Positions 1-64,000 are shown, counted from the stretch's first letter. The stretch is DNA of 64,000 nucleotides from Amoebophrya sp. A120 (GCA_905178155.1 CAJINV010000012.1:2134166-2198165), one strand, 5' to 3'. Translations and numbers: made by a program. Notes: generated by a model not told the origin, from the letters alone.

Positions 1-54
1 CTTGCATTACAAATTCATGTAATAGTTGAGAATGTAACAATTGAGAGTCCCATA
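1..54. mobile_element. Partial introner (right end only)
   Basis: Ends ...GAGAGTCCCATA at 54 and carries GCATTACAA at 4-12; the coding frame runs into it. Confidence 0.55.
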
Positions 55-3000
55 TCGACATGGGTTCTCCGGTTCGCAGGTTCTTGTGCTCCGGCTTCGG
101 TTCGCAGACCCAGGAAGACTTTGACTTTCCATCGGCAGTTTCCGAGGTAGTGGTTTTTTTCGCGATTTGCCAGGTGCGAATCCCATTTGGGAAAAGCCGC
201 TTGTCGCAGGTGACGAACCGCGCCCCTTGCTTGTCGAAGTCCACTCGGTTCTTGATGTTCAACTGGTCCGCGCGCGGCGGCGCCTGGATCCCCGCGACCC
301 CTTCCGCCGCCTTCGCCTCGATTTCCTTTTTTACCACCGCGGCAAGGCCGTTCGCCGCCGCTGTCATCGTGTCCAGCGGTTGTCTATCAAATGTAAAAAT
401 GTCTGGGTCTGGAAGACTGCCAGGTTTGTCATGTAGATTCTGCATGATCCATGACGCCTGTAATGCATGATCTAGTAGCACAGATTTTCAAAGGGCTTCC
501 TACTAATGCCTTCCCGCATGAGAAATTCCCTCTCCGCGTAACACAAACTGGACTCCTGTTGCTGGTCATGCAATACAGATTTTTTTTGAATCCAAAGACA
601 GCATTACAAGTTCCAAGTTTCCAGACCCAGACATATTTGCAATCCATATTGTCGCAAGTTTCGGACCCCCCGGGCCTTCATCCCCTCGACCTTGACTAAA
701 GCGCGCTGCAGGAACGAGGAGGATATCGCAAGAAAAAAGTGTTACAGTTACACATTGTGCTGCAGGCCAAGCAAGACAGACAAGCTCTGTCATGCCGGAT
801 ATGCATAGGAACCTCGTTCTGTCATAAGTGTTTTCCCGTAGGATCTCTGCATTAGTTTTCTCTCCCATGCAGAGAAATTTGCGTTGCTGAATTGATTAGA
901 GCCCGTACGATTAATCGACCCCCTTCTCGATACCGAGAAGGGGGGGGTAGGTGCGGTCGGTCATCCGGTCGTCGCAAAACCTCAGCGATTTACTCCGATC
1001 CAAAATCGGACTTCAAAAATCCAAAATGCTTCGACTGGCCAAATTTGATTTTGAGCGCGGCTTCTTAGTCTCTTACTTTTTTGAACGTGACAGACGTAAT
1101 TCTTGCACGGCGAAATCTGGTATGGTTTGAAGTTGTTCGCGCGCGGCGCGCGAGCGATTTTTCTCTTTTGACGCGTGGGGGCACACGGCGCAGAGGGCAT
1201 TTCCGTGCGCGCAGCGCGTGAAAATTTTTCCATGACCACCTGAAGAAACACGGCCGTAGCAGAGGGAATTTGTTTTAGCCCCCAGAAAGGTTCGAAAATT
1301 TGTGTTGTGGAAGGGAGTTTTCGGCGATCCAGCGCACCGTCGGTTTTCGACGTGAAACGCGACGGCACTACAATTCGGATGGGGGGATCTGCCGAGTTAG
1401 TGTCAGTCGATTTTGGACTTACACGAACTCGCCAGTCGGGCGCCCGACTGGCGAGTTCGTGTAAGTCGAAAAAAAAAAGATTGCAGACTCTTTTCTGCGT
1501 TGCTCTTCCTCCCTTGTCGCCGAGCTGCTCCAGTTTCTCGGCGTTGCTCCTCTTGCTTTGCTACAAAAGTCGTGTCCAAAAAGCACAACTATGAGGCCGC
1601 GCGCAAAATCGGAGCTCCCCCGTCCACCGCACCAAAGATGGCAAATCCAGAAAATATGGGCGCGGGGTGGTAGTGCGATTGTACTTTTTTCTCTTCTTAG
1701 TGGAGCAGAAGCTTTTCTTGGTGTGGTTAGCACCAAGATGACTTTTTAGAAACCACATCAGGAGGAAATACATCAAGCACCACCGAAAGAGAGCGGAGTC
1801 ATAAGTGAAAAACTGCGATCCGCAAGCGCGCCACAAAAGGAATGGGCGCAAAAAAATCTCAATACTAAAGCCCCGCCACGCAATGTCAAAGAAGCCAACA
1901 GCAATTGGCCAGGGGCGCAAGCAAGCTGCTGCTGCGCTCTATTGTTTTTTCTGTCGTAGAGAACGACCCGCCTCCATAGAGAGGACAAGTTTCTAGAGAA
2001 GCTTACAAAAAGCGGCCCGATTGAAAAAGGGGCCGCGGGCTGCGAAAAAGTAAGGGTGTCTGGGATCTACTTGGGAGCGAGTCTGTTGCTTTACTGCGTG
2101 CGCGCAGCGTGTTTCTGTTGCGAAGTAGTTGCGCTACGACTGCTCTCCGAAAAGAGACTTTCTGGTCGTTTTAGCGAGAATAGTGGCAGACATCAGCAGA
2201 AGCAGAGGGCTATTTTGCTTTGTGGCAAGCACTGCAAAACGAGCCAGAGACCACCTGACTGCGCTCTTTTGGGAAAAACTGCACGAAGTAGAAAAAGCGC
2301 CACAGCGCGGGCGATATGTGTTTCGCTTGGTATTAAATAGCATCTACTCGAAGCGAAACCGCGCCAGGCGCTGTAATCTCACAGAAAGAAAATAATGGCG
2401 CAAAATGCGCCGTAGCATCGGCGTTCAATTTCGGAAACAGGATTCGCGATAAAAAGCCCCTCGATTTCGAGAAGGGGGGCGTAGGGGGGTAAGGTCGGTC
2501 AGGATCCGGATTTGGGGGGGCTTCTCGGTATCGAGAAGGGGGTCGATTAATCGTACAGGCTCTTACAAATCTGTAACTGTATGTAAACACTTTTTTCGTG
2601 GGATAGAGGAAGACGAGGAACTACTGCTAGTATCGTAGTACTGCTCATCCAGTTGGTAATCAGGGATTTTGAACAAGCTCGCGATACTCAGGTTTTCCTC
2701 GCAATACTTCATCAGATCCAACCCCAGCGCCGGATTCGTGAACACGTTGCAAAAGGTCGGGGCCGCGCCGCCAAACACCAGTGCGCACTTGCAGCAAATG
2801 ATCCGCTCGGACTGCTTCCCGAAATCGGTCGTGCTTCCGTGCTGGCGCATCACGGTAAATTCCGTGGACCGGAAATTCCTGCCGTCGTAGCAGCTGTCTG
2901 CGAGGCAGTCAGCCAGGTTCGCGGCCACCAAGTCTTGCCACTTCGGGCAATCAACGTAGTCGCAATTGTCATACGTCCCCGCGTGCGACGCAGAAACCGC

Positions 3001-5382
3001 GTAGTTGTATTCGTCGCCCAGCGCAAACCACACGTGCGCAAGTTCGTGCACGAACACCTCCGCGTCCTGGGACTGCGCAATGGTGTAGCGGTAGGGGTTC
3101 CGCGTCAAGTACCCGATGGCATCCGCTGGGCTTGCGATGCCCGCGTGCCACTTGTCACTTGGGCGGGTCCCATGCTCGAGGTTTTGGATCACAATCATCG
3201 CCCGGTAAGTCGGGGTGGTGGAGGAGCAATGATCGATAATCAGTTGCTGCAATTTGTTGTTGAACCGGTCGCCACCCGGGCCGGAATGCACGTCACAGTA
3301 AAAGGTCTCGATCGGCGGATTATCCTTGCCCGGAGGGTACTGCCCGTTCGCGTCGGGCGGAGCGGTCGGCCGGCACCACTTGCCCGCGTATTGCCACTTC
3401 TTCGTTTGTATCAAATGCAAATATGTCTGGGTCTGGAAAAGTCATGCTACTTTTGCATGACACAGAAGGTCTAGGATGGAAGCTCTAGCATCACAGGTTT
3501 CGAGAAGCTCAAGCTTCCGCTTCCGCAATGCCGAATCCGCATGACAAATGCCGCATTTTCTTGGTAACAGAAAGTGGGCAAGTTTTGCTGCCTATGCATG
3601 AGAGATTTTTGCGTGTTTTGATATGCGCATCACAAGTTGCATCCTTCCAGACCCAGACATATTTGCAATGCATAGTTTGCTCGTTGTACTCGTAGCACCC
3701 GGGCAGCTCGTTCCACGGCGGCTCGTCGGTATGACAGTGCACAACTCCCCCTCCCCCTGATTTGTCATGCAAGATACCAAATCCAGCCGTTCCTCTTTGG
3801 CACTTCTTGCATGACAGGTTTCGGAAGCCGAAACAGCATTACAGTCGCTCGCGAGTTAATTTGTCATGCAAAAGCTGCATTTATGATTATGCCAGCACTT
3901 GTGTTGCTGCTTATGCCCTTCAAATGAGGGGGACGAGGGGGAGTTGTGCACTCCCATAATCGGGCGAGAAGCTGCAGAAGACGTTTTGGTCCTCCGGGTG
4001 GGCGGCTTTCACGTAGAAGTAAATTCAGAAAAATGTTCTCCCGCGGGTCGTACGGTCGGTGCTTGATCGCAAAGTCGTAGATCTTCACCACGGTATCTTT
4101 CCACAGGTCCGTATCGTCCTGCACGCCCTCAATGTAGTCGGGGTGCCCCGGAAGCCAAAACCCGCTCGGCGCGAGAATCACGTTCAGCGCCTGCCTTGGA
4201 TCGGCCTGGACATGCAGCGGGTATCAAGTGCAAAATGTCTGGGTCTGGAAACTTGTGATGCCAAAATGTGGATGAGTGAAGCGCTTCCAATGGCAGCCAA
4301 GCATGACAAGTTTTATTTGAGACGCCTGCTGATCATGCCTACCACGCATTACAAATTGCGTTTTTGCATGACAAAGAAAGCTTCTCTTTATTTGCTGCTC
4401 ATGCAACACAGATTTATTTCCGCGAACGCAAGACACGCATTACAAGTTCGACTTTTCCAGACCCAGTTGGAGACATTTTTGCATTTGATAGCGGGTGGCA
4501 GGTGTCTAAACTCCCCCCAATCTCGTGCATCCATTTTGGAGCGTCTTGGGCCATGGATAAGACTTCCATCGTGTCGCTGGGTAAACTCGGCGCGTACGCC
4601 GTGTCCGCATCGTACGGCGCGCTGGAAAGATCCGCACCAGCAATGCCGCTAGCCCCACCCCCACCGGAACCGCCCCCGCCCCCGCCCAGTTGGTCTTTCA
4701 GGCTTTCGATGTCCTCCGAGTTGCTGATCTCCGCGTCGTCTCCTGCTGCCAGATCAAGGTCGATCCCGCAACACCCGTCCTCAGCAGCGTCAGCAGTTGC
4801 TTCGGCTTTTTCAGAAAAGTTTTCCGGCGCAGTTTCCTGTTGCTGCTGTGCTACTCGGTGTAGCTCCTTCCGTTCTTCTTGCTGATGCTGCACGAAAACA
4901 ACTTCTTGTAGCTCCTTCTTCTTTTTCGAAAGCGATAACATCTGCTCCTTCTTCATCTTGTTCTTCCTGCTCTTTTGCGATGTTGATGCTTGTGCAGCTT
5001 CACGACCTTGCTGTGCTGTAGTTTTACTGTGCTGCTTTAACAGCGACTCTCGCTTGTGCTGGTTGTGCAACTGCATCTTCTCGGTCAGTTCGTAGGCTGC
5101 TACTGTAGCGAAAGAGCAGGAGTAGTAGAAACCTGCACCTGCTCCGAGAAGTATTAAAGGCCTTGATGTTCTTCGCTTTACACTCCTTTGCAGCTTGATA
5201 CCCTTGGGCGGAAGAGCATCATTGTGAGTAGACCTGGACGAGATCATAGGAACTACATCAACGGCAGCTCCCCCAGCTTCGCGTGAAGACCTTCTTCTAC
5301 GAGCAGTACCGCTGCCCATCGTGTTGTCCTGCTCAGTTGAGTTGGCTCCTGCGATATCGAGATCGAGAACAGGCGACGACAT
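1..5382 (-). CDS. Peptidase M64 (IgA peptidase)-like zinc metalloprotease with N-terminal hydrophobic segment; multi-exon, runs off window start; apparent 1-nt frameshift near 4022
   Basis: Exon 2606-3408 encodes VFVHELAHVWFALGDEY (HExxH..LxDEY, M64-like) and a Cys-rich tail; LNVILAPSGF upstream. Frames join after removing introners at 4222, 3409, 724 and 385. ATG at 5382 inferred. Confidence 0.7.
385..648. mobile_element. Introner family A (TIR core ATGTCTGGGTCTGGAA)
   Basis: TAT...ATA ends, TIRs, direct repeat TTGTC; removal restores NLRQ-PLDT. Confidence 0.9.
724..2605. mobile_element. Introner family B (TIR core AAAAAAGTGTTACAGTTAC) carrying a nested transposon
   Basis: Direct repeat GAGGA at 719-723 and 2606-2610; frame restored (SSSS-SFLQ). 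Confidence 0.85.
899..2562. mobile_element. Non-autonomous PIF/Harbinger-like DNA transposon
   Basis: 42-bp TIRs GAGCCYGTACGATTAATCGACCCCCTTCTCGATACCGAGAAG (899-940 / 2521-2562, 1 mismatch); TTA target duplication; no transposase ORF. Confidence 0.8.
3409..3674. mobile_element. Introner family A
   Basis: TIRs; DR GTTTG; frame EQT-KKWQ restored. Confidence 0.9.
3730..3958. mobile_element. Introner family E (TIR core GTGCACAACTCCCCCTC)
   Basis: TIRs; DR GTCGG/ATCGG. Confidence 0.85.
4222..4490. mobile_element. Introner family A
   Basis: TIRs; DR GCGGG; frame restored. Confidence 0.9.
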
Positions 5383-6961
5383 GCCTTTAACAATTTTACG
5401 AATACATACGTGAAGAACTTCTCCCAACTATTCCACGAGACCGCACCAGGAATCAAGTGTGAATTCAAACTACGAGAAAAAAAAAAATAGACAGACCTGC
5501 TGACGCAGTATAGTGGATGGCGAAAGAACTTTTTTTTGTTGTTGGTTCTAGGAAAAAAGAGTTTAAAAAACGAGTGTAGTGCTAGTGCTGTGAGAGGGAC
5601 AAAATAGCACAACAGTTCGGTGTGACATACATGATTGAGAAAAATCATACAGAACATACGAGGACCACAGCACGAAGAAATAAGACACGACACGCACGAA
5701 ATTTGTATGTTGCCGGACGATTTTCGATTCCTATCATGTTGTGACAGTTTCTTGTTAATTCAACTTCAACAGTACGAGATGAGGAGGAAGAAGAACGACC
5801 CTATTTCATCATCAGCAGGAGACCTTTATTTCAACAGCAAAGCTGTAACTGTACGTGCAAGCTGTGTATGCTCTTGTATGGTAAGCACGTTCTGCATACT
5901 TGCCGCACAAATCACCTTTTGCACCATTGCTGGACGAAATACAAGATTGAGATTCATGAAAGACGACTGCGACGAATAATTAAAGCTGAATCACGACGAC
6001 GAGAGGATGAAGTTCATGCATTGCTATCCGCTTCCTTGCGACGATGAAATTATAGACGAAAGCCGAAATAAAAATTGCAGTTTTTATCGTTGCTACAATT
6101 TTTCGACGAGCAGTTGATGACCTCAGTTTGGAAACGTACGACCCAGCAGCGCAACTTTCTGTACAAGACCATGAACTCCACCAGCGAAATATCCAGTTGC
6201 AGACGGCTCTAGTATTCCGAGCAGACGTAGCCTAGTTTCTAACTTTGGTTTTTTGTGTACAATTTCCAACGAAATTGCACTTGATACTGTGACATCAATC
6301 AGCATTAAAAACAAAGCTATAGCTGCTAGAACCTCGCTAACAGAAGGACGAGCAGCTAGAACATGTTAATCCCAAACAACTCCATGGTCTCTAAAAATCA
6401 TTTCCAAACTTTTGACAGGTGTGTAACAAGAAATGTGGGCTGAAGATGTGGGCATCAGATCCTATTGTAAATCTACGTCGTAAGTTGAGAGATATTCTTA
6501 AAACAGCATTTCAGTTCCTCGATAGTAAACTTGCATATAGAAGTCAAGACGGAGCCACCCCAGTTCTTGGCCAGCGTTCCCCGCCTTTCATTACTACACA
6601 ACTAGAAGCAAAGCAGCGATCATAACAACATACTAAACCCGTAAAAACGTCGAAAATTATAAGTGGCCGCGATCGTGTAAATAATACAAATTCAGCTATT
6701 GAAATCTTGAAAGAGCAGATGAAGATGACACCGCCGGGAGAGACTGACTGACCCCAATAACTTCTACCGGTCGAGCTACAATACATCTTACGCGATTTCT
6801 ACGTATTTGTGATTTTGAGCTCTGCTGTCGATAAAGATGGTGGAAAAGCAGGCGAAAATTGTTATAGGTACAACAACATTAAGCATCTTAAAACTTACCA
6901 AGATGCCGCTGCAAGAAGAGCGACACCGAGATGTCGCTGCAAGAAGAGCGACACCACCCGA

Positions 6962-7818
6962 TTAGGGCGGAAAAATCGGCAAATCGCATCATTTTTGACA
7001 GCGCACTTTTTGGGGGGGCAAAAAAATTGTGGCTGTTGGGGGTATCAACACTGCTTTTTTTCCTGTTGGCCATGTAGCCGCTGGCGCCACTCTTCGTTGT
7101 CACGGTCCGCCATCCGACCCTCCCCTTTTTCCAATAGAACCGCAGTACTTTGTTGAAGTTGCACAGGCCTGCGGCTCTCCGGCGCGGGAAGCCGCGCCCC
7201 CTCTCCCGCATCCAATTCCGTACGCGCCCAGACATCTTCTCGTCTCCCCTCTGCGGCCGGACGTTGAAAATGCGGACGCGCCAACAATCAAGTGCTTCCG
7301 GGGGGGGGTGCCGAAGGGGGGGGGTAAGGGGGTCCGCTTGGGCTACCGTTGGGCTGCCATTTTGGGACCTGCCAAATCAGCAGTTTCCAATGGGGATTTG
7401 GGGGTCGGCATAGGCTACCGAAAGGGTACCCGGAGGGGGTACCCGGAAGGGGTGTCCGAAGGGGGCAAAAATGCCCCCCCCTGACCACCCCCCTTGCCGG
7501 GCCTTCTTTTCCGGGCGACGGGCCTCGTCGAGCCCCGGTCACGGAGGCGGCCCGGCCACTGTTCGAAGAGCGGGCCCACGACACAGCGCCCGGCCATCTG
7601 GACGACAACGCACAGAGCGAAGGTGTTGTGGCCTGCTTCTGGTCTTGGTGTTGCGACATTTCCAAAGCTCAGCTACCATGTTTCCTGTGGAAAAGATCAA
7701 GTGACATGCGAGGCGTGTCGGCTTCCAAGATGTTGCGCCCCCAACAAAAAAACTTTTTTTACCCCCCCACTAAGTGCGCTGACAAAAATGATGCGATTTG
7801 CCGATTTTTCCGCCCTAA
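6962..7818. mobile_element. MITE-like TIR element, possibly hAT-related
   Basis: About 47-bp TIR TTAGGGCGGAAAAATCGGCAAATCGCATCATTTTTG(A/T)CAGCGCACTT; CCCGA duplicated on both flanks; GC-rich noncoding interior. Confidence 0.75.
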
Positions 7819-7887
7819 CCCGACATCTTGATCTTATCGGATCAATATCGTGTTCTAAAAATCAATGATAAAATAACTAGAAGATCC

Positions 7888-8166
7888 TATCCTGAGTAAA
7901 AACGTACCCACACCAGAGTCAGGATGGGGATTTTGCAAAACAAGCCTAGGAGTTTTGTGAGTCACGCATGACAAGTTGCGCTCTGCAGTGTAGTGCAGGT
8001 TAGCAAGTGCAGCCGCATCACAGATTCATCTGCTCATCCTATTCACAGCATCACAAATTCCAAAACACGACTGGGAATGGCTCTCATGGGGATGCGCGTT
8101 ACAAGTCTTCCTGTCTTTGCAAATCTGCATTACAACTCTGGTGTGGGTACGTTTCTACTTAGGATA
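7888..8166. mobile_element. Introner family C (TIR TATCCTRAGTARAAACGTACCCACACCAGAGT)
   Basis: TIRs; DR GATCC; near-identical to 40217-40495. Confidence 0.9.
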
Positions 8167-8210
8167 GATCCTTGGAGTGGTGGAGCAGCACCTCGCTAGG
8201 ATTTCTATGT

Positions 8211-8366
8211 TATGAACTGCAAAAGCATCGTACAAGTATAAATTTAAATTGCAATGCAAGTTAGCTCAGCATTACAAATTAAATTTGTAATGCGGATTTG
8301 CCTTAACCAAAATATTTGCAATGCATAAAAGCAATTGCTACGAGTACGATACTTTTGCACAGGATA
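8211..8366. mobile_element. Introner family D (TIR core TGCAAAAGYATCGTAC)
   Basis: TIRs; DR TATGT/TATCT. Confidence 0.85.
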
Positions 8367-9412
8367 TATCTGCGATACACCACATAACACGGGTTTCCGG
8401 AGATTGAGCGGGCCGGAAAGCCGCGTTGTGCAATATATCAATTTTTTGAATTTGGGTTGTACTGAAAATTGCTTATTGTATTAGTATTCTGGTGTACTTC
8501 TATCTCTATCTTCACTTCCAGGCTGTGGAAAAAATATGTTCTTATGCGCTGATGATGTGATGGCTGTATCTGTAGTGAAAAAAAGTTGTAAACATAAAAG
8601 GGCAATGAAGATCGTGATGACAACAATGATAGCGAATCGGAGCAGTGCACTTCGTTACTTTCCAAGCTCAATAGTGGTGGCTAAAAGTAAAAATCGATCC
8701 TAGTTCGTCCTCGCGTTAGTAGAGAAGATACTAGACTCGAGCTTGACTGTTACATCATGCCCGTGTCGCACTTCAGTGGTCGTGGTCCACTAGAATTTTT
8801 ATAGTTGCATAAACGTTTGATGGTTTTTGCACACTGCAAAATCATAGTCAACAGCGAAATAAAGATAAGATGATTCAAATTTACCAATCTTACTGAGCAG
8901 ACCGCGGAAATAACTTCGAAGCCACTACATCCGAATTTCGAATCTGGAACTAATTCTTTAATCTGATATCATAAAGAAACCCTTGAAAATAGGTTTTTTG
9001 GTGAAGGATGATAGGGGCCGCTGCTTTTCTGTAATATTTGGACAATAAATTAGGTAAGTAGTAGGAGTTCATCAGATCATGCTATCAATCTGCGACGAAG
9101 ACTGCTTATGGTAAGGTATGTAGCAGAAGAGACAGTGCCCCATATCATGTTTTTTGTTTAGATAATTTTTTTTTGCTTTTATTTATTTTGTTTCTTGTTG
9201 TTGTTTATAATAGTGCGCCAGGTCCTCGTGCTGTCGTGCTGCTTGCTCCTGAGCATCCATGCGATTTTTTTTTCGTAAAAACTAGGTAGCTGTCGTGGCT
9301 CAATGTGGACGACGAGGACCTGCGTATTAAATCACCCAAACTACTTCCCAAACCAGCTGTCAAGGTTCAAGAAGAAGCTCGGGATGTTGATAGTTCATCC
9401 TCATCTACCTCA

Positions 9413-12400
9413 TCAAAAGAAGATCCGCTCCAGCATTCTTTCGCCGTGTAAGGTGGTGGGAACCAAACAGTGCTCGCCGTAGTTTTCCGCGATGTACTTC
9501 ACTATTTTCGCGATGTTCCTTATCCTGAGAAAAAAGTGTTACAGTTACACACTCTGATGGAAGACCAGCAAGACAGACAACCTTTGTCATGCAGGAAATG
9601 CTTGCCAGCCTCATTGCATTCGTGTTTTCCCTTGTAGTCTGCGCATCACAGGTTTTGTTGGCCATGTCGAGCAACTTTGTGATGCAGAAACTCCAGCAAA
9701 TGTGTAACTGTAACACTTTTTTCCTGTGATATTCCTGCTATCATCCAGCCCGGAGTGGTGACGGCCATCGAGCTGGAGCGCGCAGGCCTCGAGCATAATC
9801 ACCATGGCGTCTTGTTTCTGTGAAGTCGTGTGGTTTTTGGTCCGATTTTGGTGAAGCTTTGTTATGCATGCAGCTTTGGATCACGATCATGAACGGGGTG
9901 GACAATTGTGAAGATTGTCCACATCTACATGGTCATGCATAAAATCATAATAAACAAAGGCCAGATGAGAGAACAAGCTGAAAAACAAAGCAAATCATAT
10001 ATCATTACTCGACTACTTAGTACGTTGTTCCGATAGTAGACGTAATTCTTGTGCTTCCGCGGGTCACCCAGCAAGTTCGCGAAAATTATTTTGATGTTGC
10101 AGAACGAACGCTCCACGTCATCCGGCAAGCCACAGAGTATCCCACACAAAAAAGCCGCGGGCAGGGCAACTACATTGTATACGCAAAAATAAGCACACAG
10201 AAAAATCTGCGTCGCGTAATATCCTAAGCAGAATGCTGTAGGCTTGCCCATGACATTTTTTTTTTTGCGATTTACCCTTTGATATGCATATGCCCTGCCT
10301 GCTGGTCCTTTTTTCTTTCTGATACAGAGCTTCAGCTGGCCAGGAAGCATCGTTTCCACATCCCAGTCACCACAGGTGATCAACCTAATTTTAGTGAATG
10401 ACTCGTCTGCTCGACACCATCTAGTATACGCTTTTTCGCGGCTAGAACCTTCTACACCGTAGAATCATATTACAGAAGATATTACAAATAGCAACTTTAG
10501 TATTACCCTGAAGAAGAACGAGAGAACCAACAAAATCAAAATATACAGTGAGTTCGGAAAGTGCGCCATAAAGCCCTTCCAGTCCTGGTAAACCCCCGGA
10601 AAATCCCCCGCGTTGTCGACCTCTTCCTGCGTAATCCCCGTCAAGTTTCGGCAAAAGTATTTCAGTTTCGGGTTCAACACCGGCTTCACGAATTTCCGAA
10701 ATTCGGCAACGACCTCTAAAGTTTCTACGTCCAGAATAACCGTGGGAAACTCGATGACTTTATGAGAGTCCACAACTCCCCCTCCTGCCCCTCATTTGTT
10801 GTATGGCATGGACAGCAATACAAACAACAGCACACGTGGAGCCTATGCATGACAACTTTATGCACCTTATGTAGTACTGTTTGGGCAGCTTCCGAAATTT
10901 GTCATGCTAACACAAGTGCCACAAGGCATCAAGGCAGCGACTGGGATTAGGATTTTGCATGACAAACGAGGGGGAGGAGGAGTTGTGCACTCTCATAGAC
11001 CTCGGGCTCAATCGAGTGGTCGTGTTCGCAAGTCGCCTCGAAATCCAGGATGGCGTAATAGGTGTACCTAGAAATAGATATTTGAATTGGATGATTTGTT
11101 TGTTAACTTCGCTTTTGATGCAGCCTGAACTAAAGGTAGGAACCCTGTTGTAGCAGTTATGCAACGGAAACAAACACCACAAGATGAAACGTGTGGAAAA
11201 TGAGAATCTCTTCCCATAAAGAAACGAAATATCAAATTGCGCGAAATTTCTATACTTGTGCCAATTCTTCGCATCAAAAGTGTGTTTCCGACTCAACTGC
11301 TTCAAATTTGCCCAGCTCCTGCTCTCCAAAGCCGCTTTCGGTTTCAAATGCCCGGCCGCTTCGAGAAATTCGGAATTTGTCGTCGCGTAAATAGTACTGC
11401 TGTGACTCGTCGTTGAGGGGACGGAGGGATAATTCGCTGCACCGTAAGTAGAACCTCCAACTGTCGTCGTTGTAGTTCCTGCCGTCGTAGCAGATCGGTG
11501 CAGAAGCCTCTTCGGGTGGCTTTTGCTCTTGTTGATGAACGGGGGTACAGGAGCGCCGCCCCCGCCTACTTGATCATGACTACTGTAGTCCCAGTGCTGG
11601 TTTTGTTGCCAATGGCCATTGAATCCCGCGAATGAGGGTGTAGTTTTTTCCTGGTGGTACGTCGAAGATGTCGTGCCGTTGGATGCAGACCTGTAACTGG
11701 AAAGAGTTTTGCCGCTAGCCGCAGTGGTCGTCCACGCTCCGGAGGTAATATGGTGGTAGTTCTTTTGACCACCGCCTTTGCCACCTTTGATGCTCGTCCC
11801 ACTTGTCCCGCCGTTCTGGCCGTTGCTGTAACCTGCGCCATTGCTGTAGCTACAACCAGAAGGACCTGCGGCTGCGCCGTTTTTCCCGCCATTTTTGTTT
11901 GACACATAGGTAGTAGACGGATTCATCTTCCCACCTTTGTAGCCGTACAAACCGTTCGCAGCTCCTCCAGAAGTTCCGTTGCTGTAGCTTCTGTCTGGGT
12001 AAAAATTCTTGTCCTGCTGGTCACAGTTGTAGCCGCCGTTTGAGGAGCCGTTGCTATCGTTTGTGTTGTAGCTATCGGAGCGGCCGTTGTTCTGTGGATT
12101 TGCATGCTGCTTGTAGCCGTTGGTCCCATTCTTGTTCCAACCGCTCTTCGCCACGGCGCCGCCCTTGCCTTTGGTGTAGCCCGACACCTTGTAGTAAGTA
12201 TCCCCCTCTACTTCGCTTCCATGATACTGACCTGACGCTGACCCGTAATAACTGTCATACCGCGGGTCGTGATCTGCCGGGCCGTTGTACGTGTACGCGT
12301 GCTGTAGTTTCCTCGGCCGGTTACCTGTAGTGCCGCTCTTGCCGTTCCAAGATGTAGCTGAATCAACACCATTTTTTGCCTGGCCTTTGCCATTCTGGAT

Positions 12401-12730
12401 CATGGGACCCCCTCCATTCGATGTAGTCCCACAGAAGCTGCTGCCATGTGATCCTTTATTTCCATTGGAGGTCGTCGTCGTGGTCTTTCCGTTATTGTTG
12501 TTGACACTGGTGCTCAAAGCACTGTGGTAGCTGTTGGTAGAAAAGCTGGCGTTTAGAGAGGGAATGGAAGAATGGTTGTTTAACGCAGCCGGATTGGAGG
12601 AGTCGTTTGCCCAAGATGGTGCTCCTGGACCTGGTGTAGTCAAGAACGTCGAAGGCAGCTTGTGATTGCATTCGTCCGTCGTGTCAGCACATAGTGCCCA
12701 TACTGGTACTACCACAGAACCATGAGTCAT
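9413..12730 (-). CDS. ERI1/ERI3-family DEDDh 3'-5' exoribonuclease with long low-complexity G/N/Y/S N-terminus
   Basis: Spliced motifs YAILDFEATC..EVIEFP, FVKP..NPKL..FC..LTGITQEEVD, TCGDWD, GRHHSGLDDSRNIAKI. GT-AG introns 11068-11255, 10385-10546, 9818-10023; introners at 10761, 10138, 9521; stop at 9413. Confidence 0.9.
9521..9731. mobile_element. Introner family B
   Basis: TIRs; DR TTCCT; splits conserved DDSRN-IAKI. Confidence 0.9.
10138..10324. mobile_element. Introner singleton family K
   Basis: TAT...ATA, imperfect TIR containing GCAGGGCA; DR CAGAG; frame LKLC-GLP restored. Confidence 0.8.
10761..10997. mobile_element. Introner family E
   Basis: TIRs; DR GACTT/GACCT; splits EPEV-IEFP. 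Confidence 0.9.
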
Positions 12731-13012
12731 GAGTGTTTAAATAACAACTTCATTCAACTACTTCAATTCTAGCTTGTTGATGTCCTGCATTTCCGAAAAA
12801 AGAGTACCCGCATGCTCTCCACCATTTGTTCCGGTCTCAATCAAAGTCCCTGCCCACGGGTCGCACTCCAGCTGGTGGTTTCGAGTGACGTTACTTGCCG
12901 GCGCTGATATGTGTTCAGTTTGCACTGATAATTGTCTTATTTCAAAAGCATAGCTGTAGAGCGCCATCCTATAGATACTGTGTGTTCGACTTCGATCTGT
13001 CTTGCGGCCAGC

Positions 13013-13860
13013 TCATGAAAAATGAAACCCACATATCAATGTGTTGTGAAAATTATCATTACCGACCCTGCGATGAATACCTCCCGCTCCCTCCAGTTGC
13101 TGCAAAAAGGGCGCAATGTCGGCCTGCAACTTCGCAAAGGTGTCGTCTACTTGTTCCACTTCTCCGAGATGAACACTGCGCAATTCCTGATCCCCCTCCT
13201 CCGACCTGCTACCCTGCGATAAACCGACGTAGGACGAGCATCCTGTCTGATCCATCGTGGTGGTGGAATCGAAGCTGCCACACCGGGTTGCGCGGAAGTT
13301 ATGCATTGCAAAAGTATCGCACTACAACTTAGTATAAATCGCATGACAAATGTTGCCAAGAGCAAAAATCTAATTTGTCATTGTCATGCTCAGAAAGCTA
13401 AACACAGATATCTGTGACGCATGAACGCAATTAGTACGAGTACAACGCTTTTGCAAAGGATACGAGTAGGATGAGGAGGATTTCTTCGAAAACCGCGGAT
13501 GGTGTTCGTCGTGGGACGTAGAAGAGTATGCAATGTAAATTCCCCGTACATGTACAAAATGCATGACAAATTTCGCTAATTTGCAGTGTGCAACTTGTCA
13601 TGCTAGACTAGGATTGAAGGCAGGTTTTGTCATGCAGAGACTGCATTTGCACGTGTAAGGGAAATTTACTGTGGATAAAGAGTCGTGGACGACGCCTCTA
13701 GAACAAGACGAGTTCAGTACGAAGTTGCTGCCGGGAGAGGTGGTTTCGCCGGATAAAGCGTGCATTTTGGTGAAAGCTCCGTGCGATGCTGTAGCAGCTC
13801 CGAGAATCGGGGCTACCACAATCTTGCGCCACTCAGGAGCTTGCTGTGCTGTTAGTTTGG
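13013..13860 (-). CDS. Hypothetical protein (ends uncertain)
   Basis: Three exon segments join in frame after removing introners at 13527 and 13300; no recognisable domain. Confidence 0.45.
13300..13462. mobile_element. Introner family D
   Basis: TIRs; DR GAAGT/CGAGT (3/5). Confidence 0.8.
13527..13677. mobile_element. Introner family F (TIR core GTAAATTYCC)
   Basis: TIRs; DR AAGAG; internal CATGCTAGACTAGGATTGAAGGC shared with 28319 and closely similar at 37369. Confidence 0.9.
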
Positions 13861-14299
13861 CTAGCTAGGCATTCGATAAAAGTCTCTTGATCGTGATGTG
13901 GCAGTAGATATTACGAGCGTTGGTTGTTGTGGGCAAAATCCAATCTTACAAATACAAGCCCACGGCGTATTCGCATAATCTTAAATCTGCGTGATGGTGC
14001 TGAGGTTAAGACAGGCCCGAAAGCATGGGCGTCTTCACGCGAGAGTTTCTGCCCTCCCTGCCTTTCTTGGGCAGACGAGTGGCCGCATAGATTATCGAAG
14101 CGCTGAAGCGAACATGACTGCAGCCACGTGGCTAAGCATAAGCAAATAGATACCCACGAAGATTGGTCAATCATGGGGCTAAAAAGGCTGCGCGCCTGTG
14201 AACGCACACTCGTCACAACTGCGATTGCTAGTTGGTTGCTGACAATCGGACAACAAACTACTTGCCACACTGAAATTAAGGCGACACCTGCTCGGGCGC

Positions 14300-16870
14300 T
14301 TTCTTCCTTTGGCGCCAAGGATGCATGACGCCTGCGCAGAGGAATTCCGCTGCAGCCCCCCCTGGTCAGGCCCGACGCACACAACAAACACGCAGGCGGG
14401 CAGGCATGTGGCGCATGCGCTGCAGGGGAGATGCCGGGCGGCCGGCCCAACGTGCGGAAGACGGGCGCCCACGCGGGAGTGCAAACACTAGAAAAAACCA
14501 GGCCGGACCAGCGCCACGCACTCACAGAACACACGGACGGCGACACCAGGCCACCAAGCAACCGAAGCCCCGCGGGACGGCGGGCCCCGCCCCCGCCCAA
14601 GGAAGCAAGGGACTGCACTCGCGCCGCGCTGCGCAGGGTTGGGCCCCCGAGAGCCACAACAAGCGCGGGGGGGCCGGCCCGGGGCCAAGGGCTGGCTGCG
14701 CAAGTAGGCTAGCGGCGCGACGCCTACCGCCGCGGCCGCCTGCCGCGCCGGCCTGTGGGCGCCTCGCACTTACTAAGCCGCCCGGCGGCGGGTACCAAGA
14801 CAGAGCACGGGAGGAAGGGCGGCGCAATGCGGGCCGACCGGCCGAAATCGACACCCGGGCCGAGTCCAGCACCTTGTTGGTCTTGTCCTGCGTTTCCACG
14901 CCCCAACCGTGCGCACCGGGTTGCGCCCATCATGTTGAACGCCGAGCCCGGCCGGGCCCGTCGCCAGTTGCAGATGGCGCGGGCGCAGCGCCCGCGAGGC
15001 TACAACTGCCGCCGATGCCGCTAGCGGCCGCCGCCCCCCCGCCCCCGCGGGCGGGCCGGGGGGGGTGGCCGACGTGCAAATATCCCGACCCGCCGCCCTG
15101 CTTCCAAAAACGGCCCGCATGGCGCTGAATTGAAGCGGCTTCGGCTCCTTGCGGTTCGGCTTGTGAAAGCCGGCCCGGCATTCAAAACCTAAGCACAAGG
15201 ATGGGCGGGGCGCGGCTCTCGCCAAGGCCTCCGGAAATGTTCCCGGGCTTCCTGTGGCCATCGCCGCGGTTTTTTGAGCACTCAGACCTCCAAAAAGCCA
15301 AATCACCACGGGGCTTTTTTGGGCCACTGGGCGTCTCTCTCTATCGTTGCGGAAGCTCTTCCGCCACATACGGAGGGCGCGGGCGTCCTCATGTTGCTCC
15401 CCCCCCCCCCGCGGGCGCAACACGTCGCCACCAAGTCACACGCGCCACGCCGGCCGCCCCTTGTCGCCAGTTCTGGGCCCATGGATGGCTCCAGACCCCC
15501 CCGCCCCCGCCCCATCTTCTAGCGAGCCCGGCCCGGCGCGCTGTTCGCCGGATTTTGCCCCTAACGCTTTTGGGGCGAAAAATCCATTTTTTTTCTGCAA
15601 TTTTTTAAAATTTTCAAGAAGGGTGGCGGGGTGGCCCTTGGGCCGGGGGCGAGTTGGGAACCATCCTGCAGGCTGCACAAGAAGGGTGGCGGGATGTGGG
15701 TCGTTGCCTTCGGTGCTTCACAATGGGGCGAAACAACACACAAAGCCGCCACGCCGCGCGGGCTCGATATGCCTCAGGAGCGCTCGGGAGGCGGCGCGCA
15801 GGCATGATGGGCGCGGCTGCTCGACAACGCGGGCGCTCGATGCGTTCAAATTGAAATGAAGAACTTCGCTCGCATGTGGCCAAGAAAAATTTCAAAAAAA
15901 TTTCGATTTGCCCAAAAAAAGTTTCGATTTGGCCCGATAAAATTTCAAGAGGCGCCAAAAAAGGCCAAAAAAAATTTCGGAAAATGGGCCACATTAGCAA
16001 AATCCCATTGGTTTTTGCAAATTGGCCACTTTCTAGAATTTTTTTCAAATTTTTTTTGCGCGCCTCTTGATTTTCCTCGGATTTTTTTCAAATTTTTTCT
16101 GAATTTTTTCCTGGCCAAACCCGAGGAGAGGTCTGCTGTGGCGGAAATGCGCCACAAGGAAAACTCTACTCCCCGGAAGACGAAGGCGCAACCCTACACG
16201 GATTCGCCCCTCTGGGTTCTCATCACCAGGAGCGGAGGCCAAGAGATGCGGACCACCCAAGCGGGCAAGTGTGCGACACCTGCGCCGGGCCCTCCTCTGA
16301 CAAACAGGACCGAGAACAGACTCGGCAACTGCCTCACATAGGCCAGACCGTCGGGGAAGCAAAAAACTTCAAAAAATTTTTTTTGGCTTTTTTTTGGATT
16401 TTGTTTTTGCGCTATGTGGATTTTTTGAAATTTTTTCCGTTAGGGTGGAAATCCTGCGAAGCGCTGCCAGCCCGGGCCCTGGCTCGGCGACCGGGCCGCG
16501 ATCAGTTTGGCGCGCATGGAATCCCCTCCGTCTGCAGGCGCGGCGCCGCATGCGCGCCTGGTGGCCCGGCTTCAGCGGGGCTCCCAGCCTGTGCACCGAC
16601 TCGCTGCCCCTCCCAATGTCATAAATCTGCTGCCGGGTGCTGGACTTTGCCGGGACGCATCTCGCCCCGGGTAGCGGCTTGCGCGCGGCCATAAGACGCC
16701 GGGCAGACCGCTGGGCGGGGGGGCCCCAGAATGAAAGGCGCAGGGCTTCAGGCGTCCCCCCTTTTCATCCTCGGCCCCACCCGGCAGATTCTAGGCGGCC
16801 TTTTTGGTTTTTGATTTCGTTACAGGTCCAACCTCCCCCGGGGAGCAGTCTCTAGCTGCGAGCCGCCCCC
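14300..16870. other. GC-rich intergenic island with A/T-tract core (about 15560-16450)
   Basis: Abrupt compositional shift, G/C runs, no credible coding frame, no introners. Confidence 0.6.
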
Positions 16871-17583
16871 CTGGGCTGGCGGCCGACTTCTGGTAGTCGA
16901 CTTCCGGCAGAAATAGAGCCGACTTCCTCAATGGCAACAATCACCACAAAGGATCCGCCGAAAGATGAAAACGAACACGCGTGCAAGCCCTTGCTTGTAG
17001 TTTCCTTCAATCATGATGTGGCTCTGTCCGAAGGGTACAGCGTCCGGCGTGCCGTTTGTTTTCTTCATTAACCCTCGACGTTGCTTCATTTTCAATTTCA
17101 TCAGACAGGAGCAATAATATTCGTGCGCCATGTCATTCTCAGTAGCGTTTCCTATCATTCGACGCGGTAAGTAGCCCTGAACTCAACAGGACAAGAAGCT
17201 AAATATCTTTTCTTTGTCCAAACACAAAGGTGCCTATTTGGCCGACACTGAAGACCCTCGAAAAGAGCGGCGTCTTTCAATCTATCTTCGCAAAAACCTT
17301 CTGCAACCACTCAGGAGAAAATTCTTCATAACCGCCTCTGCAGGTGCTGTTCTGTAGTCCTTGTCTTGCTTGGTCATATCGTTATCGTCGGCGTTGAACA
17401 AGTTCCCATGAAGTCATAATCCCCACCGTTCTATTTCTTAGAGTTGAGTGCTGACTTGTCCTTATGATTGTGAAATAGGCTGATGAGTTGGTTGGTTCTT
17501 GTTTCGATATTCCTCTTCCACCTCCTACGTGTATGATCTTCATCCATGAAATTCCGTTCCCGCTATACAAACCATCTTTCTGC

Positions 17584-18246
17584 TCAGTTGTAGCTGGTGT
17601 GGTAGTCCGGCGCGAGAATTCCGTGCACGCCCAGGTAGTTCAAAAACGACAGCTCCGCTTCTTCGAACGCTTCCTCGACGAAGATTTGCAACGAGGAGCA
17701 CCGCTGGAACTTCGGTCCGGCTAACTGCAGCTTCAAAACGTCCCGGCAAGTCCCCTCATTTTTCTCCTTCGACCCCGTAATTTCGCTGGTGAAGTCGTGC
17801 TGCAAAACCGCCTTGTAGTCCTCTATGTCGGAGAAGTCCAAGTCCGGCTGGTTGGTGAAAATCCGGATTTTTGCGGGCGGCTCACAAGATGTCTCCTCGC
17901 CGTCAACATCCTCCGGCTTTTCGTCCACCCGGAAATGGAGTTGCGTCAAATTCACCTTCTCCTGGAAGAAAATCTTTATTAGCAGCTGCGCGTCGGCGTC
18001 GGAGACGAGTTTTGTTGATTCGTCCTGGGGTATGAACAGCTTGTTGATGTTCTCGTTTTTGATGTACTTTTGATCCGAGTTCAGGCAAATGGTCTGTCTG
18101 AAATCGAACATCCGCTTCCCGGAGAGCTCCTCCGCACCTAACTCCACCTCGATGATTTTGGTGTTGTCTTTCTGCTGCCCCAATTTCTTCAGCTGGTGGT
18201 GCATCATCGTGTCGGTGTTACCCGACTCCTTGTTTACCTTCGCCAT
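17584..18246 (-). CDS. PITH-domain protein (PITHD1/TXNL1-C-like), intronless
   Basis: CLN...LVSDADAQLLIKIFFQEKVNL...PPAKIRIFTNQPDLDFSD...KFQRCSSLQIFVE matches the PITH pattern. Confidence 0.85.
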   Translation of the reverse strand: MAKVNKESGNTDTMMHHQLKKLGQQKDNTKIIEVELGAEELSGKRMFDFRQTICLNSDQKYIKNENINKLFIPQDESTKLVSDADAQLLIKIFFQEKVNLTQLHFRVDEKPEDVDGEETSCEPPAKIRIFTNQPDLDFSDIEDYKAVLQHDFTSEITGSKEKNEGTCRDVLKLQLAGPKFQRCSSLQIFVEEAFEEAELSFLNYLGVHGILAPDYHTSYN

Positions 18247-19191
18247 CTTTTTCTTTTGGAAGTTGAAGTTGTATGTAGGGGGTCTACTTTTGCTGAAGAT
18301 GAGGGGTAAAGCTAAAGAGAAGGGATGCGGATGGCTATTGACCACGACGCTTGTTCTTGTCTTGTCCACCTAATATGGTCTTCTACGTAGAAGTGACACT
18401 ACTTGATATGAATGGTAGCCAGGAACAAGCCGAGTATGAAATTAATAAACCTCCACCACCACGTGCTCCTGGTGGTGACCGTTTCTCTTTCTTTTTGTTT
18501 TTACGTTGTAGATTTGCTCATGTTTTGTTCACAGTCGCTGTGATGAAAAGACGGACGAAGGAGGTCAGGGAAAACTTGAAGGCCAGGCGCAGGAACGGAA
18601 ATCCAAGTTGAACTTTGAAGTAGAAATGCAACCCCGTAGAAAATTTTTCGCTACATACTAGCTCCTCACACAGATCCAGTTTATCGTGTCGTTGCTGTGG
18701 CAAGATTGTGATTGAGAATTTTTCGCGCACGGTCTGCTTCTGAACATCATACTTTGGATTGGTGTGGTATCACATCAGCGTCACGTGATCACTAACGCTA
18801 GTGCTACACCAGGCAGCGCGGCAACTTGGCACTGGTCTAGTGAGGTACGAGTTTGAAAAAGACCAGCCGAATCGAAGTCGACTCTTCAATTTAGTAACGA
18901 TGTCCGATCTGCTCCAAAGAAGGGGTCAGACGCAAAATTTAATACGCTCCTGGCGCTGGCAAGAAACCAAGTCCAAACGGACTTCAAGGAAGAATAAGAC
19001 TTCGAGTCTTATTTCTCAATGCTGATTGAACCATGAAGAAACTCGGTCCACATTATTCAAAGTCACAGTTTTTCTCTGGTGGTGAGAATCTTCCATGTGA
19101 AGCGAAGCACCTCGCTCTTTCGTGCAGCAGCACGAATGTCGGCGGAAAATTGAGATTGAGACTCAGATTCACTGTTGGCTAATATGGTTTA

Positions 19192-22100
19192 TTACTTTGT
19201 TACATTTCTTACACTGTTCGTGGTTCTTTCTCCCACGATGGGAACACCAGCTGCAACAGGCACTGACGATCCTGCTCCATTCTCAGGTGGTGTTGCAGCT
19301 CCTGGTCCTGATGCTGGCCCGTCCCCGTTATAGGAAAAGTTGTACTTCTCCGCGAAGAAGTACTGAAATAAGTTCCGCTTTCCGTACTCCACCACATCGA
19401 CCCCGATATCAAATGCAAATATGTCTGGGGCTGGAAAATTGTAATGCTAAAAGTGAATAATAGGCGCACTGCAGTACGCACCTATGTATGCATGGCAAAT
19501 TTCGTGGCTGCCATGTCTTACGTATTCCGCATGGCAAACTACGTTTTTGCATGACAGGTAAGAGGGCCTTTTCGTGCCTATGCAATACAGATTCTCGAGT
19601 CATGCCAGACAAGCATGACAAACTTGGATTCTTCCAGACCACCCAGACATTTTTGCATTTGATACCCAAATCCAGACTGCAAAACGATCACAGTCAACAA
19701 CACCATCGAAATTACGAACCAGAAATTTGTTGCAGTAGTTGCACCAGCAGCTCTTGTCGAAGTAGTGGATGCCTTGTAGTTGGATTGGTTCACGCTGCTT
19801 CTCGCACCACCACCAGCACGATTACTACGATCTCCTCGTGGGTGCAGGTACAGTCCGTGTTTCATTCCTCCTCCATAAAGATTTGGATTTTCTACTTCCT
19901 CGTCATCTTCCGAGGAACTGATCCGCCCACGGCTCCCAAAATTCTTCGAACTGGATATGACAGCGCAAAACCCCCCTCCCCCTCATTAGGATTGCATGAA
20001 CAGCAATACAAACGTGAGCGACCCAAGAGCTTGTGCATGACAAATTCATGTAGATGTACCTACTGTAGTAATGCGTGGGCTTTTGAAATTTGTCATGCAA
20101 ACAGTGCCACAGGGTAGTGACTGGATTAGGATTTGGGATTTTGCATGAAAAATGAGGTGGATTGGGGAGTGATGTACTGCCATACTGGAGCTCAGCGTGC
20201 TACTGTTGCTACTCGAAATCCGGGGGCGCCGCTGTGCGGAGCTGCCTACTTGATGTTCTTGTGCCGGCATGATAACTTCAGTTCCCCGCTTCCTGCAGCG
20301 ACTGGAGGAGGGGGGAGCTGCGACCACTTTCCCATCCTCAGTGTCTAGTGGAGAGGAGCTTTGACTCGGTGTAGCCGGGCTGGATTGCATGGAGTGAGCC
20401 TCCTGCTGCGCTTGATTATGGTTGTTTTGTAGAGTCTGCTCGTTCTGTCTCGAAGCCGACGCTTGTCTCGCCCTTTCTTCCATGTACTTGATCATGTGCC
20501 GCGGGTCATTTTCGTACTCCGAAGTGTCCTCTTGAAGATGATGTTGCCCACCTCCCCCTCGCGCAGAGCTTATTTGCGCTTGTCTTGATGTTGCATTCTG
20601 AACTTGTTGCTGCTGTTCAACAAGAAGTCCAGAATGTTGTTCCCTCGCGGCCCCCTGCAGGTTGTAAAAATTCCTCCTCTGCTCCAGCCTGGCGAAGTGG
20701 CTCAGCCGGAGTTGGCTCGCGCGCTGCGCGTCCCGGCGGAGAAAGAAGATCGACGCTACAATCTGCGTGAGCTATGCATGATGCAAAAGAATCTTCGCAC
20801 TCGTACAAATTGCGGCCATGCAAGACAAATCCCTTTCCGAACCTAAAACAGCAGTACAAATTCCACTTTCTTTTTTGCCGAAATTTGCGATGCTGCTTAT
20901 ACTAGTACGATGATTTTCCAATGCATATGATCCACTGGGTAGCGTTTTGGTGGTCCTTGGAAGCTAGACGGAACATGGGCTCGTCGGTTTCGCTATCCTG
21001 TGCAAAAGTATCGTACTCGTATAATTGCAATCATGCATTAATTCTTTTTTCTATGTAAATCCGCAATACAAATTTTATCTCTCATGCTGAGGAAATAATT
21101 TGTCGTGCATTTATACGAGTACGATACTTTTGCAGTTCATATTCGCGATCGATCAACCAGAAGGAGAACCTGGTGATTGGAAGTCTCTGTTTGCCATGCG
21201 TAGTCTGCATCACAGCGCCAAAGTTTCTCATGCGCGTACAGCAGGTGCAGCAGAGTATCATCACTAAAGACAAATTCAAACTTAACCTACCAGTTCTCCC
21301 CTAACGTCGCACCACCAGCCTCCACTTCCCCGTCGCCCCTCAGCGAATTTGTGCTCTTCCTCCGTTTCTGCTCCACTTCTCCGCCGCCACCCCGAACGGA
21401 AATTGAATCGGTTAATGTTTTCGCGCCATTATTCTCCTCCTCCGTCTCGTTTGCCTCAATCACGACGGAGATTTTCAACAAGGACAACGGCTCCGTCATC
21501 TTCCCGCGTTTCCTGTAGGTCAGCAACCCCCTTTCCAGGCTGAAAAACCGGGGGCTCCAGGCCCGCATCAACTTTCCCCGGAGCGCAGAACCGTCCAAGT
21601 GCCACTTGAACAGCTCGCCGGAGATTTTCACCTGCGACAGGTCTTTGATGTGGTCCCACTGGAGTGTTTTCAAATTGATCCACTGGGAAGTAGGCGTAGT
21701 CAAGGTGGACGTCGAGGCGCCTGCGCCATTTTTGTTCGCATTGTTCTTGTTGATGAAATCACTTTCGCGGCGGATGGTGGTGCTTTGTCTTCGACGATTG
21801 GAGGAGGAGGTTGAAGTTCTGGGCGAGGGGTTTTTGTGGTTCGTTTTCGAGGCACCCGCAGCACTCCTATGACTAGTTGATGAGGATGATGAAGACGTCG
21901 ACTCCGTTGGAGAAGGAACCGCTGTGGAGGGGAGAGACGATGATGAGGCGCTGCTAGTACTACTATTCGGTTTTGATGCTGAAGATGGTAGAATTTTTGC
22001 ACTCGTGCCGCTGGCCGGTGCTGTTGGTACTAGTACACTCACGGTGGAGCTGTTTTTCCTGCTGGTGCTGCTGGTTGTGCTAACTGCAGAAGCTGTTCCT

Positions 22101-22964
22101 GCTGTTGTACCGCCACCGACACTCGCAGTAGCAAAGCCCTTTGCTATCTTTCCCATCTCCGCTTCCAGCATCGCCGGGAACCCTCGCACGACCGACGTCT
22201 TTTCGATGAACCAAAGTTGGCACAACGCCTTGACCAGCTTTCTCGACGTCACAGACGGCATCGGCTTGTTGTCCTTTGAAGGTTCAATCGTGTCGCCGTT
22301 CTTCAACCGCAAGGTGAGCCGGGTACCTGGTGATGTCGTAGTCGTTTTATTCGCGGCCGACTTCTACATCTACACTCTGAGTGCGATAATTGCATGAACT
22401 ACACATGCAACAAAAAGTGCTAGAGGTGCTCGCATTCTCGAAGGTACGAGAAGACAAGCTCTACTTGGCAGAAGTTGCATTCCTAGTACCTGTTGAAATC
22501 CCGTCGGTCGGAGCTAAGCTCTCCACCTTCTTGATTTCCTCCTCGTCGCCGACTAACGGGCCTAAATCGTCCTTCAAACTGCTCGACATCATCCCGGAGG
22601 TGATGGGTTTGAGAAACAGCAACTCGCACTGCACGGACATCCCATTCGGAGCTGGTTTTCCGATCGCATCGCAGAAGCGGGCACCCCAAGTTGAGGTGGA
22701 GCCCGTCGCGCCTGAAGATGATGTCGCTGCGGCAACCGCCAGTGGTCCCTTATTGTAGTCCAGGTCGCTCTTCCGGACGTAGCAGGCGAAAGCGTAGATC
22801 TTGAGCTCGATGAAACCGATCTTCTTGAAGCGGCAACCCGCGCCAACACACTCGAGCAGGCTGCCATCCGCGGTGGAGACGGAGTTGCGGTCGAATTCCT
22901 GGCCGGAATGGGCGTCGCGGACCACGGGGGGACGGGATTTGGAGGAGGAGGATGCGGAGGACAT
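19192..22964 (-). CDS. Chalcone-isomerase-fold + PH-domain protein with C-terminal transmembrane helix
   Basis: VGAGCRFKKIGFIELKIYAFACYV ... LVKALCQLWF (CHI-like); WSPRFFSLERGLLTY ... FRLASKDHQNATQWITQI (PH); FWFVISMVLLTVIVL (TM). Joined via 2 GT-AG introns and 4 introners. Confidence 0.75.
19407..19664. mobile_element. Introner family A
   Basis: TIRs; DR CCCGA/CCCAA. Confidence 0.9.
19956..20184. mobile_element. Introner family E
   Basis: Imperfect TIRs; DR CTGGA; interior similar to 10761 copy. Confidence 0.85.
20773..20927. mobile_element. Introner family D (diverged)
   Basis: TAT...ATA; DR TGAGC/TGATC; frame QWI-TQI restored. Confidence 0.8.
20994..21141. mobile_element. Introner family D
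   Basis: TIRs; DR TTCGC. Confidence 0.9.
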
Positions 22965-23399
22965 GTCTACTTGTTCGAAGGTTGATTTTTCATCTTACGG
23001 ACAGAGCAGACAATACAGTAGGCCGACAAATGCAATGCAAGCAACTCGTGGTCGTGGTCCTGGTCGCGCAGCCTATCTATCACGACTGACTTCTACACGC
23101 TCATCTTCATTTCTGCTGACTGAGGACGAAAAACACGCTCCTGTTCGTGCGTCCTGCAAAACATGTGCAGCGCAAGTGGTGATGAGGATATTTTGATTTT
23201 GAAGGAACACAAGGGCGGCGGCGAGCGCATGAGACGACCACCCTCGCGCGCCATCAAATCACTGAATGAACTGAACGCAGGGCGTTAGTCAGCTATCTTT
23301 AGCTCCAATCGCGAACATGCTCGTGCCCAACAAAACATGACAGACACACGAAACTCGAAGGCGCGACGAATAACGTGTGCCACATTGTGCTAATTGCTT

Positions 23400-24760
23400 T
23401 GTTTGCCAGTTCGCTGAACAAGGCCCGACAACATGCTGCTGCACCCGAGAAGCGCGCGCGCGCGGGCGCCCCGCCCTATAACATTCTCTGGGAATGCACC
23501 TGCGCGGCGTCCTTGGTGCTCGGCTGAAAACTTTACGCGGCCGCGCGCGGGCCTACGCCAATGAGGTGCCAGGGCGTTTACCAACCCAAGTAGGCACACG
23601 ACGAAAATAAAAACAAGCGGGGCCGGCGGACCGACGAAACGGGGCGCCGGCCAACCGGGGGCCGCCCGGTGGGGCCCGGCAGGGGCGCGCGGCGACGGGC
23701 CTACGGCGCAGGGTTTGGGGCAGATGAACACAGGGGGGCGCGGCGATCGGTGGACTCAGGAGCATCACTCGGGTGCTGTTCCGAGTACGCATCATGTTCA
23801 CCGAAGTCAGCTCGCGAGTCTTGGTTTTCGGAAGGTGGCCTCCGATGCCGCGCGAGAAGAAATACTGCGGCTCGATATCGAAGACCCGAGACATGGCGAC
23901 GCTCTCGACGACTCCCGTCGGGACAACACCCAGAATCCGTTCGAGCTGCTCCACAGACCCACCATCAAAGATGACGCGCAGGACTGCGCTCAGTCCGACG
24001 ATGTAGTCACAACTGGGCCGGGCCTGCGCCGATGGGCCGCGGGCTCCCGCTGTTCCGCCGCATACCGGGGCCGGGGGGCTCGCAAACAAGGCGCAGCGGG
24101 GGCAACTAATCCGCGCGAGGAGTACCGCGCGCCATCTGGCGCCAGGGCTGCACAGGATGCGACCGCTTCAGGCTCGACTTCGCCCGCCCTGCCCGCTGCC
24201 TCAAGGCTGGCGGATCTCGTTCCGGGCGGGCCAAATCCAGCCCCATCCGACGCCGCCGGGGCCGCTCCGTTGCATGGGGAACTTGGCCGCGCGCGGCCCC
24301 CTCGCGCTGCAGCGCCTAGCCCTCCCACGTCTTTGGCGCTCCCCGGGGCGCGAAAACGAAGCCAGGCCCCAAGCTTGTTGCCGCCCCAATCAGCGAGCGG
24401 GCCGAAAACCAAACCCCCGGCCCAACCGCTGGGCCGCGTTTTCCATTCGCTCGCGCTCCAGGCAATCCCGAGCCAGATACCCCGCAAATAGCTCCCCGCT
24501 TTCGACGTGAAAAATATTCCCCCCCCCCCCGCCCCCGCGCCTCTTCGCCCCAAGATCTTCGCCAAAGTAATAAATCGCAATTGCCCGGCGCGCGATCGTG
24601 GCGCACAGGCCCGCGCCTGCGCCCCCCCCCCCGCCCCGATTCAGGGTTCAGGGGCGCCACAGGGATGGCGCGCATCGCGGAGCGCACCGCATGCGCTGCG
24701 GGCGCAGACGTCGGCGCCGCTGAGGCTGTGCGTGCTAATGCTGCGCAATGGTGACGGTGA
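23400..24760. other. GC-rich intergenic island
   Basis: Very high GC with C/G runs, upstream of the CHI-PH gene start. Confidence 0.55.
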
Positions 24761-25187
24761 CAGGAAATAATGCGCGACGTCGTCAACTGCGGAGACACTA
24801 GGTCTGAGTCCCCTTTGTTCCTGTCAAGCAGCGGAGAACGTGAACACGGCGCCAATGAAAGCGCGCAGATCATTGAAATGCGCTCCAGCACGTGTTGCTG
24901 TCAGCAGAGCCTGCACTATCATGCTCTTCGTGCCTTCATGGGCCATGATGCACTCATCAAAATATTGCAACTGCTGCGACAAAATGTCAGGAAAAAAATG
25001 TAAGCACGACTGTCACTGTGCTTGTGCACCAAAATCGAGACAACTATGCTCTACTTATTGGGTCGACGAGCAAACAGTAAATGACCAACAATTTTTTTTC
25101 TGCACTACTTATTCATCCAGCTTAGTTGCGTCCTCATCTGTCATTATCTCAGCACCCACATACACTCCTCTAACCACACCACCACCA

Positions 25188-26256
25188 CTACACCTCCAAC
25201 AGCAACTCCTTCCCCCTCTTCACCGCCTCCTCCAACAGCACCTGACTCAACGCAATCCCGCTTCCCACCGCCGCTACGGGGTAATCGGTTTTCATCACTT
25301 TAAAATCTCCCACCAAATCTCCATTTTCTTCATTTTCCACAAACCCCGGCTCCAGCTGCTCGATCGCTTGAAACAGGGTGGCGTATGAAATGCAAAAGTA
25401 TCGTACTAGCATAAATTGTATTGCATTACAAATTTTCGCAGCATGAGAAATAAAATTTGTATTGCTGTTTTACCTTGCCAGGGGAATTTGTCATGCATAA
25501 TTGCAATTGGTACGACGAGTACGATGGATACTTTATTTGCACAGGATATGGCGCAAGTCCCGACAATGCTGTACTGTTCCTTCTCAAAACTCCGGTTTTC
25601 GTTCTTCTGGAAAATCTATGCATTGCAAATATGTCTGGGTCTGGAAACTTGTGATGCAAATCTACGAATTGTGGGCGCACTGCAATACGCAGCCCAGCAT
25701 GACAAGTTTTTGCGCTGCTGTGTGTTTCGGTTTTCGCATGGCAAACTGCGTTTTTGCATGACAAGCAGGAGGCCCTTCTCCTGCTCATGCATCACAGATT
25801 CAAGACTCATGTCAGACAAGCATGACAAACACAAACTTGCATTCTTCGAGACCCAGACATTTTTGCATTTGATAAAATCCGCGCCTGCTCCAACCCTTCC
25901 TGGTCCTTCAACTTGATTTTCAGCTCGATCTGCCGCTTCTGGAGCTTCTTCTCCGATTCGTGCTCCAGTTTGTTGGTTTTGTACTTCATGAGCATCTGTT
26001 CCAGCATGGATTTCAAAGTCCCAATCGCGATCATGGGAGAAGAGGAGGGGCCGTGGAGGAGGGTGTCAGCAGTTTTTGAGGAGGCGGCTGAAACAGATTT
26101 GTTGCGATGCAGGTTCCTGCTGTTCGTCGTAGATGCGGAAAACGTCGCGTCCTTCAGTTGCAAGGCCGAGGTCAAATAGCTGGATGAAAGTCCGATAACG
26201 GCAAGAACGCACCACATCGCGGGCCGCCTGGTGATGTTTGGCGGCCGCGCGGCCAT
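25188..26256 (-). CDS. Hypothetical secreted/coiled-coil protein
   Basis: Signal-like MWCVLAVIGLSSSYLTSA; three exons in frame after removing introners at 25617 and 25384. Confidence 0.7.
25384..25548. mobile_element. Introner family D
   Basis: TIRs; DR TGGCG. Confidence 0.9.
25617..25874. mobile_element. Introner family A
   Basis: TIRs; DR AAATC. Confidence 0.9.
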
Positions 26257-26734
26257 CTTGTCTGGAAAAAGAAGACCGGCGCGCAGAGCCAGAAATAAGC
26301 TAGCAGTATTGTGAAACCAAGGAGGGCGAAGAAATGTAGAAGTGCGCCGAGTGTGATTGTAGTGGTATCAACATTTTATGAAGTTGTTATGCTTCATTGT
26401 ACTACTTCCTGCAGATCAAATCGTTGCATCCAGAAGATCGCGCGAACAAACGACCCAAAGCGCCACCTCTGAGCCGGTGGTCTGCAGGCGGCGGATGAGC
26501 AGCACGTGGCTGCTCTCCAAGCCGATGGTGTTACAGCACAGCAACTTTTGTGATTATATTTCGTGTACACGTTCATTTTTGATCATGCGATTTGAACACT
26601 TACTCTGAGAAGTTTGGGTTTCTTTGGTTTCATGTTTGGAAAAAAGACCATAAGTGACTATGCGGAAAGACCCATTCCTCACCTCCCACCTGCCTTTCCT
26701 TGCGCAAATCCAATTCTTACTGCCACCTCCTTTA

Positions 26735-29356
26735 TCACGTCGGCGGTGCCGCAAAGGTGGCCGTGTAGTTATGCGCCACGACCTCCGCGGCCTGAAACGC
26801 GGCTTGCTGGTACGCCGTGATCTGGCCACGCGCGGATTCGGCCGTGGCGTACGCCGACTTTGCCTGCGCCTCGAAGTCCTGTGCCTGTTTCACCAACGCC
26901 CGGATCTCGTGTTCCTTCTCCGCCCTCTCTACCATCGTAATCGTATGCATTGCACAAGTATCGTACTAGTATAAATAGCATCACAAATTTTCCCAAGAGC
27001 AAAAACGTAAATTGTCATGCTGGACAAGGTAGAAAGGTAGATTTGTAATGCATACCTGCCATTACTACCAGTACGATGCTTTTGCACAAGATAAATCGGC
27101 GCGGCGGCGGATTTGGTCGTGGCTTCTTTCTTCTCCAAAATCAACTGGTCCGCCAGTGCCGCAGCTTGTTTCTGCTTCGCAATCGCCAGCTCGATCAACT
27201 TCCTGGCCTGGGAGTCGTATTCGGACGTTCTTTGCGCGGCTGTGGACATTTGCTGTTGGTACGGCTCCGCGGCTCGGGCGGCAATTACCCGCGGGTAGAA
27301 ATCCGGATTGTTCCATCCGTACGCCTCAGCTTCCGATTTCCCGATTTGCTCCGCGAGTGGTTCGACCGTTTTCTTGATTTTCTCCACCGCTAGTGCTGCG
27401 GCTTTCCCGGCGACCTGTTTTGACAGTGCAACCATGGCGTCGTAGTCCTGGCGGACCTTCTGGTACTCCTCTTTCGCGGATTTCAAATTCAGTTCCGCTT
27501 CGGCGATGGTCGTTGAGCCGACGTTTTCGGACGCGAGCAGAGACTCCTGGACCTGCGCAACCTTGGCAGCGGCGTTTAACGCGCGTTGCTTTGCGTAGGA
27601 TGCCCTTGCAGCGTCGGACTTCGCGGCGGTCAGGTCAGATGCGGCTTGGGCCATCTTCGTCCGGCCGAAGAGCTGTGGTGGGGAGTAAATGGTGAAACTT
27701 TTGCAGAAATGCACGACAAGAATCTAGGCTAATGCTACATTGCGAGGACAAACAAACTTTTGTGTCGAAAGCAGAAACAATTTCGATGTCGTCTATACCC
27801 CTCTCAAATCGATTTCGTATTTCTTTTTCTCTTCCACTTTCTTCTCTTCTTCCTCCTCCGCCGCTAGCTCTGCTTTCGCGTCCTTGTTCGCATCATCATC
27901 TCCACTCCCGTCCGCCTCTAACTTCTTCGGCGGCACCTGTTTCATGAAGGCTTCCATTCCAACCCCCTATCAAGAGAAAAAAATGTTACAGTTACACATT
28001 TGTTTGAATTTCTGCATCACAAGTTTTCGCTGTGTGGCAGGAAAAACTTGCAATGCGAAGATGATAAGGGAAAACAGTAAGGAGCCGAGGCTTCCCAGCA
28101 TTTCCTGCATGAGAGAGGTTGCCTGTGTTGCCGGTCTTGCAACGCAGTGTGTAACTGTAACACTTTTTTCTTGCGATACCCCCGCGTCCGACCACACTAC
28201 TACTTCACACGGGTTTCCACCCTCCCGCGCTTCCGTCGGCAGGGTTTTTTGCAAGTCCTGCGGCGCCAGCATCTCGCAATTCGCCCCGTTCTTCGCGTTA
28301 GTCACTTTGCAGTTGAGTTATGCAATGTAAATTTTCCGTAGCCGTACATGTACAAAATGCATTACAAATCCCGTTAAATTGGAGTGTCCGAGGACTTGTC
28401 ATGCTAGACTAGGATTGAAGGCAAGTTTTGTCATGCAGAGACTGCATAGTGATAGTTTGTACGTGTACAGGAAAGTTACTGTGGATATGAGTTCGCAAAA
28501 CCGCGACGTCGCCTCCTCGTTCGGAGTGTTGGTGTTGGATCCCGCGTTTGGGGAGAGTATTCCCTGAAATAAATTAAGCATCCCCGCCATCCAATTTGTC
28601 ATGCAAAACATGTAGTAAAAAATTCTGCGCTTGTCATGCAAAAAGTGGATGGGGATGGTAAAACAATTTTCAGGGGATAGAGAGACACCGGGGCTGACAC
28701 GAAGTGTTGGTTGTGTCTTCCTCATATGAATCGCAAAAGCATAGCACTCGTACTAATTGCAAACATGCATGACAAATCTTCTTCCTAAGGTAAAACAGCA
28801 TTACAAATCCCATTTCTAATGCTGAGGGAATTTGTGATGCTATTTATAGATACTAGTACGCTACTACTTACTTTTGCAATGCATACCTCGGATTCGTTTG
28901 TTTCGGAGTTCAGGTTCAAGGGGGGGCTGAACCCGCACTGGTACCCGAGAGACCCGCTGGGGAAGTCGGACGGTTTTTGGCACGTTTCCGTTTCCCGACT
29001 CTGGCAACACTCGCAGGAGCACCAATTCGTGCCGGTGGCGGAACTGTTTCGTTGTTATGTGGATGCTGTGTGGTTTCAACAGCGACAAGAATCTGTGTCA
29101 ATCTGCTTTTTAGATCCAAACTTTACTTCGTGCAAAAAGTGTTGATGTTCTTAAGTATCTATCATGGCAAAAAGTCTCAGTACCGATAGAGCCCATCCAT
29201 GGCTGCAGACAAGTAATCCTGGCCTCCATCATCCGTCGGAACCGCGGCTGGCTGCAGAAATCTAGCGTCCGTTAGCGGAACAGCGAGGAAGACCTGGATG
29301 GAGACAAGGGCGAGAAGCCCTGCTCCTCTGCCACTGACTGTGTTGGAGAAACCCAT
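26735..29356 (-). CDS. Hypothetical secreted protein: signal peptide, Cys-rich domain (WCSCECC...FCELNCK), Ala-rich coiled coil
   Basis: Continuous frame across 5 introners and 2 GT-AG introns. Confidence 0.75.
26944..27093. mobile_element. Introner family D
   Basis: TIRs; DR AATCG. Confidence 0.9.
27968..28178. mobile_element. Introner family B (opposite orientation to 9521 copy)
   Basis: TIRs; DR CCCCC. Confidence 0.9.
28319..28487. mobile_element. Introner family F
   Basis: TIRs; DR TGAGT. Confidence 0.9.
28558..28679. mobile_element. Introner family G (CATCCCCATCC-type TIR)
   Basis: Imperfect TIRs; DR GAGAG; related to 58098. Confidence 0.85.
28725..28885. mobile_element. Introner family D
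   Basis: TIRs; DR CCTCA/CCTCG. Confidence 0.85.
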
Positions 29357-29879
29357 TTTTGGTGACACGAAACTGGTCGTGTCTAATGCTAATGGTTTAT
29401 ACATGTGTCTTATCTGAGGAAGCAGACCGTCGCGCAGAGTAGAGCTTCAACAGCTCCTCCATGCGGGGCGCTTCCTCTTCATGAAGTGGAAGTGCGGATC
29501 GGTGGTCACTGGGTAAACAACGAAATCCAAAGCGTATTGGTCTGAGCGTCGTACTAGAAGATGTTTCAAAGCAGAACTAAGCACATTGACTGAGTTTATT
29601 TTTCTGCGCTCACCGCGCAACGGTGGCACGATCTCCGCCTGGACAGACTGAAAAGAAAGCTGTTTCTCATAAAGCACTCGCGCGCGTCTTCTTCAAACAA
29701 GCTCCGTCCCTCCTACAGCACTAGCTTCTGAGCCTGAACAACAACTACGACAGGCCTTAGCAAAAGACAACAATAGCGAACCTGCCAAAACGGCGTGCGC
29801 CGTCGTCAACTCAAGTAAACAATCTGACCAATACAGGCCGACAAGAAATACTGCAACAAGCCGCCCTAACACCCCAACC

Positions 29880-31400
29880 TACAACGAACCAAAAGCCAGG
29901 CAGGGCCGGCAGCGTTGGCGCAGACGAGGAAGGGGCGAAACGGATAATTAAACCCCGGCGGGGCCGGCTCACGAGGAGGATAGCAACGAACCGGCGCGCC
30001 CGGCCGCCGGCCAAGCTAGCAGGCGCGGAGCTGCATGCTCCTGCCGGCCGGCGAGCGCTCGCTCGGACGGCCGGCCCCAGCCCGGTAAAATGGGCCAGGC
30101 TATGCAAGCACAGTCTTACTCGCCGGCCGGCCCGCCGGCGCCCGATACATGAAGGCGCGCCAGCCGCGGGCGCAGGCACGCACCCCGCCCGGCCCCCCCC
30201 CGGCCGGGGAAGCAGGCGCAGACAGACCACCAGGCCGCCCCGCCGCAGCCCACAGGCGAAGCAAAGGCCCGGGGCGGCGCGGCGCACGCCACGGAGCGAA
30301 ATTAAGTAACAAGAAAGAGTGAGAGAAGACGGAAGGGCCGACCGTCATGCGCCCCCGATTCAATTGCAGGACCAGCGTCGCACTGGGGCGCTTGGAGGGC
30401 TGGGACTTTCGTGAAACACCCGGCCGGACGACCCGGCCTCGCCGCGCCCGCCAGATTGAGGCGCGCAGCCGGGCCGCCCCCCCCCCCGCCGGGCAGCAAA
30501 TTGCTACGGCGCGGGCCGACTTGCGACAGCGATTGCCCTGCTCGTGCCACACCCCCGCCGGGGGGGGCGGGTGCTCTCTGCGCCGTCGCCTGCTGCCCCT
30601 TCACTCTTTCACGAGCGACCCAGGTCGGCGCTGCAGCAGGAGGCGCTATAATTCGCATGATGACACTACCCCGCCCCCCCCAACCTCGGGAAAGCCCGGC
30701 GCCAGCGGGGCGCCCTTGGATTGTGGCCCCCACCAATCGGGGCACTTGCGTGCTGCGCTTCGGGGCGGCAGGCTCGCTGTCGATCATCTTCGGCGCGATA
30801 ATCCGGATAGCAAAAGCGTCCAACGAACAGCTGCAGCATCATAGTGCGGATCGTGCGGGCCGGAGCGGTCAACCTCTTCGAGGCACCACACCAAAGAAGT
30901 CCCTGGCGCTGCGGAAACATTCCCGGCAGACAGCGCCGCCACATAATCACGGGGCGCGGACATTTTACCCGCCCCGCCCCACCCTGCCAGCCAGGCAAGG
31001 AAACAAGCCCACCGGGGAAGCGGTCCCCCATTATGCCGGGGCGCCGGCCATCCGGTGGAGGCGGCGCGTGCGGATATTCCGCCCGGGCCGCCTCCTTGTG
31101 CACAATCAGACTCCTCGGCCCCAGTCCGGGCGGAACATCGACGCCGCCTGGCTCTGCATCAAGGGCGGCGCCACGAAAACGCCCGGGCCGAACGATTGAA
31201 GCGGGCAGCCCGCCAAGCCGAGGGCGCGTGGCCCCGCTGGCTGCGAGCGGGCTGCCGACCTGCGCCGCGGGCGGGGCGGCTGCCACATGTTTGTTCCCAC
31301 CGGCACTGGCCCCCCCCCGCCCCAGCCTCCGCCTTCTGCTAGGCTTCCCGCGCCTTCTCCTTCGCTTGGTCCTCTGCAAAATGCTGGCGCTTCTTAGTAC
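29880..31400. other. GC-rich intergenic island
   Basis: Very high GC, poly-C/G runs, upstream of the gene starting at 29356. Confidence 0.55.
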
Positions 31401-31813
31401 AACACGCAAGCCACAAACCGGGAGAAAAACAACGGCGCAAATTATTTGCGCCACTGTTTCGCGCGCATGGTCTCCGGTCGCGCACTTCGAACTTCGTGAC
31501 GCGCGACAACGTAAATCGCTCATCTCTTTGCAGATTTTATTTTCATGCGTCTCTTTGCTCCTCTCGTTCTCCATCTCCTTTGAGAGACCGTCATCCACAC
31601 GACGAACAGTCTCATCTACTAAGTGCATCACGTTCGCCTTAATGTCGAGGTGATCGTGCGTTCGCTGAGCGAACTACCGCAAGTAATTGTTTGTAGTGCG
31701 GCGCCTACTTTCATCATCTTCATCGCCTCTATTCTCATTTTTGTTTACGCGCACTGTCGGGCACACTATAGTCAACATTTCTTGCTTGCTGTCATTTTTC
31801 AGCATCCACCTAC

Positions 31814-33043
31814 TTACCTCCCCCTCTCACTCCCCACTCCACTCCGTCCACTTCCGGATCCTAACTCCGACCCCGCGACGTCGTTTTCGTTGTGTCCCGC
31901 CACGCTGCCTCCCATTTCACTCGAGGTTGAACTGCGGTCCAAATACTGACTCTTCGAGGATGAACTTCCGCCCGAACTTTCCCGACTGCTGGTGTGATCC
32001 GAGATTTGGAAGCCCCCGCGCCCGAAAAACTCCTTCGCGGACGTGGAAATCGGCATGGGCGTGGTTCTATCCGGCGTCAACACTGCAGCTGACAACGCGA
32101 CTTGGTTTGCTTGCTTGTGGCCGATGTAGATCCCGTGGCAGCACCCGCCGAGACAGCCGGCGAGCGCGATAAGACCAAAGTACTGCAGCCAGGACATGGA
32201 GTCAACGGATTTCTTTTCTAGGAAAATCAAGGATGTTGTCGTGAGCAGTTGGCCAAGAGGATGTTGGTGACCATCTTCAATGCGTGGTTGTGATGCTGAC
32301 GCTTGTCTTTCTCTTTCATCCCCCCGATTTGATTTCATTACTGCAGCCTCTTCTGTTTCAACTACCTTCTCTATCAATCGCTCGATCTCGTGTTGGCCCG
32401 GTCCGCCGGAGGTTTTGTCCCCTTCATTCGTCCGTTGCTGCTCCTTAAAGAAGTGCTTGTGCAGCTGCTGGACAAGGGATGACGAAGCTGCTACACCCTT
32501 TCGACTCCGTAATTTGGTGGTTTTCACGTCTGAAGGTTGCGATGCAGGAGGAGCGACGTGGTCCTGATGGCGGCCTGTTTCATCTCTAGTTGCACGACTA
32601 CTTGCAGCTGCCGCGGTCTCTGCTCCAGCGCTGTGCGCCGCCGCATGCGCAGCTTGTGGTCCGTGTTCCTGAAGATCAAGATCTTCAGCGGCTTCTTGTG
32701 GGTCCACGTCCTGTTCAACATCAGAAGTAGTGGCTTGCCGCCCGTCTGCTGCTATGTCTTGTGCGAGCAGTTGTTCCGTGGGTCTTTCGGAAACTGCGCC
32801 AGCAGCTGATGAAGTGGCGCTTCGTGGTCCGCTTTGCTCGCGAAGGCTCGCTTCGACCAGTGCTGGAGGGAGGAACGAAAACAACAGGCCTCCTGGTCCT
32901 GGTGCAGCCAACAGGCAGCTGTGTTGGGCCAGTCTCTTCATCCTTGTTGAAGACGTGCACATCAAACTACTAGTTCTGATTCTACTCCACGGGACTTCTA
33001 AAATCACTCCTGCTGCAGATGTTGAGGAACAAGTACGTTGCAA
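31814..33043 (-). CDS. Hypothetical membrane protein (about 409 aa; start uncertain)
   Basis: Long ORF co-oriented with neighbours; hydrophobic WLQYFGLIALAGCLGGCCHGIYIG. Confidence 0.55.
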   Translation of the reverse strand: MQRTCSSTSAAGVILEVPWSRIRTSSLMCTSSTRMKRLAQHSCLLAAPGPGGLLFSFLPPALVEASLREQSGPRSATSSAAGAVSERPTEQLLAQDIAADGRQATTSDVEQDVDPQEAAEDLDLQEHGPQAAHAAAHSAGAETAAAASSRATRDETGRHQDHVAPPASQPSDVKTTKLRSRKGVAASSSLVQQLHKHFFKEQQRTNEGDKTSGGPGQHEIERLIEKVVETEEAAVMKSNRGDERERQASASQPRIEDGHQHPLGQLLTTTSLIFLEKKSVDSMSWLQYFGLIALAGCLGGCCHGIYIGHKQANQVALSAAVLTPDRTTPMPISTSAKEFFGRGGFQISDHTSSRESSGGSSSSKSQYLDRSSTSSEMGGSVAGHNENDVAGSELGSGSGRSGVGSERGR

Positions 33044-33460
33044 GTTCGGACATTCATCTTGATTCTTGGCCCCCCTTTCATAATAAAGATAAGCACTTTG
33101 AAAGTAGAAGCACCGCCGCCCGCTTCAAAGTAGAAGCATCGGCTACAGAGCGATTCTAGTCCAGGCGTTCGCTCCGTCGAAAATGCTCGTGCTCTTATGG
33201 ACGTTCTTACAACACACTTTGTAATGTATTGCGTTTGCGGTCCGGCACAGAAGCACTCACTAGGCACTGTCTCTCCACCGCTTCTCTAAATTCACTATAT
33301 CGAATACGAATCGTCGACCGCGCAGTAGAACCAATTCGTCAAGGTTTGAGCAGCACTGCTGGTACCAAGCCTGCTGCAGGCTGCTGGAGGGTGAATGAAA
33401 ATGATGCTTGTATGGTGCTTGTTTATGTTTACGGCGCTATTGATTGTAGAGACTTTTTAC

Positions 33461-36400
33461 TTACTTCTTTTGCTGCGTCGCAAGATTGTGCTTGGCTCTC
33501 GCTCGGTTAGCTGCCGTGTCGCGCACGACGTGTTGTTTCGTTCCTACCGTCTTTTGGTTTATTTGCGCACTTGTAGCTGTACTATTCTGATTTGCTGCAT
33601 CTCCCCTCCCCCACCCAGCCACTGTTCTCGTTTTCCGTGTCGGGCTGAAACTCACCGACCGGCGCAAATGGTCAGAACTGGCGGCGGAGGAAGTTTTCTT
33701 GAAAGCCGAGTTAGTGGTTGCTGTTTTACTCACCATCGCCGTACTAGTTGTCGTCCCCATCGCCGTTGTTCCTGGCCTACTCTGGTGCCTTCTCACGGGG
33801 CTTCTACTTGATGCCATTACAAAAGAATTCTCCACCGAGCTCAACCGCGGCGCCACCAGCTGCTGGCTTCTTTTCGCGACCACACTTCTGCTTCTTATCG
33901 GACTGCTCAAAGATGCGGCCACTTGTTCGCGGAGACTCATTTTCGCAGTTGCAGTGTTGACCATCCGGGGCGGTGACCTGGAGTCGTTTCTGCAAAGTGA
34001 TCTATTTCTATGCGCGGACGAGCTGTTCAGAAGTTTTTCGTTTACCATCCTCCTGGTGCGGCTGTTCTGCCTGCTATTGTTCGTCCTCGGAGAAGCAGAA
34101 ACTGAGGACACAAAACTGTTTCCCCGAGAGGACCTGGATGTTCTACTTCGGTACCCGACGTCCAACTGCCCGGATGGTCCAAAGAGAATCTGTTTCCTTT
34201 TATTCGCGGAAGCTGTTGTTGGCCGGTTAATTGGAGTGACAGAGCGGGAGGAGAGCGGGCTGCGCTCGTGAATGAATGCGTCCTTGCTGTTTTTGAAAAC
34301 CTTGTTTCGGCTGCTTTTAGTAGAAGCGTTGGAGAGCGTGCGAGGACGGTTAGAAGAAGTTCTCTGGTGCTGTTGTAATGGCGACCGTGGACTTCGACTC
34401 TGTCTCGCTGTCGCAGTGCCGGTAGCAGAAGGTGTTATTCTAGGTGAAATGCCACTGCTCATGCCTGCAAGTGCAATTCCACCTCGTGGACTGGCGGAAT
34501 AAAGCCGACTCCTACTTCTGTTCAAATCGTTCCCACCCTTCTGCTTCGAAGATGAATTGTGGTTCTCTACCTGCGGCTGTCCGTAGAACTGGAAGATCAC
34601 TGGTTGTTGCTGCTGGCTTTGCATGGAAGCCACAGACGTGCTTCGCCCCTGATGCCATTCCTGCGCGACCACGGGTAGCGGCTGAGGCGGTGCAATGGCA
34701 GCCGCACTCGTAGTTCCAGCATTAACTATCCTTGCCCTCGCCTTCGTTCGCATCGCGACAGAGGTGCTTGTGCTCCGACTGGAAGTCGTTGAGTTTTTTG
34801 ACTGGTTTCGAAGACTCTTGTTCTGGTGTGACACAACTCCTCCGGCTCTCTTGCTCACCTGTACTTGCCCTCCTGCACCTGCTCCGCCGCGTTTCAAAAC
34901 CGGCTTTCCTCGGCCCGACCCACCAGACGCGTCGGCGATTGGAAGTGGAAGTAAATCACCAGCATCATCTCCACCTCCTCCGCCCTGCTGTTCCTGCTGT
35001 TTCAGAGTGAACAACCTGCACAGCTCCTGACTCTGACTCAGCACCACCTTCTGTGACTCCTCGAACCGTTTTTGTTCCTCATACAACTGTATCAAGTGGA
35101 AATATGTCTGGGTCTGGAAACTTGTAATGCAAAGACGGGAAGAGTGAGCACTCTATGATGCGCTGCACAGCAAGGCAAGTTTTTCCGTGCTTCTGAGTTG
35201 CGTACTCCGCATGAGAAGCTGCATTTTTGCATGACAGGCGAGAGGGGCTCTTCGCGGCCACGCAATACAGATTTCAGAGTCATACCAGACCAGCATGGCA
35301 AATATCGCAATCTCCCGACCCAGACGTATTTGCAATTGATAAACTGTCTTTCTAATTCCCTTACTTTCTTCACCAAATTATCCGACTCACACCCGATTTT
35401 CACCTGCGCAACTTCCTGCACCGTGCAGTAATTCTCTAATGACTGCCGTAGATGTTCTTTGTTGTTTTCGGTTTGTTGGAGTTCCTGCTGGAGTTCCAGC
35501 CGGATATTTTTCTCGTGGATCACTTCCTGCTGGAGCTGTTTGGTTTGCTGCAACAACATGTCCTGGTAGTGGTTGTTCATTTCTATCGCGAATTGCTCTT
35601 TCTCGTCTTGCAGCTGGCTGATTTTCTCGCGTTCCGTGTCAATAGTGTGAAGGAGCAGATCTTTCTCTTCGGCTGTTTTTGTTTCAACATTTGATGTTGT
35701 GTGATGATGTGTCCTGTTTGTCATGCGAAAAATCGCACCAAAGCAAGTGACTTTTGTCATGCTCATACAAAACTGCAAAAACATAAAACATCATCAATCA
35801 TGTTAACTACATTATCGTCGACAAACTCAGATGAAGTGTTGCAGTAGTACCTATCGCCACTTGCAGCTCTTCTAATTGCTTTTCCGCTAGCTTCTTGAAT
35901 TTCTCGTATCAAGTGCAGAAGTGTCTGGGTCTGGAAGGTTCTGAGACTTGTCATGCACTTTTTGCATGAGCCATGATGTCTGTGATGCATGCCCTAGCAT
36001 CACAGATTTTTTGAGGGCTTCTTGATGCCTATTCCGCATGACAAATGCCCTCCCCGCGTAGCAAGCATTGATTACGCTCCCTTTGCTGCTCATGCAGTAC
36101 AGATTTTTTTGGAATCCAAATTCAGCATCACAAGTTGCATTCTTCCAGACCCAGACATTTTTGCATTTGATATCTCGTTCTCCGACACTAATTGCCCCTT
36201 TTCCGCCTCACTGGTCTTCCTCACCTCGTCACACTGTTTTTCCAGTAAACTTGATTTTTTCTTTTCCTTATCCAGCTCCTTCACGCACTTTTCTAACTCC
36301 TTCACCACCAAATTCAGCTTTTTCTCAATACCACTTTTATCAAATGCAAATATGTCTGGGTCTGGAAACTTGTGATGCGGGATGGCGTATCATGAGGAGG

Positions 36401-39400
36401 CCACAAGTGCTGGCGCAGCATCACAAGTTTCTGAGCTTCTTCTGGGTGTTGCCTATACTGCGTCACAAACTGCGTTTCTGCATGACAGAAAACCGGCGCT
36501 CTTGGGTAACGTGCATGACAGATTTGAGAGCCATGCCAGACAAGCATGACAAACATGCATTGTTCCAGACTCAGACGTATTTGCATTTGGTAACTTTTCT
36601 CCTCCACCAATCTCTGCTCGTCCATTTTTGAATTCTGTTTCAACTGCCGGACTTCAAATTGACAGCTCATGTCCAAATTCCGGATCAATTTTCCAAACGA
36701 GCAGGCTTTCAGTTGCAACAAGAAGAACTGCTTCGAATTGTTCTGCTTCTTCACATATGCATTTCAAATATGTCTGGGTCTGGATCTGGAAGGTTGCAAC
36801 TTGTAATGCTGGCCTTACATTCCGGAAAAATCTGTATTGCATGAACAGCAAAAGACGCGGCGTCTTCTGTCATACAAAAACGCAGCTTCTCATGCAGACA
36901 GCGTATCATGAGAAACCCTTCTGCAAACTTGTCATGCTTGGCCGCATTCGGAAGCGTTTTCATCGTGAACAGTTCAGCATCACAGGCTTCCAGGCCCAGA
37001 CATATTTGCAATGCATATCACAATCAACTGGTTGATTTTGTCCAACCCGGCGAGGAGACAAGTCGCTTTTTCCAAATCCCGGACGGATTGCTGGTAGCTG
37101 TTGAATATGCACTGCAAAAGTATCGCACTCATACTTCTGATTGCGGTCATGCATTACAATTCTAGTTGTTAAGGCAAACCCGCATTACAAATTCACTTTG
37201 TATAAATGCTGAGCCAATTTGTATTGCAAGTTATACTAGTACGATAGTTTTGCAATTCATATTGACCTTCAATTTGTAGAAAAAGTGTTTTTTCCACTCC
37301 CGCTGCTTGTACAGTTTCAACTGCGTGACCAACGTCACGAAGGACTCGCATTTCGTCTTCAGTTCCGATATGCAATACAAATTTCCCGCACATGTACAAG
37401 ATGCATCACAAAAATAAATTTCACCGAATTTGGAGCGCAAAACTTGTCCTGCTAAACTAGGATCGAAGCCAAGTTTTGTCATGCAGAGAACGCATTTGTA
37501 CGTGTACTACGGGAAATTTACTGTTGATATCCGAGTTCGCGGACTGCCAGATTTGAAGGACCGCGCGGGCAAGTTTTTCGTTCAGCGGCTTTGCAAGTTT
37601 CTGGTTGAAAAACTGCTGCAGTTTTTCCTTCTGCGTAGTTGAAGATTCAAAATCGATCCTCGCTTTTCTGTCCTTCGTCAAAACTTGTTTGAAGTAGTTG
37701 AAGTTCTCTTTCATGATCCGGTGTTTTCTCTTCACTAACAGCGCCTCCAGTCGAAAGGTTTTGTCGCGGTTGCGTAGGAATTTTTTGAAAAGGAGTTGCA
37801 AGATTTTCCTTCTTCGTTTCTTCATCGCAAATTCCGCGATATTGTCGAAGAGATTATCCTGCTCCACCACCTGGTTTTCTTTCCAGCTTTCCGCGTAGCA
37901 ACCTAATTTGTTCAGTTCCAGCTGCTTGAAACTCCGGAGTTTGGACTTCTGGGTGCAAATTTTGTGCATCTTATCCAAAACGGAGAAGAGAATCTGCACC
38001 CGAATGCTCTTGTCCGCTTGCTCAACCAGTTGCTCCATCGGAGATTTTTGGGCGGCTAATTCTATTGCGAAATCATGATCAGGGGGATGGAGGTTGAAGT
38101 TGTCATGCGGGGAAGCAGCACCAGGTGACGGGGACGGCGAAGCAAGTCCGTACTTCTGCATCAGCGGCGTCAACCGCGGTATGGGCTCGTAGACTTTCTC
38201 GGGACGACGGAGGACTCGGCTATCCTTGTTTGTCATGCTGCTTCGCAATAAGTGGTCTCCTCTTGACGTCGATGCAGCTTCTAACGCAAAAGGCGCAGTA
38301 GTTCCGCCCGGCGCCAATACGTTCTCCTCGTTCAGGTCTTCCAAAGTGGGTGAGCGAAGGTGAAAAACCGGGGGAAGGGAAGATGAGGCAGCAGCAGCTT
38401 CGACGTCCTGTAGTTTTGGTGCAGAAGATGCACCACCAGCTTTGTTGTCTTGGTCTTTCATCGACACCTATCACAGGAAAAAGTGTATAACGTTAACAGT
38501 TTTCACAGATTGCAATCATGCATCACAAATGTAGCCCAATATGCATGCTATGCATGACAAACTCTGGTGACGCGTCTTGTGATGCATTTCTGCATCACAA
38601 ATTCCATTAACGTTAACACTTTTTCTTGTGATAACATCTCCAAAACCGATTCCCGCATTGTTTTCAAGGAGAACTCCATCGCGTTTTTTTCGTTTAACAA
38701 ATGTTCGTTCTCCCTTTTCAATTTTCTCTCCTTACACGCGTAAAAGTACCAGCCGGTTAAAAACCGCGAAAACAGCTCCCGCCGTCGCAACCTCCGCACA
38801 AAGAAATACTTGCACCAAAACCGGGCTTCCCGGTCCGCGTGGGTTTTCCAAGCGAGGAAGGAGTGTTTTAGAAGTTTGGAAGTTGATTTCATCTCCAAAA
38901 CTTGCTGTGATTTCTTGTTTCTTCTATTGCTTTGTCGGCAGTACCCGCCCCAGCTCCGCATGCAGAACTGGAGCATGGAAAATCGGTATTTTTTCAAACT
39001 CTTCTCCCCCCTCGCGTGGTGGAAAGCAAGGTCAAGTAAGTGCTTCCTCGATACAGCTATTTGCTTCCAGGAGTGAAAAGCTTGTTGCTGAATTGAGCGG
39101 TGGTGGAATTTCGTCTGCAGTGCGTAGACCATGTAGTCTTGTTTTTCTTCCAGAAATGCGGTTTCTTGTCGGTGAGAAGCCGCCTGATTTTCAAACTGTT
39201 GCTCCATCTGCTCTAACTGCTGATGCACCGTTTCCAGCTCTTGTTGCATATCCTGTGCAAAAGCATCACACTCGTATTACAATCATGCATTACAAGTCGT
39301 TTTCTTAACCTTGGCCAGCATTAAAAATTTTATTTCTCACGCTAAGGAAATTCAAATTTGTAATGCATTTATACGAGTACGGTACTTTAATATTTGCAGT

Positions 39401-41785
39401 TCATATTGCAAGTGCTTTGTAAATTTCAACTCCTCTTCCTTTTTCGTTTCTACTAAAGTTTTCCAAGCGGCGAAACAAGTTCTTCGTTTCTGGAGCGTTA
39501 TTCTCTGTCGCCCGCTCCACTCACAGCACCGACTGAAAATCGCAAGTTTTTGCGTCTCTAGCAACGTCGCCTGGCTGGACTGGAGTTGCTCTAGCATGGA
39601 GATGCGGGTGTGGGAGATGTTGGGGGTGATGTTGGCTGCTGCTGCTGCACCTGAGCCAGTCGTGCCAGAGAAGGTAGTTGAGGAAGAGATAGGATTTTGA
39701 TCTGCAGCGAGCGTCCTCTGATGCGCAGCTGTAGTTGTACTCGAAATGGCTCCTGCTGGAGGGAGTAATCTGCTCCCACTACTCCTGCTCAAATTGAAAC
39801 TCACGCTCTTGTTGCTAGCACTGGCGCCCCCTCCGGGATGCATTGCGGCCGCTGCGGCAGCGGAGGCTGCGAGCTGTGGCGTCGAGTTGTTTAGGGCGAA
39901 AAAGTTGTTGCTCATGAAATGATGCGATGAAGACGAAGTTGTATTATGTGGACCACCACCTCCGTGGAGGTTCATTGACTCATTCCAGAGAACCATTTCT
40001 GAGTCTGACTCGTTCTCGTCACCAGCGCAGTTATTGTAAGACCCCGAGTTACAACTTCCGTCCCCTGCCGAATCTGCCGGCTGTGAGCAAGAGTTGTCAT
40101 CAGCGGTTCTGGTGCTTTTAGTTATCTCCTGCTTGTTCCGTATGCTTAAGCTTGCGCTGTGGTTTCCCCCGCCATGCCCTTGCCCAGTCAAATAACCCCC
40201 TTGTTGGGAAGTCGAATATCCTGAGTAAAAACGTACCCACACTAGAGTCTGGATGGGGATTTTGCAACACAAACCTAGGAGTTTTGTGAGTCACGCATGA
40301 CAAGTTGCGCTCTGCAGTGTAGTGCAGGTTAGCAAGTGCAGCCGCATCACCAATCCAGCTACTCATCCTGTTCACAGCATCACAAATTCCAAAACACGAC
40401 TGGAAATGGCTCTCATGGGGATGCGCATTACAAGTCTTCCTGTCTTTGCAAATCTGCATTACAACTCTGGTGTGGGTACGTTTTTACTCAGGATATAGAA
40501 AACATCAAGTTGGTTGACTTGCTGCTGGCGCGGGAAGAAGAACTAGGATGCACTATCAAATGTAAAAATGTCTGGGTCTGGGAGAATACGCGATTTGTAA
40601 TGCAGGTTTTCCATGCCCCACGAGGTCTGGAATGCAGGGCCTAGCATGACAGATTCTGCGAGATCTCTATCTTACATGCCTATCCTGCATGAGAAACTCC
40701 TTTTCACCTTGGTCAAAATGCACGGCTTTTGGTACTCATGCAACACAGATAGATTGTTGCATGATCCAGATTTAGCATGACAAACATGCATTCTTCCAGA
40801 CCCAGACATTTTTACATTTGATATGCACCTCCACTGCCCCATTATGCTGTTGATACTGGTCGTGGCTGCCCATGTTGATCTGTGCGTTTCCCGCGGTCGC
40901 GGAGGAGGGGGTGATTATGCTGAGGTTGGCCAAGATATTTGACCTATCCACCGTCTGGTCCTCGCCGGCACTTGTTGTATCGGTCACGTTATGAAATGCA
41001 AAAATGTCTGGGTCTGGAAACTTGTGATGGTAAAATGTGCATGATGAAAACACTTCCGAATGCAGTCCGGCGTGACAACTTCCCAAAACACTTTCTCATA
41101 GGCAATGCGCATGAGAAACTGCGTTTTTGCATGACAAAAGAGGGTGCGACTTTTGTTCGTTATGCAATATTTTCTAGGTATGGAAAGCTCGCATTACAAG
41201 TCCCAACCTTCCAGACCCAGACATTTTTACAATCCATACACGTGTATAGTCGGCAACTGCGGCTGGCTTTGACTATGCGTGACACCAGCTGCTCCACCAG
41301 AGCCTGAAGAAGCTCCAAGCAAACCTGCCATGCCGCCCGAGGCGCTCTGCATCAGCAAACTCTTCCGCAGCATAGCGATCTCCTGCTGCTGTCTACTGTG
41401 CTCGAAGGCGAGGACCTTATTCTGCGAGTGCAGGTATCCTGTGCAAAAGTATCGCGCTCGTATTGCAATCATGCATTACAAATCTTTTTTTCAGTGTAGA
41501 TCCGCATTACAAATTATCTCTCACGCTGGGGAAATCGAAATCTGTCATGCATTTATACGAGTACGATACTTTTGCAGTTCATAGCAGCTTGACCAGGACA
41601 GAAGAGAGCTGCTTCTGTTCGGGCGTGTAGTCGGTAGAACCACGGAGCGGGTTGGGTTGCGAACTGCGGACATTTGCACCACCGTCTTCGGCTGGCGCAA
41701 GCGAGCCATCCACGCCCATGCTCATCTCCGGAACCGGGTCGAGGACTTTCATTCCCGGGGTTGCTGTGACGGGCGGGTGTAACAT
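33461..41785 (-). CDS. Very large coiled-coil protein with Sfi1-like F/L-x-x-W repeats and Ser/Arg-rich tail
   Basis: Frame continuous across 12 introners and one GT-AG intron (35673-35850); repeats CFAAWK, QAFHSWK, CMRSWG, SFLAWK, RFLTGWY. Confidence 0.75.
35090..35341. mobile_element. Introner family A
   Basis: TIRs; DR AACTG. Confidence 0.9.
35907..36172. mobile_element. Introner family A
   Basis: TIRs; DR TCTCG. Confidence 0.9.
36338..36592. mobile_element. Introner family A (right end GTA variant)
   Basis: TIRs; DR ACTTT; close relative of 55960. Confidence 0.9.
36756..37017. mobile_element. Introner family A
   Basis: TIRs; DR TCACA. Confidence 0.9.
37106..37261. mobile_element. Introner family D
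   Basis: TIRs; DR TTGAA/TTGAC. Confidence 0.85.
37369..37529. mobile_element. Introner family F
   Basis: TIRs; DR TCCGA. Confidence 0.9.
38469..38633. mobile_element. Introner singleton family H
   Basis: TIR TATCACARGAAAAAGTGT..AACGTTAA; DR ACACC/ACATC; frame LEM-SMKD restored. Confidence 0.85.
39249..39405. mobile_element. Introner family D
   Basis: TIRs; DR TTGCA. Confidence 0.9.
40217..40495. mobile_element. Introner family C
   Basis: TIRs; DR TCGAA/TAGAA. Confidence 0.9.
40554..40823. mobile_element. Introner family A
   Basis: TIRs; DR TGCAC. Confidence 0.9.
40990..41238. mobile_element. Introner family A
   Basis: TIRs; DR CACGT. Confidence 0.9.
41435..41583. mobile_element. Introner family D
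   Basis: TIRs; DR GCAGG/GCAGC. Confidence 0.9.
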
Positions 41786-42770
41786 TTTTTTCTCAAAGAA
41801 CGGCCACTGTTGCTCACATACACATCCATGTGGAGAGCTCAATTCTGTCGCGCTTTCCGCACATACCAGCCTAGTACTGCTTCCAAGAACTAAAAGAACC
41901 TTGATATTCGACGGTATCGCATCGAAGAAAGCACGCGTGCCTCGTCCTCATTCAACCTTGCGAAAAAGTCCAACTGAAAATCACGTATGAATCAACAAGA
42001 TCTTCACTTACATCTCTCGACAGGGGCAAAAGCGTCACGCTTGTTCAATCTAAAACGCATCCAACACTCTGCAGCAGCTCCAGGAGCGACTACTAGTCGT
42101 CTTATTATATATTTATCTAGTTTCATCTTCTTAGAAATGCACGTATACGCGCGTGCCGGGCAGGGAGAAAACGAAGATGGGCGACCATATCAGCACATGC
42201 ACACATCAAAGTGACAACTAAGGTGGACAAAATGATCGTACCGACCTTGATGTCGGATAAAAAGCAACTCCGCTTGAGGAGTCGAGGGAAGCCAGGAGCA
42301 CCACAATTGTTAAAAATCAGAAGCTACTTCGTCGATGTCCACGGTAGAAAAGTTTCTGCAATGTTCGGTTTCTTGTCTGAGGCACCACCACAAGCTCAAG
42401 CTAACCATGCCGTTGCCGACAGATGAAAAGTGTGTTGAAGACTGTTTCGCAGAAGGTTGAAAACGGAAGAAAACTGGAAAAAAATCCCTGTTGTAGGAAT
42501 TCAAGCCCAAATATAAAATACTTAAAATTATCTAACTCTTCCTATGCTTTGAAACCAGAAATCTTCTTGCTCGGCACTGAAAACCACGATTATTTTTCAC
42601 CAGTTCGAGTTTGAGTGGTTTGTTTTGCGTCAGAACTATTTCAATTCTTGCACGCATTTGCTTTTCTTGTTATAACTTCCGTCTTTTTAGTTACAGGTCG
42701 ACTTCGCCCTCCCAGCAACCATTTCGAAAAATCATTCTATCGGCCTAAACGCACGACGTCCACGCATTTC

Positions 42771-45700
42771 TCAGCGTCTCCTTCGCCCCCTGGACCTCGA
42801 CCTGGGCGGCGTCGCAACGCGGTCACGCAGGCCCCGAAACGGCACAGCTCGGTCTTCACGCAGCCTCTCAATTCGGCTAGGGCGGCGCTCTTCCTCCTGA
42901 TGTTCGCGGCTGTTTTGTTAATGCGGTGCAGCTTCTTCTTGTCTGCTCGTGCAAGTAGTAGACACAGGATGCGCATGCGCGATAGGGGTTTTTCTTTCTA
43001 TTTTCACTCTATGTGAAAAATTACTCGATACAAAAAGAAATGCACCTCTACACGACGACACACACAAACAAGTAAAGCCATAAACAGCACGAACAAAAAT
43101 AGTACTCCACTCTCCCTCGAAGCGTAGCTCGTCTCGCTTGCCTTGATTTTTCCAGCTGTTCTGCGATTCTCTGCATCTCACCCGGCCGTTTCCGCCGATC
43201 CTCGGCAACCTCACAGGAAATAACATGACCCTTCAGCTTAGCACCGTCCAGTTCGTTAATGGCCGTTTCCGCACTGTCTTTGTTGCAAAACTTGACGTAT
43301 CCCGTGCAAAAGTATCGCACTCGTAGTAATCGCAATCATGCATTACAAATCTCCCTCTTAACCGAAATCCGCATTACAAATTCCATTTTTCGTGCTGAGG
43401 AAATTTGTCATGCGATTTATACTAGTAGGATGCTTTTCCTTTTGCATTGCATATGACATACGCAAAACCCTTGGGCTCCTTCGTGGAGTAGTCGAGCGGA
43501 ATGTATATCAAATGCAAAACTATCGTACTCGTACAAATGCAAGTCCTGCATTACAAATCTTGTTTCCAAGGCACATCTGCATTACAAATTTTATTTCCCA
43601 TGCTGAGGAAATTTGTAATGAATTTATACGAGTACGATACTTTTGCACAGGATAATGTACCTGGGATGTGGATGTGGCTTCGGGTTTGTTCAACGAATTT
43701 GCAATGTATAAACGCACAATAACACAACTTTCAATCGCTAATTGGGAACAAGCGCCGTGTTAAAGATAAGCAAAGCAGTAGTACACATCACGCAGCTTGC
43801 CATATCGTTCGAATTTTTCTGTCAAATCGTCCTGCAGACGGGGCATCTTCACGTTCGTGGGTAGGTGGCGCACCTGAGTGAAGTATCATGATTTCGTGTT
43901 GAAAAAAATATACAGAACTTTCGACTTCGGAACATCGCATCATGATATTTCTATTTGCGCATGACAAGCAAAGTGTACACCAATAACTTCTTGAGTGAAA
44001 CATTTTTCCTCTTGTACTTCCTTACCAGCACCGACAAGTAGTTCCTCCCTTCGTCGGCCGAGGCAGATTTTGGCCTGTTCCCCTTCGGAGATATGAAAGT
44101 GGACAATGAGCTGCAATTCCCGCTTTCCCTCTTCTATTGTGCACACTCGCCGCCCCACACGACGCTGGCTAGTAGCTGCTATGGTCTTTATCTGTAATCT
44201 GTGCTGATAGTGTGCCGTTTTAGAATGCGACCCTTCGGATGAAGTAGCCCAAACGACACTACTGCTTACAATCCGGGGACGAACTTGTCATGCGAAAACA
44301 GAATTTTTTACAATGCTCGCGTTGCTAGATGACATGCACTTCGAATGAGGAAGGAAGAGTTTGCTCTATTGCTTATCTACTATCATACGTGGCACTACAT
44401 CCGCTCCGTGGCGGCGTGGTCGGTCTGGCCACGAGGGTCCAGGCCGGGAGAGGTCGGACTTCCTATGCATTGCAAAAGCGTCGCACTTGTATAAATTGCA
44501 TTAGAAATTTGCTCAGCATGAGAACTGGAATTTGTCATGCTGTTTTACCTTAACCTTAAGGACAAGACTTGTCATGCATAACTGTAATTAGTACGAGCAC
44601 GATAGTACTTTTCCACTGCATACTTCCCGGAGCGCTGCGAGCGAGATCTGGTCCGGCTGACACTGCGATAATTGTTCTTCTTTTTCTTGCTCTCTAAATT
44701 CGTTTTGACGTCGATGCCTCGATTTTTACTGTCACTGCGACCACGAGTGCGGCTAGTCGTGCCCCTCTTTCGTGTAAAAATCTCCCGCTGTGTCGGCGGT
44801 CGTGGTACCACCGCAATGGTTTTCCGTTTGGCTGCAGTACGTCGCACCAGTGGGGGAGATAAAGGAGGCTTAGTGCCACTTTTTCCACGAAGACGAACAC
44901 CACGACCCGTCTCCCGATCAACATTTCTTTCCGAACAGTCGCTCTTTCTCGACTGCGCCCGACTGCGACTCCGACTGTCCTTTTTCGCAAATTTTCTGCC
45001 CCGAGCAGCGGTGTTTTTGATGATGTTGCTTTCGTAGTTGTTGTCTAACGTCTCAGAGTTGTTGTACCTGTTGGTGTTCTTATTTCCCGGAAAATCACGC
45101 GGATCGACAGGTGGTTTTCGGCTCGCATCTTGATCTTCCTCATTCTTTTTAATCACCGGCGTCCGACAGTCTCCGAAAAACAGCGGGGGGCTGTCCGGCT
45201 CTTCCAGCAGAATGTTTCCAGAGAAAATTGGCGGACTATCCTGAAAGGAGCTGCTTTTCCCTCGCTTGGCGCGGGCGGGAGAAGGAGTGCGAGGGGGAAC
45301 TAGTACAGGAGGGGCAACTACAACAGCACTCGTTCTACCACTCGGCTTGGTGTTGTTGTTCTGCTGTTGTTTCTCTTCCTCTTTACCACTCCGGAAATCG
45401 ACGTCGTTGTTCTTTCTCGTCCGGGGTCTTCGTTGCTGGGACTGGGAGGGAGAGGGAGCAGCTGCTCGATTGGTTGACGACGTGTTGGGATTCGGATTGT
45501 TGTTTTGGTCGTCGTGGTTATTTTGGTTATTTTCCTTTTCCTTTATCTCCTGCCCGACTTGCTTTGTTTCCTTTTGTTCCGCAGACCGGGATGATGAGGT
45601 GGGAGCAGACTCTCCAGAGGACTCATCTTCACTCTCGCTAGTACTGGAGGCCAGTTCCAGTACCCGTGGCTTTTTCACAATGTTGTTGGAGGCAGATTTA

Positions 45701-47186
45701 TTCTGGATGTGGTTGTGCTTGTTCTCATCTCTGATGTCACCTCGTGCTCCGTACAGTGCGTTTTTGATCTTTTCTTTGATACCACCAGCAGCAACTCCAT
45801 TGCCATTCGTCTTAATATCGCTTGTTCGACGTCTTTGGTCAGCAACTACACGTCGGCCAACATCTTCGTCACTCTCTTCAAGGCTGTAGCTACGCTTCTT
45901 GTTGACCGCAGCTGAGGTAGTAGTTCTTCTCGACGTTGTGACGGTTGTACTTGCTTTATTTTTCCTGGTAGGACGATCTTCATCTTCCACAGCTTTATTC
46001 GTGATCTTGGTATAATTCAAATTTCTGCCGTCCTGCTTCGTGACGACCTGCCGCCGGGACCGCGGCGGAGTGCGGCTTTTGCTTTCGCTATATTCCGAAT
46101 CATGACCGCGACCCCGCTTGCGAAGTTGTACAGTTGCTTGCTGTCGCTTGCGGTCTTCCTGGTTCTTCTTGCTTCTACCATTTTTTCCGCCTTCATCTAG
46201 TACTTCATTGTCGATGGAAAAGCGCCGGCGCGCGACCCCGGTTTGATGCGACGTCTTAGTTGTTTTAGTATTAGTTTCCTGCAGTATCGTGAGAAAAAAG
46301 TGTTACAGTTACACATTTGTTGGAGTTTCTGCATCACAAATTTTCTCTGTGTGACAGAGAAAACTTGTAATGCGAAGATCATAAGGGAAAACAGGAAGGA
46401 AACGCGGCTCCTAAGCATATCCTGCATGAGAAAGGTTGTCTGTGTTGCCGGTCTTGCAACACAATGTGTAACTGTAACACTTTTTTCTTGCGATATGCAG
46501 CTTCTTCACGATAGTCTTCGCCAAATCGTTCTTGTTTCTGTTGTATCCCGTGCAAAAGTATCGTACTTCATGCATTACAAATTTTTTTCTGAAAGCAAAT
46601 CTGCATTACAAAGTTTTTTTGCCATGCTGAGGAAATTTGTAATGCATTTATACGAATACGATACTTTTGCACAGGATATGTTGTTCGCAGCTCGATCTTT
46701 ATCGCCACGCGTGTTTCCCCGGGCAGTAGTAGAATTAATCAAAGCTGGTGAACGAGACCGGGGCCGCCCACGATTATTTCCAGTAGCCTTTTTCCCTTGA
46801 AGATTCTTCGCACCCCGTTTTCCGCTCCTGCTCCTTGAAGAGGACTCTACGCTCCAACTCCTCGCAGGAGCGCGTTTATTTACCGGAGCAAGGCTTGTTT
46901 TCCCGGGCGGCCTCCTGGTGATATTTGTACTTCGATGTCCTTCGTTATCCTTTGCAGCCAGCTTCGCATTAGTAGTCTTCCGCAGAACTATAGGCGAGCG
47001 AGAACGTCGGTTAATATTCTTATTTCTAGAAACGCTTCTGTCTCGCCTCGGTTTGTTCGTGTTCGTTTTCATAGTGGTCCCACCGCGGCGCCCAGGGCTG
47101 CAGCGTTTTGCTGGTCTTCTGACAGCAGGAGAACCTCCTCCGGACGAAGACGAAACAGACTTGTTCCTCCTCCCGCGGGCAACCAT
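42771..47186 (-). CDS. SR-family splicing factor-like protein: long Arg/Ser-rich N-terminus, SRSF10/SCL-type RRM near C-terminus
   Basis: Spliced RRM SVLVRHLP...[29 protein letters not shown]...LDG...VAEDRRKRPGEM; RS dipeptides; 5 introners plus GT-AG introns. The link across 44080-44390 is not fully resolved. Confidence 0.75.
43298..43453. mobile_element. Introner family D (inside RNP1 motif)
   Basis: TIRs; DR TGACG/TGACA; splits GFAYV-KF. Confidence 0.9.
43506..43654. mobile_element. Introner family D
   Basis: TIRs; DR ATGTA. Confidence 0.9.
44464..44622. mobile_element. Introner family D
   Basis: TIRs; DR CTTCC. Confidence 0.85.
46285..46495. mobile_element. Introner family B
   Basis: TIRs; DR TGCAG; very similar to 27968. 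Confidence 0.9.
46544..46678. mobile_element. Introner family D
   Basis: TIRs; DR TGTTG. Confidence 0.9.
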
Positions 47187-48292
47187 CTTGGTTCTTTTTT
47201 AATTTTGTCTTGCAAAAAGAGTGCAACTGTCAAAAATTTTTTTAATTTCAATTTTCTTACAAAAATTGTGCTTGCATATACCTGGGTGCTGAGAGTCAAG
47301 AATCGAAGGTTGCGGGAATTAGGAAAAACTTATTCGAATTAGGGAACAAGGGAAAACTCAAACTACGCATCACTTCGCACCAAAACGGCGAATGAACAAG
47401 AAGCGATTTGCAATTTCTGAAGATGAGAGGACGCAACATTTCAGATTTCTTGACGTCGTATTCGAACTGTCGCAAGATCAACGTGAAACGAAAAAGTGAA
47501 ATAAGGCGCATAGAACCACGCACAAAGAAGATCGTCGACGACGCAAGAATGCAAATCAGCTTTATGTTTTGATGACGCCGACGTTTCCACCCTCAACGAT
47601 TGAAAAGAACTCAGGAACATCGAGATCAACTCAGCCAGATTGGTCGTCCTTCTAAAAAAAGGGCAACAAAAAAGTCGGACTTCTTCGCTTTTTTTTTCCA
47701 GATTTTTTTCAGGGCATCAACATAAAATTTCTACACTAACGCGACCACAAAGACAACTTCTAGTACGTTCATCTATGTCTGTGAGCAGAGCGTTTGCCCA
47801 TACTTTATCGATTTATGCAGGTCATGCAGCAATCGTTTCTTTTGCGATAAAGAAGTCAATTATAATCGTGTTAGGATAGAGTTTTCAGTGTAGGTGTTTT
47901 CGTTGGGTACACCTGATTCCGAGATAGAATCAAATGACCAACCATTTTTTTTTCGGGTTGATACAGCAGGCAAGTAGGACTGGGTAAGTAAAAATAGCAA
48001 TTCGGTGAAGAAGATGATCACAACGTCGATTGTGCTCCTGCTGTTAGAGCAGCAGGATGATCCAGTTAAGTCCAGGCCATCTCGTCAGTATTCTCAAATA
48101 AACCAAAGAAGTTTCTTCGAAAACATCACAAATGCAGACGTAGTTGTTTTCAACAGCAGTAGCAGCAGCCGTAGCACGTTCCGTCCTGAAAAAGATTGTT
48201 CGACCAATCTTTCCAAGCCGTGGTCACCATCGACGATTGCTTCTCCACCATGATGTTCTTCGTCTTCAGATTATAAAAAAGCCCTTCTCCTC

Positions 48293-48759
48293 TTACTTCG
48301 GATTGCGCACGACGTTGATGATGCTGTCCCCCCGCAAAAACATCTTCTGGATGTAGCGGTCCTTGTTGATCGGCTTGCCCTTCTTGCTGCCCTTCGGGTG
48401 TTATGCATTGCAAAAGTAAATCGCAGTCGTATATCAAATTGCAGTCATGCATGACAAATGTCTTTTCTGAGCGGAATTAGCATTACAAATCCCACTTTTC
48501 TTTGTTCCTGCCAAAATTTGTGATGCGAAACGTACTAGTGCGATGCTTTTGCGATGCATAGGTGCTCGACCCACATCTCCCGGGCCTGTTCCAGGACCAT
48601 GTTCATGTGACGGTCATAGGCTTTCAGGCGGGCAATGATCTTGCGGGTGGAACGGAGGTTGATCAAAATCTGACCGTTGTCGCGGACCGCTTTTTGCAGT
48701 AAGTCGTACGGACCCGTCGTCGGGTTGTCGCGGGCGTTCTGTTCGGCCACAGCGTCCAT
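48293..48759 (-). CDS. SmD2: Small nuclear ribonucleoprotein Sm D2
   Basis: [47 protein letters not shown] + [29 protein letters not shown]; two exons separated by introner 48402-48560. Confidence 0.95.
48402..48560. mobile_element. Introner family D in SmD2
   Basis: TIRs; DR GGTGT/GGTGC. Confidence 0.9.
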
Positions 48760-49702
48760 TTTCGGCTCGGTTTTGGTGTGACACGGGTAGTTTAGTCGAA
48801 CAATCAAAGTCAATGGAGACGATCCTACAGTGAGACAATTGACGCAAATCCAAATTCTAGAAAAAACAAGGACACGAGAAGATCATGCTCTTGTAGAATC
48901 TAAAACACCGCTGTAGGAAATTAGGAGATCGAGATGGTGCAATGATTGGCAACCCCGCGGTCAAAAAGTTAAGTATTATCGGCGCATGCAATGAACAAGA
49001 AATGGAAAAAATCAAAATTTCAAAAGAGGGATCGGAGGATTCACATGTGCAACTACAAGGGTCTTCGTGATTGTCAATTTGTTGAGACAAGATCACTTGA
49101 TGTTGTGCTTAACCGTTCTGATCCGATAGCTTCAACACTTCTAACATTGATTGAAGCAAAAAAGTAGCTGCAGAAAGACTTCTCTGAGCTTTTGCTTTAC
49201 TTTGTCTCTGAAAATTTGTGATGATCTTGATCCAATGGCCTGCAGCGTCTGCTGTCAAGTATTAGTTCTAAAAAGTCGTAGATCGGTGAAGAGCTCCTCT
49301 ATGAAGCAAGTTTAGAACAAAATTCATGACGAAATTATGCAAAAAGTTCTTGTTATCAAAGCCCCGTAGTTCTCGTCAGCGCAGAAACTACATGTGCAAA
49401 CTTGATTTCTCCTTTCAGGATCAAATTTTTCAAAGCATCGTAGATTCACCGCTTCCATTCAAACAGTCGCTAAACAAGTCAAGATCAAAGTCATCAAGAA
49501 GTTCAAGAGCCCTATCTGTAATATCGAAAAAAAGCGCAACTACGCTGCAGCAACAGCATCTACCATTTGAGCAGATAAATTAACACGTTTAATATCGTCT
49601 TTAGGTTTCAGGTTTAGTTTGGACAGCGACAGGTCCGTTTTATTTTACAAGAACACGCACCTCGTAATTCACTATCACGCTTTGCACAAGAGCTACTAGT
49701 TC

Positions 49703-52700
49703 CTACCTGTAAATCGATCCGCGGTCGAATCTATCCGCGTGTTGGCTCTCGGCGGCGTGGACGCGGGACATCCTTCTTTCCGACTGAGACGAGAAATTCT
49801 TCTCCACATCTACTTGGTACAGCGGTTTTCTCGGCTGCTGGTGGTTCGCCGAGCTGTTGTTTCGCAGACCCCGCGTAATTTCTTCCCGCGTGCCCGTTGG
49901 GACTCGCTGGTGGCCACCTGGGTGGTATAGCATATTTGCATTGCAATATCATATTAATCAAAGATCCCTACAAATCCATGTTCTCATACCATCCTGCGTA
50001 ATCTTCTGCACGATGCTATGTTGAGGTAAAGGCGTGGATTGGGTACCCACGGATTGGGTACCCACTTTGGATTGGGCACCCGCTCTTGTTTGGGTACCCA
50101 TTTTGGGAACGGGTACCCAGTGGGAAATGGATACTCAGAGGGGGTGGATACTCAGAGTGGGAAATGGATACTCAGTATGATTTGGTTGCCCGGGCGTGTG
50201 AGTACCCAGTGGCATGGAAGCGAAATTGGCTCCCATTTCCCAGGGCGCGCATGACACACCGACGAAGTTCAGAATTTTGCTTTTATGCTGTGCTGCCTCA
50301 TGCTGCGTTTTCGTCTATGGGACGCTACTCACAGTCCTCGCAGTCACAGTACAGAGCCTTGCTGTTTTTAATAAAGTTCTATCTTTATTGGGATCACAAA
50401 TCCCCGAAAGTTCAAAGTTTTATTTTTATTCGCATCACAAAACCGCGAACTTTTAAAATTTTATTTTTATTCACGTTGTAAATCCGTAAACTTTTAAAAT
50501 TTCATTTTTCTTCGCGTTTCAAATCCGCGAAATTTTAAAATTTTATTGAAAACTCTGACTCGATAGGATCGCTTGTTGTCACCGGGTGCGAACCGCAGAG
50601 CCGATGACGGAAGTGATCCAATGAATTCGAGATCGCAGAGGCTGAATCGCCTGAACACGCCCGCTTCCGAAAAGCGATAATGCTTTGCCGGGAGCGGAAG
50701 AAAGACAGAAGCGCAAAAATTCATAAATCGAGCCGCACTGTCGATCGAACGTGTAAAACGGCTGGTCGCTGCTAACCGCCAGACCGACCTGCTTGCGCAG
50801 GGGCGATCAGTCCTGTGCGACTCTCGATGCATATAAAAGACGAAACAACCACGAAACGAACCGCACGATACGAAAACAACACATAGCTAGCTAATGCGAG
50901 TTTACTAACGTGCCGCTTTGTGCCGTCTAAAGGGCGCGGAGGGTGGGATCAAAAAAATGATAGCTAGCAGCGACAAACGGGCTTGCAACCTTCGAGAAGG
51001 TACGGGCGAAATGCAAAACGAGGCAACAAAAGGCCTTTCTGTCGTGAGCGCTCGCCAAAGGGCGGTGCCGCGCAGAGATCACCGTACCTCCGAAAAAACC
51101 GGAGGCGACTGCCCCAACTATCTATCATTTCCGTGCTACGAATAGGAACCGAGCTAGCTATCGCGAGAACACGAACTGACGAGGAGCAAAGCCAAAGCGT
51201 TTAGCTATTTGGGCTCTGCGTCGAGATTGGATCACTTTCCAACTTTTCTAGTTTCCGTCTCCGTTTTCATCACATTTCTACGAATTCAGGATACTTCGAA
51301 ATCAAATTTTATTCGCGAAACAAATCCGCGAACTTTTAAAATTTTATTTTTATTCGAGTCACAAATTCGCGAAGCATGAGAATGAGTTCTACTTTTAATA
51401 TCGCGTGTGGAAATATTACAGAAGTCACAGTGCACAAGCTGAGGAGGGCGCAGCACAGAAGGGGCGTCACAGCGCGCGGCGTCCGGGGGACGGGAAACTC
51501 GCTGTTGACCACCTGGTATGGCGTTTCGATATCACAACCAAAGATCCCACCTAATATCACAACCAAAGATCCCACCTACAAATCGATGCTCTCATACCAT
51601 CCTGCGTAATCTTCTGCACGATGCTATGATGAGGCTTAAAAACTCATCAGCACCACGACATGCGGAATAACGCTATGCAGGATGGTATGATAGAGATAGT
51701 GATTTCCCGCCTTTCTAGTGTATTTGATCAACAAGCGCTGCAGTCGTTTTCAACAAGCAATCGGCATTATACCTGCTCGCGGCGTGCTCCGCGATCTCAT
51801 CTGCATGTTCTGCAACTGAACTCGGTTTTCCAGATTTGTCAGCTGCCGTTGCAGAGCGGTTAACCGTGTCCCGGTGATGTGCGTCTCCGTGTTGTTAACC
51901 GCTGACTGCTTCGGAACCTGATAAAGCCGGGTGGTGTTGCGTATGCCTATGCCCTTTTCACATGCCAAACAGAAGAAGCCGCTTAGCTGAGCCGGCATCT
52001 TTTGCACGTAGTACATCAAAAATACCATCGTCGAACGAAAACAGCATACTTTTACTTACCACTGCCCCTCCACCCCCACTCCGCACTCCACTCGCACCCG
52101 CCGCCGCGGGGACGGGATTTTGTCCAGCGTTGCTCCTGCTGTTCGGCTGGAAGACGTAGTTTTGTTCCAAATCCTCTTTCCACTTTTTCGCCTTCTCCAG
52201 CTCGGTTTTTGCCCTCTCCAAGCTGCTGGTTAGCTCTTCAATCCGGCGGGTTTTTCTTTCGATGGAAAGGACGGCTTTGCTCTGTTTATTTGACAGATTT
52301 CATCTCCGATGAAAAAGATGTTGCACTAAATATTTGTCATGCAAAAAATCTACTGCAGCACTAGTTTGTATTTGTAATGCGCGTCGCACATCAAAAATGA
52401 CTTCTACTTCTATACCATAACTTCTTTCTTCGAAATCTTCAGCTGCTTCATGTCTTCGAAAATCTTCTGCACCACGTCCTGTTGCTCCTTATGCAAGAAA
52501 AAAAAACTTCTGTGTAAGTGTAAGTCTGTGATGCAGAAATTGCAACAGAGTATACGATCCTCATGCTGGTCAGCCATAGTATCCTGCCTTCATATGTGTA
52601 TGTCTATGTTTATGTTTTCAAGTGCTAGCTGTGCATGACAGGATTTCTCTGTCATGCAGAGCAAACTTGTGATGCTGTCACCCCAAAACAGCTGCATTGA

Positions 52701-55700
52701 CACAGTTTTTTTCTTGGATACTCCTCCTGCCACAAGCACAGAGCCTGCGCGATTGATTCCATGGTAGAAACCAGCTGCATGGGGTTCACAATGTCGGACT
52801 CCTTGATCGCTTTTAGCGCCGCTTGTCCCGCGAATAGGTTTTTGCGGTTCAGTTGGTAGTGTTCATACGGGTTATTTACCGTGATGGAAGGCGTGCTGGA
52901 AATCGAAACATCGCCATTTTGGTGCTGATGTTGTCCAACAGCATTATTTCCGTAGTTGGATGAGCTCCTGGCGGTGTAGTTCTGGTTATTTTCAAACGAG
53001 CTTGCAGGCTGAGCCGTGGCCAGTTTACAGAGCTTCTCCAGCACGGGGCGAATGCTTTCGACGGAGTCTTTCCACTGCGATTTTGTCCTTTCGTGGGCGT
53101 TATCAACTGCAAAAATGTCTGGGTCTGGAAGAATGCAAGTTTGTCATGCTTGTCTGGCATGACTCGAGAATCTGTGTTGCATATGCGCGAAAAGGCCCTC
53201 TTGCCAGTCAAAAAATTTGTCATGCATAGCTGCGCATTGCAGTGCGTATTCCATTCACTTTTAGCATCACAAGTTTCCAGACCCAGACATTTTTGCAATG
53301 CATAGGCCTTGCGTTCCTGTTGAAGGAGGGATTGGAGCTCTAGGATTTTCTTGTTATTTCTATGCAATGCAAAAGCATCGTACTAGAACTAAGTAGTATA
53401 AATTGCATTACAAATTAGCCCAGCACTACAAATTGAATTTGTAATGCTGATCTGCCTTTAGAAAGAGATTTGTAATGCATAGATAGATGCAATTAATACG
53501 AGTACGATACTTTTGCACAGGATAATTTCTACCATCCAGCAGCTCTTGGTCGGATACGGATGCGGAGCTGTGATGCGGAGGTACTGCAGCTCCTACAGGC
53601 GTCATGCTGCTGTCCAAAGCCAAATGCTGCGTCGAATAATTGTTCTCATACGTGTTGTTCATGCAGTACCGGTTGGAGTACTGTTCCCGCTCTAGTGGTG
53701 ATCCGCGAGGATGTCCTGGCTGGGAAAAGGATGATCCTGCACCACCACCACCACTTCCTGACAGCGTTCTGCTCATCGTGGTACTACTGGCCCCCCCGCC
53801 GATCACCATTCCGGGCACACTGGCCATCAATTCCGGTGCTTGGTCATCTAGTTTCGAGGTTGTGACCTTCGTTGTGATCAAGGCGGTGGAACTAGCGCTC
53901 CTAGAAGACGGCACGCCGTTCACAAGGAAAGTTGTCCCCGGCACCGCTGTTGTCGACACCTGGTCCAGATGAACCACTTGATTGTGACGATCCACTTGCG
54001 CTGGCACAATGATTGTCGTCGTGCTGGGGTTAAAACTATTTCTGGTTCCCGTTCCTTGGGGCGCGGACGAACAAGAAGAAGAAGAAGAAGAAGAATGCAC
54101 AGCTCCACCGCTGCTGACAATATTCACCTCTGGGTTCTGTTCTCTGCACTCGTTCCGCAATTTCTCCATCTCCTGGCGTAATTGAGACCGCATTTGCGTA
54201 ATTTCCGCGCGATTGGGATTATTCAGTTCCGGGGTACCGAGGAAAAAATGGCTGACGTTCGATTCCGACCGTTTCGCTTTCCTCGTGGAGTTGGAAGTTT
54301 GGTCATGTATTCCGGCCCGCCGAGAGGACTGCTCAACGAAATGATCCGGCTGTGGTAAGACGATCAGATTTCGATCTCGATCATCTTCGTGTAGGTTGGT
54401 TGTTGTAGTGGTTGCAGCTCCGCCAGTTCTACTACCGTAGTAATTGTCCATGTCATCGTCGTGTCGTAGCTGCGTGGAATTCATCACACTAGTCCCACCG
54501 CCAGGAGCGCCATCGTCAACCATTGTGTTCAGCAACGGCGGGCTGATTTTCGGAGTCGTCAGCGCGGAGCGGTTGGTGTAGATCGCTTATGCTGTGCAAA
54601 AGTATCGTACTAGTAGTAATCGCATTACAAATTAGCTCCGCATGGCAAATGGAGTTTGTAATGCTGAGTTACCTTGAGATGAAAATTTGCATTGCATGAC
54701 TGCGATTACTACGAGTACGATACTTTGCACAGGATATCGCTGACGGAGGTGCAACGATGGCCGCTTCGGACGCTCTGGTGGAAGAAGAGCTGCTACTGCC
54801 ACCCGCCTGCTGCTGTAGTTGTTGTGGTCCTTCTGGACGATGGTAGTTTCTTGAAGACGGCGGCGGAGAAGGCCCCCGACAAGAACTTCTTCCGTCACCA
54901 ACGCCCGGGCCCGGTTGGTGGGAAGTAAGCTGCGATGGCGTCAGCGGAACTGTTACACCAGCGAGATTTGAATTTGACGCGGAGCTGGAAGAGCTGCTGC
55001 TGCTCGAAGAGGTGTTATTGTACGTGTTTATCCTAGTTCTGGTAGAATCCAGATCTGGATGCTGAAACGTCGGATTTTCGTGATTTGATAGTGACACACC
55101 AACCGAAGAAGTTGCTGGCGCTTCGCGGTTTGTACCGATATCTCCTGAACTTGTCCCTCCCGTGATCATGTAGCTGTGCGTCTCGCCCGAGTTCATCAAA
55201 CTGCCCCCCTTCTGCGACGCCTGCAAAAACGGACTAGAAACCACAGACGGACTGCGGGAGTAGTTAGAATTCGTTCCCGGCGGAATGGTGATTGTGATTG
55301 GTGGGGGCGCTGGAATTCCCTCGTGGTCCGCTCCGTTGTAAATCGGAGTTTCGTTCGACGGGTGGCGCCGCATTAGATTTATTTGACCACCTGGTGCCGG
55401 GAGCGTTGGGGAGGCTTGTACACTTGTAGTAGTACCTCCAATGTTGCTTATGTTAGCATGATTCTGCTGTTCCTGTGGCGATCCAGATTTGTTGCTCGAG
55501 CTGCTCCTTGTCATGGACCCAATTCTCAGCGGCGGGATCACAACCGGCGATGAGGATTTGGCTCTCGTCTTAACCGGCTGCTGGTGCTCGGACGATTTGT
55601 CATGCTGTTCAGCAGAATTGTTATTATACGCTTTTGACTTGTCTTTGTCATGCTGCACAGCCCGATCACCGCCATCCTCCTCTCCGTCCAAAGCAAACGG

Positions 55701-56571
55701 GTTGTTGCTTTTGTTCGATGAATTCGTCTATCCTGTGCAAAAGTATCGACGTACTCGTAGGAATCGCAAACATGCATTACAAATTTCTTGCTTAAGTGAA
55801 ATCAGCATTACAAATTTTATTTCTCATGCTGAGAAAATTTGTACTACTAGTACGATGCTTTTGCATTTCATATCGTCGAGTTAGAGAGCAAAGGAACCGG
55901 GGGAGGCGAGCAGTCGTGGCCGACGTTTGGTGTAGAGGTTTTCGCTTTATTCCCGCCCATATCAAAAGTAAAAATGTCTGGGTCTGGAAACTTGTGATGC
56001 TGGGTGGCGTCTCATGATGAGGCTACAAATGCTGGCTCAGCATGACAACTTTCTGAGCTCCTATGTGTTGCCTATTCTGCATGACAAACTGCGCTTCTGC
56101 ATCACAGAAAAACGGACCTCTTGGGTAACGTGCATGACAGATTTAAGAGTCATGCCAGACAAGCATGACAAACATGAATTCTTCCAGACCCAGACATTTT
56201 TACAGTTGATAGCCCGACCCACCTGAGGACCCGAGACTCATCTTTGCACTGGTATTTATTTTGTCCCTCAGCGTTGGCGAAACTTCTGGACGAGGTGGAT
56301 AATTGAGCAGATTGTCTTGAAGATGTTCTTTTCCAGCACCCTCAGTTTCCTCCTCCAACTCGGGCGTATCCGGCACTCCCCAAATCTGTCGCATGTCCTT
56401 CTTCAATTGCGTTTTCGGTTTTCGGCTGTTGCTGGAGGCGTTGGACTTCGCCCCGGGGGAAGACATGGCGGGCGAAGCGTTTTTGGTAGTCGCGGAGAAC
56501 GAGGAACTTGATGTGTTTGATTCTTGTTGCGTCGTGGGGCCAACGCCAAGCCCAGGCGAGAGCGCCGTCAT
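49703..56571 (-). CDS. Large low-complexity/coiled-coil hypothetical protein
   Basis: ORFs 56200-56571, 54669-55691, 53426-54535, 52652-53044 etc. are separated by 6 introners and GT-AG introns 52282-52415 and 49918-51772; the last exon is inferred. Confidence 0.65.
49945..51634. repeat. About 1.5-kb intronic insertion bounded by 70-80 bp direct repeats, with internal tandem repeats
   Basis: CAAAGATCC..CTCATACCATCCTGCGTAATCTTCTGCACGATGCTATGWTGAGG at 49959-50026 and 51564-51634; GGGTACCC repeats at 50040-50120; about 39-bp AT-rich units at 50420-50550 and 51305-51375. Confidence 0.75.
52490..52720. mobile_element. Introner singleton family I
   Basis: TIR TATSCAAGAAAAAAA(A)CT(TC)TGTG; DR CTCCT; frame WQEE-QQDV restored. 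Confidence 0.85.
53101..53304. mobile_element. Introner family A (internally deleted, inverted relative to 19407)
   Basis: TIRs; DR GGCGT/GGCCT. Confidence 0.9.
53361..53524. mobile_element. Introner family D
   Basis: TIRs; DR ATTTC. Confidence 0.9.
54588..54736. mobile_element. Introner family D
   Basis: TIRs; DR TCGCT. Confidence 0.9.
55729..55872. mobile_element. Introner family D
   Basis: TIRs; DR TCGTC. Confidence 0.9.
55960..56211. mobile_element. Introner family A
   Basis: TIRs; DR GCCCA/GCCCG. Confidence 0.9.
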
Positions 56572-57078
56572 TTTGATGATGTTGGAACAAGCGATTTTTG
56601 TTCAACAGGGAGGTAAGATTTTGGATGTCTACAATTAATAGGTGCGGCTCGTGTAGTACAGGCGCGGAAACAAAAGGTCCGCGAACGTCAAAGTCTTCTA
56701 CCCAAGAAGGCTAGCCAGTAGGATTGTTTTTGGTTCTAATTACAAACAAATAAAGCTTGGCCCCGTGTTGCCACTTGTTCCGGGGAGAGCAAACGCCTCC
56801 ATTTGATGAAGATTTGGTTTTTCGAAACGGACAGGGATCTAGTACAACTGCTCGACAATTCTTTCGCGACCACGACCTCACAGCTGTTTTGCGCTCGCGA
56901 TTTAAAACGGGAGAGAGTTATTTCGACGGAATGAGAAAGATCGAAATAAAGTTATGACAAATACAACTGGGCGGTACGCTTGGAAGACGAACAAGATAGA
57001 ACAGAAAAAGAAGACAGCGCGCCGTCCACATGATCTTGCGCGGAGCCACCTCCACCTCGGTTTCTCCTGCATCTGTCT

Positions 57079-59999
57079 TCAAAGAAACGGGCACGAGCGA
57101 GCAGTAAACAAAGTTGAGTTTTCTTTTCTAAAAAAGACAAGTTCAGCGATGTAGCTCTGGTCCTCGGGTTCGCAGTTCGAGTCAAAGAAAATCCGATTTA
57201 CTTGTTCTGGTATCAGCTTTCGCTTCTGCTTCACACGGTGCAGCGACCAGCACGTGGTTACCCAGATCTTTTTCAGCTTCAAGAAGCGGTCAGCAAATAT
57301 ATTAACCCTGTTATTACTACAACTACCTTCAGTATCCTATCAGTTCTCCAACTTCCTCTCCTCCCCAGCACTATTACTCCTCACCGGGCTCCGCCACCTT
57401 GCCAACAGCTTCTCTTTCTGCTCCCGCCGCCTGGCGAATTCCTGAAACACCTGCAGCTTCTGTTTGTCCAAATCCGATAACTTCTCTTCCGCGGTTTTCG
57501 CAGCTTCCTCCTCGTCAGCCTCGCTGTCGGAATCGTCGTCCTCCGAACCGTCCTCTACCCCCGGGAATTTTATCGGCACAAACTCCCCGATCTTCCTGAC
57601 TGTCGTACTCCCTACCTTGCTCGTGGGAGAATTTGCGGTTTCATCGTCTCCGTCCTTGTCTACTTGCGGATCATTTGCTGTCCCGTCAAAATTCTCATTA
57701 CTTCTCGCCAGTGCAGTCGCTTTGTACTCGTCTTTGCTGAGATATGGAAGCGTCAGGTTTGAAATCGTCAAAGTTGAAATAGTTTGTGATGCATAAAATA
57801 CAAGGCATGAAGTGCCTGTCTTGCCGAGATAGCAAGTGAGGCAGATTGTAAGCCTATCTAGGGTGTGGGATACAGCTGCTAAAGGGGCATGACAAAAGCA
57901 GTCCTCTGTGCCCAAACAGCATGACAAATTGGATTCCGGTGGTCCGAAAATTTGTCATGCGCCGCTTGAAAATTGGTCTTCCAACTGGTATACATTTTAC
58001 GCATGACAAATTATTTCAACTTTGTCGATTTCAAACCTGACGCTTCCATATGAGGATTTCCTGCATCGTCCTCTCCGTGTCCTCCGCAATCTTCTCTTAT
58101 CCAGGAAAAAACAACCATCCCCATCCAATTTGTCATGCAAAACGTGCATAATCTCCAGCGTTTGTCATGCAAAAAATGGATGGGGATGGGTGTTTTTTCC
58201 TGCATATCTCTAACCGTTTTCGCATCGCCTCCAGATCGATCCGCGACTGCACCGCCTTCGAGGTGCCAGACGCTGCTATCGCTGGGATGGGGTCTGACGA
58301 GGACGGGTTGGCGTTGGTTTGTATTGCAATACTACTTCCTACTTCTTCATCCGTGGGGCTACAGCTGTCGAGAGAAGAAGAGGAGGGGACTACTTCTGCA
58401 CCACTGGAGTCTTTTATCGCCGGAATTGGCTGTGCGTGCTTCACAAACTTCTCCTCCTTCGGGACTGGAACTATCCTGAGTAAAACCGTACCCACCCGCC
58501 CAGAGTTGTCATGCAAATGCGCAATGACAGGAACATTTGTAGTGCGCAGTTCCATGAGAGGCATTTCCAATCGTGTTTTGGAATTTGTAATGCTGTAAAC
58601 AGGATGAGAAAGTGGCTTTCTCATGCGGCTTCCCTTGCCAGCCAGCACTACACTGCAGAGAGAAGCTTGTCATGCACAGCTCCCAAAACTTGGAGATTTG
58701 TGTTGCTAGATTCCCAACTTGACTATGGGGTCGTGGAGACGTTTTTGCTCAGGATAGGAACCTTGAAATAGTCACTGTTCGGGTTGATCTGCTCCTCAAT
58801 CCGGTTAGCGTTGTTGACAAACTCATGCTATCAACTGCAAGAGTGTCTGGGTCTGGAAGGGTGTGAAGTTGTGATGCGCATTTCACAACACACACAAATC
58901 TCTCATGCATAGGCCGCAAAAGATGCCCGCTTCCTGTCACCAAAATGGAGGGCTGGTCATGCGGGTTAGGCATTGCGAGACCTTCTCGACGAAACCTGTG
59001 ATGCTAGGGCCTCCATGCCAGACCTTCTGTGCCATGCAAAAACAGCCCGACATCGTCCAGAGGACCCAGACATATTTGCAATGCATACATGTTCGTCAAA
59101 ATCGTCTTCCACATCGAACCCGCTTGATTTCGCGAGGAGCTTCAGCGAATCGTGCGGCACCTGGCAGCTCCACTTGAACAGCAAACCCATTGCGACTTCG
59201 GCTTCCCGTTCCAGGTCGAGGGCCTGGGGTGTTGATTTTTGCAAGACAAAATTCATACGCAGGTTCAAGTGTCACGCATCATGTTCATGCAACACAAACA
59301 GAATTCTATCAGGACTTTTGCATGACAAAATACCCCAATTATCCAATATACCTTCAGCCTATCAGCCGCCATGTACAACTTCTTCAAGCACTCCTCCTTC
59401 TCCACGCCACTCAGCCCCATCTTCTCCCCCGCTACCGCCTGTCGGTACGCGTATTTGCAGCTCGAGTGCGCACAATTGTCGCTGAGCGGGAACAATTCCA
59501 AGCACTTTTCGCAATCCTTAAACGCCTTCTCATTTTCGTTCAACTGGAGGAAGCAAAGCGCCCGGTTGCCCAACATCCCCGCAAGCTTTTCCCGGATGGA
59601 CTGGGCTTCCGCGAAGGTTTGCTGTTCATCGCTTGTAGTTGTAGTTTCGGGAGATGATGAAGAGGAGACGGAAAGTAATCTTTGCTTGCACAGAGTCACC
59701 CCCTTCGTGTACTCCGTCGCTGCTTTTTCGTAGTCGGCTTGCTTGAAGAAGTGCGTGCCGAGCCGCTTCTGCTCAATGATCTGGGAAAGTGTGATGTCTG
59801 GAGTAGAAGATGTTGATGGTGGAAAAACTTGTTCCAATGGCGACTGCGCCGGGGTGGAAAGAGTTGGTGTATCTGCAGTTTTGTTCTTCGACTTCGCGAG
59901 CAAGTCCTGTTTCATCTTCGCGCGAAGTGCGGCTTTGTCAACCTGGAGGTTGAGACCCCGCCGGGTCTGGTGCTGGTCGCTCGCGGTGGGGCTTACCAT
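57079..59999 (-). CDS. TPR-repeat co-chaperone-like protein (possibly RPAP3/SPAG1-like); ends uncertain
   Basis: KRLGTHFFKQADYEKAATEYTKG, LGNRALCFLQLNENEKAFKDCEKCLELFP, KYAYRQAVA; frame continuous across GT-AG intron 59224-59351 and 4 introners. Confidence 0.75.
57743..58050. mobile_element. Introner singleton family J
   Basis: 39-bp TIR TATGGAAGCGTCAGGTTTGAAATCGWCAAAGTTGAAATA (1 mismatch); DR TGAGA/TGAGG. Confidence 0.9.
58098..58206. mobile_element. Introner family G (109 bp, smallest)
   Basis: TIRs; DR TCTCT; frame RLE-KIAE restored. Confidence 0.9.
58472..58756. mobile_element. Introner family C (inverted relative to 7888/40217)
   Basis: TIRs; DR GGAAC. Confidence 0.9.
58829..59087. 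mobile_element. Introner family A
   Basis: TIRs; DR CATGC/CATGT. Confidence 0.9.
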
Positions 60000-60224
60000 G
60001 TTGAGTGAAGTTTCTATCTGCGTTGTCGTGCTCGAATTTGAAAGAAGCAGCTCCACGAAAAGTAGAGCGCTTTTGGATGATTACGATTCCTAAGCACTTC
60101 AACTATTATCGCTTCGACTCGTCCTCGAGACGTTCACAAATCACCTTTTGTTGAGTTGTATCTTGTTGCACATCCTTCTGCGCGGTGCTCGGATCTAACA
60201 TGACGACGTATGACCATGAGCTTT

Positions 60225-62945
60225 CAGCCCGTAGCAGAGCTATGAGCTTCTCATCTGTCACGTTTAGCTCTCATCAAGCCGCAAGACGTCATCGCCCCCC
60301 GGCCGTTTCTGCATTTTTCCGCAGTTATTTATATCTTGCCCACTCACATAGAAAACAAGTAGCTCTCGAACTTCAGCTCAAATTGTTGCCAGTCCGAGGT
60401 CAATCTTTGCTAACGCGGTTTGCTCGCGAGTCTATCACTCAAGGGCGAGAACAACCCGCACAAATAAATCAGTGTCGTAGAGATGGGGGGGCACCGAACC
60501 ACTTCCCTTACCGCGGGTACCCGCGCCTTGTAGGAAGCACACAGAAAAAGATCTGTGCCACCGGGATCTGTCTCGGGGAATTAACTGCATCACTAAGCTC
60601 GACGGGCACTGGCTAGACAGGGGCGCGCGGCCACGTACTTGGCTGCCTGCCCCCAGGGCGAACGGCGCGCCATCAATCAGCAAGCACCACACCGACCACG
60701 GAAGTACGGCACCCGGCCGGCCGCCCGACGAATAGCCGGCCCACAATTGCGGCGCGACGGGCTGCAGGTGCGTGGGTGCCCCGCGCGGGCCGGCAGAGCA
60801 CAGCAGCGCTGGGCGGGGCGGCAGTCCCCATAATGGCAACACAGCCCGCCGGGGGCTGGTGCGGGGCCCGTAAGCCATTCCAGCTGCGAAGGTGCTGGCA
60901 CGCACTTCGCCACAACCCGCCCGGCCGCCGGGCGGGGGGGCGGGCCTTCAAACGGCCGGCGGCTTTGCCGCTTTACAGAGCGCGCCAGGCTCGCCGAGGG
61001 CTAGCAGCCGCGCGGGCGGGGGAAGACGGGCGACCGCGCCCCTCTTCTTCTTGGCGCGCGATGTTCCTCGCTCAGCGCTTTCCGGTTTGGCTTTTGCGTT
61101 TGAACACACAGGCTTTCAGCAGTGCGAAACGGGTAGAGACAAGCGCGAAAAAGGGTGCGTTTTGAGCTAGATAGAGTCGCAACGAGGCTGCTCGAGCTGG
61201 TCTCCTGCCCCGCGTGTTGTTCCAGCTGGCCAACCCGCCGCCTGAAGCCGCGCTGGCTCCCTCGCCATCGTGAACCGCGCGCAGCGTACTATACTGCATC
61301 GGCCCCGTCAACAATACGACCCGCGGACCGGGCAATCTCTTCACAAACCCGAACGATACCACTGCGGGGCCAAGATACCACCGGCGTGCGCCAAGATCCA
61401 CGCCATAGGAAATAGACGTAGAATACGGACACGGAGATACCTACTTATATTTTCTGTTGCTATCATTAATTCGACGTTGCGAGCAAACACACCTCAACCT
61501 CTCAATTTGAAATCGCAACAAAAACTCTCATAGCATAGGGTAGCAGAGCTTGAGCTTCTAATCTGTTGTGTTACGTTTAGCTCTCATCAAGCCGCAAGAA
61601 GTCATCGCTCCCCGGCCGTTTCTGCATTTTTCGTAGGTTTCCATCTTTCCCACACAGACAAGTAGCTCTCGAATTTCAACTCAAATTGTTGCCACTACAA
61701 AGTCAATCTTAATCTTTGCTCAAGCGGTTTGGTTGCGAATCAAGGACACGAACAACAACAGGCCACGGCTGGCATCAATTAAATCGGCGTCGGCGTTTTG
61801 TTTTGAGGTGGCACCAAGGCACCTGCTGTGCTTACCCCGGGCACCCGCGCCAGACAGGAAACACGCCGCGGAATCTGCTTCGGCGGAGTAGCTGCGCGCA
61901 CAGCCCACATAACACACACGAGAGAGGCACGGCTGCGCGCTTGGTTGCCCACCCTTAAAGTGCACGGCGCGCCAGCAATCACCAACACACACACACTCGC
62001 CCGCCAATATGCCCACAGAGAAGATCGGCGCGCCGGGCTACAGGCTTGCTAACCCGACGTGAGCCAGAGGAGCAGCGACGCGCGCGCAAACCATTACCAA
62101 GAAAATCCAAATTTGCGGGGGGCCCCTAAAGGCCGCGGGTACTGTACAACGAGGCTGGCGGCGCACACCAACCGCGCCGCCCCAACCCACCCTCCCTCGC
62201 TTGGCCTCTTCGATCGGCGCAAAGCAGACTGGCAGAAGTGGCGGGGGCGCGCGGGGGTCGCGGGCGCGCGCCCGTTTCGCCCCGGCAGGAATGGGACTGG
62301 GCGCGCAGAACCCCGGCCCTTTGTAATGTACAAACTAACCCGCCGGCGCCCGCGGCGCGACAGGCGGGGGGGCCCGGCGGCCCATGTTTCACGGCCTCGG
62401 GGCCTCGGCGATAGAACAAGCAGGAAGCGCGCGGGACTGACTGGCCGGCCCGGGCCTGGCCATGGTCTTTTCCTCCCTTGTCCTCCTTGTTCTTGCTGGT
62501 ACTTAGGAGGCGGAACCGGCGCCGGGCGCTGTCAGACCTGTCGCCCCCGCGGGGGGGCGAGCGGGGGCAGGGGCAAAAGGCACGCCACGGGCTGCCCAGC
62601 GACTTGTCCTCAGCCTTGCCTTCGGGCTGATCAACCTGCTAGCCCCCACAAACAACCCACCGCCGTCGGCCGCGCTCGGGCGGTGTCTGCGGCATTGACC
62701 TCCTTGAATAAGGGGCCCGACAATACCATACGAGCCGCGGGCCCGGCCAGCTCACTAAGCCAAACGACGCCTCTGCTGCGACCCAAGCCCCATTCTTGTT
62801 CGCCAAGTCGTGGCCGTTGGGCGCGGAGCTGCGCGCCATGGCAAAGAAGCGAAGCACTGCAGCTTATTTCATACATTACTTAATTTTTTGGCGTTGCGAC
62901 TGCAAGCAGACACGCCTCGGCCTCTCAATTTGAAATCGCAACTCT
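60225..62945. repeat. Tandem duplication of a 1.3-1.4 kb noncoding unit, each copy with a GC-rich core
   Basis: 60240-60410 matches 61550-61720 (ACGTTTAGCTCTCATCAAGCCGCAAGA..CCGGCCGTTTCTGCATTTTT..ACAAGTAGCTCTCGAA); 61475-61520 matches 62890-62943 (CCTCTCAATTTGAAATCGCAAC). Confidence 0.8.
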
Positions 62946-64000
62946 CCAGCCTTTCCCTCGGTTCTCAATGCTTGTTCTCTCAATCACTTCTTCCTCTCGA
63001 AGTTCACCCTCACACCCCACAAGCAAGTTTGCTTAGGGAAAGAGCCCTCACTAACTCGGGACCAAAGACGAGCCGACCCTTCCTTCAATTCACGGCAGGC
63101 GAGAACATTCGCAGAAGAATGTCGACGACGAGCAGAGGTCTAGCATGTATCTTGCGTTTCTAATCTGGAAAAGCAAGCCTTTCTTTCATCTCACATGTCC
63201 TTTTAGTTGTTCTACGTAGTAGCAAAGCCTTAGCTTCAACATCGCCTGGCGCGACTACGCCGATGCTCAAGAATGTTTCTTTCTAGGCCTAGGCTGGTGG
63301 TGAAGTCTTTATTCCAAATAGTGTACATCCTCGTTCTGTTTCGTATTTGTAACAAAACAAAACAGAAGGGCAGAGGATCGGGATTCATTTTTCAGTACTC
63401 TTGTCTCGACTCTTTTTGCATTTCTTTGGCAAAATATCGATATGCTATCTCCAGAGGTACTAGTGCTGGTAGGAGATAAATACGCTGTGAAAACTTCCCA
63501 CGCCCGGATGTGCCTCATCTGTCCGGCAGCTCGGAAAGTCTGCGGCTAGAGGCAAAACCACAGCGCCAGGTCTATGACAAGCACAAGTATGATATCCACT
63601 TCTCTAGAAGTAGCTCCTATCTCTGTATTGTATTTCCAAAAGTAACTTCGAGTAGATATTATATTCCGCAAAATGTTGAAAAGAAGACTTCAGAGCCTAC
63701 CAGGAGTGCTGTCCGCTCCATCTTGGATAGATTATCTATATCTGCTTCTTTGTTCGTCCACTGAATCTGTTGAAACTGATAAAAGTCTGTTCCTGCTTCA
63801 ATAAAAAATTACATGATGAGCCTCCAAATGACACGGCTACTGTTTTCGTCTCTGCCGCGTCACAACTCCTCCCAAATCCAAGTGTACGATTCTCCACCTC
63901 CGCTTCAAAACACAACTCACGCCCGCCCCTGCGTCGCGATGTAGCAGTCGGTTAATTCCGCTAATTCTTTTGCGATCGCCTCCTGCTCCGGGTTCAAAAT

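What the first reader, a model, noticed from the sequence alone, without database searches (positions are those of the whole stretch)
385..59087. Massive multi-family system of TAT...ATA transposon-like elements acting as non-canonical introns (introners)
Seen: 51 complete elements in at least 11 families with dissimilar cores (A x14, D x18, B x4, C/E/F x3, G x2, four singletons). All share TAT...ATA termini (one ends GTA), 15-40 bp TIRs and a 5-bp flanking direct repeat of arbitrary sequence (34 perfect, 17 imperfect). 49 of 51 sit in inferred coding exons. Deleting the element plus one repeat copy restored the frame at the junctions I translated (one exception is explained by a separate frameshift near 4022), including inside conserved motifs (SmD2, RRM RNP1, ERI1 active site). 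In the cases I slid through the repeat (385, 10138) no GT-AG register exists. Knowledge: IR/DR-bearing non-canonical introners have been reported in Amoebophrya genomes, but their splicing machinery and mobilising transposase are, to my knowledge, unresolved. Inference: a structure-directed (stem plus direct repeat) excision pathway operates beside the ordinary GT-AG spliceosome.
Basis: partly seen in the sequence, partly recalled or inferred. Interest (0 to 1): 0.88.

Follow-up and report, generated by a model that had tools for sequence, protein, structure and literature searches.

The report
Amoebophrya transposon introns without GT-AG
Genes of the marine parasite Amoebophrya A120 are interrupted by dozens of short transposon-like inserts that are cut out of the RNA exactly although they lack the usual splice signals; the system was published in 2021, and the cutting enzyme, likely guided by the inserts' paired ends, is still unknown.

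Summary
Real, but already described. All 51 TAT...ATA elements, the 11 families and the 34 perfect/17 imperfect 5-bp repeats are confirmed. A host SmD2 exon is 100% identical to an Amoebophrya sp. A120 protein, and the ends fit the published A120 introner motif (Farhat 2021). RNA-type contigs of one sample skip exactly element + 5 nt at 9 of 11 elements laid, in the same contigs that lose a GT-AG intron; a DNA-type run keeps both. Only 1 of 51 has a GT-AG register. Added here: in 4 of 4 imperfect repeats the upstream copy is kept (one places the cut at or 1 nt before TAT); both orientations are spliced; a shared internal motif GCAT(G/T/C)ACA occurs in 48 of 51 elements; insertion phase is biased. 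A Ginger-like A120 family with 5-bp TSD and TA/TA ends is already reported (Gozashti 2025); I found no transposase. An apparent polarity of repeat mismatches did not replicate. The scan noted similar hairpin-bounded introns in other genomes (unchecked). The excision enzyme stays open.

The parts
385..648 (.). introner family A, DR 5/5
724..2605 (.). introner family B (218 bp of its own) carrying a nested insert, DR 5/5
899..2562 (.). nested TIR element (42-bp TIR starting GAGCC, TTA on both sides; PIF/Harbinger-like by recalled TSD rule), no Pfam hit in its ORFs
   Evidence: shorter copy in L028 11414-12261
3409..3674 (.). introner A, DR 5/5
3730..3958 (.). introner C, DR 4/5
4222..4490 (.). 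introner A, DR 5/5
7888..8166 (.). introner E, DR 5/5, no long ORF around it
8211..8366 (.). introner D, DR 4/5, no long ORF around it
9521..9731 (.). introner B, DR 5/5
10138..10324 (.). introner singleton, DR 5/5
10761..10997 (.). introner C, DR 4/5, in an exonuclease-like reading frame (ERI1 label recalled, not tested)
13300..13462 (.). introner D, DR 3/5
13527..13677 (.). introner F, DR 5/5
19407..19664 (.). introner A, DR 4/5
19956..20184 (.). introner C, DR 5/5
20773..20927 (.). introner D, DR 4/5
20994..21141 (.). introner D, DR 5/5
25384..25548 (.). introner D, DR 5/5
25617..25874 (.). introner A, DR 5/5
26944..27093 (.). introner D, DR 5/5
27968..28178 (.). introner B, DR 5/5
28319..28487 (.). 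introner F, DR 5/5
28558..28679 (.). introner G, DR 5/5
28725..28885 (.). introner D, DR 4/5; the only one with a GT-AG register on the transcript strand
35090..35341 (.). introner A, DR 5/5
35810..41947 (-). host reading frame, 1238 codons stop-free only after removing 11 elements + 5 nt each
35907..36172 (.). introner A, DR 5/5
36338..36592 (.). introner A, ends GTA, DR 5/5
36756..37017 (.). introner A (orientation opposite to 40554 and 40990), skipped +5 in 4 of 4 runs
37106..37261 (.). introner D, DR 4/5, skipped +5 in 4 of 4 runs, upstream copy kept
37369..37529 (.). introner F, skipped +5 in 3 of 4 runs
38469..38633 (.). introner singleton, DR 4/5, skipped +5 in 3 of 4 runs, upstream copy kept
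39249..39405 (.). introner D, skipped +5 in 2 of 4 runs
40217..40495 (.). introner E, DR 4/5, skipped +5 in 2 of 4 runs; upstream base kept at repeat position 4, which places the cut at or 1 nt before TAT
40554..40823 (.). introner A, skipped +5 in 1 of 4 runs
40990..41238 (.). introner A, skipped +5 in 1 of 4 runs
41435..41583 (.). introner D, DR 4/5; no joint listed
42910..43105 (-). ordinary GT-AG intron skipped in the same contigs (control for RNA origin)
43298..43453 (.). introner D in an RRM domain, DR 4/5, skipped +5 in 4 of 4 runs, upstream copy kept
43506..43654 (.). introner D, DR 5/5; loose end in 4 of 4 runs continues in the next exon upstream
43655..43660 (-). likely 6-nt exon between a GT-AG intron (43661-43784) and introner 43506
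44464..44622 (.). introner D, DR 5/5
46285..46495 (.). introner B; skipped together with 46544 in an X1 contig (43 letters between = 53 - 2x5)
46544..46678 (.). introner D, DR 5/5
48402..48560 (.). introner D in the SmD2 (LSM) gene, DR 4/5; the annotated A120 protein reads through the junction
52490..52720 (.). introner singleton, DR 5/5
53101..53304 (.). introner A, DR 4/5
53361..53524 (.). introner D, DR 5/5
54588..54736 (.). introner D, DR 5/5
55729..55872 (.). introner D, DR 5/5
55960..56211 (.). introner A, DR 4/5
57743..58050 (.). introner singleton, DR 4/5
58098..58206 (.). introner G, DR 5/5
58472..58756 (.). introner E, DR 5/5
58829..59087 (.). introner A, DR 4/5

Best explanation
These are the introner elements of Amoebophrya sp. 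A120: short inverted-repeat inserts, likely non-autonomous DNA transposons, that sit in exons in either orientation and are removed from the RNA together with one copy of a 5-base duplication, likely by an end-recognising nuclease and ligase working beside the GT-AG spliceosome. Step 1 (inferred): an integrase-related DDE transposase of the Ginger / IS3EU-GingerRoot group binds the TAT-N7-AAA ends and the internal GCAT(G/T/C)ACA repeats and inserts the element with a 5-bp staggered cut. Step 2 (shown for 9 elements in contigs of one sample): transcripts lose element + 5 nt, restoring the pre-insertion sequence. Step 3 (upstream copy kept in 4 of 4 informative junctions; the exact bound rests on one, 40217): the 5' cut lies at or 1 nt before UAU and the 3' cut 4-5 nt after AUA. 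Step 4 (predicted): the inverted repeats fold back and bring both cuts together. Step 5 (untested): a protein endonuclease measures from the UAU/AUA ends and a ligase joins the exons, releasing a linear or circular, unbranched RNA as reported for euglenids. Identity and RNA-level removal about 0.95; the non-spliceosomal chemistry about 0.55.
For: Anatomy. Organism: (100% identity, named A120 protein that reads through the junction). Published motif TAT + 7 nt + AAA and 5-bp DR. Exact skips of element + 5 at 9 of 11 elements and a GT-AG skip in the same contigs. X5 contigs run across element borders and through that intron with 0 gaps. GT-AG register in 1 of 51. No preferred base at any duplication position after codon correction (p 0.046-0.71 over 5 positions, n = 146), so the 3' cut has no fixed sequence. 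Both orientations occur in exons and both are spliced in family A (36756 against 40554 and 40990). Folds: median z -5.8. 45 of 51 inserts cannot be read through. Ginger-like A120 fam38 with 5-bp TSD and TA/TA termini; TA..TA termini in IS3EU/GingerRoot.
Against: The RNA evidence is one sample, contigs only, depth 3-29, labelled 'RNA?' by the tool; raw reads X8 and X9 laid only 4 and 2 reads. No excised product, lariat or enzyme was observed. G-U versus A-C arm mismatches on the transcript strand lean the expected way but are not significant (39:31, p 0.40; 116:92, p 0.11), so selection on RNA pairing is not shown. The outermost pair is unformed in 18 of 51 predicted folds. No transposase in 84 window ORFs and no long element with a convincing ORF in 736 kb of loci, judged by eye without a family scan. 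Farhat found almost all spliceosomal proteins, so a modified spliceosome is available.
Confidence: 0.55

Rival explanations
1. A modified U2-type spliceosome (U1 not detected in A120) removes the elements, with the fold-back stem replacing GT/AG recognition and U5 aligning the exon ends.
For: Nearly all spliceosomal proteins and U2, U4, U5, U6 were found in A120, U1 was not. Tunicates splice mostly non-GT-AG introns with altered U2AF and snRNAs (search listing only). With the cut 1 nt before TAT, 48% of elements (93 of 194) would be phase 0, like the usual spliceosomal excess (recalled).
Against: No fixed 3' dinucleotide; orientation-independent removal. The internal motif, which resembles a branch-site UnAC (recalled), is present only on the antisense strand in 8 of 51 elements, among them spliced 37106, 40217 and 40990, and shows no strand bias (58:84 and 195:222). 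A likely 6-nt exon beside a GT-AG intron suggests two independent processes.
Confidence: 0.3
2. The junctions are reverse-transcriptase template switches across a hairpin at the 5-bp repeats, not real splicing.
For: A strong hairpin flanked by short direct repeats is the textbook setting for this artefact (recalled); the runs are presumably cDNA.
Against: 45 of 51 inserts break the frame, including SmD2 and 11 in one 1238-codon frame. At 40217 the kept base is the one a switch would disfavour, since it would anneal on 1 base rather than 3 (inference). No unspliced contig across an exon-element border is among the pieces listed (439 pieces not shown).
Confidence: 0.05
3. The elements are excised from DNA in a life stage or nucleus (IES-like), and the RNA copies the cleaned DNA.
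For: TA-type ends and transposon ancestry recall ciliate IESs (recalled); element + one repeat is a precise excision product.
Against: X5 contigs cross element borders unbranched at depth about 22-34. The element-free contigs also lack a GT-AG intron. Limits: 1658 joints were not shown, contigs drop rare variants, X5 may be the window's source, and life stage is unknown.
Confidence: 0.05
4. The elements are self-splicing RNAs.
For: Strong predicted structure.
Against: No Rfam match at gathering score in the window; works in both orientations; cores of 109-308 nt differ between families.
Confidence: 0.05

Closest known systems
Introner elements (non-canonical introns) of Amoebophrya sp. A120, Farhat et al. 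2021, PMC7789003
   Same: Same organism by protein identity; IR starting TAT + 7 nt + AAA, DR of 3-5 nt (5 bp in Fig. S19 legend), many families, RNA-supported removal, hairpin model.
   Different: The paper calls splice positions variable or unknown. In the passages and supplement text I saw it does not mention a kept repeat copy, orientation independence, the internal motif or a phase bias; figures were not visible.
A120 introner families of Gozashti et al. 2025, PMC12130899, esp. fam38
   Same: TIR DNA classification; fam38 is listed as 'Ginger', '5-bp TSD, TA/TA Termini', about 810 bp, with integrase-like ORFs. Listed lengths (149, 209, 252-260, 278, 106, 305 bp) match window families by length only.
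   Different: Window elements are short and carry no ORF; no sequence comparison with fam38 was possible.
Ginger1/2-TDD and IS3EU/GingerRoot DNA transposons (PMC2836005, PMC10045372)
   Same: TIRs; 5-bp TSD in TDD-4/5; TA..TA termini in IS3EU/GingerRoot.
   Different: Ginger ends are TGTNR; IS3EU/GingerRoot TSDs are usually 6 bp; no transposase is linked here.
Euglenid nonconventional introns (PMC12501133, PMC11282704)
   Same: No GT-AG, paired ends, TSD-like repeats, longer spacer at the 3' end (N5-6 there, N4-5 here), coexistence with ordinary introns, unknown enzyme.
   Different: Motif CDG/CHG after 3 nt and a purine at the exon start, against TAT/ATA after 0-1 nt and no purine preference; unrelated lineage.

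Membership tests
Amoebophrya A120 introner elements | IR starts TAT, 7 variable nt, then >=3 A | tested here: met
   TAT in 101 of 102 ends; A at positions 11-13 in 93, 96, 94 of 102; definition
Amoebophrya A120 introner elements | 3-5 nt direct repeat at the boundaries | tested here: met
   34 of 51 perfect 5-mers; 272 of 364 in related loci
Amoebophrya A120 introner elements | repeated in families | tested here: met
Amoebophrya A120 introner elements | RNA-supported removal without GT-AG | tested here: met
   9 of 11 elements laid; one sample, contigs
Amoebophrya A120 introner elements | located in the A120 genome | tested here: met
   one host exon 100% identical to a named A120 protein
Ginger1/Ginger2 | TGTNR termini | tested here: not met
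   termini TAT
Ginger2/TDD | 4-5 bp TSD | tested here: met
IS3EU/GingerRoot | TA..TA termini | tested here: met
IS3EU/GingerRoot | 6-bp TSD | tested here: not met
   no perfect adjacent 6-mer among 352 elements
Ginger-related transposons | integrase-like DDE transposase in an autonomous partner | tested here: inconclusive
   none in 84 window ORFs; whole genome not held; reported for fam38
U2 spliceosomal introns | GT/GC...AG ends | tested here: not met
   1 of 51
U2 spliceosomal introns | lariat intermediate | not testable with these tools
   needs raw reads of excised introns
Euglenid nonconventional introns | N3CDG...CHG N5-6 | R signature | tested here: not met
Euglenid nonconventional introns | circular excised RNA | not testable with these tools
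   contigs only
Ciliate-type IES | precise removal from DNA | tested here: inconclusive
   retained in the X5 pieces shown; joint table cut, rare variants invisible

The most novel reading that the evidence does not exclude
A120 runs a second, spliceosome-independent splicing machine that reads UAU...AUA transposon ends in either orientation and cuts in a fixed register (0-1 nt before, 4-5 nt after). All introner families are mobilised by one integrase-type transposase that binds a shared GCAT(G/T/C)ACAAATT array with about 31-bp spacing. The transposon would thus be scarless at the RNA level wherever it lands.
Probability: 0.4. Interest if true: 0.8.

Novelty: already known. Interest (0 to 1): 0.33.

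Why it matters
The system itself is published. What remains open is how tens of thousands of GT-AG-less transposon introns are removed. The register, orientation independence and shared motif found here turn that into direct tests: where the cut lies genome-wide, whether the product is branched, and which protein binds the motif. If a spliceosome-independent route is confirmed, it would parallel the euglenid case in an unrelated lineage and explain how transposons can invade exons without harm.

Tried and rejected
1) Polarity of repeat mismatches: the window gave 8, 6, 0, 2, 2 over transcript positions 1-5 (p 0.017); 105 orientable elements of 352 in related loci gave 7, 4, 4, 10, 4 (p 0.29). 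Rejected.
2) Both repeat copies under coding constraint (variable register): 19 of 38 mismatches synonymous, compatible with one free copy (p 0.10-0.39). Rejected.
3) G-U over A-C excess: not significant.
4) Internal motif as branch site: no strand bias.
5) Autonomous partner: none in the window. Long TAT-ended candidates in the loci were nested or insert-bearing copies, or mis-paired ends. A family search of those contigs was not possible. The family-D pattern had 0 matches in viral contigs.
No RNA holder is listed on record.
7) Rfam: 0 matches.
8) No earlier notes on this genome.
9) The TTAGGG-ended element at 6962-7818 does not reopen a frame when removed.
10) Base preference does not explain the phase bias.
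Literature searches for the mechanism and motif (supplement searches) listed no paper resolving A120 excision or naming the motif. The library lacks most subscription papers, and figures (Farhat Figs 3, S19-S25) could not be seen.

Full report
Observation. An exhaustive scan of the window for TAT...ATA pairs with complementary arms and a flanking repeat gave 48 hits at arm score >=20, against 0-1 in each of 20 dinucleotide shuffles. After removing overlapping mis-pairings and adding copies found, the list is 51 elements, 385 to 59087. Clustering gives 18, 14, 4, 3, 3, 3, 2 and four singletons at threshold 0.35 (10 families at 0.25, 22 at 0.45); 34 repeats are perfect and 17 imperfect; one end is GTA. 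The host frames are on the minus strand. Removing element + 5 nt opens spans >=600 nt at 37 of 51 junctions against 9-17 for frame-shifting offsets, including a 1238-codon frame holding 11 elements. Pfam confirms LSM, RRM, PITH and TPR domains among 84 ORFs scanned and no transposase.

What it is. The first SmD2 exon is 100% identical to a 100-aa protein named Amoebophrya sp. A120, and that protein equals the element-free translation across the 48402 junction. Farhat et al. 2021 (PMC7789003; I read the abstract, passages, sections 10, 12 and 16, and supplement text without figures) describe 29,850 repeated non-canonical introns in A120. Their inverted repeats start TAT, 7 variable bases, then AAA, with 3-5 nt direct repeats; this is the window's end consensus. 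Gozashti et al. 2025 (PMC12130899; passages, supplement file 1 passages, 41 of 58 A120 rows of file 8) list 58 A120 families, among them fam38: 'Ginger', '5-bp TSD, TA/TA Termini', about 810 bp, with integrase-like ORFs. The finding is therefore a known system in its known host.

RNA or DNA. Four runs of one sample (X1-X4, contigs, kind guessed as RNA) were laid on 36650-43750 at 99% likeness. Ten joints were listed: nine skip exactly element + 5 nt (of 11 elements in the stretch) and one is a GT-AG intron (42910-43105) lost in the same contigs. Element 43506 shows as a loose end leading to the next exon in 4 of 4 runs; 41435 has no joint. In one search an X1 contig leaves 43 letters between 46679 and 46279, which is 53 minus two repeats. 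Run X5 has flat depth in unique sequence, runs through that GT-AG intron and across element borders with 0 gaps, and so behaves as DNA with the elements in place. Its joint table was cut (1658 rows hidden), contigs drop rare variants, and it may be the window's source. Raw runs X8 and X9 laid 4 and 2 reads. Only 1 of 51 elements has a GT-AG or GC-AG register, and 45 of 51 cannot be read through, which argues for removal in the cell and against a cDNA artefact.

New detail 1, register. Four spliced elements have imperfect repeats. The joints 37100>37262 (4 letters ambiguous), 38463>38634 (3), 40211>40496 (1) and 43292>43454 (4) all keep the copy upstream in the transcript, at repeat positions 1, 2, 4 and 1. 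The position-4 case (2 runs, depth 3-6) puts the 5' cut at or one base before TAT and the 3' cut 4-5 bases after ATA. Farhat's Fig. 3 legend leaves the border unknown. The longer 3' spacer recalls the Euglena code N3CDG...CHG N5-6|R (PMC12501133, abstract and discussion), but the motif differs.

New detail 2, symmetry. Families occur in both orientations in minus-strand genes (D 11:7, A 9:5, B 2:2), also in related loci. Family A is spliced both ways (36756 against 40554 and 40990). Folds are strong (median z -5.8), but the outermost pair forms in only 33 of 51, and 37369 and 39249, where it does not, are cut exactly. Positions 4-7 of the arms pair in only 22-34 of 51 while positions 1-3 and 11-13 pair in 47-51. 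The end sequence may thus be read as sequence, or kept for the transposase.

New detail 3, shared motif. GCAT(G/T/C)ACA, usually followed by AATTT, occurs 142 times in 48 of 51 elements, against 3.1 in shuffles and 17 in the other 53.6 kb; one form, GCATGACA, is in 10 of 11 families. A pattern scan of metagenome contigs (12 of 64 parts scanned, 158 loci, 736 kb, all contigs of one assembly prefix) recovered full-length matches for 49 of 51 elements at 72-96% identity. It held 364 distinct elements, 272 with a perfect 5-bp repeat, and 1038 motifs in 338 of 352, commonest spacing 31 nt. I did not establish whether that assembly is the same strain. The motif shows no strand bias, so a DNA-binding site, likely for the transposase, is the better reading (inference). 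It is absent from Farhat's supplement text, and a full-text search listed no relevant paper.

New detail 4, phase. TAT falls at phase 1 in 21 of 48 window elements and 72 of 146 orientable locus elements (pooled p 9e-5), not explained by single-base target preference. A cut one base before TAT would make this phase 0. Unexplained.

Against my readings. The mismatch polarity seen in the window did not replicate; synonymous excess and G-U excess were not significant; no autonomous element was found.

Mechanism. Insertion by an integrase-related transposase is inferred from the 5-bp TSD, TA ends and fam38 (PMC2836005 and PMC10045372, passages); Ginger's TGT ends and GingerRoot's 6-bp TSD are not met, so no family membership is claimed. 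RNA removal is shown for nine elements. For the chemistry I favour an end-recognising nuclease plus ligase (0.55) over a modified spliceosome (0.3), because there is no fixed 3' sequence, no strand-specific internal signal and no orientation preference. Euglenid introns offer a precedent with non-lariat circles (PMC11282704, passages). This step is untested.

Verdict. Observation confirmed, interpretation partly supported, novelty already known. The added details are modest, rest partly on one sample, and sharpen an open question. Interest 0.33.

Noticed in passing
window 6962-7818: 857-bp element with 81-nt inverted arms starting TTAGGG and a perfect 5-bp repeat (CCCGA); its end fits the TTA-purine-purine-G motif described for strain A25, not A120. 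It lies in a stretch without a long ORF; no copy in the loci.
   Followed up: partly
window 899-2562; L028 11414-12261: TIR element with TTA/TAA flanks (PIF/Harbinger-like, recalled rule) nested inside a family-B introner, using it as a possible safe harbour; whether the 1.9-kb composite is still spliced was not tested. Internal perfect-type palindrome at 1411-1472.
   Followed up: partly
window 43655-43660: Likely 6-nt exon between a GT-AG intron and an introner; a single non-canonical cut would give the same mRNA and is not excluded.
   Followed up: partly
window 1-54: Tail of a further element ending CCCATA, cut by the window edge; matches L005 and L035.
   Followed up: partly
window 35719, 35755, 38101, 38231, 43959, 44286, 52335, 52373, 55598, 55646: Copies of the internal motif outside recognised elements, often in pairs 36-48 nt apart; possibly decayed elements or a general genomic site.
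   Followed up: no
window 49967-51634, 50372-50535, 60249-62942: 60-bp direct repeat 1608 nt apart enclosing 41-nt and 18-nt tandem arrays; and a degenerate ~1.3-kb tandem duplication near the window end.
   Followed up: no
L003 6156-7300: Family-A copies with variant ends (one ending ATC, others starting CAT or ending ATG) in an apparent coding region.
   Followed up: no
window 48250-48759: The spliceosomal core gene SmD2 and an RRM gene (43106-43900) themselves depend on introner removal.
   Followed up: yes
   Followed up: no
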